From a virus: a DNA stretch of 29,659 bases. The notes under the pieces are model-generated. The model was not told the origin of the DNA, did not search any database, and saw only the letters and a list, made by a program, of their open reading frames with translations. Of this stretch, positions 1 through 29,659 are shown piece by piece. Location of the stretch: IMG/VR virus record IMGVR_UViG_640427134_000001, positions 1-29,659 of that record, one strand, 5' to 3'. The translations under genes and the position numbers were made by a program. How positions within the stretch are numbered: the first letter of the stretch is position 1; each line of letters starts with the position of its first letter.

Positions 1-1278
1 ATGAAAGTTAAGCTAACGAAGAAGTTTATTGATGATCTACCACTTACTGAAAGTGGCTATAAGATATATCCTGATGAAGCTTTGACGGGTTTTGCATTAT
101 ACGTTGGCACTAAGAGCAAGCGTTATATTTTGAACAGACGTATTAACAAAAAAATGTACCGCACGCTAGTTGATGAAGTTCACATGACTACTCTAACAGC
201 CGCACGTGAAAAAGCAACTGCAATGATGGTAAATATCAGACAAGGATCACACCCTTACGAGGGATTGCATGAGCTACCAGAGATTGAAGATGAAGAGAGC
301 AAGGCACCACAAGTACCTACTTTGCTAGAGGCTTATAATTATTTTAAAGAAATGAAATCAGAGCTTTCAGATGGAACTATAACAACCTATGACCGACAGA
401 TATTAGGTAAGCTTAGTGACTGGCTTGATAAGCCACTTAACGATATAACCAAGGCCATGATCAGCAAAAAACATAAAGAAATAAGTGCCAATAGCAAGGC
501 TCAAGCTAATGCGACTATGAGGGCATTAAGATCAGTTTGGAATTATTGTAGAGATAGTTTTTTAGACGAGAATGAAGACTTCATAATCAAAGAACAGCCT
601 ATCAAGATACTTAATGCCAAAAAGGACTGGAATAATATAAAACCACGTACCAGGCATGTAGCAGAAGAAAATCTAGGCCAGTTCTTTAAGACATTACTAA
701 AATACACCGATCGCAGCTCGCACATGCAAGCACCACATAGTAATAATGCTCGCGATCTTATGCTAATGTTTATGCTAACTGGCGTGAGACTTAATGAAGG
801 TCAAAATCTTGAGTGGTCCGACGTTGATCTTGATAACGGTTATATCGTATTTAGAGATACAAAAAACGGATCAGATTATGACATGCCACTGGGCAAAATA
901 CTTGCAGCATTACTCAAAGAACGCAAGAGGTTAAGTGATGGTAGTCGTTGGGTTTTCCCAAGTAGTCAAAGCAATACTGACGGACCTATAACTGACTTAA
1001 CCCGTAGCTACAAACGCATTGGTGAGTTAAATGGCATGTATATCACACCCCACGATTTAAGGCGCACGTTTGGCACCGTGGCCAACAGCTTGAACATCAA
1101 CTACCCAGTCCTTAAAAGGCTGTTAAATCATCGTGAGACCAAGGCAACCGATGATGTGACATTGCAGTACGTGCAAGTGTCCCAGAAGCAGCTTAGAACG
1201 GCTTTAAATCAGATTGAGAAACTGTATTGCAAGCAAGCTGAAATGACTCAAGATGAAGTTATAGCAAAACTCATATAA
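1..1278 (+). CDS. int: Tyrosine recombinase / phage integrase with N-terminal arm-type DNA-binding domain
   Basis: Catalytic set R (TGVRLNE), K (DTKNG), HxxR (HDLRRTF), H (LLNH), Y (TLQY). The N-terminus KLTKKFIDDL...GFALYV resembles P4-type arm-binding domains. Confidence 0.95.
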   Translation: MKVKLTKKFIDDLPLTESGYKIYPDEALTGFALYVGTKSKRYILNRRINKKMYRTLVDEVHMTTLTAAREKATAMMVNIRQGSHPYEGLHELPEIEDEESKAPQVPTLLEAYNYFKEMKSELSDGTITTYDRQILGKLSDWLDKPLNDITKAMISKKHKEISANSKAQANATMRALRSVWNYCRDSFLDENEDFIIKEQPIKILNAKKDWNNIKPRTRHVAEENLGQFFKTLLKYTDRSSHMQAPHSNNARDLMLMFMLTGVRLNEGQNLEWSDVDLDNGYIVFRDTKNGSDYDMPLGKILAALLKERKRLSDGSRWVFPSSQSNTDGPITDLTRSYKRIGELNGMYITPHDLRRTFGTVANSLNINYPVLKRLLNHRETKATDDVTLQYVQVSQKQLRTALNQIEKLYCKQAEMTQDEVIAKLI

Positions 1279-1297
1279 GCTACAATTGTTCATACAC

Positions 1298-1331
1298 TAC
1301 CCACCCTCTCTATAGGTGGTGGGTAATTTAT
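1298..1331 (+). terminator. Possible terminator hairpin between the integrase and the convergent 51-aa gene
   Basis: TACCCACC (1298-1305) and GGTGGGTA (1318-1325) form an inverted repeat, followed by a weak AT-rich tail. Confidence 0.4.
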
Positions 1332-1337
1332 AGACGG

Positions 1338-1493
1338 CTAGTTGGAGATAACGCAAATAGGATGATTTCCTGGATTTTTGCCTCCGCCCATATCTAAACA
1401 AATATCATCATAATAGATTTCATGCGTCTTGAACCCCAAATATCCACCTATCACAAACATGAATAGTAGAGCCAGAATAAATTTAATATTCAT
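1338..1493 (-). CDS. 51-aa small membrane-anchored protein (absent from the ORF track)
   Basis: Hand translation: MNIKFILALLFMFVIGGYLGFKTHEIYYDDICLDMGGGKNPGNHPICVISN*. GAGGA lies 9 nt upstream of the ATG; there is one hydrophobic helix and a Cys pair. Confidence 0.75.
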   Translation of the reverse strand: MNIKFILALLFMFVIGGYLGFKTHEIYYDDICLDMGGGKNPGNHPICVISN

Positions 1494-1580
1494 GTAAAAT
1501 AATCCTCATAGCTGTTAACCAGTTTTTCTAAAAAATTAGTGGCTTTAAGTATATTTATGTATATTTTGTGTTTATTAATG

Positions 1581-1589
1581 TGATATTAT
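1581..1589 (+). promoter_or_regulatory. Putative extended -10 sigma70 promoter for pliG
   Basis: TG-A-TATTAT in an AT-rich divergent intergenic region. Confidence 0.4.
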
Positions 1590-1766
1590 GTGACTACTTC
1601 CTCTCGTAGCTAAATTCAGAGGGCTATACCCGCGAGATTGTCAAACGTGACCAAAGGTCTTAGAGAACGGGTACTGCCTTTAAAGTCTGATCTTAACTTT
1701 AATATATAAGCAAAGGCTTGGCTAGCTCTTAGCGGATGTTTCATATTGTAAACAATAGAGGTGAGT

Positions 1767-2177
1767 ATGAAAAACTTAATTCCTACCCTGTTAACTTCTG
1801 TAGCTTTATTAGCAAGCAGTTCGTATGCCATGGCATGTAATGAGGCTGAGCCAATCGAAGTAAGATTCGCTAAGGGAACAACATCCTCTAGTTATACAGG
1901 CCAAATTATAGGCTACCAGTATTATTCATATCATTTTATAGCAAATAAGGGTCAAAAATTAAAAGTTAAAATAGATGGTGAAAATGTAGAGGCGTATTTA
2001 TTTCATAATAAGCTAAAAGACTCAGTGTATATGGGTCAATATTCTCCAGAATTAGACGCTAAAGGTAATTACACCCTTCCTCATTCAGGAGAATACGAGC
2101 TTCGGGTGCTTCAGCCTCGCTCTCAGGCTAGACTAGGCAAGACTCCAAAGTACAATCTTAAAATATCTATACAGTAA
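1767..2177 (+). CDS. pliG: Periplasmic inhibitor of g-type lysozyme (PliG/YcgK family)
   Basis: Signal peptide, then VRFAKG..SSSYTGQIIGYQY.SY.F.A.KGQK and YSPELD..G.YTLP.SGEYELRVLQ.R..AR, closely matching E. coli PliG as recalled. ATG 1767 is preferred over GTG 1761 because of GAGG at 1758-1761. Confidence 0.9.
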   Translation: MKNLIPTLLTSVALLASSSYAMACNEAEPIEVRFAKGTTSSSYTGQIIGYQYYSYHFIANKGQKLKVKIDGENVEAYLFHNKLKDSVYMGQYSPELDAKGNYTLPHSGEYELRVLQPRSQARLGKTPKYNLKISIQ

Positions 2178-2207
2178 TATTATAGAGGTAGAGAGGATGG
2201 CAAAATT

Positions 2208-2426
2208 ATGAACCATAGAGTCAAAGAGTTCTTCATATTATCTCTTATAGGGATGGTGGCTTTATATCCAAGCCTATTAATCGTATCAATAGTCCTTGAT
2301 CCTTATATTAAAGATTTCACTCTACCGACTGTGGTCTTAATTGAGTCGATTATTATTGCTCCTATCTTACAATTAATCGCCTTACCTTTGGCTCATAACT
2401 TTATTAAACGACTCACCGGTCTTTAA
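2208..2426 (+). CDS. Small two-TM membrane protein, function unknown
   Basis: 72 aa with two hydrophobic segments, purine-rich RBS upstream, directly behind pliG. Confidence 0.65.
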   Translation: MNHRVKEFFILSLIGMVALYPSLLIVSIVLDPYIKDFTLPTVVLIESIIIAPILQLIALPLAHNFIKRLTGL

Positions 2427-2462
2427 TATTTATGATCTAAATATCTTCATATAAGTATAACT

Positions 2463-2495
2463 AAGCCCTTCTAGGTGAACCTAGAAGGGCTTTTT
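2463..2495 (+). terminator. Intrinsic terminator after pliG and the small membrane gene
   Basis: Perfect 13-bp stem AAGCCCTTCTAGG-TGAA-CCTAGAAGGGCTT running into a T5 tract (2491-2495). Confidence 0.85.
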
Positions 2496-2516
2496 GTAAA
2501 CGCAATAGGAGCGATG

Positions 2517-3377
2517 ATGCCAAAAATCAGCGTAGCATTAGGTATGACCCTTTTAGTAGTGGGAAATATTTTTGCAGTATTTTCAGATGCACTAATAAAA
2601 GACTTGCCAGCTGAAACAGCGTTATATCAATTTATTCTTTTTCGGCAGTTGACCGCTGTTGCTATGCTTTTACCACTTTCTTTGATTAACAAAAAACAGA
2701 AATTGCTTAATGAGATAAAATGGCATTTTGTTCGCAGTCATATTTGGTTAATTGGTGTGGTATTCATGGTAATATCCCTTCAATCCCTCCCCCTGGCGAC
2801 TGCAAATGCTATTTTTTACGCAGCCCCGCTTCTTATGTTACCAATAGGCTTTTTGTTATATAGGGATAACTTAAGCCCTTCAACGATTATTGTATCTATT
2901 CTGGGTTTTATTGGCATTTTGATTATTGTCCAACCTAAGCAAATCAACATAGGCGCAATATTTGCGCTTTTAGTAGCGGCCACAATTGCTATAAATAATC
3001 TTTTAGTAAGAAAACTACCTCAAAACCATACCGTTTATCAAACTTTATTATTGACTAATTTAGTAGGAATACCTGCTGCCTTAGTATTAGCTTTATGGGA
3101 AAACAGCCCGTTTAGCTGGGAATCGCTTACTATAGCAGCTATATCAAATGTTTTTATTTTAATTTATGCTGGAATATGTGTAGAAGTATACAAAAACATC
3201 GAAGCTCACAAAGTTTCTAGTGCTGAGTATTCCGGATTACTAGTAGCAGTAATTGTAGGCATTATATGGTTTAATGAAGTACCAAATTTAAGCTTGCTGG
3301 TTGGAGGAACTTTAATTGTTGCTCCCTTAATTTGGCTAGCAAACGCTGAAAGAGTAAAGTATAGAAATTTGAATTAG
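2517..3377 (+). CDS. EamA/DMT family transporter
   Basis: About 10 TM helices in two repeats, with LPLATANAIFYAAPL and GIIWFNEVP motifs. AGGAG at 2507-2511 favours ATG 2517; the track's GTG 2475 lies inside the terminator. Confidence 0.92.
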   Translation: MPKISVALGMTLLVVGNIFAVFSDALIKDLPAETALYQFILFRQLTAVAMLLPLSLINKKQKLLNEIKWHFVRSHIWLIGVVFMVISLQSLPLATANAIFYAAPLLMLPIGFLLYRDNLSPSTIIVSILGFIGILIIVQPKQINIGAIFALLVAATIAINNLLVRKLPQNHTVYQTLLLTNLVGIPAALVLALWENSPFSWESLTIAAISNVFILIYAGICVEVYKNIEAHKVSSAEYSGLLVAVIVGIIWFNEVPNLSLLVGGTLIVAPLIWLANAERVKYRNLN

Positions 3378-3398
3378 CATCCCCTACTTAGCTTTTGC

Positions 3399-3436
3399 AA
3401 AAGGAGTGAGTGAGTTTCTTCACCAAAACTCACTCC
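3399..3436 (-). terminator. Terminator hairpin between convergent EamA and LPD1 genes
   Basis: GGAGTGAGT (3403-3411) pairs with ACTCACTCC (3428-3436), followed by T4 on the minus strand. Confidence 0.55.
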
Positions 3437-3469
3437 GCATAATATGAATATCCTATTCCGTAATTAAAG

Positions 3470-5824
3470 CTACCACCGAATCAAATGATCTAACGCTAAA
3501 TTATTACTTAGCTGCATGCCAAAAATAGAGTCCATCAAACTTTCATCATCTGACGCATTTTCAAACACCTTCTCATCTTTGATTACTTTAAACAGCTTAT
3601 CAAATGCCGCATTAATACGCGCACGCTCGTCACCCTCAGGATAAGCTTTATGTACGCTATCGTATAAATCATTGTTAGCGCCGTAGCTTAAGTAGTCATT
3701 ACGGCGTCCTTGCGCCTCTAAACTATCCTCAAGATACGCCTGAAATGCCCTTGCCGCCATTTCAACTGTTGTAGACCAATACGGCTTGGCGCGTGTTCCA
3801 TCAAGAGATACCGAATTTGCTTTAAATTTAGACGATATAGGACCAGTTTCAAGAATGACGGCCTCTCCTGCCTTATCTTGATTATAATATGCAGCCGCCA
3901 CTTTTCGCCATGCGGTATGCCGTTTGCTACGGCGGCTTCTATTTGTTCTGCCATACATATCGTCAATCGCTCTTACTGCGCCGCTGGCATTGCCTGCATC
4001 TAAGATTGCTTTTGTCGTCCTATTAAGCTTATCGGGATTGATATTTAATTTTGCCAGCTCAATATCTTTTTCTGTAAGCTTGAATACTTCAGGTGTATAG
4101 GTATCTCCAATAAACATAGCATCTTGCAAATCTCTAAAGGCATTTGAGATTTTAGGGTTCTTAGCAAGGCTTGGATTTTCTGTTAAAAATTTACTCGCTC
4201 CAACAGCCTCTTCATTACCTAGCACTTCACCTAAAATGTTATCGATAGCATGAAACCATTCATGGCCAAGCGAGCCACCACCACGCATTTTAGTTAAGTT
4301 AATGACGCGCTGAACTGGCTCATAATGAGCAAGCGCTCCTCCTCTACCACGCGCACCGAAAGCCATAGCCAACCTGCCGTTAAACCCAAGTGCTTTATGG
4401 TCAATACCGATAATATCTGACAAATCAAACATGGCTGCTGCCGTATTCTTCACATGAAATTCAGCACTAGACTTTTCTTTTAAAATCCAATCTCCTGATT
4501 GAATGTCTCTGAAGCCAAATTCATCTTTAAGCTCTTTGGTAGAGTTGATGACAACTTCTTTCCCGCCCTTACGCTCAATTTGTTCAGCAACAATTAATTC
4601 AAAGGTTGTTTTTTTCTTACCTTTTTTGCCACCACTTCCAGTCTTGCTGCTATCTGTAATAGTCAGCCCCCAGTCGTCATATTTACCATCTATGGCTAGG
4701 TTTAGGTGTTTAACAAAGGCTGATGAAGTACGCTCAATAATTGCCCAAAATCTCTCACCAAGAGCTACCCATTGCTGAATACTCCTATTTGTAGTTAATG
4801 TCTCAAATGCCCCTATTGCATTGATAGCTTTTAAAGCAATATTGTACTCTTTCCACTTTTTAAACTTATTAGCATCTACAATGCCTTTGCCAATGTAGCT
4901 CCCACTAAACTGGCGTTCAGGGTATTTTTCTGTAGCCCAGCTCATTACCCACTTTTGTATATTATATTCAATTGGGTTTATACCCTCTTCCTTGGCCATT
5001 GCAGCAAGCCCAGCAATCGCTTCTTTGTATAACGCCTCACTTTCCTCTTCCATCTCAGTTTTTAATGCATCTTGCTCTGCGGACAACGTTTTATATTTAT
5101 CTGCGACGTCAGAACTAAGCATTGAGCCACCAAGTTCACCTGAAATTGCCAAAATTTCATTGTACAAATCACGAGGCGTGACACACTTACTAATGCGCGC
5201 TTTTAACGTATCAATACCTGCCACATAAGCTTTACGCATCATCTGCTTTTGCTGAGCTGCGCCAAGCTCATCCGTTAATCTTGCAAATGCAAGTAATTGA
5301 TCTTGATTGTAGCTTATGTTTCTACGACCAGCATAAGAGTTTTTAGCAAATTCAACTAAGTCCCAATGAGGCTCTTTAACCACAGACGCCAATATTTTTT
5401 GAATTAAAAAAGCAGTACCAGGCTCAATACCATTATCTTTTAACTCATTGTAGTTAATTTGACCCATAATGTTTGATTTTTTAATTAGCGACTCAGCAAG
5501 CAGTGCATCAGTTTCAATTTCTGACCAATCAATATCCTTAACCTTTACAGCCACCCCATCTTTGGCTAACTCTTTTATACGGTTACTTGCCAGCTCTTTT
5601 TTAGAGCCGGCAATATAACCCGTATCAGCATACCGATAGTTATTATCGTTTGGGTTATCACTAAGGCCATCCTTAACGTTATTTTCAGGCTGATAATTCA
5701 CCCCAATTGCTTCTAGGCTGCTTATAACCGCTTTCCGCTGTGTCTCATCGTTAGGATCGTTAAAGATTTCCAGCGACAATCTCAACGCTTCAAGATTGCT
5801 GATAAGCTGTACTGTTTCATTCAT
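3470..5824 (-). CDS. LPD1 (large polyvalent protein-associated domain 1) protein with zincin HExxH motif
   Basis: LAMAFGARGRGGALAHYEP...INLTKMRGGGSLGHEWFHAID and YWSTTVEMAARAFQAY...NDYL...YPEGDERARINAAFDKLF are characteristic of LPD1-containing phage/plasmid proteins. GAGG RBS present. Confidence 0.85.
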   Translation of the reverse strand: MNETVQLISNLEALRLSLEIFNDPNDETQRKAVISSLEAIGVNYQPENNVKDGLSDNPNDNNYRYADTGYIAGSKKELASNRIKELAKDGVAVKVKDIDWSEIETDALLAESLIKKSNIMGQINYNELKDNGIEPGTAFLIQKILASVVKEPHWDLVEFAKNSYAGRRNISYNQDQLLAFARLTDELGAAQQKQMMRKAYVAGIDTLKARISKCVTPRDLYNEILAISGELGGSMLSSDVADKYKTLSAEQDALKTEMEEESEALYKEAIAGLAAMAKEEGINPIEYNIQKWVMSWATEKYPERQFSGSYIGKGIVDANKFKKWKEYNIALKAINAIGAFETLTTNRSIQQWVALGERFWAIIERTSSAFVKHLNLAIDGKYDDWGLTITDSSKTGSGGKKGKKKTTFELIVAEQIERKGGKEVVINSTKELKDEFGFRDIQSGDWILKEKSSAEFHVKNTAAAMFDLSDIIGIDHKALGFNGRLAMAFGARGRGGALAHYEPVQRVINLTKMRGGGSLGHEWFHAIDNILGEVLGNEEAVGASKFLTENPSLAKNPKISNAFRDLQDAMFIGDTYTPEVFKLTEKDIELAKLNINPDKLNRTTKAILDAGNASGAVRAIDDMYGRTNRSRRSKRHTAWRKVAAAYYNQDKAGEAVILETGPISSKFKANSVSLDGTRAKPYWSTTVEMAARAFQAYLEDSLEAQGRRNDYLSYGANNDLYDSVHKAYPEGDERARINAAFDKLFKVIKDEKVFENASDDESLMDSIFGMQLSNNLALDHLIRW

Positions 5825-5853
5825 TTATAAACCTCATTGTCGTTATAAAGTGT

Positions 5854-5900
5854 TATACACATTATCGCAATGATTGTGCTACGCCCTGTTGGCGTGTTCC
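5854..5900 (-). promoter_or_regulatory. Putative phage late promoter, copy 5 (LPD1 gene)
   Basis: GGAACACGCC (5900-5891), 24 nt, GATAAT (5866-5861, preceded by TGC), A at 5854. Confidence 0.7.
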
Positions 5901-5955
5901 TAGAGACAAAAAAAAGGACCACGCTAACTGGTAACGCAACCCTTACTCACAAAGA

Positions 5956-6639
5956 TTATTTGATCAGCGTCAGGCAGTCTAAAAATTTGATTGCGTACCC
6001 TGCTATCAGTGTGTCTTTGTCAGTACCGTTAATGACTCGACGAGCGTTTTTAAACTGCTCAAACGAGCCATATCTTATGTATCTTGATAGTGATTTGCCA
6101 GTGAAATGACCTTCCAGCATGCCAACGATCATAATATCTGCTGCATGTTTTGGGTCTAGTGCCAGTTCAGGCTTATTCACAAAATCTACACCTAGTAATT
6201 TACGCATCACGACATAGTTTGTTAACCAGGTTAGCTGCACATAACCACGGCCATAGTAAATTGGAAGTAAATCAGAGTACCTACCGCCATGGATATCAAT
6301 ACGACTACCATAAGGCCTACCACGGCCTTTGCCGTATTCTTCGATGGGCCTCATGGTTCTTGCTGTTTCATGCCAGGTAGTAGCTAGCATATAAGCAAAA
6401 TAAAGCGGATTAATAGCATTGCCGCCGTATTGGTTGCAGGCTTCTAAAATACTATCAAACCCATTAACCTGGGATTGCTTTAATGGTCCAAAGTGTTTAG
6501 CAAGTTTGCCCGGCTCATAGGCAAGTCGCTTGCCAGAATCAGTCAAAGATTTTTGCGAGTTCAGACCCCATAATCCATCGGCTTTGGCACCAGCCTGCCC
6601 TTGTAACCTCTTGATATTTTCTCTAATATTTGCGGTCAT
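5956..6639 (-). CDS. Endolysin, glycoside hydrolase family 19, with a short N-terminal PG-binding-like segment
   Basis: AYMLATTWHET, YYGRGYVQLTWLTNY and ARRVINGTD GH19 motifs; ADGLWG near the N-terminus. Confidence 0.92.
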   Translation of the reverse strand: MTANIRENIKRLQGQAGAKADGLWGLNSQKSLTDSGKRLAYEPGKLAKHFGPLKQSQVNGFDSILEACNQYGGNAINPLYFAYMLATTWHETARTMRPIEEYGKGRGRPYGSRIDIHGGRYSDLLPIYYGRGYVQLTWLTNYVVMRKLLGVDFVNKPELALDPKHAADIMIVGMLEGHFTGKSLSRYIRYGSFEQFKNARRVINGTDKDTLIAGYAIKFLDCLTLIK

Positions 6640-6961
6640 TTTCTCTAAATTCTCTTATCTTGCTTTTAAGCTTACTAATCCTTTTGGTACTGCCCGCTAT
6701 ATCTAACATCAACACAGCCATTGATAAGACAAACAGTACTCTTGCTAAAATCGTATGTCTTGAAGGCACAAACACCGTACTACCAACATCAGCCCATAAA
6801 AGCCCCAACCATATGAATCCATAAAGAACTATCAAAGTAGAGGTTGATTTGCGGTTGGTGCAATATCTGCCACTAAACATAACGACTGAACACATAAACA
6901 ATCCAAGGTACGGCGTTATATTATTAATGACTTGCAAGTTGATGATGATTGGATGTTCCAT
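6623..6961 (-). CDS. Lysis-cassette membrane protein (putative holin/antiholin)
   Basis: Three hydrophobic segments and a basic C-terminal tail; overlaps the endolysin start. Confidence 0.6.
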   Translation of the reverse strand: MEHPIIINLQVINNITPYLGLFMCSVVMFSGRYCTNRKSTSTLIVLYGFIWLGLLWADVGSTVFVPSRHTILARVLFVLSMAVLMLDIAGSTKRISKLKSKIREFRENDRKY

Positions 6962-6963
6962 TT

Positions 6964-7482
6964 TTACCTATCCCTATTTCCTTTAGTGAAGATGTGGGCC
7001 AGCCATGACACTCTACTAATTAACAGCTTACGTACTGAGTCTTGGAGTTCTTTATCACGCTTTAAGTCACCTAGGTTGTTGATAAGCACTACACCTGAAA
7101 ATGACATAACCAATGCTGTCATTAGCATAACTTCAATCGGTGGGCTTGCAGCGTCGGTAAGCGCTGGTAATAAAACAAATGCTCCAACAATTCCACTAAA
7201 AAACCCGCCAGCAAGATGAAATATTTGTTGTAATACGGAAGGTCGCTGATCCATATCGCTTGTATAAATGTCCGTAAGCAAAGATGCTGCTGAACCAAGC
7301 ATACTCAACAATAAAACAGTAAAAAAGAACACCCAAATAGGGAGATTGAGGTATAAGAAAGTATGCGTTTGATTAAGTTGATCCGTAATAGCCACTGCAC
7401 TAGCAGACGCACTAAATATGCTTGCCAGCGAGCTACCAATCAGGCCAATAGTAAGTTTGGCCGTATCAATATTATGTTGCAC
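6964..7482 (-). CDS. Putative holin-like membrane protein
   Basis: About four hydrophobic helices, GTG start with AGGGG RBS, two genes upstream of the endolysin. Confidence 0.6.
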   Translation of the reverse strand: MQHNIDTAKLTIGLIGSSLASIFSASASAVAITDQLNQTHTFLYLNLPIWVFFFTVLLLSMLGSAASLLTDIYTSDMDQRPSVLQQIFHLAGGFFSGIVGAFVLLPALTDAASPPIEVMLMTALVMSFSGVVLINNLGDLKRDKELQDSVRKLLISRVSWLAHIFTKGNRDR

Positions 7483-7516
7483 CCTTCACCCCTTTACATA
7501 CACTCGAACACGCTTG

Positions 7517-7762
7517 TTACCGACGTGCTGTTAAAATCTTAATAATAGCGTCCAGCCTCTTATATAACCCCATTTGTGCTGTGCCATCCCTTTCAATCAC
7601 CTTAGAACGATAATCAAAAGCAGTTGATCTTTCGTATAACTCAACGAAGTTAAGGCTCATTTTAAGCGCTTCGTACATGCTCGTTTGGCCATGTTCCATT
7701 AAGAGAACCACGTCACTCAACAATATATCTTGCAAGCTGTCTCGCGTGCCCTCGTAACTCAA
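7517..7762 (-). CDS. Small ORF overlapping the PmgB-like gene; probable frameshift extension of a tail chaperone
   Basis: Fills the gap to the holin gene, has a TTG start without RBS, overlaps upstream by 50 nt and begins at CCCTTTTT. Confidence 0.55.
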   Translation of the reverse strand: MSYEGTRDSLQDILLSDVVLLMEHGQTSMYEALKMSLNFVELYERSTAFDYRSKVIERDGTAQMGLYKRLDAIIKILTARR

Positions 7763-8450
7763 AAAGGGCTTGAAATCGTGCTGGCATGTATTCGCCAGCT
7801 ACCTCCCCAATTACCGTGACACCTTTGTTGTCAATACTTGTAAAAACATAATGCGATAAGTTGAGTATGAGCGTGTCAAACAATTCGGCCAGGTTGTTAA
7901 AATCAAACTCGCTAAGATTGCTAAGGGTTTCAGCTCTAGCTAAGATCTGTTTGCTTAGCTCGTTTTGGGTTAAGCTTATGTCTAGCTTGTCCCAAACCAT
8001 ATCACCACCCACAATGCTGCTGAGATTACCAAAAAGCTGGCAAGCCATAAGACCACAAGTCCAATCAAACAAGTTTTCACAAATTGCTTCAAGTAAGCAG
8101 ACATGAGCACCTCTAATATGTTGTACGCCTATACCCGTTGTTTCGTCTAAATGTTCCTTTGGTACCATAGACTCCACTGTTTCAACCACGTACTCGCTTA
8201 AATTGCTTTCAGCTGAATACTTGTTTTGGGATAAAGCTTGTTGGTTTAATAAAAAGTAATAACGCTCTTGTACTGTTAACTGATCTGCTAAGCCTTGATA
8301 GCCGGTTAGCAAGGTAATTAACGCACTGATGCGCTTTTCGTTAAAGCGCTCTGGTATCTTGGCGATATCCATAGCTTGTCCGATCGTAAGATCAGGAATT
8401 GGTACGACATGCTCAAGTAACTGCAACTGCATTACTGCAACGTCTGTCAT
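7713..8450 (-). CDS. P1 PmgB-like tail/baseplate assembly chaperone
   Basis: LTIGQAMDIAKI...LTVQERYYFLL and the C-terminal PARFQA resemble recalled P1 PmgB; ATGA-coupled to the upstream gene. Confidence 0.55.
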   Translation of the reverse strand: MTDVAVMQLQLLEHVVPIPDLTIGQAMDIAKIPERFNEKRISALITLLTGYQGLADQLTVQERYYFLLNQQALSQNKYSAESNLSEYVVETVESMVPKEHLDETTGIGVQHIRGAHVCLLEAICENLFDWTCGLMACQLFGNLSSIVGGDMVWDKLDISLTQNELSKQILARAETLSNLSEFDFNNLAELFDTLILNLSHYVFTSIDNKGVTVIGEVAGEYMPARFQALFELRGHARQLARYIVE

Positions 8451-9301
8451 TTCTTGCCTCCGTTAGATGATGCTCTTAGATTTGCTATATCGTATTTATC
8501 CCAGGCGGTTAGGGACAGCAATGTTATTTGAACCTTGATCGCGATTCTGTCACCGTTTTTATTCATCGGTGCTGTAATAGGCGCTGATAAGCTTTCAATA
8601 AACATAGGCTTGTATGTTTTACCAGCATATTGAAACTGCACAAGCGAAGGTATGGTCGATGCAAACATACCGTCAACACCTTCGCTAAGCGTACCCACCA
8701 CTAACGACGTATCTGACAATTTTCTAGGTGATGCGTATTGCTGCAATACATTTAATGCACGTTCAACTTCGGAAGCTGCATCAATCCACGCCTGAAAAAC
8801 AAGCGTCCCACTAATGCGCACCGAGCTTGAAGAAGTATAGACTTGACGGCTATTAATCTTAGTAAACGTGGATTTATCTTTTAATCCCGCCAGCTTGTCG
8901 GCAGCGTCACCGACAACGCCCTTAACCGCGCTGTCATCCGCTGTTTCTGAATCCAGGTTGAAATAACTATACATTGACGCAGGTAGTTCGCCTGATTGAA
9001 GCATCCCCATCATGGTAGGCATCCGCCCTTCTGGATTCGATGTTTCAAACGGAGTTGAATACTGGGCCTCAACTGTAAACTCACCATCTTCAAATAGCGC
9101 AGCAATAATAGTATTGCCCTCAATGGGGTTATAGGTCTGTTTGCCCTGGCCACCTTCCAAGTTATCCTCTGATACCGGTCGTATCTTGGCGATAAGTCGC
9201 TGATTTAGGCCTTTGTGCATCCAAGGCACGCCCGATCCTACTACTATGCTTTTCTTGGGCTTGCTTGCATTATCCGCCGGCTTGTTTGTATTTTTTTTCA
9301 T
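8447..9301 (-). CDS. P1 PmgG-like tail tube-fold / baseplate protein
   Basis: QYSTPF...NSRQVY...GTLVFQAW.D...EVE.AL..L...ASP...IPSLVQF...APMNKNG resembles recalled P1 PmgG. Confidence 0.6.
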   Translation of the reverse strand: MKKNTNKPADNASKPKKSIVVGSGVPWMHKGLNQRLIAKIRPVSEDNLEGGQGKQTYNPIEGNTIIAALFEDGEFTVEAQYSTPFETSNPEGRMPTMMGMLQSGELPASMYSYFNLDSETADDSAVKGVVGDAADKLAGLKDKSTFTKINSRQVYTSSSSVRISGTLVFQAWIDAASEVERALNVLQQYASPRKLSDTSLVVGTLSEGVDGMFASTIPSLVQFQYAGKTYKPMFIESLSAPITAPMNKNGDRIAIKVQITLLSLTAWDKYDIANLRASSNGGKK

Positions 9302-9303
9302 CT

Positions 9304-11115
9304 TTACTCTACCGCTTTAGTTTTCTGCAAACTCTCAATAGCTAAAGACACCAATAAGTCACGATAATGTTCAAGTGTATCTTTGAAAATCTGTACAAGA
9401 TCAGGCCTATCTGCCTCTTCAATCTTGCCAGCCAGCTCTTTTGCAAAGTCACTATCAAATTCCAGTGGGTCAAAGCTGCTTTCTGATACTTTGTCGCTAA
9501 GGTTTTTAACCTGTTCGCCAAGGTAATCAGTTTCGTTTTCTTTATTGCTTACTAGGCCTAAATCCTTACGCAACTGCATAATCTTTTTAAGCGCTTGTAG
9601 CTTTTGCAAATTACCTAATGTTTTGGCGTCTGATACGGCTGATTTAAGCTCTTTAATCTTTTTAAGTTTTTCAAGCGGTGTTAGTGTCATTGAGTCGAAC
9701 ATATCTAACCCTTTGTCGTTACCGTAAATACTTTGAACCTTATCAACTGCATAGTTAGCAGCGTCTTTGGTACTAACAGGTGGTGAGCCAAATAAATCAT
9801 CAGCGAGGCCGTGTTGAGACTCTTTTTCACAAAACTCGGCCATGGCTTTAAAAAATAATCCCATCTTTTTTGCACTACGGTTGTTTGTAGCAATAAACAC
9901 GGCTATTTCGGCCACGCCTTCTTCCAGGTCGCTAAATAGTCCTAACTGCTTAACATATTCTGCAACGTCCTGGTTGTTATCCTTGGCACTGATAACGACA
10001 TTGGTTGCGTCAATGATTGCGTTTGTAACCTGGTCATCAAGGCCCTTTTCAATGCTATCTACAATCTCGCTAGATATATCTTGGACATTGCCGCGGCTGA
10101 TTGCTTGAGCCTCAATAAACTTAGGTGCGGCCACGCTCAAGGCATTTAGTACGTTTTGTAGCTCTGGCTTTGCGTCATCGGCCATCATTTCCGTTAATCG
10201 CTCGTCATTGTAGGCCTTGCTAAAAATGGCCGCCTTCATGCGTGCTACCAGCGCTTGTGTTGGCTTACCGTCTTTTGTGGTGTACTGGGCCGCCTCTGTA
10301 TCGCCTAATTGCTTTAAGAAGGCAATAACAAAGTTATGGTTACTAGCTGCCGTTAAATCCCCGTTTTCACTTGGATTGAATAGCATGAGCATGTGGTCAT
10401 CTAGCATTTTAGCGTCCGTCTTGGCTCGCTCTGTTGCACTGTATGACAGCTTATCGTCCTGGTTGGCCTCAATAGCAAACTTAACTCGATCAACCTCGCT
10501 GGTTCTAATCCTAATCAGTATTGGCCGTTTAAATGCTTCTACGTCTTTGGGGCTAAACCCCAGGTAGTCGGCTTCATCAATGAGCCAATCCCTATAATCA
10601 TCGGCTGTGCCATTGTCATAAGCCATAGCTATTGCCATAGTTCGGCCGTTACCACTTTCCACGGCCATATCATCACCGACAATAGGCGCTCCACTATCAG
10701 CCCTGCCAGAACGCCCTAAGCTTTCAGGGTCAAGATCACGTGATACTTTTTGCACCCATGCGACTGATGAATCACGGCCACGATCACGAGGCTGTAATTC
10801 TTGCGGATATATTGGGTTCTGGCTGCCGCTTGCCGTGTGACTAGCAATGACGTTATCAATTTCAGTTACGGCTAGGATCGTTGACACCCTACTCCCCTTT
10901 GCTGTTTTAACGTTATTATTGCGTCCTTTAATAACCTTGTTTACCTGGTTGGTTTGGCTGTTTGAATTATCTGATTTAACAGATAAGCCAAGATCAGTTC
11001 TAAGCTGCATAACTCTTTTTATTTCATCAAGGCGCTTTAACCCATCAAGGTTTTTAGCGTCTGATATAGCAGCCTTGAGCTGCTTCACCAGTTCTATCTT
11101 CTGTAAAGGTGTCAT
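9304..11115 (-). CDS. ddrB: DdrB-like virion protein with ddrB-ParB domain
   Basis: VKTAKG...NPIYPQELQPRDR...DSGAPIVGDDMAVESGNGRTMAI is the DdrB ParB-like signature; directly downstream of darA. Confidence 0.88.
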   Translation of the reverse strand: MTPLQKIELVKQLKAAISDAKNLDGLKRLDEIKRVMQLRTDLGLSVKSDNSNSQTNQVNKVIKGRNNNVKTAKGSRVSTILAVTEIDNVIASHTASGSQNPIYPQELQPRDRGRDSSVAWVQKVSRDLDPESLGRSGRADSGAPIVGDDMAVESGNGRTMAIAMAYDNGTADDYRDWLIDEADYLGFSPKDVEAFKRPILIRIRTSEVDRVKFAIEANQDDKLSYSATERAKTDAKMLDDHMLMLFNPSENGDLTAASNHNFVIAFLKQLGDTEAAQYTTKDGKPTQALVARMKAAIFSKAYNDERLTEMMADDAKPELQNVLNALSVAAPKFIEAQAISRGNVQDISSEIVDSIEKGLDDQVTNAIIDATNVVISAKDNNQDVAEYVKQLGLFSDLEEGVAEIAVFIATNNRSAKKMGLFFKAMAEFCEKESQHGLADDLFGSPPVSTKDAANYAVDKVQSIYGNDKGLDMFDSMTLTPLEKLKKIKELKSAVSDAKTLGNLQKLQALKKIMQLRKDLGLVSNKENETDYLGEQVKNLSDKVSESSFDPLEFDSDFAKELAGKIEEADRPDLVQIFKDTLEHYRDLLVSLAIESLQKTKAVE

Positions 11116-11124
11116 GCCCGCCCC

Positions 11125-13848
11125 TTATAAGTCTGATGATTCTTTATCAACTGCGCTTAATACAACATCTAACGCTTGAGTAAATAGCGGGTTGTGTTCG
11201 TCTTTTTCGCCAATAACTGTCAGCCTATCAAGGTCAATATCATCGGTACTTAAAGAGCCATCGATGATTGAATTTAGGTAATCTGTATCATCTTGGCTAT
11301 AGGCTGTTTCTGTTTGCTGCATCGCATGTCCTTGTTCAATATCACTGACTTCTTGTTCATCACTTCCAATATCCTCAGGGGCATTTACTGTGGCTACATT
11401 TTGTTCATTTAAGCTCCCGATATCTTGATTCAACCAGTTATTGGCCTTTTCAATATATTCAGGTAAGTCATTGGTATATTGATAATCGACAACTTCACCA
11501 TCTTGTGACCATTCAATGGTAAAGTCATTAGGTGATTCCTTTGCCGACTCGCCATCATAGTTTTTGAACTTGCCTTCAATTTCAACTCTTCGGTTAGATA
11601 CTTCTTTAACCGCTTGGAATACGCCTAATCCGGCATGTCTTGGCTCGATAAAAGTTGTAAAACCGAAAGATTCAGCAAGTCCATTGAGCTTTTCTAAACC
11701 TTTTTCCGTCAACACTTTTCTAGCTTCCCAGCGCTCAGCATTCGCCATAGCGTCCTCGTCATTATTGGCATAACGTGCATAAGGGTTTTCAGGGGAATAG
11801 CTGCTATCTTTGATCTCATTAAATACTGACTCAAATTTAGGATACTTGTTTAAAAGTTCAGCTTTACTGTCAAACACTTTAGGCATGCCGTAACCGCTAC
11901 CACTGTCACTATAAGCTCGTGACTGAGCATTGTTAGCATATACAGCAAAACCACCATCATCTTTACCATAAACAAGCCAGTGACTATCATTTTTACTATA
12001 CATATAGATCTTGATGGCCTGGCCTGCCTCTGTATTGCCTTGATATTCATAACGCATGCCATTTGAAGCAAATTTGATATTAGGTTCAGGCAAGTCATTC
12101 GCATTGATCGCTGCCTCCTCATTAGCTTTTTTCGAGCTACTAACAAGAACATCTAAGTAAGTCTCATAGTTACTTAGGTTCACAGTTTTATAGAATCCCG
12201 ATGGCTGTATACGCAATACAACCTCATTCTCAGCTATGTTTAACCCAAGGTTTTCAAAGGCAACAGCTCGGTTATCCTTATAACCAGTTCCCACAATTTT
12301 TGAGGGTCTTATTTGCTTGTTTACCAATTTGTGTAGCTGCGATACCGACTCTTTTAGATCATCTTGTAGGCTTTGAACTGAAAAACCAGACTCTTCATTG
12401 GAGTTTATTTTTTCTTGGTACTCACCTTCTGATATAAACGACACTCCCATTGAGGTAAGTTGTGTTTTTAAACTCTCAATATTCTGTTTAAGCTTGGTTT
12501 GTGCGGCAGTATCTAAAATCCCCAAGCCTCTTTGTACGCCATCTAGCAGTCTTTTTTTGTATCTAGGCTCAATATCCAGGCTATCTATATCAATGCTGTT
12601 AACCTGAATATTCATATCTTGCGAGCTATCATCATTTGTTGTTTCTGTCGTATCTTTGTCTGCCTTGCCTTTATTCGCTTTCATAGCAGCGTCAATCTGA
12701 TCTTTTAAGCTGGCAATATCGTTATCTAGCTGCTCAATAGTTTGTTTCTTCTTCTCAATATTGCTTTGAGCTTCATTGATATCAGCGTCACGCTTAGCTT
12801 TGCGCTCTTGAGCACGTTTAAAGTTTTTACTGTTTTTGCTGGCAAGCAACATCATTTGACGTGCAAGAGTTGGAATTTTGACGTCCTGGCCGTTAATCGG
12901 TGACAAAATAGCGGTTACGTCGCGTTTGTTTAACAGCCATTTCCAGCTAACCATCATATCGCCTGCCAGCAATTTGCTAGGCGTGCTGTCAGGGTTGTGA
13001 AACCAAATAGATAGTTTTTGGCCGTCCGATAAATCAAACACAAAAGCAACGTTTACCACGCCACCGCGTTTAAATGGCTTGGTTTGAGTGACATTGGTTA
13101 CAGATAGGGTTTCATTTGAGGCCTGGCTCATTGCTCTAAATAAGCGATCTTTGAGCATTGGCAAGCGGTTAACCGTTTCCATGATTGAGTCGAACTCGGC
13201 TTCTTCTGCCTCTAAGTCAATCAACGCTTGCTGTAAGTCAAACTCTTGTGTCAGCTCTTTAAACGTGTCAGCTCGGATCATATCTGTGTATAGATTGGTT
13301 AAGCTGCCACCATGGCTTGATAGGGTTAGGTTATCCCATTGAACATCATTAAAAGCGGCTCGTGTCGCTTCTTCTTGTAGCTCTTTTGATGTGATGATTG
13401 GTAGGTAGTGCTTATCTTGTGAGGGGTTATCTAGTAGCTTAGAGATAGCATCAATTGACCATGCTTGGTCATCTGTCATGTGATCAAACTGCATACCTTC
13501 GGCATAACCTACAAGTACGCCATAATCTGCGCCCAAACAATCAAATTGAGTGGTTGCTAGTGATAATGCATGATCTTCATCTAAAGCGCCGCCAATCGCC
13601 ACTGAGTCAACGTAATGACCGCCGTTTTCAAATAAGTTCACAACGTGCCAGCTATCATCATTACTGCCAGCTTTTGCATCAAAGCCCAATCCGTCAAAAC
13701 CAGTCTCGTCAGCGATCAAGGCCAGCATATCTCGGTACTCACCTTCGATAAAGCCAGTCTCATAACGGCTGTAACGCGTCTGTTCGTTACCGTATCGATC
13801 TTCTGTTAATTGGTTGGCGTGCGCTGTGCCTGTTTTAATGTAAGACAT
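11125..13848 (-). CDS. darA: DarA (defence against restriction A)-like internal head protein
   Basis: DarA N-domain KPFKRGGVVNVAFVFDLSDGQKLSIWFHNPDSTPSKL...SWKWLLNKRDVT, a coiled coil, and a DarA C-domain-like DTDYLNSIIDG...LFTQAL. Confidence 0.88.
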   Translation of the reverse strand: MSYIKTGTAHANQLTEDRYGNEQTRYSRYETGFIEGEYRDMLALIADETGFDGLGFDAKAGSNDDSWHVVNLFENGGHYVDSVAIGGALDEDHALSLATTQFDCLGADYGVLVGYAEGMQFDHMTDDQAWSIDAISKLLDNPSQDKHYLPIITSKELQEEATRAAFNDVQWDNLTLSSHGGSLTNLYTDMIRADTFKELTQEFDLQQALIDLEAEEAEFDSIMETVNRLPMLKDRLFRAMSQASNETLSVTNVTQTKPFKRGGVVNVAFVFDLSDGQKLSIWFHNPDSTPSKLLAGDMMVSWKWLLNKRDVTAILSPINGQDVKIPTLARQMMLLASKNSKNFKRAQERKAKRDADINEAQSNIEKKKQTIEQLDNDIASLKDQIDAAMKANKGKADKDTTETTNDDSSQDMNIQVNSIDIDSLDIEPRYKKRLLDGVQRGLGILDTAAQTKLKQNIESLKTQLTSMGVSFISEGEYQEKINSNEESGFSVQSLQDDLKESVSQLHKLVNKQIRPSKIVGTGYKDNRAVAFENLGLNIAENEVVLRIQPSGFYKTVNLSNYETYLDVLVSSSKKANEEAAINANDLPEPNIKFASNGMRYEYQGNTEAGQAIKIYMYSKNDSHWLVYGKDDGGFAVYANNAQSRAYSDSGSGYGMPKVFDSKAELLNKYPKFESVFNEIKDSSYSPENPYARYANNDEDAMANAERWEARKVLTEKGLEKLNGLAESFGFTTFIEPRHAGLGVFQAVKEVSNRRVEIEGKFKNYDGESAKESPNDFTIEWSQDGEVVDYQYTNDLPEYIEKANNWLNQDIGSLNEQNVATVNAPEDIGSDEQEVSDIEQGHAMQQTETAYSQDDTDYLNSIIDGSLSTDDIDLDRLTVIGEKDEHNPLFTQALDVVLSAVDKESSDL

Positions 13849-13855
13849 GATAAAA

Positions 13856-13924
13856 AACCCTATTACGATAAAGATAATAGGGTTATTTTGTCATTAATAT
13901 AAGGCTGTGTTTTAGGGGTGTTCC
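13856..13924 (-). promoter_or_regulatory. Putative late promoter copy 4 with RBS-masking hairpin (darA operon)
   Basis: GGAACACCCC (13924-13915), 24 nt, CAAAAT (13890-13885, preceded by TGA), A at 13878; perfect 10-bp IR at 13856-13865/13875-13884. Confidence 0.78.
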
Positions 13925-13931
13925 CAGGCAG

Positions 13932-14216
13932 CTATTCGTCTATTTCCGGCGCACCGATTCGACTGATCCATACCTCGTTAACGCCCTTGTTGAAAACGTC
14001 CTCTACCGTTAGATAGTCTGGGTTGTTAATGTCACGGCCTAGCATGCCAGGGTAGCTTAAATTGGTTACCTTAAACGGCTTGTCGGTACGACCGCGCTTA
14101 AAGCGACCAATAATTAGCCCATTTTGAGTTGAGGGAACCTGGGTTGATTCCGTCTTGTCGTTTACGTCGCCTCGCTGCACGCCAACAGCGGTTGAAATAA
14201 TTTTAGTTTCAATCAT
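13932..14216 (-). CDS. 94-aa protein resembling the N-terminal domain of contractile tail sheath proteins
   Basis: GVQ...LIIGRFKRGRTDKPFKVT..SY..MLG...YLTVEDVFNKGVNEVWISRI follows the sheath N-terminal pattern; AGGA RBS. Confidence 0.7.
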   Translation of the reverse strand: MIETKIISTAVGVQRGDVNDKTESTQVPSTQNGLIIGRFKRGRTDKPFKVTNLSYPGMLGRDINNPDYLTVEDVFNKGVNEVWISRIGAPEIDE

Positions 14217-14225
14217 GATTAATCC

Positions 14226-14894
14226 TTAGCTTGAGAATGATAAAGGTCTTAGTTTTTCAAAAGTAACCGGTATTTCTACCAATTCGCTTCTGCTACTTGC
14301 TGATAATTCAATGCTTGCTGACTTAACACCAACTATCCATGATTCCTGAACAGCAATTCTTCTGGGATCATTGGGGTTTAACAATGCCACCGTTAGTTTA
14401 AACGCATAGCTTTTTGTTTCGTTCATTGTTCCATCGTTGTTAAACGCAAGCCTGCGACAAGCTTTGTATGATTTAGAGATATCTCCTTTGGCTGTTTCGA
14501 TAAAGGTGATGTCCATTTCACTGCTTGTTTGTTGGGTCAAGTAGTTCGCCTGGTAAGATCCAGCTTGATAGCTTTCAGACTCATTAGAACCTAGCGACAA
14601 TTCAGCATTGGTGGCAAGGTAGCTAAGCGTTTGATCCTTAAACCAGGGTATATCCCCTTTATGGCCAAATATGTTTTCTATTTTTACCTTGTAAACTGCC
14701 TTGATCAACGCCTTATGAGCTTTAACCCTTCCATAAATGCGGGCGTACTCTTCTAGTAGGTTTTTGCTTACAGTATTATCAACTGCGCTACCCGTTTTTT
14801 GAGCTGCATTACTGACTAAGTTGAAGGCTGTTTCTCTAAAGTCATTGCCAGCTGTAAAGTCATGGTCGATTAACTCGCTAACTAAATCCAGCAT
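14226..14894 (-). CDS. P1 Tub-like tail tube initiator / tube-fold protein
   Basis: ESYQAGS...T....EMDITFIET...AFNNDGT.NE.KSYAFKL...IPVTF resembles recalled P1 Tub; TAATG-coupled to the portal gene. Confidence 0.62.
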   Translation of the reverse strand: MLDLVSELIDHDFTAGNDFRETAFNLVSNAAQKTGSAVDNTVSKNLLEEYARIYGRVKAHKALIKAVYKVKIENIFGHKGDIPWFKDQTLSYLATNAELSLGSNESESYQAGSYQANYLTQQTSSEMDITFIETAKGDISKSYKACRRLAFNNDGTMNETKSYAFKLTVALLNPNDPRRIAVQESWIVGVKSASIELSASSRSELVEIPVTFEKLRPLSFSS

Positions 14895-16522
14895 TACTTG
14901 TCATCCCAAAACATATCATCATCCACATCATCATCTACTGGCATTTCCTCACCCGGCATCGGCTCTTCACCTGGCATGCCAGCTTCTTGGCCCATTAGCC
15001 CGCCTTGCTCATCTGCCGGTCTGGCTGATAATCCTGCTGCCACACGCTCTGCTAGATTAATATCGGCCCCAAACACATCCTCTAGCATTAATTGGTTGGT
15101 TTCCTTGTCAAAGCCTAGTTCACGAAGGCCGGCAAGCGATTGGGCCACAATAGCGAGCGTATTAGCTCTATTTTGCTTGTTATTAAGCATTTCAGTAGCG
15201 GCCGCTGATTGATCGCTATAAAAATCAAATTGCCAGGGGTAGTCTTGAGGCTCGAACCATTCGTTATACTTAATACCCCAGTGTATGCTCATTAAGTGGT
15301 TAAATGCGTCAATACAAGCTTGTCTGATTAGCATTGACCGTCTCATAACTTGCGCTGATGTATGGAAGGCTGCACCGTCACCCAGGCCACCTGCCAGCAT
15401 ATCGGCCCAGCCAATTAGTGATAGATCCATACCCAGGCCACCGGCTAAGCGCCGTAAGTTGATCATTAATATGCCTTCATTCAGTGGTGCTACGCGTTGC
15501 GCTAGATCGCCTACTGACTGAATCACTTGCTTTTCGCCATACTGCGGTAGTACGTGGTATTTTGTACCGTACAAAGCCTCACCGCCGTCAAACGCATCTT
15601 GAATTTGATCGCGGTAGCTCTTTAACATTTTAGTTAACGAGCTGATATAGCCTTGTCTTTGTTTGGCTGGCATGCCTTCCATATTAAGCGTTAAAAAAGC
15701 CTGTTTTACGCTGTCTGCAATTTGCTGGTTGTTAAGGCCAGCACGACTAATGGTTACGTCTCTCCACGCGTCCTCAATAGCATATAAGAATGAGCCGCCT
15801 ACCTCTGACGGTAGGATTGGGTTATCGGATCTTAGGTCATAAACAAGCGTTGTTCTATCCTGCCATACGTCTAAGGCCATTTGCGGTATGTTCTCAATAC
15901 GAGGCATTTTAACTCTAAGCATTTGTTCTAATGACAACTTGGCAATAGTACGCTGCTTATCTTCATCTTCTAAGGCGTGAAAGCCAATAGTGCGCCCTGC
16001 TTGCTCAAACGGCATGATTAATGAAGGCTGGGTAAAGCGGTTATTCATTAAATCAAGCACGCCTTTGCGCTCGTCTGTATAGATACGAGCATAACTATCA
16101 CCATAAGCAATAGCCTGGCGTGCCAGCGAGAATACATGACGATTGATTAGGGGTGCGATATGTTTAGCTTCACGCTCAACCTTTTTTCTAAGCTCTTTGG
16201 CTCTGCGGCCGCCTTCTCTGATGTGATCGTTTGGTGTGATAAAAATCATATCACCGGTTGACTCATGGCCGCCTAAAGCTGCGGTAACATGTAAGCTTAA
16301 CGCCTCTGAAACTTGAGGGTCTGCCTGCATGATTTCCCACATCGTATAAATCTGTCTGCGAGTACGCGGCTGCTTTGCCTTGTGATGAAAGGTGCCAAGT
16401 TCAAACGGATTGGTAGCCTCATAACTACGATCCACATCGTCAATAGTAGGTATTTTCTCTGATATTCGAGCTTGCCTATCATCAATTAAAAAGCTTGCTA
16501 GACGTTTTCTAAAATTCATCAT
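14894..16522 (-). CDS. prt: Portal protein (P1 Prt-like)
   Basis: 542 aa; R.QIY...E.M...P.VSEALSLHVTAAL, AYGDSYARIY, PSLIMPFE..G...GF and LGMDLSLIGWADMLAGGLGDG resemble the recalled P1 portal; acidic tail. Confidence 0.8.
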   Translation of the reverse strand: MMNFRKRLASFLIDDRQARISEKIPTIDDVDRSYEATNPFELGTFHHKAKQPRTRRQIYTMWEIMQADPQVSEALSLHVTAALGGHESTGDMIFITPNDHIREGGRRAKELRKKVEREAKHIAPLINRHVFSLARQAIAYGDSYARIYTDERKGVLDLMNNRFTQPSLIMPFEQAGRTIGFHALEDEDKQRTIAKLSLEQMLRVKMPRIENIPQMALDVWQDRTTLVYDLRSDNPILPSEVGGSFLYAIEDAWRDVTISRAGLNNQQIADSVKQAFLTLNMEGMPAKQRQGYISSLTKMLKSYRDQIQDAFDGGEALYGTKYHVLPQYGEKQVIQSVGDLAQRVAPLNEGILMINLRRLAGGLGMDLSLIGWADMLAGGLGDGAAFHTSAQVMRRSMLIRQACIDAFNHLMSIHWGIKYNEWFEPQDYPWQFDFYSDQSAAATEMLNNKQNRANTLAIVAQSLAGLRELGFDKETNQLMLEDVFGADINLAERVAAGLSARPADEQGGLMGQEAGMPGEEPMPGEEMPVDDDVDDDMFWDDK

Positions 16523-16530
16523 TTGTGCCC

Positions 16531-17202
16531 TTATCTTGGCCCAGAAGTTGAGCTGCTACCACTTCTAACACCGCCGTGAACGTGGCCTTTTAGTGATATA
16601 CCGCCACCAACTACGTCATTACTTGCGGACATAGTGCCTTGAGTCTTGATATTGCCTTTGGCCACCATGGTTCCATCGGCGGTAATGCCGCCACTGGCTG
16701 ATATATTACTGGCAGTAGATACATTGCCCTTAACAGACATAGTGCCAGTTGTGCTTTGGCTGCCGGTATGGTTAATCTTTGCTTTAACATTCATGTTATC
16801 GGCCGTTATAGACACTGTACTGGCATCAATGGTCACGCTTTGGGCCTGCATTTGTATCAGGTCTTTTGCTGTCAAAGTAATACGAGCTCTTGCCAGCAAT
16901 TCAATGTTTTGCTGTCTTATGCGGCGAACGTCAACTACCGCTTGGCCACCGCCATGACGACGGTAAAAAGCGATCACCGGCATTGAGGTATCGCCTTGCT
17001 CAAAAAAAACCCATACGTCGGCACCTGGTAGCAATTCACGCTCGGTATCAAGATCATCATCACCGATTGGATAAGCCAGCATAGCGGTAATACCCTCCGG
17101 CACCCCATCGGTTAACCCGGCTATTGCTACATTGGCCGTTCTATTAGCCTTGTCATAAGACACCAGCTTGGCTGGGTGAAAATATGGTGATATTACGCTC
17201 AT
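16531..17202 (-). CDS. Baseplate spike (gpV/gp5-like)
   Basis: OB-fold motif (GADVWVFFEQGDTSMPVI), Gly/Ser/Thr beta-helix repeats and the apex metal motif SLKGHVHGGV. Confidence 0.9.
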   Translation of the reverse strand: MSVISPYFHPAKLVSYDKANRTANVAIAGLTDGVPEGITAMLAYPIGDDDLDTERELLPGADVWVFFEQGDTSMPVIAFYRRHGGGQAVVDVRRIRQQNIELLARARITLTAKDLIQMQAQSVTIDASTVSITADNMNVKAKINHTGSQSTTGTMSVKGNVSTASNISASGGITADGTMVAKGNIKTQGTMSASNDVVGGGISLKGHVHGGVRSGSSSTSGPR

Positions 17203-18107
17203 TTCTCGCCCTCTAATTGTGCAAGCCAGGCTTGAGTGGCCATTATCGGCCTGCCACCTAAAGCTCCAGTATCGTAACGATGCGCTGCGGTTAAAACCAC
17301 CAGGCTATCTTGGCCATAACCGTCATCAATAGTTACCACACTACCAGCGTTCAACCTATCATCAAGCTGTCTTACCATCTTGGCCTTAGTCACTAAGATA
17401 CGACGCAAGTTTTGCAATTCCCTGGCATCTGCTCTTGGGTAATAGCCTACTTGCTTGTTGTTAAGTGGTGAACCTAAGATATCCGATCCGTTATCATCAA
17501 CTGATAAAAAGTTAGTGTTACCATGCGATAAAACATGGGGGTTATCTATCCACTGTAAAGCACTACGATCGTATATAAGCGACTCACCTTTGAACAAATC
17601 ATTAATGCGAGTAACAGATATTTCGCCGTCGCTATACATAGTTACAGCTGCTTCTTTTTGTAGCGATATTGCTATTCTTTTTGTCGGTAACTGGCCCTTT
17701 AAGCATATAAACTGATTTAACTTGATATCGCTTTTTAATCGTATCTTTGCACCCAGGACCCGATAAACCTCGTTAAAGCTTGTATCGTTTAGTGACGTGG
17801 CCCTACTAGCTACGCTTAGCAGCGGCTCGCAACCCGATAACACAGCAATAATAATTAATCCGCCCACACGCTTTCCTGCCTTAACCGCCTGCATATTTAT
17901 ATGCTGTGATTTGACGATTGTTAAGCTGATGCCGTCGCCAACTATCAGCTTATCGCCAATCTTTAATAGTTCTTTTAGCTCGTCGGTAGCTTTAACTACC
18001 ATTTCAAGAGACACGGGGACCGGTACCAAGTCAGTACGATAAATCGCACTAATAAGGTCACCGCCGCCAATAGTTGAGCCGTCCGATAAAACTATCTTCA
18101 CTTCCAC
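17199..18107 (-). CDS. Putative baseplate hub protein
   Basis: 302 aa, coupled directly upstream of the spike, with a hub-like C-terminus (LNAGSVV...VVLTAAH). Confidence 0.55.
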   Translation of the reverse strand: MEVKIVLSDGSTIGGGDLISAIYRTDLVPVPVSLEMVVKATDELKELLKIGDKLIVGDGISLTIVKSQHINMQAVKAGKRVGGLIIIAVLSGCEPLLSVASRATSLNDTSFNEVYRVLGAKIRLKSDIKLNQFICLKGQLPTKRIAISLQKEAAVTMYSDGEISVTRINDLFKGESLIYDRSALQWIDNPHVLSHGNTNFLSVDDNGSDILGSPLNNKQVGYYPRADARELQNLRRILVTKAKMVRQLDDRLNAGSVVTIDDGYGQDSLVVLTAAHRYDTGALGGRPIMATQAWLAQLEGEK

Positions 18108-18616
18108 GAACCGTTATAGTTAATTTCAATACTTTGCAGGCTATTAAACGTACTATTGCCTTGCTTAGCTTCAAGATCAGCCGTGCTATCAACGCTAAAA
18201 GGGTGTGTATTAAACGCCTCCCTTTTCATTTCTAGCATAGCTTCTCTGTGGTTTTGGTAGGCCTCACTTGAGCTCATGCCAACCGGCTGAACCCCTAAGT
18301 TTTGAGCGCCTTCCATGCGTTTAGCTTGCATAAGGTCGCACTTAGCCACAACAACAGGCCTAATAATGCTCCATTCGTCGTTGTAGATATTTGTTGTGCT
18401 ATCAAGAAGTAACGTATAGGTATCATCTTTATCATCAAGATCATACGCACGTAACGCACCGCCCCATGCCAGGTAATCACGGCAAACATCAACAATAATA
18501 CGCTCTACATCACTTTCAAGAAGTGAGTAGCCGGTCGTATATAACTCTTCATAAAATCGAGTGGCGACACTCTTAATATCGCCCTCGATGTAACTGTCTT
18601 GTCTGCTAGTAAACAT
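18098..18616 (-). CDS. Virion morphogenesis protein, possibly a head-tail adaptor
   Basis: Helical 172-aa protein tightly packed in the structural operon; function inferred from size and position only. Confidence 0.45.
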   Translation of the reverse strand: MFTSRQDSYIEGDIKSVATRFYEELYTTGYSLLESDVERIIVDVCRDYLAWGGALRAYDLDDKDDTYTLLLDSTTNIYNDEWSIIRPVVVAKCDLMQAKRMEGAQNLGVQPVGMSSSEAYQNHREAMLEMKREAFNTHPFSVDSTADLEAKQGNSTFNSLQSIEINYNGSWK

Positions 18617-18627
18617 ACAGGCTTACC

Positions 18628-19248
18628 TTAACCAAATGTAGTGGTGCCACCAATGGTAGAAACTGGTTTATAGCCACCAAATGCGTTTAATGCGTTGGTC
18701 AATAGGCCGGCAAGTTTGTCAGCAGTACCGGCGCCAATATCACCAGTTTGGCCAAAGTAGTTATAACGGCAAGTTACTTGAACCTGTAAGATCTGGCTGC
18801 GGCTTGCTGAATCAATCTCACCACCACCATCAGGGAAGGTGATCGCACAGTCTTTAAGCAAGTATTCAGTCTTACCTTTAATCTCATTACCATCGGTAGC
18901 GAACCCATCATAAACACGCACCAGTGGGATCTCGCCATTGTGTTTAATAACGATATCTTCTGCAAACTTAGCGATGGTGCCTGATTCAGTTTCAATCATG
19001 GTCCACTGGCCTTCAAAGTTTGTTTTAGGCGGTGCGGTAACGTGGGCCTGGAAGCCGTAAGCATAATCTGCGTCGGCTGGCTCGTGGTTGGTTATCATTG
19101 GGCGCTGGAAGTTTTGAATAAGGATATAAAGGTTTTCGTAACCTTCTGGCTTACAAATTGCGTTACAAGCAAGCATAGCTGAGCCCAAAGACTTGGCCAG
19201 CTCGTGCATTTGAGAATAGGCTTGCAAGGTAGGTGAAGAACTTTTCAT
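18628..19248 (-). CDS. Tail tube protein (P1 BplB-like)
   Basis: GYENLYILIQNFQRP...IETESG.I..F...LKDCAI...RYNYF resembles recalled P1 BplB. ATG 19248 (AGGG RBS) is preferred over TTG 19266. Confidence 0.7.
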   Translation of the reverse strand: MKSSSPTLQAYSQMHELAKSLGSAMLACNAICKPEGYENLYILIQNFQRPMITNHEPADADYAYGFQAHVTAPPKTNFEGQWTMIETESGTIAKFAEDIVIKHNGEIPLVRVYDGFATDGNEIKGKTEYLLKDCAITFPDGGGEIDSASRSQILQVQVTCRYNYFGQTGDIGAGTADKLAGLLTNALNAFGGYKPVSTIGGTTTFG

Positions 19249-19250
19249 AG

Positions 19251-19323
19251 AAATAACCCTAATCAATAATAAGTGATAGGGATATTTTGGGGTATAAAGG
19301 TATTGAGCTTTTAGGGGTGTTCC
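19251..19323 (-). promoter_or_regulatory. Putative late promoter copy 3 with imperfect RBS-masking hairpin (tube-portal operon)
   Basis: GGAACACCCC (19323-19314), 24 nt, CAAAAT (19289-19284), A at 19277; imperfect IR at 19251-19265/19274-19287. Confidence 0.75.
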
Positions 19324-19368
19324 TGAAAATTTTTTAGTGCCTCTGGTTCAAGAATCAAAACAATTTAA

Positions 19369-19377
19369 TGATATAAT
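19369..19377 (+). promoter_or_regulatory. Extended -10 sigma70 promoter of the DsbD_2 moron
   Basis: Perfect TG-A-TATAAT about 100 nt upstream of the TTG start. Confidence 0.6.
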
Positions 19378-19480
19378 CCTTGATTTCTTCCTCCTCACTT
19401 TAGAATACGATATCGATACTAATACTGTGAGTGATTAAAAAATCAAATATTATGGGTCAAATTGACTACAAGGATTAAAA

Positions 19481-20305
19481 TTGACAACTCCTTTATTATT
19501 AGCAGCATTTGCTATGGGCTTTTTTGGTTCACCACATTGTTTGGGTATGTGTGGTGGCTTGGTTACCGCTTTTGGCCTATCTATGCAAGAAGTAAGCCCA
19601 CTAAAGAAAAGAGGGCTTATTGCTACTTATCACTTTGGTCGCCTGGTTAGTTACTCAATTCTAGGGGTTATTGCAGGTATTGTGGGCACCACGGTCTTAG
19701 CCCCACTATTAATGGGTAACTCAACCCCGCGTATTTTACTGGGTCTGGTATTGGTATTCATTGGCCTATCTATGCTGGGCATGCCTTTTTTAAATAAGCT
19801 TGAAAAAGTGGGCATGGGCGTTTGGAAAAAACTCTCCCCTTTACGTCAAAAAGTTTTCCCAATAACTACCTTCCCAAGGGCTTTAGCAGCGGGTTTATTA
19901 TGGGGCTTTTTACCTTGTGGCTTGGTCTATGGCGCTCTACTGATGGCCGTTGTCGGCAATAACATCGCAACTGGGGCTTTATTAATGTTTGTCTTTGGCT
20001 TAGGCACGGTTCCCATGTTGGTCGCTACCCAAGAGACTGTGGGCTGGCTACACAAACAAATTGGCCGCTATAAATTACGTCAATTAAATGGCGTCGTAAT
20101 GATTTTGTCAGGACTGGCAGTAATTGCCCTGCCTATAGCCATGCATAGCATGGGTGGACACGGCGATCACGGCTCGCATGGCGCACATCAAATGCATGAT
20201 GATTCAGCGATGATTTCTACTACGCACGACCACTCTCAAGATATGCACGGTTCTAATACTGAAGAGCATCATAACCATGATCACTCACATGCTAACCATC
20301 AGTAA
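19481..20305 (+). CDS. DsbD_2 / TauE-SafE-like metal-handling membrane protein with His-rich tail (moron)
   Basis: GSPHCLGMCGG, YHFGRLVSY, LWGFLPCGLVY and FGLGTVP motifs, 6-7 TM helices, His-rich C-terminus; AGGA RBS at 19471-19474. Confidence 0.9.
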   Translation: MTTPLLLAAFAMGFFGSPHCLGMCGGLVTAFGLSMQEVSPLKKRGLIATYHFGRLVSYSILGVIAGIVGTTVLAPLLMGNSTPRILLGLVLVFIGLSMLGMPFLNKLEKVGMGVWKKLSPLRQKVFPITTFPRALAAGLLWGFLPCGLVYGALLMAVVGNNIATGALLMFVFGLGTVPMLVATQETVGWLHKQIGRYKLRQLNGVVMILSGLAVIALPIAMHSMGGHGDHGSHGAHQMHDDSAMISTTHDHSQDMHGSNTEEHHNHDHSHANHQ

Positions 20306-20316
20306 TTGAAAACGCA

Positions 20317-20952
20317 TTAATATGGAGATAGATAAGCCACATGATAGCGATAGCCGCCAGCAGCAACAGCAACATCAACCTGGCTGAAATCAACAGAGAC
20401 AGCAATTTCAGGTACGATATTCCAGGGAACCAGCTTTTCTAAGACGGGGGCAATATCTGAAATATCACTATTGTTATCATTAAGCGTTAATGCAATACGC
20501 ACACGGCTAGTTAAAAACGAGCCTGGCATTTGCTTTTCGCTTACTGCTACTGGGTAAGCATTTGCCAGCTCTTTTGAGTGCCAAAGCCTCAATACCCTGT
20601 TATTTCCAGGAAACAGCATGTTTAGTACGAACTGCAAAAAGTCTAGGCCACGGCCGCTGGCCATACCCTGCCAGGCAGATAAGATCATAGCCATAATATC
20701 AGTTGATAGCCCTTCTGTATCTTGTCTCAAGATCACCAGTCCGTTAAGCTTACTAAATCGCTCAATAACAACTGGGCTGCTTTCAAGCCATGGCGCACCA
20801 TAGCTATTCATATCAACCAAGCCTTCAAGCTCGTATTCCTCAATCAGCTTAGTAAAAACACCTGCAATGGCTTCATCAAGCTCGTTTGCCTTATGGCTCT
20901 CTTGTACCGTTCTAGTAAAGTCGGCAGCCTGTAATTTGCTTGTTCTACCCAT
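20317..20952 (-). CDS. Baseplate wedge protein (P1 gp16-like)
   Basis: Immediately downstream of the BplA-like gene; contains RGLDFLQFVL...LWHS...YP...FLTSRVRI. Confidence 0.6.
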   Translation of the reverse strand: MGRTSKLQAADFTRTVQESHKANELDEAIAGVFTKLIEEYELEGLVDMNSYGAPWLESSPVVIERFSKLNGLVILRQDTEGLSTDIMAMILSAWQGMASGRGLDFLQFVLNMLFPGNNRVLRLWHSKELANAYPVAVSEKQMPGSFLTSRVRIALTLNDNNSDISDIAPVLEKLVPWNIVPEIAVSVDFSQVDVAVAAGGYRYHVAYLSPY

Positions 20953-20953
20953 T

Positions 20954-22426
20954 TTACAAAGTCCAAATAGCTGTGCCAGTGTCGGCCGTTCTTGTCATGT
21001 CGATAGTAATGCTATCCTCTGTGATATAAGCCCATTCATGCGGTTTAATGGGGTTTTTAGCAGTATCTTCTGTTAAAACTGAAAAGTCACTAATACGGTC
21101 CTGGAAGGCTGTAATATCACTTCTAATCTTAATGGCAATTTCTTGTTTATTAAAACCGTCTGGGCTGTGGTAGCTTGATGATAGCGAGCCTTTACCAAAG
21201 TTTTCTAGCAGCAACTCTTTGATTTGAGTCTTTACTGAATCCATATCATGCACCGAGGCCAAACGGCCAGCAATGGTAATCTTATAAGGTCTTTCTTTAA
21301 CCTCTTTGATATTAACCTTACCATCTAGCAGCGTATCAGCATTGGCTACCAGCTTCTTAATATCTTCTACCAGCGCCTTTTGCTCAATCTTGTTTTTAGC
21401 TACCACGGTTAAAAATAGATGGTTGATTGCGTCCAATGAGGCCCCGTAGTGCTTCTCATTGATCGTCTCATTCCAAATGGCCATGTAGTCAAAACGCTGC
21501 ATAAAGTGCTTGCGTACTAAAAAGTCAAAGTTACCCATGAAAACGGCGTTATGGTCATACATTGAAGGGTAGCTGGCAAGTAGTCGCATTTGAGCCACGC
21601 TTAACGGATCTGCGCCGGCTCGAACAAGATCACCGGCTTTGAAATATAGGTTTAACTTGCTTTCCTCTGACTCGTAAATCTCACTCAAGGCCGCGCTGCT
21701 TAGGCTTGATTGGTCAACATACCCATAGCTTTGAGTGATTGCGATCTCGTAGGTATCACCGGCTTGTACTGTCACGCCGGCACGTTCGGAGTCGCCAAAA
21801 ACAATTGTTATATCTTCAAGGTTATGGCTTTGTAGTGTATAAGCCGCCTGGCCCAAACCGGCGTTCATAAACTTGGGCGTGTACTGAAAATTCATACCCA
21901 AAGTTGCGTTATAAACTGACAAACTCGATAGATAGGCGCCGTCGGTTGTTGATACGTCTAGGCGATAAAAAGACTCACTAACAGGTATGTTAACCTCAAT
22001 ATGATTAACAGTGCTTTGCTCTGCTAGAACCTTTTTGGTTTCATGGCCGTTTAGCGTTGCTGATGACATAAGACGCCATTGTCTGCCCGTACCGTCCTCA
22101 ACTAAACGGCCCTGGCTCAAACTAACCTTGCTATTCCCATTGTTCTCAATAGTTAGCATGTACTGGCAAGGCGTGGCAACTGGCAATATACCCTTGTTGA
22201 TAGCATCTGCAATGATCGTGCTTTGCTTAGACTTGATAAACGGCTCTGTAATGTTTACCTGGTTATCACGCGATAGCCATAAGACAGTTTCCACTACCGA
22301 AGTCATCATAGCTCTTACTGTGGGATCGCCAGCTCGCCAGCGTTCTGCAACTTCTGGATAGTCGTTTAAATGACTGTCTATACTTGATAGTATCTTTTTT
22401 CTTAGCTGGTTACTGGGCACTGACAT
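20954..22426 (-). CDS. Baseplate J-like wedge protein (P1 BplA-like)
   Basis: About 490 aa with EPF...STI.A.A..KG, IVFGD...G and GADPLS...R motifs. ATG 22426 has AGGA 8 nt upstream, preferred over TTG 22444. Confidence 0.72.
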   Translation of the reverse strand: MSVPSNQLRKKILSSIDSHLNDYPEVAERWRAGDPTVRAMMTSVVETVLWLSRDNQVNITEPFIKSKQSTIIADAINKGILPVATPCQYMLTIENNGNSKVSLSQGRLVEDGTGRQWRLMSSATLNGHETKKVLAEQSTVNHIEVNIPVSESFYRLDVSTTDGAYLSSLSVYNATLGMNFQYTPKFMNAGLGQAAYTLQSHNLEDITIVFGDSERAGVTVQAGDTYEIAITQSYGYVDQSSLSSAALSEIYESEESKLNLYFKAGDLVRAGADPLSVAQMRLLASYPSMYDHNAVFMGNFDFLVRKHFMQRFDYMAIWNETINEKHYGASLDAINHLFLTVVAKNKIEQKALVEDIKKLVANADTLLDGKVNIKEVKERPYKITIAGRLASVHDMDSVKTQIKELLLENFGKGSLSSSYHSPDGFNKQEIAIKIRSDITAFQDRISDFSVLTEDTAKNPIKPHEWAYITEDSITIDMTRTADTGTAIWTL

Positions 22427-22739
22427 TATAGTAATCCTGATCAATATCGGTTATTGGGTTTTCATTTAGCTGAATATCAATACCGCCAATAGATAAGATG
22501 ACGTTAATCGTATCAAATCCCACTGTTTCAATGGATATGCTTAACTGATCTTCATCTAGTGTATTTATTATCGGTATATCGGCCCTAAGCTTGCTTAAAA
22601 ACTCGTCTGCTACATCGGCGGACAACTCTTTTAGCAGCATGGCCTTGGCATCTGCGCCATAGCCTTGAGCAAAATAACCGTTAGGTGGCGTGTCCAACCA
22701 ATGAATAATCATCTGTCTAATGTGTTCGGCGGTAATCAT
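22410..22739 (-). CDS. Baseplate wedge / sheath initiator (GPW/gp25 fold, P1 gp26-like)
   Basis: HWLDTPPNGY..QGYG...L...L...FLSKLRADIP; directly upstream of the J-like gene. Confidence 0.7.
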   Translation of the reverse strand: MITAEHIRQMIIHWLDTPPNGYFAQGYGADAKAMLLKELSADVADEFLSKLRADIPIINTLDEDQLSISIETVGFDTINVILSIGGIDIQLNENPITDIDQDYYNVSAQ

Positions 22740-23176
22740 TTGATACGCACCTCGGATAATGGGGTATTGGGGTCTGGTAGTCTTATCTTAGATCTTGTCT
22801 TTTTGGCCTGGGTTATAAGCTTAGACGCATCAACAAATCTTGAGTTCTTAATGCAAACTAACAGTATATCAAGCCATACAAAAAACGATCCTAGAATGGC
22901 CATAATAATAAGCAAGCCAGCGCCGCCAATACCCCATGACTGCGATATAACCATCACGGCATAAAAACGCCATAGCAAGAACATAAGCAATATTAAAAGT
23001 GGCACGCTTAGTAATAGCGATTGACGCAAGGTTTGACCGATAGCCACGGCCAATGTATTGCTATCAATAACTTTGTTGAGTAGCTTTAATCTGCTAATGA
23101 TATCTACATACAAGTAAAACATCATAATCATTAACATACCGCTTAAAAAAAAGTCCACTATATAGGCGTTTTGCAT
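22736..23176 (-). CDS. Three-TM membrane protein, function unknown
   Basis: Three hydrophobic segments and a basic tail; AGG RBS; ATGA-coupled to the next gene. Confidence 0.65.
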   Translation of the reverse strand: MQNAYIVDFFLSGMLMIMMFYLYVDIISRLKLLNKVIDSNTLAVAIGQTLRQSLLLSVPLLILLMFLLWRFYAVMVISQSWGIGGAGLLIIMAILGSFFVWLDILLVCIKNSRFVDASKLITQAKKTRSKIRLPDPNTPLSEVRIK

Positions 23177-23185
23177 ATCACTACC

Positions 23186-23725
23186 TTATGCTGCGTTTTG
23201 CTGTTTTACTTTCTCTAATTGAGCCTCAAGATCTTGTTTTTCTTTGGTCTTAACTGTAATTACTTTATCCAGCTCTGCGGCCTCTTCCAACAGTGATTTT
23301 AACGTTTGAGCTTTGTTGGCTGGCGCTCTATTACGCTTAGTTCTTGTTACCTGGGCGCGGGCTCGCCGGGCACTAAATGCCTTTTGGCCCTGGCTAACAA
23401 GTTTTGCGATCTCGTCAACTGATGCGTTGAATGACGGCTTGTAAGAGTTATCAAAGTCACCGGTAGTTGGCTGTGTTTTGCTGTTAATATCAATACGGAA
23501 AATATCCAGCCCATCCGGCTGATCTGATTCAGGGGCTTCTCGAATATAAAGCTTTACAACCTGGCCGCCGTCTAAAGCGATATGAACAGGCCTGGCACTG
23601 GCACCAGATACCCTCGATACTCTTAAAACATCCACCACAACAACTTGCTGCCTAGCTGTTTTGGCCAAACGCTTAACAAAGTCGCTGACAAGCGATGTTT
23701 TTTCTGTGATTTCTGACAGTTTCAT
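23186..23725 (-). CDS. hdf: Hdf-like protein (DarA N-terminal-domain paralogue)
   Basis: R.SG...RPV...LDGGQVVKLYI...DIFRIDINSK..P plus a C-terminal coiled coil, as in recalled P1 Hdf. Confidence 0.7.
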   Translation of the reverse strand: MKLSEITEKTSLVSDFVKRLAKTARQQVVVVDVLRVSRVSGASARPVHIALDGGQVVKLYIREAPESDQPDGLDIFRIDINSKTQPTTGDFDNSYKPSFNASVDEIAKLVSQGQKAFSARRARAQVTRTKRNRAPANKAQTLKSLLEEAAELDKVITVKTKEKQDLEAQLEKVKQQNAA

Positions 23726-23730
23726 AAAAA

Positions 23731-23802
23731 AATAACCCCAAACAAATTAAATGATTGGGGTTATTATGACTTGCTGTTAGCTGTTATTAGTTGGGGTGTT
23801 CC
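23731..23802 (-). promoter_or_regulatory. Putative late promoter copy 2 with RBS-masking hairpin (hdf-baseplate operon)
   Basis: GGAACACCCC (23802-23793), 24 nt, CATAAT (23768-23763), A at 23756; perfect 11-bp IR at 23731-23741/23755-23765. Confidence 0.8.
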
Positions 23803-23808
23803 AACAAA

Positions 23809-24705
23809 TTACATGCCAACACTGCGGCGGTAGTGGCTTGCTTTTAGGCCGCGACGCATATTGCGTGCTTTTTGTGGGTCAATGTTATAGATATTGCGCT
23901 GTAAGCCTTTAGCAAATGACATCATACGCTTACGAACCGCTGAACCCGTGGTTGATTTTCTGCGAGCTTTTTTAAGGGCTGCTTTTTGGGCTGCACTCAA
24001 GCGAACCTTGCCAGCAATACGCTTGTTAACAACCTTGATTTTACCATCACGAACCGCTTTGACTGCTTTGTAAGTAACGTTTTTACCGCCTACTTTGCGG
24101 CGTATTTTACGGCCAACTGTTAAAGGTTTTTTGGCTGCGTCGTACATGCCTTCATCTTCTTCTTTCATCATTGCGTCATAAGTGGCTTCGTCACCGTATG
24201 CAAACACTGAAATAAAGTCGTCTAGCTCGTCATCGGCTGGCATGTTCTCTAAGATGATCTCTGATGCTGTTTCGATCGCCGCGTCTGCAATATCAACATC
24301 GCTATCAAACACATCATTAATCAAATCTTCATCAACGCCTAGAGTACTCATAGCGTCTGCGATATGGGCTGATAAGATTGTTTTTACAGTTGAGTCGATT
24401 TCGTCGTCGTCATCTTCTGGATCTTCAACAAATGACTCAAGGATTAGGCTATCCAATAACTCACTTGGTAGTAGCTCTTGGTCCTCAAAATCAACCTCTG
24501 ACATGATGCCAGCCAGCATGAAGGCTACTTGCAGTGCTGCTAAGCGCATTTGAGTGGTTGAGTGCGCGGCGATGCGCTCGTCGATCGGGTCAAAATCAAT
24601 AGATTCTGCCGCTTGTTTGGCGCTGTTAGTTGCGTCAAATTGCGCCTCTTGACGCTCTAACATGCGATCCTGGTTACGCTCGATAATATGGCTTGATACT
24701 AACAT
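23809..24705 (-). CDS. P1 gp21-like protein (acidic N-terminal part, very basic C-terminal part; possible prohead core protein)
   Basis: VRDGKIKVVNKRI...RLSAAQKAALKKARRK..TG matches the recalled P1 gp21 C-terminus; it follows the sheath gene as in P1. Confidence 0.7.
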   Translation of the reverse strand: MLVSSHIIERNQDRMLERQEAQFDATNSAKQAAESIDFDPIDERIAAHSTTQMRLAALQVAFMLAGIMSEVDFEDQELLPSELLDSLILESFVEDPEDDDDEIDSTVKTILSAHIADAMSTLGVDEDLINDVFDSDVDIADAAIETASEIILENMPADDELDDFISVFAYGDEATYDAMMKEEDEGMYDAAKKPLTVGRKIRRKVGGKNVTYKAVKAVRDGKIKVVNKRIAGKVRLSAAQKAALKKARRKSTTGSAVRKRMMSFAKGLQRNIYNIDPQKARNMRRGLKASHYRRSVGM

Positions 24706-24738
24706 TCTTTATTTCCTTTTACTGATCAATAAACTGCA

Positions 24739-26112
24739 TTACTTAGTGATTGTGGTTTCAAAGTAAACTTGTCGAGCACAACCTTCGGGGCGTTTAACAA
24801 GTCTAATATCAACTTTTTCAAACGGGTTATCTGCTCGTGGTGCCACTTCTAAGCCGTATAGCTTGCCTGATAGCTCTGCTACTGGCTGTAACAAGCCAGC
24901 TGAACTACAAGCGTTTAAGAAGCGGCGGATCTCTGCGTCTGCGTCATTGATGTAGCTAGTCATACCTTTAAGTAAGTGCTTTTTAGCAATGCTAACTACT
25001 GCGTTATCAACGTAAGTGGTAATTTCAGATGCGTTGATTAAGCGTAAAGCACTTGTTTTGCTATCGTATTGAGTAATAGCGTCACCATAAATCCAGCGAT
25101 CGCCTGCATCAAAGCGCTCATTCAATACCACGTTCACGCCAGCTGAAGCCAGTGCGTTTTGGGCCTCTTCATCAAGGCTAACGCTTGGCATGGTTTCCAT
25201 ATCACGGAAGCTAACAGGGAAGTCATAACCGGCAACAGGGCGGTTAACAGGTGGAATACCAGACGCATTGGTAAGGGCGTTACGAACAAGTAATTGGCCT
25301 AGGTAGTCACCGACACAAGGGCGCCATTTTTTGCGTGATAGTACGCTTGCGCTGTTTGAAGGGCGTGATACGTTCGGGTTCCAAAAAACCCAAAAACGGT
25401 GGTCTTTAATGTTGATAGATTCAGCAAGGGCCGCCGCTGCTACCCAGTCGTTGATCTTACCCAGATCCAGTAATACGTGACAGTTAAGCTTATCCATTAC
25501 CTTTGTTGTGGCTTCGATAACCGGCATGTCATCGGTTGAACAAACAACAATGTAACGTGGGCGTTCACGCATATCAATTAAAGTGCGTGTGATCTGCTCG
25601 GGTGTTGGCTCTACAACCTTGCTGGCTGGCACGTCAATGACAATTTCAGCCTTGCGGTATGTACCGTGGTCTTTTAGGGCCTTAACAGCTTTCAGCGCAT
25701 CTACAACCTGAGCCGCGTTATCTTTAGAATAGGTCGTTTCGACTTGTTCAAAGAAGTCATTGCTGCTATCTAATGCACCATGAAAATCAAGCTTTTGCGT
25801 GATGTATGAGAAGTCGTTTGGATAGTTGTTTTCAAGCTCGTCTGCACCGCCGCCAGTGTATAAACGGCCTTGCAGTGAAGTGATCATACTATCATCAACT
25901 TTATCAGCAAATGTAATGTCAAATAACAGGTTATTTAACGGGTCAGCTGCGTTAGTTGGTGTCTTATCATCAACTACTTGAATCTTGGCCACGACGTTGT
26001 GGTCAAAGCCGTATTCAGTAACAAGCTCGATAGTTGCTAATGCCTTACTTTCCTTGCTATTGGTAATAGTAACGGAAGTAGGCAGGATATTAATAAACAG
26101 TTGAGTTGCCAT
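24739..26112 (-). CDS. Contractile tail sheath protein (P1 gp22-like), apparently lacking the usual N-terminal domain
   Basis: PVAGYDFP, LASAGVNVV, IYGDAIT, SALRLIN and C-terminal VKRPEGCARQV sheath motifs. Confidence 0.8.
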   Translation of the reverse strand: MATQLFINILPTSVTITNSKESKALATIELVTEYGFDHNVVAKIQVVDDKTPTNAADPLNNLLFDITFADKVDDSMITSLQGRLYTGGGADELENNYPNDFSYITQKLDFHGALDSSNDFFEQVETTYSKDNAAQVVDALKAVKALKDHGTYRKAEIVIDVPASKVVEPTPEQITRTLIDMRERPRYIVVCSTDDMPVIEATTKVMDKLNCHVLLDLGKINDWVAAAALAESINIKDHRFWVFWNPNVSRPSNSASVLSRKKWRPCVGDYLGQLLVRNALTNASGIPPVNRPVAGYDFPVSFRDMETMPSVSLDEEAQNALASAGVNVVLNERFDAGDRWIYGDAITQYDSKTSALRLINASEITTYVDNAVVSIAKKHLLKGMTSYINDADAEIRRFLNACSSAGLLQPVAELSGKLYGLEVAPRADNPFEKVDIRLVKRPEGCARQVYFETTITK

Positions 26113-26117
26113 AAAAA

Positions 26118-26183
26118 ATGCCTATATTGGTGAATATAGGCATAGTATAGAGTTGGGCTAACAGTATTGTTTAGGGGTGTTCC
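26118..26183 (-). promoter_or_regulatory. Putative late promoter copy 1 with RBS-masking hairpin (sheath operon)
   Basis: GGAACACCCC (26183-26174), 24 nt, TATACT (26149-26144), A at 26137; perfect 11-bp IR at 26118-26128/26133-26143. Confidence 0.8.
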
Positions 26184-26197
26184 TAGTAATAAGGCCT

Positions 26198-27064
26198 CTA
26201 CCTCATTTGTTGTACCTCACCGCGCGGGCAGGTTCCCCAAACTGGAGGTACGATATTTTCATAGCCTTCCCAACCTTCGGGTCGAGTTGGGATTTTAAGC
26301 ACACACCACTCAGATAGATCTTGATTGAACTCACCGGCAAAGTTGAATGTGTTATTCATGTTTTCAACATTTGACACGTTCCAACCGCTGATATCTTGGT
26401 TAAAAGAACTTGCCTGCGTAAACATGCTTTTCATGTTGGTTACGTTTGATACGTCCCAGCCGCTAATATCTGTATTGAAGGTATTAGCAATAGCAAACAT
26501 GCTGTCCATATTAATTGCTGAGCTTGTTTTCCAGTTTTCAATACCTACAATATCTTGGGTTTGAGCATAGAAAAACGTTTTCTCAAAGTTAGTTACGTTT
26601 GATACATCCCAGTGAGATAGGTTTTGACCAATATAAGTCGATTTGTACTCTTCTTCATTGAAAAAAGCGGAGCTTAAATCAGTTACATTTGACGTGGCCG
26701 CAATATAAATATTATCTACTGCGTCCTCTTTAGTGTAAACGCTCAAATACGCTGTTGGATCGCCGTCCGAGAATACATGAGTCTCACCCTCTGGTACGCC
26801 AAAGTTATAGACAATACCGGTATCAGTGGCTTTATACCAACCATGACCGGGATAGTCTTTATCTAGGCCTACGTCGTTCATAGCGGGCGGCTCAACCTCA
26901 ACGTCTGGCATGTTCATAAGGATTTCGACCTTATCTTCCAAGCCTCTTAAATTGGCTTTGATTTGATCAAGTTGGCCAAATACTTCCTTCATACCCTGAC
27001 CAAAAATACCCGCCAAACCCTCTGTAAATTTCACCATTTCATCATGTGATACTAATTTTTTCAT
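26198..27064 (-). CDS. DUF285 / BspA-type (PARCEL) repeat protein with N-terminal coiled coil
   Basis: Roughly 25-aa repeats LSHWDVSNVTNFEKTF, ISGWDVSNVTNMKSMF, ISGWNVSNVENMNNTF; GGAGG RBS. Confidence 0.88.
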   Translation of the reverse strand: MKKLVSHDEMVKFTEGLAGIFGQGMKEVFGQLDQIKANLRGLEDKVEILMNMPDVEVEPPAMNDVGLDKDYPGHGWYKATDTGIVYNFGVPEGETHVFSDGDPTAYLSVYTKEDAVDNIYIAATSNVTDLSSAFFNEEEYKSTYIGQNLSHWDVSNVTNFEKTFFYAQTQDIVGIENWKTSSAINMDSMFAIANTFNTDISGWDVSNVTNMKSMFTQASSFNQDISGWNVSNVENMNNTFNFAGEFNQDLSEWCVLKIPTRPEGWEGYENIVPPVWGTCPRGEVQQMR

Positions 27065-27073
27065 GTTGACCTC

Positions 27074-29659
27074 CTATACATGTGACCCATCTTCAACTTC
27101 AGGGCTCATTGCTTCTTCAAATGCCTGCATAAACACTTCAAAGTAACCTTCGCCAAACTCTAAATCCTCTTCTGCTAAAGCGGCAATATTGCTGCGGGCC
27201 TGCTTCTGCTGCTCTGCATCAAAAGATTGAGCCTGTGTAGCACTTACGATACCGTTATCGGCTTGAGATAACGCGGTAATCTTGTCTGCTAATTCCTTTA
27301 AGGTGTCCGAATCAGCATCGGCGCCGTTGATCAAGTCAGCAATAGCCTGCGTTAATTCATTTTTGGTGGCGTATGGTGCTACTAGGCCAGGCAATGATGA
27401 AACAAGGGCATATTCGTCGCCTTCTGGTGCTTTTTCAGCCTTAGCTTCTAAGTCTTTTTTAGTTGCCAATGGCTTAATAGCAGTCGCAATACCGTCTAAC
27501 AGGCCTTCTTTTTGTGCTTCAAGCTCGCTAGTTGAAACTGCATCAATATTGCTACGTGCTTGTGCTTTTTGCTCTACCGTAAAGCCCTGGGTAACTGTTA
27601 CGTTAACTAAGCCTTCATCTGTTTGAGCTAAAGCAGTGATTTTGTCTGCCAGCTCTTTTAAAGTGTCTGAATCAGCATCAGCACCATTGATAAGGTCTGT
27701 TACCGCTTTTGTTAACTCAACCTTGGTAGCAAATGGCGTTAAATCCACCTCTGGGATAGCGTCGATAGCTTCCTGGATTTTCTCACCGGTCTTAGCAAGT
27801 TCACCACGGATCTCATCATCTTCCGCTTTACGGGTTTGCTCTTCTGCACCAATAGCTTCTAACAGCTGGCTTGCATTAGCTTCGATAGAATCAGCCAATT
27901 CAGTTTTAGCTTGCGCAAGTTCGCTGCGTGTAGAATGAGTATTGCTAAGATTTTCTACTGCGCTGCTAAGCTCTGCCGTTGATACTGCATCAATGTTTTT
28001 ACGGGCAATTTCTTTTTCAGCTGCTTCAAAGCTTTGCTCGTTGGCTGCACTTACCAAGCCTTTATCAGCCTGGGCTAAAGCCGTGATCTTATCGGCCAGC
28101 TCTTTTAGCGTATCAGAATCGGCATCAGCGCCATTAATCAGGTCCATAATGGCCTGTGTTAGCTCGTCCTTAGTGGCGTAAGGTGCCAGGTCTGGAATAG
28201 CTGAAACAAGCGCATATTCCTCGCCTTCTGGGGCTTTATCAGCTTTAGTAGCAATCTGCTCATTGATAGCGGTTTCAGCGGCTTCACGGGCTGTTTTCTC
28301 AGCTTCAATGGCCGCTTGTAGTTGCTCGCCAGCTTCGGTTAGCTCGCCTCGGATAGCTGCATCTTCTGCATCAACAGCTTCTTTTAGCTCTTTATCAGCC
28401 TGGGTAAACTCACTGCGAATAACAGCGCCTTCTGCTAATCTTGCACCCTCTTCTGCACTAATGGCTTCTTGAATTTGCTGGCTAGACTGGGTAAGCTCGC
28501 TGCGAATCGCTGCGTCTTTCGCCTCAATGTCGTCTTTTAAGCCTTGGTCTGCTAAAGCAAGTTCGCTGCGAATAGCTGTATTTTCAGACTTACGCTCGGC
28601 CTGCTCTCTGCTAATAGCGGCTTCTAGGTCAGCGCCTTGATCCTGAATAGATTGACTTAATTCAGTTTTGGCCTGCGCAAGTTCAGTGCGATCAGCTTTA
28701 GTGCTATTGATTGTTGTTACTGACTGCTCAAAAGCCGCCTTCGATACTGCGTCGATATTTTTACGAGCAATTTCCTTGTTGGTTTCTTCAAACTCTTGAG
28801 CGCTGGTAGCACTAACTAGGCCCTTATCGGCTTGGGCTAGGGCTGTGATCTTATCGGCCAACTCTTTTAACGTATCAGAATCAACATCAGCGCCATTGAT
28901 TAAGTCAGTGATCGCTTTGGTTAGCTCGTTTTTAGTAGCATACTCATTACGAATAGCTGCATCTTCCGCTTTACGAGCCGCGCTTTCTGCACTGATAGTA
29001 CTTTGTAGCAGCTGGTTAACACCTGCCAGCTCGCCGCGAATGGCCACGCCTTCCGCTTTACGTGCGCTCTCTTCTGCAACAACCGAGGCTTGTAGTTTTT
29101 GGTCTGTGTTAGCCAATTCACCACGAATGGCTTCGCCTTGCGCCTTGCGTGCATTTTCTTCTGCTGTAACGGCCGCTTGTACCTGGCTATCAGCTTGTTT
29201 GAAATCTGCACGAACAGCTGCTTCTCTAGTGTTGATTGTGCTTCTAAGCTCTTCTCTAAGCTTTTGGTCAGCAATAGCAAACTCGCTTCGAATAGCAGCA
29301 TCTTCTACCTTACGGATAATCTCTTCTGCTTCAATGCCACTTTGTAGCAGTTCATCGTACTTAGTAAACTCGCTACGCATAGCGGTTTCTTTAGTGTTGA
29401 TTAACGCTGTTAAAGCTTCTTTGTTCATGGTATCTGCATGAGCAAATGCTGTGCGAATTGCTGCATCGTCTGCTTTGCGATTGGCCGCTTCATCCTCAAT
29501 AGATGATCTAAGCTGGGCGCTCTTAGTGTTAATAGAGTCTGTTAGCTCTGTCTTGGCTAAGCTAAGCTCTTCACGGGTTGCTTTAACCTCATCAATTTCA
29601 GCTACCTCTTTTTCAAACGTGGCTTTAGCTACTGCATCAATGTTATTGCGTGCAATCTC
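27074..29659 (-). CDS. Long repetitive coiled-coil fibre-like protein, 5'-truncated by the window
   Basis: The frame stays open for 77 codons upstream of ATG 29428 to the window edge (EIARNNIDAV...). It carries repeated LINGAD.DSDTLKELADKI modules typical of phage fibres. Confidence 0.75.
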   Translation of the reverse strand, partial: EIARNNIDAVAKATFEKEVAEIDEVKATREELSLAKTELTDSINTKSAQLRSSIEDEAANRKADDAAIRTAFAHADTMNKEALTALINTKETAMRSEFTKYDELLQSGIEAEEIIRKVEDAAIRSEFAIADQKLREELRSTINTREAAVRADFKQADSQVQAAVTAEENARKAQGEAIRGELANTDQKLQASVVAEESARKAEGVAIRGELAGVNQLLQSTISAESAARKAEDAAIRNEYATKNELTKAITDLINGADVDSDTLKELADKITALAQADKGLVSATSAQEFEETNKEIARKNIDAVSKAAFEQSVTTINSTKADRTELAQAKTELSQSIQDQGADLEAAISREQAERKSENTAIRSELALADQGLKDDIEAKDAAIRSELTQSSQQIQEAISAEEGARLAEGAVIRSEFTQADKELKEAVDAEDAAIRGELTEAGEQLQAAIEAEKTAREAAETAINEQIATKADKAPEGEEYALVSAIPDLAPYATKDELTQAIMDLINGADADSDTLKELADKITALAQADKGLVSAANEQSFEAAEKEIARKNIDAVSTAELSSAVENLSNTHSTRSELAQAKTELADSIEANASQLLEAIGAEEQTRKAEDDEIRGELAKTGEKIQEAIDAIPEVDLTPFATKVELTKAVTDLINGADADSDTLKELADKITALAQTDEGLVNVTVTQGFTVEQKAQARSNIDAVSTSELEAQKEGLLDGIATAIKPLATKKDLEAKAEKAPEGDEYALVSSLPGLVAPYATKNELTQAIADLINGADADSDTLKELADKITALSQADNGIVSATQAQSFDAEQQKQARSNIAALAEEDLEFGEGYFEVFMQAFEEAMSPEVEDGSHV
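27173..28942 (-). repeat. Four dispersed 201-bp (67-aa) intragenic repeats: 27173-27373, 27533-27733, 27980-28180, 28742-28942
   Basis: Consensus (Y/F)ATK.ELT.A(I/V).DLINGAD.DSDTLKELADKITAL.Q.D.G.V....Q.F....K..AR.NI.A; the tail of a fifth copy lies at the window edge. Confidence 0.92.

Follow-up and report, generated by a model that had tools for sequence, protein, structure and literature searches.

The five copies of the GGAACAC(C/G)CC box in the window (the whole stretch of 29,659 nt analysed here, which belongs to a 111-kb virus record labelled G000) are probably real, activator-dependent late promoters of a Psychrobacter prophage, with an XRE-type helix-turn-helix (HTH) protein as the most likely activator and with transcription predicted to start inside a hairpin that would hide the ribosome-binding site (RBS). 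The prophage is integrated and only distantly related to P1, and the operons headed by the boxes contain its virion, lysis and anti-restriction genes. This GGAAC-box late-gene switch is apparently undescribed, and it is conceptually ordinary.

The pattern search of the composite GGAACAC[C/G]CC-N24-nAnnnT-N6-A revealed exactly five matches in the window and no other, all on the minus strand and each within an intergenic gap; dinucleotide-preserving shuffles (n=100) gave 0.00 matches. An earlier sequence-only reading had reported five boxes with a hexamer exactly 24 nt downstream and then an A after 6 nt, and its coordinates, strand and spacing were reproduced in five of five cases. The genes it had placed downstream (LPD1, darA, tube, hdf and sheath) were also named correctly, according to Pfam (PF18796 and PF18788) and to PHROGs for the rest. 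The predicted +1 positions are arithmetic from this geometry (the A after the 6-nt gap); if the start sits 7 nt past the -10, the box covers -46 to -37 and is centred at -41.5. The features of the five sites, including the predicted hairpins, are as follows.

3470-5824, minus strand: LPD1-domain gene (PF18796)
5854..5900, minus strand: late promoter before the LPD1-domain gene; box 5900-5891 (GGAACACGCC), -10 GATAAT at 5866-5861 preceded by TGn, predicted +1 at 5854
5914..5944, minus strand: intrinsic-terminator-like hairpin (13 pairs plus a T-run) directly ahead of the box, ending the DarA-to-endolysin operon that lies upstream
11125-13848, minus strand: DarA_N gene (PF18788)
13848..13893, minus strand: promoter-embedded hairpin of the DarA_N gene, -14.4 kcal/mol; the 5' arm overlaps the -10/+1, the 3' arm contains the SD-like TAGGG, and a T-run and the ATG follow
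13878..13924, minus strand: late promoter before the DarA_N gene; box 13924-13915, -10 CAAAAT at 13890-13885, predicted +1 at 13878
19251..19287, minus strand: promoter-embedded hairpin of the tube gene, -10.1 kcal/mol
19277..19323, minus strand: late promoter before the tail tube gene (assigned by PHROGs); box 19323-19314, -10 CAAAAT at 19289-19284, predicted +1 at 19277; the start codon of the gene is probably the ATG at 19248 rather than the TTG at 19266
23186-23725, minus strand: Hdf-like gene (PHROGs)
23731..23765, minus strand: promoter-embedded hairpin of the Hdf-like gene, AACCCCAA / TTGGGGTT, then a T-run and the ATG, -15.8 kcal/mol
23756..23802, minus strand: late promoter before the Hdf-like gene; box 23802-23793, -10 CATAAT at 23768-23763, predicted +1 at 23756
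24739-26112, minus strand: tail sheath gene (PHROGs)
26118..26143, minus strand: promoter-embedded hairpin of the sheath gene, ATGCCTATAT / ATATAGGCAT, then a T-run and the ATG, -12.2 kcal/mol
26137..26183, minus strand: late promoter before the tail sheath gene; box 26183-26174, -10 TATACT at 26149-26144, predicted +1 at 26137

The description of a five-copy promoter holds within the window only; across the record there are seven exact copies (36566 and 44283 being added), and nine sites have the core GGAACAC (40138 and 52460 being added). All nine are on the late strand, have a leader of 25-45 nt to the start codon, and together head every late operon of the record. Each late-strand intergenic gap of at least 80 nt has a site, and the sole exception (34579-34667) is terminator-like. 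The proposed division into five operons likewise stands within the window, but not for 26198-29659, the leftmost ~3.5 kb of the late genes, which is served by the promoter at 36566 outside.

The -10 elements of the window sites score 4-5/6 against TATAAT, and A2 and T6 are invariant in all five. The best match to TTGACA at 16-18 nt reached only 1-4/6 in these promoters; a scan for the sigma-70 consensus between 3400 and 23300, a region with the boxes 5900, 13924 and 19323, called none of the three. These agree with the earlier remark that no -35 is evident. Since the -10 is usable and the -35 is missing, the host sigma-70 RNA polymerase should need an activator on GGAACAC(C/G)CC(TAAA). The TGn precedes the -10 in three promoters, including that of box 5900, and these three might fire weakly without help.

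The sequence-only reading had also offered a phage sigma factor instead of an activator. GGAAC does resemble the -35 core of the ECF promoters, but a role as the -35 of an alternative sigma factor, whether ECF-like or encoded by the phage, is very unlikely. Between GGAAC and the hexamer lie 29 nt, which exceeds any spacer of the sigma-70 family by about 12 nt; at 16-17 nt after GGAAC only about 0.1-0.3 bits were found, so that nothing is conserved at a sigma-type spacing. The most conserved hexamer positions across 26 promoters of three genomes are A2 (1.6 bits) and T6 (1.3 bits), which is the housekeeping -10 signature. Moreover, no Sigma70_r2 or Sigma70_r4_2 domain was found in four complete phage genomes, in which searches the positive controls were detected.

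The same 26 promoters have 1.8-2.3 bits at GGAACA and ~0.2 bits in the spacer. In the loci with sheath or hdf homologues, at 52-99% sheath identity, the box and the -10 are retained while the spacer has diverged; an orthologue of the sheath promoter is retained in 12 divergent loci, and a counterpart of the box-23802 promoter is kept ahead of the hdf homologues. The fixed-spacing design extends to relatives at ~30% protein identity and is present in Psychrobacter, Moraxella, Faucicola, Alkanindiges and Acinetobacter (including A. boissieri), with the family core GGAAC-N29-(-10). In the Acinetobacter phage ABMM1 this core stands ahead of at least 11 late genes. Six late promoters of the Psychrobacter phage genome G001 read GGAACAGCA(C/A), a GGAACAG box, and its first late promoter keeps GGAACAC. 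The Pseudomonas plasmid pKF715C preserves the N29 geometry with a variant box, G(C/G)AAA(C/G)-N28-30-(-10), with nine matches on the late strand and none on the other; six of the nine stand 31-58 nt before an annotated start.

The motif is phage-specific rather than a repeat of the host: of its nine matches in a Psychrobacter genome of 3.7 Mb, seven are located on one 71-kb phage contig, all on the same strand. The fixed-spacing conservation and this confinement support the interpretation of -35-less late promoters with a box centred around -41.5. The box could instead be a repressor operator, or no transcription signal at all; it might serve in packaging or replication, bind a nucleoid protein, or be a repeat element located in gaps by chance. 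We consider this extremely improbable, because the spacing to the -10 varies by no more than 1-2 nt between genera, the boxes always point the same way as the genes, and the start-codon distance is constant; the sites have no -35, and their flanks are unconserved, unlike those of a mobile repeat.

A promoter-embedded RBS hairpin was predicted at eight of the nine G000 sites, the one at 5900 being weak, and such hairpins were predicted in the relatives too; for the sheath gene of the relatives, the 5' arm moves onto the -10 itself. The activator would occupy the box at -46 to -37, directly upstream of sigma region 4 in a class-II-like geometry, and may contact sigma or alpha. Transcription would start about 7 nt past the -10, within the hairpin sequence, and the promoter-initiated RNA would thus lack the 5' arm and leave the RBS free. 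The read-through RNA from upstream would fold the hairpin, hide the SD and, in several cases, terminate at the T-run. Folding predictions gave -8 to -29 kcal/mol for the read-through RNA, in which the SD is paired, and -1 to -5 for the promoter-initiated RNA; the DarA_N hairpin, for example, is predicted to form only in RNA coming from upstream. As the hairpin would be present only in the read-through RNA, each operon would depend almost entirely on its own activated promoter for expression.

Several of these hairpins resemble intrinsic terminators, and the DarA_N hairpin was also called terminator-like (13884-13856) by the terminator scan. A Q-type antitermination might be imagined, with the box as loading site and with each hairpin and its T-run as a terminator read through by the modified polymerase; the chance of this appears negligible. 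The 5' arm overlaps the -10/+1 (or covers the -10 hexamer in the relatives), so the RNA from the promoter cannot contain the hairpin. No protein of the Q family (PF06530) was found, and there are nine separate sites, whereas the lambdoid phages have a single late promoter. The promoter-embedded hairpins are better compared with T4, where the late promoters of genes e, soc, 49 and I-TevI lie within the DNA of the 5' arm of an SD/AUG-sequestering hairpin, and only the promoter-proximal transcripts are translated (PMC3014915). The predicted folds show the same arrangement here. However, T4 uses it in a few genes with gp55 late promoters, whereas in this temperate phage almost all late promoters have it; a terminator-like T-run also belongs to several of the hairpins, unlike those of T4.

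The late promoters of P1 (LPmat, LPpro, LPlyz, LPdar, LPs, LPsit and LPpac) are activated by Lpa together with the host SspA. In both phages the genes for the virion, lysis and anti-restriction are related (tube, sheath, Hdf, DarA, DdrB and LPD1), the late promoters are numerous and dispersed, with a single short conserved box and a -10 but no -35, and a known or candidate regulator gene stands just before the pac/terminase gene (lpa immediately precedes LPpac in P1; the candidate HTH gene takes a similar place in the complete relatives). The box is different: that of P1 (AAGTGACTT, AAGT(G/T)ACTT) has 9 bp, stands 4 nt before the -10 and is centred at about -22, whereas GGAACAC(C/G)CC stands 24 nt before it and is centred at -41.5. 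The P1-type box taken from the P1 record, 4 nt before a -10, was absent from the five gaps, in agreement with the earlier reading, and its near-matches in the window all fell within coding regions and had no -10 at 4 nt beyond them. The tblastn search of G000 with P1 Lpa gave nothing below E = 6, and the query had no match in G001, G004, ABMM1 and pKF715C (P1 self-control 5e-100); Lpa is fast-evolving, which makes these absences weak evidence. P1 in turn has no homologue of the XRE protein. The late promoters very probably depend for their activation on a phage DNA-binding protein other than Lpa, and the earlier claim of a distinct activator encoded outside the window is supported by the missing Lpa homologue and by a conserved HTH gene there.

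Other known activators also have comparable geometry. The lambda cI protein at OR2 activates PRM through sigma-70 region 4, a class II arrangement (-41.5/-42) with an XRE/Cro-C1-type HTH and a site abutting the -35 position, like the putative site of the candidate here; however, the cI site is a 17-bp pseudo-dyad and PRM has a weak -35, whereas the present site is asymmetric and has no -35. The Mor and C sites of Mu are centred near -43.5, where a small phage activator works upstream of -35-less promoters in several dispersed late operons. These middle and late promoters of Mu, and the P2/P4 late promoters (Ogr/Delta), resemble the present ones in lacking a -35, in heading dispersed late operons and in having an upstream activator site, which is putative here. 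Mor/C and Ogr/Delta recognize dyad-symmetric sites and form their own protein families; the box here is asymmetric, and no member of PF08765 (Mor) or PF04606 (Ogr_Delta) was found above the cut-off.

Only two non-structural genes are common to the four complete Psychrobacter genomes compared (G000, G001, G004 and G005). One encodes a 229-aa XRE/Cro-C1-type HTH protein (HTH_3, phrog_7396), the sole conserved non-structural DNA-binding protein; the other resembles a small terminase, solely on language-model features. The location of the former in G000 is as follows.

63845-64534 of G000, outside the window: HTH gene (candidate activator), at the end of the early leftward operon

The complete relatives have the HTH gene directly upstream of a gene like that of the terminase small subunit and of the first late promoter; in G000, about 11 kb of cargo genes lie between it and the late region. 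It also accompanies the sheath gene in nine of nine Acinetobacter plasmid records. Where GGAAC is retained, the recognition helix hardly varies (NRISEIE(N/S)G), with the exception of G001 (NRICEIEKG), and pKF715C, with its different box, also has a different helix (GVTQISLFENG). The closest isolated phage is the Acinetobacter phage vB_AbaM_ABMM1 (OQ471969; PMC10345192), whose publication does not mention promoters. It shares the gene order RusA/VRR-NUC - HTH (gp68) - gp69 - late genes, in which gp68 and gp69 are the homologues of the HTH and terminase-like genes, and it has a hairpin with the GGAAC core before its late genes; its box shares only GGAAC(T/C), and the proteins are ~30% identical.

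From these patterns, the chance that the 229-aa protein is the activator seems about even. The synteny and co-occurrence come from phages sharing ancestry, and the assignment is therefore not supported by them as independent evidence; moreover, the mixed boxes of G001 mean that the change of box maps uncleanly onto the change of protein. It is rather unlikely, yet worth weighing, that the promoters depend on another activator, such as a host factor, a further phage protein whose domains are not recognisable, or a complex to which the HTH protein contributes in another way (for example by acting as a second repressor, or by partnering the terminase-like gene in packaging). The HTH assignment is solely positional and phylogenetic, many small early ORFs have no family match, and the asymmetric box, in which no conserved second half-site was found among the 26 promoters, is unlike typical XRE operators. 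Even for P1 Lpa, no homologue was detectable in the five genomes searched other than P1, so late activators can escape sequence searches. However, apart from the terminase-like gene, the four genomes have no further common non-structural gene, and the HTH protein accompanies the motif in both Psychrobacter and Acinetobacter, and a variant form does so in Pseudomonas.

With the XRE protein as the preferred activator, we tentatively propose a late-activator family (ABMM1 gp68-like; phrog_7396), so far undescribed, which may read the asymmetric GGAAC box exactly 29 nt before the -10. Throughout the Moraxellaceae (and, with the changed box G(C/G)AAAC, in Pseudomonas), it might control the entire late regulon of temperate phages and phage-plasmids related to P1, replacing Lpa and combined genome-wide with the RBS-hiding promoter hairpins. 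A coiled-coil XRE protein is expected to bind a dyad or a repeat, in contrast to the asymmetric box. The structure model of the HTH protein consists of an XRE HTH and a long helical hairpin, and the fold neighbours of its DNA-binding domain include the lambda cI-NTD in complex with sigma region 4 (1rio).

The sequence-only reading had described five copies of a 10-nt box at a fixed distance from a -10 hexamer, and both parts of this description were recovered. There are exactly five copies of the box GGAACAC[C/G]CC in the window, on the minus strand only; the composite box-N24-nAnnnT-N6-A matches the same five places only, with 0 matches in 100 shuffles. Box-anchored alignment gave the five expected hexamers, with an A seven nt after each, and the downstream genes had been named correctly. 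The five sites, named below by their first position, are:

5900-5891, minus strand: box with hexamer GATAAT, before the LPD1-domain gene (Pfam)
13924-13915, minus strand: box with hexamer CAAAAT, before the DarA_N gene (Pfam)
19323-19314, minus strand: box with hexamer CAAAAT, before the tail tube gene (PHROGs)
23802-23793, minus strand: box with hexamer CATAAT, before the Hdf-like gene (PHROGs)
26183-26174, minus strand: box with hexamer TATACT, before the tail sheath gene (PHROGs)

As had been claimed, no -35 element is present at any of the five sites, where the best match to TTGACA was 1-4 of 6 positions. A sigma-70 consensus scan that covered the boxes 5900, 13924 and 19323 called none of them, and its promoter-like sites overall were fewer than in shuffles. 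The window contains two more matches to the box with one mismatch, both intragenic.

Two sites in the window lie within genes. At 7687-7697 (minus strand), GGAACATGGCC is followed by TTAAAAT 22-23 nt on, within the coding tail-chaperone/frameshift segment 7483-7712. Its equivalent (GGAACACGGC/G ... TTAAAAT) is kept in the complete Psychrobacter relatives G004 (14094) and G001 (12623), and in the phage contig of Psychrobacter sp. FME13; the site may act as a late promoter inside the segment, or coding may be the only reason for its conservation. The site at 3790-3799 (minus strand), GGAACACGCG inside the LPD1 gene, is also present in the relative G005; it has neither an nAnnnT hexamer at the correct spacing nor a start codon downstream, and it is probably not a promoter. 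A short inverted repeat was also observed right after the box, in the otherwise unconserved spacer, at three promoters of the whole record (G000), and none was seen at the other sites:

window 5874-5895, minus strand: spacer inverted repeat CACGCC..GGCGT
G000 36541-36563: spacer inverted repeat ACACCC..GGGTGT
G000 40117-40130: spacer inverted repeat TGGCA..TGCCA

The window covers the opening 29.7 kb of a Psychrobacter provirus record of 111 kb, and the sheath relatives are from Psychrobacter sp. UBA3962, P. sanguinis, P. piscatorii, P. aquimaris and Moraxella boevrei. Exact boxes number seven in the record, and the core GGAACAC with a -10 at 23-24 nt is found at nine sites; those beyond the window's five are at 36566, 40138, 44283 and 52460. 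All nine sites are on the late strand, and their leaders measure 25-45 nt. A site is found in every late-strand gap of at least 80 nt, the sole exception being one terminator-like gap, and the late genes of the window past 26198 belong to an operon that starts at 36566. The tail tube probably starts at ATG 19248, rather than at TTG 19266 of the mechanical ORF list (window 19246-19266, minus strand); ATG 19248 has an SD-like TAGGG and a 29-nt leader as in other late genes. The tube operon ends with a 94-aa ORF (window 13932-14216, minus strand) that resembles the sheath N-terminus (PHROG sheath, 2.8e-5), and its paralogues are at G000 30866-31258 and 32825-34078. In the gap from the hdf operon's end to the tube promoter, the opposite strand carries a DsbD_2 gene (window 19481-20305, plus strand) for a cytochrome c biogenesis or thiol-disulfide transporter-like membrane protein. 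None of the three complete relatives has this gene, which therefore looks like accessory cargo (a moron).

A common host repeat had been named among the readings that would refute a promoter. The pattern GGAACACNNC-N21-24-TANNNT was run on the Psychrobacter sp. FME13 genome (3.7 Mb), with the reversed pattern as a control. Seven of its nine matches fell on a phage contig of 70.9 kb, where they share one strand, and the eight matches of the control were scattered genome-wide. These results indicate that the motif is phage-specific and not a host repeat, so that this objection falls away.

A megablast search of the window against the phage collection gave no match, and relatives were found at the protein level only. 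Among 25 sheath-homologue loci (52-100% identity), the box and the -10 are present before the sheath and hdf genes, with a diverged 24-nt spacer. The information content of 26 promoters from three complete genomes was 1.8-2.3 bits for GGAACA and 0.4-1.5 for positions 7-10; TAAA was weak, A2 and T6 of the hexamer were informative, and the spacer had about 0.2 bits. Six late promoters of G001 (76.7 kb) read GGAACAGCA(C/A). In ABMM1, an isolated phage of A. baumannii whose proteins are about 30% identical, at least 11 late genes are preceded by GGAAC(T/C)-N29-(-10), and the design is also found in prophages of Faucicola, Moraxella, Alkanindiges and A. boissieri. The Pseudomonas putida plasmid pKF715C retains the N29 geometry with the box changed to G(C/G)AAA(C/G); this pattern has nine matches on the late strand and 0 on the other, and six of the nine are 31-58 nt before annotated starts. 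The family-wide rule read from these sequences is a box of 5-6 nt, 29 nt, then a -10. Several of the promoters in this P1-related plasmid (L066, 2145-17450) overlap terminator-like hairpins. A GGAACCA repeat array in G001 (57019-57213, minus strand; loci L037/L084) is like the late-box core, but it is coding, inside the terminase-like gene adjoining the G001 HTH gene.

With +1 taken as seven nt after the -10, the box would lie at -46 to -37, directly upstream of the vacant -35 position, which would be the geometry of class II activation. Right after each -10 is an inverted repeat; its 3' arm is an SD-like GGG/AGG, and a T-run and the ATG come next. From promoter to promoter the arms co-vary, and in relatives the 5' arm can take in the -10 hexamer itself. 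In predicted folds, read-through RNA from upstream has -8 to -29 kcal/mol with the SD paired, whereas RNA from the predicted +1 has just -1 to -5 kcal/mol. At site 5900, the embedded hairpin is weak and a separate strong terminator (5944-5914) is located ahead of the box. The same promoter arrangement with an RBS-hiding hairpin is documented for the T4 genes e, soc, 49 and I-TevI (PMC3014915). Such hairpins might keep the lysis and virion genes of a temperate phage silent in read-through RNA. They also lend indirect support to the assigned -10 and +1, since a start further upstream would leave the RBS occluded in every late mRNA. Where and when transcription starts, whether it depends on an activator, and which protein that would be are inferred here.

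The annotated late promoters of P1 read AAGT(G/T)ACTT-N4-TAnnnT; the comparison bore out the statement that the Lpa-type box is not used at the present promoters. No homologue of P1 Lpa was detectable in the 111-kb record or its relatives, with P1 itself scoring as the positive control, and Mor/C, Ogr/Delta and Q-antiterminator domains are absent from the four complete genomes. A phage sigma factor had been offered as an alternative to an activator; this was not borne out, as the four genomes contain no Sigma70_r2 or r4_2 domain. An ECF-type spacing was rejected from the information content of the 26 promoters, where nothing is conserved at that distance. The DUF2310 zinc-ribbon protein (G000 46267-47067) adjoins the 44283 promoter, but it was rejected as a candidate activator and judged to be cargo, because it is absent from the three complete relatives and lies beyond an IS3 insertion. 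This IS3-family element (HTH_Tnp_1 and rve; G000 44424-46023, plus strand) has inserted immediately ahead of the late promoter at 44283; past it are the DUF2310 and trypsin-like genes, which are missing from relatives.

Comparison of all G000 ORFs with the three complete relatives revealed two common non-structural genes. The product of 63845-64534 is a 229-aa HTH_3/XRE protein (phrog_7396); that of 62958-63845 has 295 aa and no Pfam family, and its likeness to a small terminase subunit, by language-model features only, is a lead. The pair directly precedes the first late promoter in G004, G001, G005 and ABMM1 (gp68, gp69); about 11 kb of cargo including LrgAB separates them in G000. This placement is comparable to that in the P1 record, where lpa immediately precedes the late promoter LPpac; P1 has no homologue of the XRE protein. 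The HTH gene is present with the sheath gene in 9/9 Acinetobacter plasmid records and in ABMM1. By synteny and co-occurrence among related phages, the XRE protein is the best candidate for the late activator.

The recognition helix NRISEIE(N/S)G is near-invariant where GGAAC is kept; the exception is the GGAACAG-box phage G001, with NRICEIEKG. The box switch of G001 (GGAACAGCA versus GGAACACCC) was set aside as proof of co-evolution with the HTH protein and is only suggestive, because its first late promoter keeps GGAACAC and one lineage was compared. In pKF715C, a distant homologue (E = 3.5e-8) is encoded beside a small-terminase-like gene, and both helix and box are different. No second half-site or dyad is conserved in the 26 promoters, and such an asymmetric box would be unusual for an XRE dimer. 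The AlphaFold model (pLDDT 75) has an XRE domain, a hairpin of two long helices, and a disordered tail carrying the conserved motif YQYSLPLP. Foldseek found generic XRE domains only (E above 0.02), the neighbours including ImmR, controller C proteins, and lambda cI-NTD with sigma region 4.

The ABMM1 paper (PMC10345192) does not mention promoters, and no description of the motif or late promoters of these phages was found in the open-access full-text literature. The results suggest an operon map and a late-gene switch for the P1-related prophages and phage-plasmids found in Psychrobacter, Moraxella and Acinetobacter, a large and little-studied group that includes ABMM1, where the prediction is directly testable. 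Conceptually, this remains an ordinary activator-dependent late regulon. The P1-type virion module would be driven by two or more unrelated kinds of late promoter, one with a box at -22 and Lpa, another with a box at -44 and a probable XRE protein. With a strict N29 and an asymmetric site of 5-10 bp, the present promoters might provide a clean system for a single-site activator that recruits polymerase to a promoter lacking a -35.

The cargo that separates the HTH/terminase-like pair from the 52460 late promoter (G000 52468-62821, about 10 kb) contains LrgA/LrgB, a divergent gene of 293 aa, and four large ones (1112, 313, 431 and 828 aa). G004 and G001 lack this stretch and G005 has part of it; it could be a defence or modification module.

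Follow-up and report, generated by a model that had tools for sequence, protein, structure and literature searches.

Hairpins across late-promoter start regions and ribosome-binding sites of a Psychrobacter prophage as putative dual insulators of tandem operons

In the window, by which we mean the whole 29,659-nt stretch of DNA analysed here, every gene lies on the minus strand, and the source element is a Psychrobacter prophage. The junctions between its late operons raise the question of how each operon can respond to its own promoter when polymerases from the operon before it run straight into it. An earlier reading of the sequence had proposed that inverted repeats at these junctions form RNA hairpins only in read-through transcripts and thereby mask the ribosome-binding site of the next gene. 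The genes that follow the hairpins considered below are 11125-13848 (907 aa, ATG at 13848, after the hairpin at 13856..13884), among whose PHROG matches is a family with the description 'released from the phage upon host infection'; the tail-tube gene 18628-19248 (likely start codon ATG 19248); the Hdf-like gene 23186-23725 (ATG 23725); and the tail-sheath gene 24739-26112 (ATG 26112). At three of the sites the upstream neighbours are 13932-14216, 23809-24705 and 26198-27064. A megablast search of 7 kb against a phage collection returned no match and a tblastn search with the sheath protein matched only two distant phages; the relatives used for comparison were gathered via the portal protein. 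One of them, a nearly identical prophage in Psychrobacter sanguinis CCUG 59771 (locus L011), shares 96% identity in the portal. No Rfam families were found in the window.

The junctions share one order of elements. A box, GGAACACCCC, is followed after 24 nt by a -10 hexamer and immediately by the 5' arm of a hairpin, whose 3' arm contains an AGG(G) Shine-Dalgarno (SD) sequence 7-10 nt before the ATG, so that the promoter form in this phage can be written GGAACACCCC-N24-CAnAAT/TATACT. The features in the window are listed below, and sites are named after the first base of the box.

13915..13924, minus strand: box GGAACACCCC, starting 7 nt past the stop of 13932-14216
13885..13890, minus strand: -10 CAAAAT, 24 nt past the box, with TGA before it as in an extended -10; predicted +1 A13878
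13856..13884, minus strand: hairpin, 5' arm AACCCTATTA (13884-13875), 3' arm TAATAGGGTT (13865-13856) with the AGGG SD; six T at 13857-13852
19314..19323, minus strand: box GGAACACCCC, ahead of the tail-tube operon
19289-19284, minus strand: -10 CAAAAT; predicted +1 A19277
19255..19289, minus strand: imperfect hairpin together with the -10, 5' arm ATCCCTATCA (19283-19274), 3' arm TGATTAGGGTT (19265-19255), without a real T-run
23793..23802, minus strand: box GGAACACCCC, starting 6 nt past the stop of 23809-24705
23768-23763, minus strand: -10 CATAAT, overlapped by the 5' arm; predicted +1 A23756
23726..23768, minus strand: hairpin together with the -10, 5' arm AATAACCCCAA (23765-23755), 3' arm TTGGGGTTATT (23741-23731) with the GGGG SD; T-run 23730-23726
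26174..26183, minus strand: box GGAACACCCC, starting 14 nt past the stop of 26198-27064
26149-26144, minus strand: -10 TATACT; predicted +1 A26137
26113..26149, minus strand: hairpin together with the -10, 5' arm ATGCCTATATT (26143-26133), 3' arm AATATAGGCAT (26128-26118) with the AGGC SD; T-run 26118-26113
5900-5891, minus strand: variant box GGAACACGCC, with a T8 run upstream of the box
5866-5861, minus strand: -10 GATAAT of the site at 5822..5900, with a GAGG SD at 5835-5832 and ATG 5824
5834-73, minus strand: loose pairing of CATTG (5872-5868) with CAATG (5839-5835), adjoining the GAGG SD and leaving the SD core mostly free

The box is restricted to the coding strand in this genome and in the relatives; the opposite strand holds no copies, apart from single stray matches in two distant loci. 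Aligning the sites at a distance of 24 nt from the box places A at the second and T at the sixth position of the -10 in 52/52 distinct sites, partly owing to how the register was chosen, and the seventh base after the -10 is A in 48/52, preceded by T in 36/52. Because of this conserved A, which falls within the 5' arm, we infer that transcription starts about 7 nt after the -10. The 5' arm itself begins 0-2 nt past the -10 or overlaps it, and between box and -10 the aligned sites show no conservation other than these elements. An ECF-sigma reading, in which GGAAC would be the -35 with a -10 16-17 nt downstream, was dropped since that position is not conserved. The stretch is present in 20 sequencing runs, all of them in the form of assembled contigs. 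Contigs from four RNA-library runs span the sites; they could represent DNA or read-through RNA and carry no transcript ends.

The position of the start bears on whether the promoter's own RNA would contain the hairpin at all. If transcription began upstream of the whole stem, all late RNA would carry the hairpin and the U-run, which are indeed present in the leader of each operon, and an antiterminator like that of lambda Q would be needed to pass them. We regard such a leader attenuator as highly improbable: the only -10-like element conserved across the sites abuts or overlaps the 5' arm, nothing else is conserved from the box to that element, and in several relatives the -10 lies inside the 5' arm. 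The highly expressed sheath and tube genes would, moreover, have a permanently masked SD. With a start about 7 nt past the -10, in contrast, the promoter's own RNA would be unable to form the hairpin, because the nucleotides needed lie in or just after the -10.

The hairpins themselves were examined site by site. Three perfect inverted repeats of 10-11 bp were recovered independently, exactly at the coordinates of the original prediction (13856-65/13875-84, 23731-41/23755-65 and 26118-28/26133-43). They make up 3 of the roughly 9 spaced inverted repeats of at least 10 nt in the 29.6-kb window, and all three fall within a total of some 105 nt of late-promoter leader, where about 0.03 would be expected from position alone. 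It also holds that the 3' arm covers the ribosome-binding site of the first gene, AGGG, GGGG or AGGC standing 7-10 nt ahead of ATG 13848, 23725 and 26112, and that three boxes lie within about 15 nt of the upstream stop codon, the measured distances being 7, 6 and 14 nt. The hairpin claimed at 19251-87 is real but imperfect, with CCCTA-TCA pairing with TGA-T-TAGGG around one bulge, and is only marginally stable, the long leader reaching a z-score of only -1.2.

To compare read-through RNA with promoter-started RNA, leaders were folded both in long form and from the predicted +1. For the long leaders of the three perfect-repeat sites the predicted folding energies are -22.7, -24.3 and -20.2 kcal/mol (z -3.9, -3.4 and -2.3), whereas the leaders begun at the predicted +1 reach only -0.9 to -2.9 kcal/mol with z about 0 and are unstructured. 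As anticipated by the original prediction, the SD is predicted to be paired in the long RNA and open in the short RNA: the probability that it is unpaired in the long RNA is 0.00-0.04 at 13924, 23802 and 26183, and 0.19 at 19323. Site 5900, which had also been proposed as a mask, does not follow this behaviour; its loose pairing lies beside the GAGG SD, and accessibility barely changes (0.26 in the long and 0.34 in the short RNA), leaving the SD unmasked. Across 62 distinct sites the median SD-unpaired probability is 0.04 in the long and 0.43 in the short RNA, and the SD is more open in the short RNA at 61/62. At site 44283, beyond the window, a small CCUU/AAGG stem covers the SD even in the short RNA.

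Since promoter start regions and SD sequences are each constrained, the complementarity could be a by-product without any function in RNA, the 5' arm being the discriminator and start (AACCCTA) and the 3' arm the SD (TAGGG). Consistent with this, most arms have a common core, AACCCTAT...ATAGGGTT, and because most sites share AACCCTAT, the conservation of this 5' arm consensus may partly serve the promoter, as discriminator and start, and not pairing. Shuffled C-rich upstream halves also still pair fairly well with the SD, so that the direct SD-upstream pairing of 0.80 observed against 0.55 shuffled is a weak control, C-rich upstream sequence pairing with GGG regardless. In a swapped-halves test, however, the cognate upstream half masks better, with an SD-unpaired probability of 0.03 against 0.19 for swapped halves. 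A by-product nevertheless appears very unlikely to us, as the complementarity reaches 4-7 nt past the SD core with both sides changing together, arms without the common core (GCCTATACTG, CCGTATCT, CCTTG) pair with their own SD region, the long-leader z-scores reach -3.4 to -3.9, and a third or so of the window's spaced repeats sit in just these leaders.

Comparison with relatives points in the same direction. The design was found in Psychrobacter, Moraxella and Faucicola relatives, with a variant form in Acinetobacter relatives, some of which pair the AUG instead of the SD. The Psychrobacter and Moraxella relatives retain the design though their arms change, both through compensatory changes and through arms in new registers. 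In the tail-tube orthologues, 7 sequences have GC at pair 14-42 where 6 have AU, and pair 17-39 likewise varies between CG (8 sequences) and UA (5); the covariation score of this alignment was reached in only 1/500 shuffles, the counts coming from related sequences. For the orthologues of sites 13924 and 26183 a single consensus structure was unfit and none was imposed, because the register of the arms differs from clade to clade. Other clades have rebuilt arms in a new register that nevertheless link the promoter region with the SD, as in CCGTATCT/AGGTACGG with a retained U-G wobble, GCCTATACTG/CAGTATAGGC, where the -10 takes part in the pairing, and CCTTG/CAAGG. The earlier view that arm sequences differ while pairing is kept is therefore borne out insofar as changed arms still pair in relatives, but it has to be qualified by the common core of most arms.

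These comparisons also bear on whether the repeat acts as DNA, binding a dimeric regulator at +1, for example one that represses late promoters in the lysogen. A palindrome with a partly common half-site (AACCCTAT/ATAGGGTT) does overlap the start of most late promoters. Yet the spacing of the half-sites, that is the loop length, varies from 4 to 24 nt across sites, the half-sites are not alike between sites and clades, the conserved G-U wobbles pair on the sense RNA strand only, and the position of the repeat follows the SD and ATG instead of keeping a fixed distance from the -10. A protein operator is thus extremely unlikely.

We then considered what else such a structure might do. Runs of 6-7 T follow the stem at 13924, 23802 and 26183; the stem at 23802 comprises 11 bp with a loop of 13 nt and T7, and a terminator scan called the stems at 26143-26118 and 13884-13856 terminator-like. 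Neither 19323 nor 5900 shows the combination of a stable stem and a U-rich tract. T-runs of 6-7 are restricted to these leaders, internal genes having runs of at most 3 and stronger SDs. A T-run of at least 5 was found at 1/14 sites with a separate upstream terminator and at 21/47 without one (Fisher p = 0.011, the sites not being phylogenetically independent). The original prediction had listed stems that act only as terminators among the grounds for rejection; by sequence, three of the five match the textbook intrinsic terminator as well. Because the T-run is specific to these leaders and tends to be absent near a separate upstream terminator, termination is, as judged from sequence, part of the function at the three T-run sites of the five in the window, alongside masking, and not a rival that would overturn it. 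Its strength is uncertain, the stems being A/U-rich beside the U-run.

The same observations could be taken to mean that the stems are only terminators, that is, ordinary intrinsic terminators of the upstream operon placed between the next -10 and ATG because space is short, with the SD in the 3' arm merely for want of anything else that would fit and with masking having no selected role. The leader-specific T-runs after the three stems, their tendency to be missing where a separate terminator exists, and the upstream stops 6-14 nt from the box, which leave no room elsewhere, all agree with this. The stable SD-containing stem is, however, kept without a T-run at many orthologous sites, both where the box comes after a separate terminator (L022, L032, L055 and, in this genome, site 36566) and at sites that lack any terminator and have the upstream stop at a distance of 5-6 nt (L048, L013, L046 and L050). 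Furthermore, loops of 14-24 nt in several clades are a poor shape for a terminator, and in some Acinetobacter relatives it is the AUG that is paired and not the SD. We therefore consider it unlikely that the stems are terminators only.

Taken together, the sequences and predicted folds suggest that the element is probably a dual insulator, an SD mask combined with a facultative terminator, both bypassed by RNA started at the promoter. Each late operon would have its own activator-dependent promoter, consisting of GGAACACCCC, 24 nt and a sigma-70-type -10, embedded in the 5' half of a hairpin; the SD of the operon's first gene would lie in the other, 3' half. A polymerase coming from the upstream operon would transcribe both arms, allowing the hairpin to form; where 5-8 U follow it (13924, 23802, 26183 and, beyond the window, 44283), intrinsic termination would occur just before the start codon, and RNA passing the terminator would have a paired SD. 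The untranslated first gene might in addition expose the RNA to Rho. RNA from the operon's own promoter would retain only 1-5 nt of the 5' arm in a short, unstructured A/U-rich leader and therefore should neither terminate nor hide the SD. As a result, the tandem co-directional late operons would be insulated from one another and from stray upstream transcription, and each operon's output would be set by its own promoter.

With regard to purpose, a systematic translational lock had been proposed. Masking is indeed predicted in the long RNA at most sites, but insulation of tandem late operons is more likely the purpose than a temporal lock, because the RNA arriving at three of the sites is itself late RNA. 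If this is correct, the late operons of a long co-directional array could be expressed independently without spare intergenic space, and a single 30-nt element would act as terminator and translational lock while also serving as the promoter's start region and as the ribosome-binding site. Such an element would be a compact natural insulator usable in synthetic operon design, and box, N24, -10 and stem would provide an annotation rule for this phage group, marking an operon start and its true start codon.

The mechanism is already known from T4 genes e, soc and 49 and from IS10, and what is proposed here is its use as a general insulator between late operons. The T4 genes e, soc, 49 and I-TevI have a late promoter nested within a hairpin, and in longer transcripts this hairpin occludes the SD or AUG (PMC3014915). 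The prophage sites resemble these in that the stem is predicted to pair the SD on upstream RNA at 13924, 23802 and 26183, though not at 5900, and in that the promoter of the operon itself is set inside or across the stem's 5' strand, with the -10 abutting or overlapping the 5' arm. This resemblance is one of mechanism, not homology. The T4 late promoter TATAAATA is read by gp55/gp33, whereas here an upstream box is combined with a sigma-70-type -10. T4 employs the device at a small number of genes, where it keeps early and late expression apart, while nearly all late operons of the prophage have it and most of the RNA that reaches them is late as well. Many of the stems here also bear a U-run and should therefore terminate too, and the phage is temperate, with a host in the Moraxellaceae. 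In the fold-back inhibition of IS10/Tn10, according to the passage of PMC13181058 that cites Davis, Simons and Kleckner 1985, read-through RNA from outside includes a segment from before the start site of the element's promoter, and this segment pairs with the ribosome-binding site; RNA from the own promoter is without it. Our predicted folds have the same geometry, sequence upstream of the predicted own start pairing with the ribosome-binding site only in external RNA. IS10 is, however, a one-gene transposon with a weak constitutive promoter, and its device is not known to be combined with an intrinsic terminator or to be repeated along an operon array such as that of the phage. Ordinary intrinsic terminators are matched by the 10-11 bp stem followed by 6-7 U at three window sites; they differ in that the stem here is placed downstream of the -10 of the next promoter, whose RNA would start inside the terminator and bypass it, and in that the 3' arm doubles as the SD of the next gene. 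Full-text literature searches found no description of such a design in temperate phages, and the ABMM1 paper mentions no promoters.

The description of this element as a P1-like phage proved too close, the relation to P1 being distant only. Like P1, it has scattered late operons, each with its own activator-dependent promoter lacking a -35. In the P1 annotation (NC_005856), the late promoters are Lpa-dependent and have a 9-bp element at -22, separated from the -10 by 4 nt, whereas here the box GGAACACCCC lies at about -46 to -37 and stops 24 nt short of the -10. A tblastn search of the 111-kb record with P1 Lpa as query yielded no homologue (best E = 6.6), though a remote one is possible. A literature search that left out the main P1 papers did not find the hairpin design described for P1. 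Tentatively, and with considerable doubt, we extend the proposal to the whole group of P1-related myophages including P1 itself, in which a self-bypassing terminator with a ribosome-binding-site lock may be a general portable insulator and not a peculiarity of a single prophage. Were this so, these temperate phages would rely chiefly on it to silence their scattered late operons against lysogenic or moron-gene transcription, and it would allow the promoter of each operon to set virion-protein stoichiometry. P1 LPsit and LPdar having the same architecture, the idea could be tested directly in the classical E. coli system. In P1, the stems of LPsit (z -4.6) and LPdar each include the SD, and their 5' arms overlap the -10 or start region; in Cronobacter phage JK004 the LPsit stem carries a compensatory G-C to A-U change.

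The window is the opening 29.7 kb of a provirus record of 111 kb. Every virion gene in it is encoded on the minus strand, and the following were identified by PHROG matches:

14894-16522, minus strand, portal
18628-19266, minus strand, tail tube
20954-22444, minus strand, baseplate protein
23186-23725, minus strand, Hdf-like protein
24739-26112, minus strand, sheath
9304-11115, minus strand, protein with a short DdrA-like match

Named portal homologues come from Psychrobacter, Moraxella, Faucicola and Acinetobacter, with Psychrobacter sanguinis as the nearest genome locus by portal. Megablast against phages gave no match, the sheath protein matches only Acinetobacter phage ABMM1 (29% identity) and one Xanthomonas phage, and kinship with P1 is distant only. 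A 94-aa ORF (13932-14216) just upstream of promoter 13924 aligns to sheath-type PHROG families over just their N-terminal 60-90 residues and lies 10 kb from the full sheath gene at 24739-26112. The sole plus-strand gene in the late array (19481-20305, 274 aa, without a PHROG match) looks like an insert. Contigs from three runs join 19299 to 20327 via 36 other letters that include a late-promoter box, indicating relatives without this gene.

The original prediction held that hairpins masking ribosome-binding sites form at the late operons only in read-through RNA. Its three perfect inverted repeats, at promoters 13924, 23802 and 26183 (named by the position of their box on the minus strand), were recovered independently at the same coordinates and represent three of about nine spaced inverted repeats of at least 10 nt in the whole window. 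In minus-strand orientation, 0-2 nt separate the -10 from the 5′ arm (at 23802 the two overlap), and the 3′ arm indeed covers the first gene's ribosome-binding site, bearing AGGG, GGGG or AGGC 7-10 nt ahead of the ATG. Folding long and short leaders produced the anticipated difference: from the upstream stop codon the three leaders reach -22.7, -24.3 and -20.2 kcal/mol (z -3.9, -3.4 and -2.3), compared to -0.9 to -2.2 kcal/mol (z about 0) when cut to the predicted +1. The imperfect repeat proposed at 19251-19287 corresponds to an imperfect hairpin at promoter 19323 with a weak fold (z -1.2), and the looser one at 5834-5873 (promoter 5900) does pair, its stem lying beside the GAGG Shine-Dalgarno (SD) core rather than over it.

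The record has six copies of the late-promoter box, GGAACACCCC, all on the minus strand, plus a seventh, the variant GGAACACGCC, at 5900. Relatives with a portal at least 60% identical likewise carry the box on the coding strand alone. A hexamer follows exactly 24 nt beyond the box (23 at one site); in 52 of 52 distinct sites its second base is A and its sixth T (consensus CAnAAT or TATACT, in many cases with TGn before it). At the seventh base beyond the hexamer, 48 of the 52 have A, and 36 have T at the position just before; comparison of the leaders revealed no other conserved element between box and hexamer. From this pattern we infer that the hexamer is the putative -10 and the conserved A the predicted +1. 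Starts placed in this way, at 13878, 23756 and 26137, all fall within the 5′ arm, consistent with the claim that transcription begins inside or beyond that arm. The 5′ arm (consensus AACCCTAT) may be conserved in part for the sake of the promoter itself. Despite P1-like scattered late promoters without a -35, tblastn across the whole record detected no homologue of P1 Lpa. The annotated P1 late promoters carry a 9-bp element at -22, a class from which the promoters of this phage differ. At some sites the box itself forms half of a hairpin, CACCCC...GGGGTG (related locus L023, about 20024-20055, and 36566 in G000:C1, the whole record); in L023 a T-run follows, giving a terminator that overlaps the activator box.

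We compared 62 distinct box-to-ATG leaders from the record and 40-odd related loci, grouped by downstream gene. The median probability of an unpaired SD was 0.04 in the long RNA versus 0.43 in RNA begun at the seventh base, and it was greater in the short RNA at 61 of 62 leaders. Cognate upstream halves masked the SD better than swapped halves (0.03 versus 0.19); one control, which set direct pairing between the SD and upstream bases against shuffled sequence, was weak (0.80 observed versus 0.55 shuffled). Covariation across related prophages further supported the stem: in 17 tail-tube orthologues two pairs switch cleanly (GC 7 versus AU 6; CG 8 versus UA 5), with a score reached by 1 of 500 shuffles, and pairing is far poorer when the register is slid. 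In other clades the stem has been rebuilt in another register with the same logic: a U-G wobble is conserved in CCGTATCT/AGGTACGG, GCCTATACTG/CAGTATAGGC uses the -10 itself as 5′ arm, and in CCTTG/CAAGG the arm precedes the -10. Where more distant relatives have a GGAAC-type box, a stem still comes directly after the -10. Loop lengths of 4-24 nt and G-U pairs on the sense strand favour RNA over a protein operator. For the tail-tube ORF, whose listed start is TTG 19266, orthologue alignments and SD position favour ATG 19248 as the true start. In the distant Acinetobacter and Moraxellaceae relatives L066, L027 and L026, leaders of the tail-tube orthologue combine a GGAA(C/T)-type box with a stem that starts at the -10, and it is the AUG, not the SD, that lies under the 3′ arm, e.g., ATGACTAAA/TTTAGTCAT-G.

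A run of 6-7 T follows the stem at 13924, 23802 and 26183, and two of these stems were listed as terminator-like by a scan tool. Before the ATG of internal genes in these operons, T-runs never exceed 3, and such genes have stronger SDs and weak local folds. The upstream stop codon lies 6-14 nt from the box at these three promoters, so that no other terminator fits, as had been claimed. A T-run of at least 5 follows the stem at 1 of 14 sites with a separate GC-rich terminator before the box versus 21 of 47 without (p = 0.011, indicative only, the sites being related). Together with the cramped stop codons, this pattern suggests that the stem very probably terminates upstream transcription at the three promoters. 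The reading of the stems as terminators alone is argued against by sites keeping a stem without a T-run, both where a separate terminator is present (L022, L032, L055, 36566) and where the upstream gene abuts the box and there is no terminator at all (L048, L013, L046, L050). SD masking is therefore the predicted common denominator, and termination a predicted add-on. A separate terminator-like stem with T-run lies directly upstream of the box at three late promoters (about 36566-36610 and 44283-44340, outside the window, and 5901-5945 within it), the clearest being AACCGCC...GGCGGTT then T6. The downstream stem at 36566 lacks a T-run; 44283 has both the separate terminator and a downstream T-run.

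On the predicted RNA ends, termination and translation effects, read-through RNA would form the stem and either stop within the U-run that immediately precedes the ATG or go on with its SD paired, probably with Rho polarity on the untranslated first gene as well. RNA from the operon's own promoter would start inside the 5′ arm, keeping 1-5 nt of it, and would be neither terminated nor masked. Because another late operon supplies the RNA that enters each of the three tight junctions, the likely purpose is to insulate tandem late operons, set their dose independently and shield them from stray transcription, rather than to separate early from late expression. The likeness drawn to T4 e, soc and 49 holds, I-TevI sharing the same logic (PMC3014915); IS10 is shielded from outside promoters by this logic too (Davis et al. 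1985, as cited in PMC13181058). The likeness to T4 and IS10 is one of logic, not homology, the promoter class here being different, and Rfam gave no family match. What is new is that most late operons of a temperate phage lineage use the device systematically, and that it is fused to a predicted terminator which the operon's own promoter bypasses.

Among 11 annotated late-promoter leaders of P1 that we folded, the nested design is clear at two, LPsit and LPdar, and less clear at LP23 and LPpac. At LPsit (L120, P1: 46570-46640), CTCGTAGAATC, which includes the -10, pairs with GATTCTACGAG adjoining the GAGG SD (long leader -21.2 kcal/mol, z -4.6; short leader -0.9). At LPdar (L120:31177-31265), CCUCCU pairs with AGGAGG in a stem just after the -10. 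Cronobacter phage JK004 (L122:140-255) keeps the LPsit stem with both sides changed, TAGAAT to TAAAAT and ATTCTA to ATTTTA, a compensatory G-C to A-U change.

Follow-up and report, generated by a model that had tools for sequence, protein, structure and literature searches.

Background

Contractile sheaths, whether of phages, of tailocins or of extracellular injection systems, are treated as being built from one-chain subunits. In eCIS (Afp2/3/4, Pvc2/3/4), several sheath-related gene products occur in one sheath as position-specific paralogs, each of them a complete sheath subunit. To our knowledge, the only well-known contractile sheath protomer made of two chains is that of the T6SS, TssB/TssC (VipA/VipB). 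Its small chain provides the N-terminal arm.

Among phages, gp22 of P1 (529 aa; PDB 9AY3, 8JAN, 8JAJ; phrog_1036) is a single chain. In the structure of the P1 tail, residues 3-34 of gp22 form a handshake arm and residues 35-99 and 243-425 together make one globular domain II; an N-terminal arm joins the handshake, pairing with the C-terminal arm of a neighbour, in every contractile sheath solved (PMC10304247). The Acinetobacter phage vB_AbaM_ABMM1 (ABMM1; OQ471969) is a cultured infectious phage that shows relaxed and contracted tails in TEM; its proteins Gp12 and Gp14 are both annotated 'tail sheath protein', a split left without comment, and LC-MS/MS detected two structural proteins that the text does not name (PMC10345192). 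Our search of the literature yielded no paper on a split phage sheath.

In this report, we analyzed a window of 29,659 nucleotides (the whole stretch of DNA presented here) from a P1-like Psychrobacter prophage, of which the complete provirus spans 111 kb, following up a preliminary description which proposed that the sheath gene is split. Our main finding is that the tail sheath protomer of this prophage is likely to consist of two polypeptides, a 457-aa body and a separate N-module of about 90 aa. Neighbouring genes encode portal, DarA/DdrB/Hdf-like, P1-type tube, baseplate and integrase proteins. The fold, the domain order and the phage background are those of P1 gp22, but the single chain of P1 is here divided between residues 99 and 100, where domain IIa gives way to the exposed domain III; of the N-piece, which P1 does not have in free form, there are three copies. 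Unlike the Afp and Pvc paralogs, those of the provirus correspond to the N-terminal piece only and share one body. As judged from the genes, a two-piece sheath, here with three N-versions, seems to be otherwise known only from the T6SS, with no published phage case that we could find.

Results

Two ORFs with complementary coverage of the sheath

Both ORFs of the preliminary description proved real, with the lengths and coordinates given there, but they lie on the minus strand (Table 1). A ribosome-binding site had been claimed for each: the 94-aa ORF does have one, a Shine-Dalgarno AAGGA located 6 nt 5' of its ATG, but the 457-aa ORF is without an obvious Shine-Dalgarno. As had been anticipated, the coverage of known sheaths by the two pieces is complementary and without overlap: on phrog_1036 ('tail sheath') they match positions 8-67 (94-aa ORF, E 2.8e-5) and 111-531 (457-aa ORF, E 6.9e-64), and on the fused homolog P0237 residues 5-90 (41% identical, E 1e-20) and 111-557 (34% identical, E 2e-70). 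Their summed length of 551 aa is about that of a full P1-type sheath (529 aa for gp22, 557 aa for P0237). A fused-sheath profile run on the provirus detected one body (profile positions 203-545), three N-pieces (3-91, 3-96 and 5-108) and nothing else; the 457-aa ORF is the single sheath body, and no full-length or other sheath gene exists elsewhere in this 100%-complete 111-kb element. Neither ORF has a Pfam family match at E 0.1 or better, sequence searches of the PDB with either piece returned chance matches only, and a near-DNA search of the phage collection gave no match.

Table 1. Predicted sheath features of the window
Feature	Coordinates	Strand	Content or basis
Stand-alone sheath N-module, 94 aa	13932..14216	-	P0237, gp22 and phrog_1036 matches; dN/dS
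Sheath body, 457 aa	24739..26112	-	Domain III, second segment of domain II, domain I, C-terminal arm
Body gene leader, putative	26113..26183	-	GGAACACCCC box, TATACT, inverted repeat and T-run; read from sequence

The AF2 model of the body (P0002) has a pLDDT of 85.3. Its residues 1-446 align with residues 100-518 of P1 gp22 (9ay3_A; VIA-align, Z 18.6, rmsd 5.7, 387 residues aligned), in keeping with the earlier claim that this protein does not hold the N-terminal segment. Seventy-five chains match the model at Z >= 8, and among the matches listed all are sheaths; the model starts at residue 86-102 of seven other long sheaths, including those of T4, phiKZ, phi812, phiCD508, Lin1278 and DSY3957. 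TssC chains match the core of the body, at model residues 166-446 (Z 12.5-13.3). The body has the core fold of the sheath superfamily, made up of domains I and II, and lacks the N-terminal handshake arm and the first segment of domain II (IIa). The C-terminal arm is retained: the body aligns with the fused homolog through the last residue (457 to 557) and the model shows a C-terminal strand (E449-456); that the structural alignment with gp22 ends at 446/518 agrees with the mobility of such an arm. The open frame of the body is 460 aa long; with only three extra open codons 5' of the 457-aa ORF, no hidden N-terminal extension exists. A body length of about 458 aa is maintained in about 90 clusters.

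The missing segment corresponds to the 94-aa ORF, whose sheath N-terminal pattern had been recognized by eye and is confirmed by homology: every sequence match of this ORF is to a sheath N-terminus, and the module profile (HMM) matches P1 gp22 residues 7-66. On this basis the 94-aa ORF is assigned to the handshake arm at the N-terminus and the first domain II segment of a P1-type sheath. The model of a fused homolog, which aligns with gp22 residues 34-517 at Z 27.6, contains a confident beta-alpha-beta unit (residues 30-95) followed by a low-confidence linker (96-102) that falls exactly at the split point. The 94-aa gene is the last of a portal/222-aa/94-aa run, 10.5 kb from the body gene. Comparison with orthologs gives it a dN/dS of 0.02-0.07, the synonymous sites being almost saturated, which points to strong constraint. 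RNA-library contigs span both genes; such coverage is no proof of transcription or of its level.

Three N-modules and their payloads

The single N-domain partner of the preliminary description is indeed an N-module, but it is one of three paralogs, of 94, 130 and 417 aa, the latter two encoded shortly past the end of the window, on the upstream side of the body gene. In the 417-aa paralog, the extra 325 residues are DGYxP-type repeats, a region for which the ESM Atlas gave no lead. Within the module segments of all three paralogs pN/pS is 0-0.2, close to the 0.04-0.17 of the body, and the payloads evolve faster.

Throughout the family, the module is present in 296 clusters and the arm motif is kept in all modules (G12 invariant, Q14 in at least 90%). 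The payloads that follow it in other members include Ig/PKD, LRR (DUF285-LRR) and lectin domains. Searched against Pfam, other modules gave two sub-threshold matches to Gp18_domIII_N (E 0.081 and 0.004). The modules that one genome encodes often group with each other, even where their payloads are unrelated.

The split in related phages

The conservation of the split in relatives, which had been suggested as a check, was found at about 25 mapped loci of Psychrobacter, Moraxella and Acinetobacter, where a body-only gene is preceded, on its own strand, by one to four module genes. The layout of the provirus recurs in several IMG/VR contigs and in P. sanguinis, of which strain CCUG 59771 carries the same type of prophage. 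In locus L053 the module and body genes overlap by 4 nt (ATGA), and in locus L045 they are separated by a 5-nt gap and lie in different frames; in both, a Shine-Dalgarno is located inside the module's end. A fused product made by frameshifting is implausible, given the 10.5 kb between the genes in the provirus and the different frames of L045. A gene that intervenes in relatives belongs to no PHROG family and has no counterpart in this provirus.

Module sizes differ in their distribution. The 117-135-aa class is the more widely kept, occurring in most or nearly all Psychrobacter and Moraxella relatives. The bare 92-94-aa module is absent from several relatives (G002, G003 and G009); it adjoins the body or is the sole module in ABMM1, M. 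atlantae, L042, L045 and L053. A. boissieri has long module proteins only, the shortest open frame being 195 aa. ABMM1 has the same split as the provirus, with a 431-aa body (Gp12, phrog_1036 positions 93-530) and a 92-aa module (Gp14, 40% identical to the 94-aa ORF); in contrast to the three N-modules here, it has only one, located downstream of the body. A 95-aa ORF that follows the ABMM1 portal gene was considered as the counterpart of the 94-aa ORF; its position is analogous but it is unrelated (14% identity).

All free modules found are from genomes with a module-less sheath. Among complete fused-sheath genomes none was seen in P1 or Rb1, the two genomes on which this comparison rests, metagenomic fused-sheath contigs being at most 7.6 kb long. 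In the body tree, the split bodies group as one clade (support 94/96; one change), surrounded by fused forms, a topology that fits both one ancient split of the sheath gene and the earlier suggestion that the split arose independently. In the module tree (short, 92 columns) fused N-termini are interspersed with split ones, so the sheath gene may also have been split more than once, or been fused again.

A probable two-chain protomer and its alternatives

Two possibilities had been left standing for the small ORF, a subunit of a two-chain sheath and a dedicated cap or initiator. We favour the two-chain subunit, because the body is devoid of an N-arm and because relatives exist with exactly one module and one body, some of them translationally coupled. 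In such a protomer the body would account for domain I, which forms the wall facing the tube, for the greater part of domain II, for the exposed domain III and for the C-terminal arm. The N-module would add the N-terminal arm and, to make domain II whole, the beta-alpha-beta segment; it would dock on the body by fold complementation and then be woven into the lattice via its arm. We infer from these data the physical pairing of the two chains, the N-chain that fills most positions and the display of payloads on the surface. In this provirus the body may pair mainly with the 130-aa form, since the 94-aa gene is 10.5 kb away in the portal operon and the 130-aa class is the more widely kept.

The module ends exactly where a one-piece chain passes from the core into the surface domain, so payloads fused to it would lie outside the tail. 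The payload domains are thus probably displayed on the sheath surface, and the 130- and 417-aa paralogs of this provirus, as well as the Ig/PKD, DUF285-LRR and lectin versions, would probably be surface decorations attached via the same socket. It is conceivable, although we lean slightly against it, that the split serves as a modular display scaffold: the body would present a vacant socket, any protein starting with a module could be woven into the lattice, and duplication of a small gene would be enough to put interchangeable domains (Ig, LRR, lectin or repeat) all over the tail. The arrangement would then parallel TssB/TssC by convergence and have gained a further function.

A division of labour among the N-chains is the alternative that fares best, although we consider it unlikely. 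Here the 130-aa form would be the bulk partner, and the 94-aa form would occupy special positions (terminator or baseplate ring) or act as a cap or initiator. The near-universality of the 117-135-aa class in Psychrobacter and Moraxella, the absence of the bare form from several relatives and the location of the 94-aa gene and the body in different operons are in its favour, as is the fact that the top sheath ring of P1 touches the terminator via the same four-stranded sheet (PMC10304247). However, since the bare module adjoins the body or stands alone in five relatives, the bare form can be a bulk partner. Moreover, the 94-aa ORF does not differ from the other paralogs in the residues of its arm and of domain IIa, and Pfam gave no match of it to gp25-type initiator or terminator families.

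It is less probable still that the modules are generic docking adaptors at the baseplate, neck or fibres, with a body that polymerises without an N-arm. In favour of this, the payloads of most family members are fibre-like or adhesin-like, and two fibre-like genes of the provirus lie between the 417-aa and the 130-aa gene. Yet the handshake found in every solved contractile sheath (PMC10304247) involves an N-arm, which the body lacks, and its domain II would miss an integral beta-alpha-beta segment; the restriction of free modules to genomes with a module-less sheath (none in P1 or Rb1) and the coupled module-body gene pairs also argue against adaptors. Finally, it is hardly credible that a sheath gene was rearranged and left the 94-aa ORF as a decaying remnant in a phage with a defective tail, as the separation of this ORF from the body and its vicinity to unrelated head and Dar genes might suggest: the selection data contradict this, the frame and ribosome-binding site are intact, the layout is shared with P. 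sanguinis and several IMG/VR contigs, the module is found in 296 clusters, and ABMM1, which has the split sheath, is infectious.

The two-chain protomer would resemble TssB/TssC in combining a small N-terminal and a large C-terminal chain, the split being shown here at the gene level. A difference is that both ORFs, having no Pfam family match, stand outside the TssB/TssC sequence families, and another is that no T6SS genes are nearby. The split would be independent of, and convergent with, that of the T6SS, because the tree puts it inside the P1-type phage sheath lineage. A two-chain phage sheath, if true, would be an independent natural experiment on which cut sites are compatible with assembly and contraction, and suggests a route by which TssB/TssC may have arisen. 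Payload paralogs, if truly incorporated, would offer a natural handle to display foreign domains along the whole tail. For annotation in the split clade, it would mean that short 'hypothetical' ORFs are sheath parts and that the 'tail sheath' gene is incomplete alone; ABMM1, as a cultured member, makes the two-chain sheath directly testable.

A putative leader of the body gene

The sequence preceding the body gene has the features of a putative leader, in which a GGAACACCCC box (26183-26174) is followed by TATACT (26149-26144), by an inverted repeat GCCTATATT/AATATAGGC (26141-26120) and by a T-run that extends up to the body ATG. The same succession of box, hairpin and ATG lies ahead of the DarA-like gene (13924-13849), 3' of the 94-aa ORF. 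That hairpin was considered as a terminator only; with the same layout preceding the body gene, it would be at least also part of a leader.

Split tail sheath of the Psychrobacter provirus

The preliminary description had placed the N-terminal segment of a tail sheath (P0001, 94 aa) about 10 kb from a sheath body lacking it (P0002, 457 aa). Both ORFs were recovered at their coordinates, and both read on the minus strand. On the 531 positions of phrog_1036 ('tail sheath'), the shorter ORF matches 8-67 (E 2.8e-5) and the longer 111-531 (E 6.9e-64); on P0237, a fused homolog of 557 aa, they match residues 5-90 (41% identity, E 1e-20) and 111-557 (34% identity, E 2e-70). Coverage is thus complementary, as proposed: the body is devoid of the segment that the small ORF supplies. 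Only three codons are open ahead of the body ATG. A profile built from nine fused sheaths had exactly four matches in the provirus, namely the body (profile 203-545) and three N-pieces (3-91, 3-96 and 5-108); no second sheath gene, the full-length copy raised as the counter-case, was found in the complete provirus.

Structural comparison places the cut precisely. As modelled by AF2 (pLDDT 85.3), the body has the P1 sheath as its top structural match, and model residues 1-446 align with gp22, the P1 tail sheath protein, from residue 100 to 518 (Z 18.6, 387 aligned); it does not span the whole sheath fold, a point that the preliminary description had left to be checked. Alignments to other long sheaths begin at a comparable point: residue 86 (T4 gp18), 102 (phiKZ), 95 (phi812), 97 (phiCD508), 96 (Lin1278) and 93 (DSY3957). 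The model of the fused P0237 (pLDDT 82.3, pTM 0.83; Z 27.6 against gp22 residues 34-517) consists at its N terminus of a disordered arm (residues 1-27), a confident beta-alpha-beta unit (30-95) and a low-confidence linker (96-102). A profile of 138 modules matches gp22 residues 7-66, in register. In the solved P1 tail, residues 3-34 of gp22 form the handshake arm, 35-99 and 243-425 together form domain II, and 100-242 form the exposed domain III (PMC10304247). It follows from these three observations that the chain is cut precisely where domain IIa meets domain III, whereas P1 gp22 is one chain; the 94-aa ORF carries the handshake arm plus the segment that completes domain II.

The most economical reading is a sheath protomer of two chains, body and N-module, since the body alone can neither form the conserved four-stranded handshake nor complete domain II, and since the module genes are the only ones that encode the missing parts. 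Our literature search found no paper on a split phage sheath.

Genomic context and expression signals

The window comprises the first 29.7 kb of a provirus of 111,412 bp (completeness rating 100%), hosted by Psychrobacter, with a 100%-identical copy in one metagenome-assembled genome and a 95%-identical one in P. sanguinis CCUG 59771. Its surroundings are P1-like: an integrase, DarA_N, DdrB-ParB and Hdf-like proteins, and portal, tube and baseplate genes. Three N-module copies are present (see table). The minus-strand order is 417-aa ORF, two fibre-like genes, 130-aa ORF, a coiled-coil ORF, a 784-aa ORF, a DUF285 protein and the body; 10.5 kb further on, in agreement with the distance first noted, come the portal, the 222-aa ORF and the 94-aa ORF.

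Features of the provirus (window coordinates unless stated)
Feature	Position	Strand	Remark
94-aa ORF (P0001), sheath N-module	13932-14216	minus	
457-aa ORF (P0002), sheath body	24739-26112	minus	
130-aa N-module paralog (L003)	provirus 30866-31258, past window end	minus	56% identical
417-aa N-module paralog (L004)	provirus 32825-34078, past window end	minus	52% identical
222-aa ORF	14226-14894	minus	phrog_7274
298-aa ORF	23809-24705	minus	phrog_1053
DUF285 (BspA-type LRR) protein	26198-27064	minus	
DsbD_2-family membrane protein	19481-20305	plus	E 4.9e-47
Dar-type anti-restriction set	3470-13848 and 23186-23725	minus	P1 style
DarA_N protein, 907 aa	Dar set	minus	
DdrB-like protein with ParB domain, 603 aa	Dar set	minus	
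LPD1-domain polyvalent protein, 784 aa	Dar set	minus	
Hdf-like protein, 179 aa	Dar set	minus	

Both genes had been credited with a ribosome binding site; this holds for the 94-aa ORF (AAGGA), but no clear site precedes the body gene. The body leader (26113-26183, minus) carries a GGAACACCCC box, TATACT, and then a hairpin whose T-run extends up to the ATG. The leader of the DarA-like gene (13849-13924, minus) is built alike, the GGAACACCCC box being followed after about 24 nt by a -10-like hexamer and then by a hairpin and T-run reaching the ATG. Neither leader contains an AGGAG-type site. A terminator scan scores the hairpin before the DarA-like gene as a terminator following the 94-aa ORF. 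RNA-library contigs from three studies span both sheath genes, which is not proof of transcription.

N-modules and their payloads

Searched with a module profile, 1.84 billion representatives yielded 296 clusters with the N-module, almost always at residues 1-90, in proteins of 94 to 1106 aa. Among the best 150 matches two are fused sheaths; the remaining C-termini fall into 47 unrelated groups, including Ig/PKD arrays, DUF285 (BspA-type LRR) and a ConA-like lectin domain. The C-terminal 325 residues of the 417-aa chain form about ten repeats of DGYxP....L type, with no match in families, Atlas or PHROG; the 40-residue tail of the 130-aa chain holds one such unit (DDGYIPDY). The module ends at the point from which a one-piece chain departs toward the surface domain. 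The extended paralogs are therefore probably surface decorations, which would be brought into the sheath lattice by their N-modules.

The DUF285 protein immediately upstream of the body carries no N-module in the provirus; in other phages this domain sits behind one (for example, P0105, P0122 and P0191).

Conservation and evolution of the split

The split is conserved in relatives, a check suggested at the outset. About 25 loci, drawn from genomes of Psychrobacter, Moraxella, Faucicola and Acinetobacter and from IMG/VR and metagenomes, were mapped; in these, between one and four module genes lie upstream of a body-only gene and on its strand. Across some 90 clusters the body-only form retains a length of about 458 aa, even where identity falls to 46%; fused relatives make up just 10 clusters. 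The bare module adjoins the body in several relatives, and within Psychrobacter the 117-135-aa form is kept more widely than the bare one. At locus L053 module stop and body start overlap (ATGA), at L045 5 nt separate them, and in both the Shine-Dalgarno lies within the end of the module gene; overlapping or near-abutting genes are the usual arrangement for subunits produced in equal amounts. The cultured temperate Acinetobacter phage vB_AbaM_ABMM1, whose tails were imaged both relaxed and contracted, carries a single module gene (92 aa) and a single body gene (431 aa); both were labelled sheath proteins, the split not being remarked upon (PMC10345192). No free module was found in the complete fused-sheath genomes of P1 and Xanthomonas phage Rb1.

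In a maximum likelihood tree of the conserved 330-residue sheath core, all split bodies (19 of 19) form one clade (support 94/96), with the fused forms and gp22 outside, so that this tree needs one change. The module tree (92 columns) has the same deep partition but, unlike the core tree, intersperses fused N-termini with split ones, so there may have been more than one event. Paralogs from one genome often cluster in it while their payloads are unrelated, as expected from co-evolution with one partner. Against its orthologs, the 94-aa ORF (first 88 codons) has a dN/dS of 0.02-0.07, with synonymous sites near saturation; pN/pS is 0-0.23 for the module segments of the 130- and 417-aa paralogs, 0.04-0.17 for the body and 0.28-0.87 for payloads.

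Neighboring genes

In many relatives the interval from the last module gene to the body gene holds a variable gene of about 157-244 aa that defies annotation (L039:10360-11094, where it overlaps the module by 4 nt, and L049:10237-10710; gaps of 530-820 nt in L013, L031, L035, L041 and L042). It has no counterpart in the provirus, where the coiled-coil ORF, the 784-aa ORF and the DUF285 protein occupy the slot. The 298-aa ORF immediately after the body belongs to the same family as the gene located between module and body in ABMM1, and corresponds in position to P1 gene 21. Lying between the portal gene and the 94-aa ORF, the 222-aa ORF has weak tail-tube and connector matches; it occupies the place that the head protease gene pro has in P1. 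The Hdf-like gene is separate from the other Dar genes and lies in the sheath operon. The DsbD_2-family gene is the sole plus-strand gene within the tail gene block. In relatives' contigs (three runs), 19299 is joined to 20327 with 36 different letters in between, so this 1-kb gene looks like inserted cargo (a moron) that is absent from relatives.
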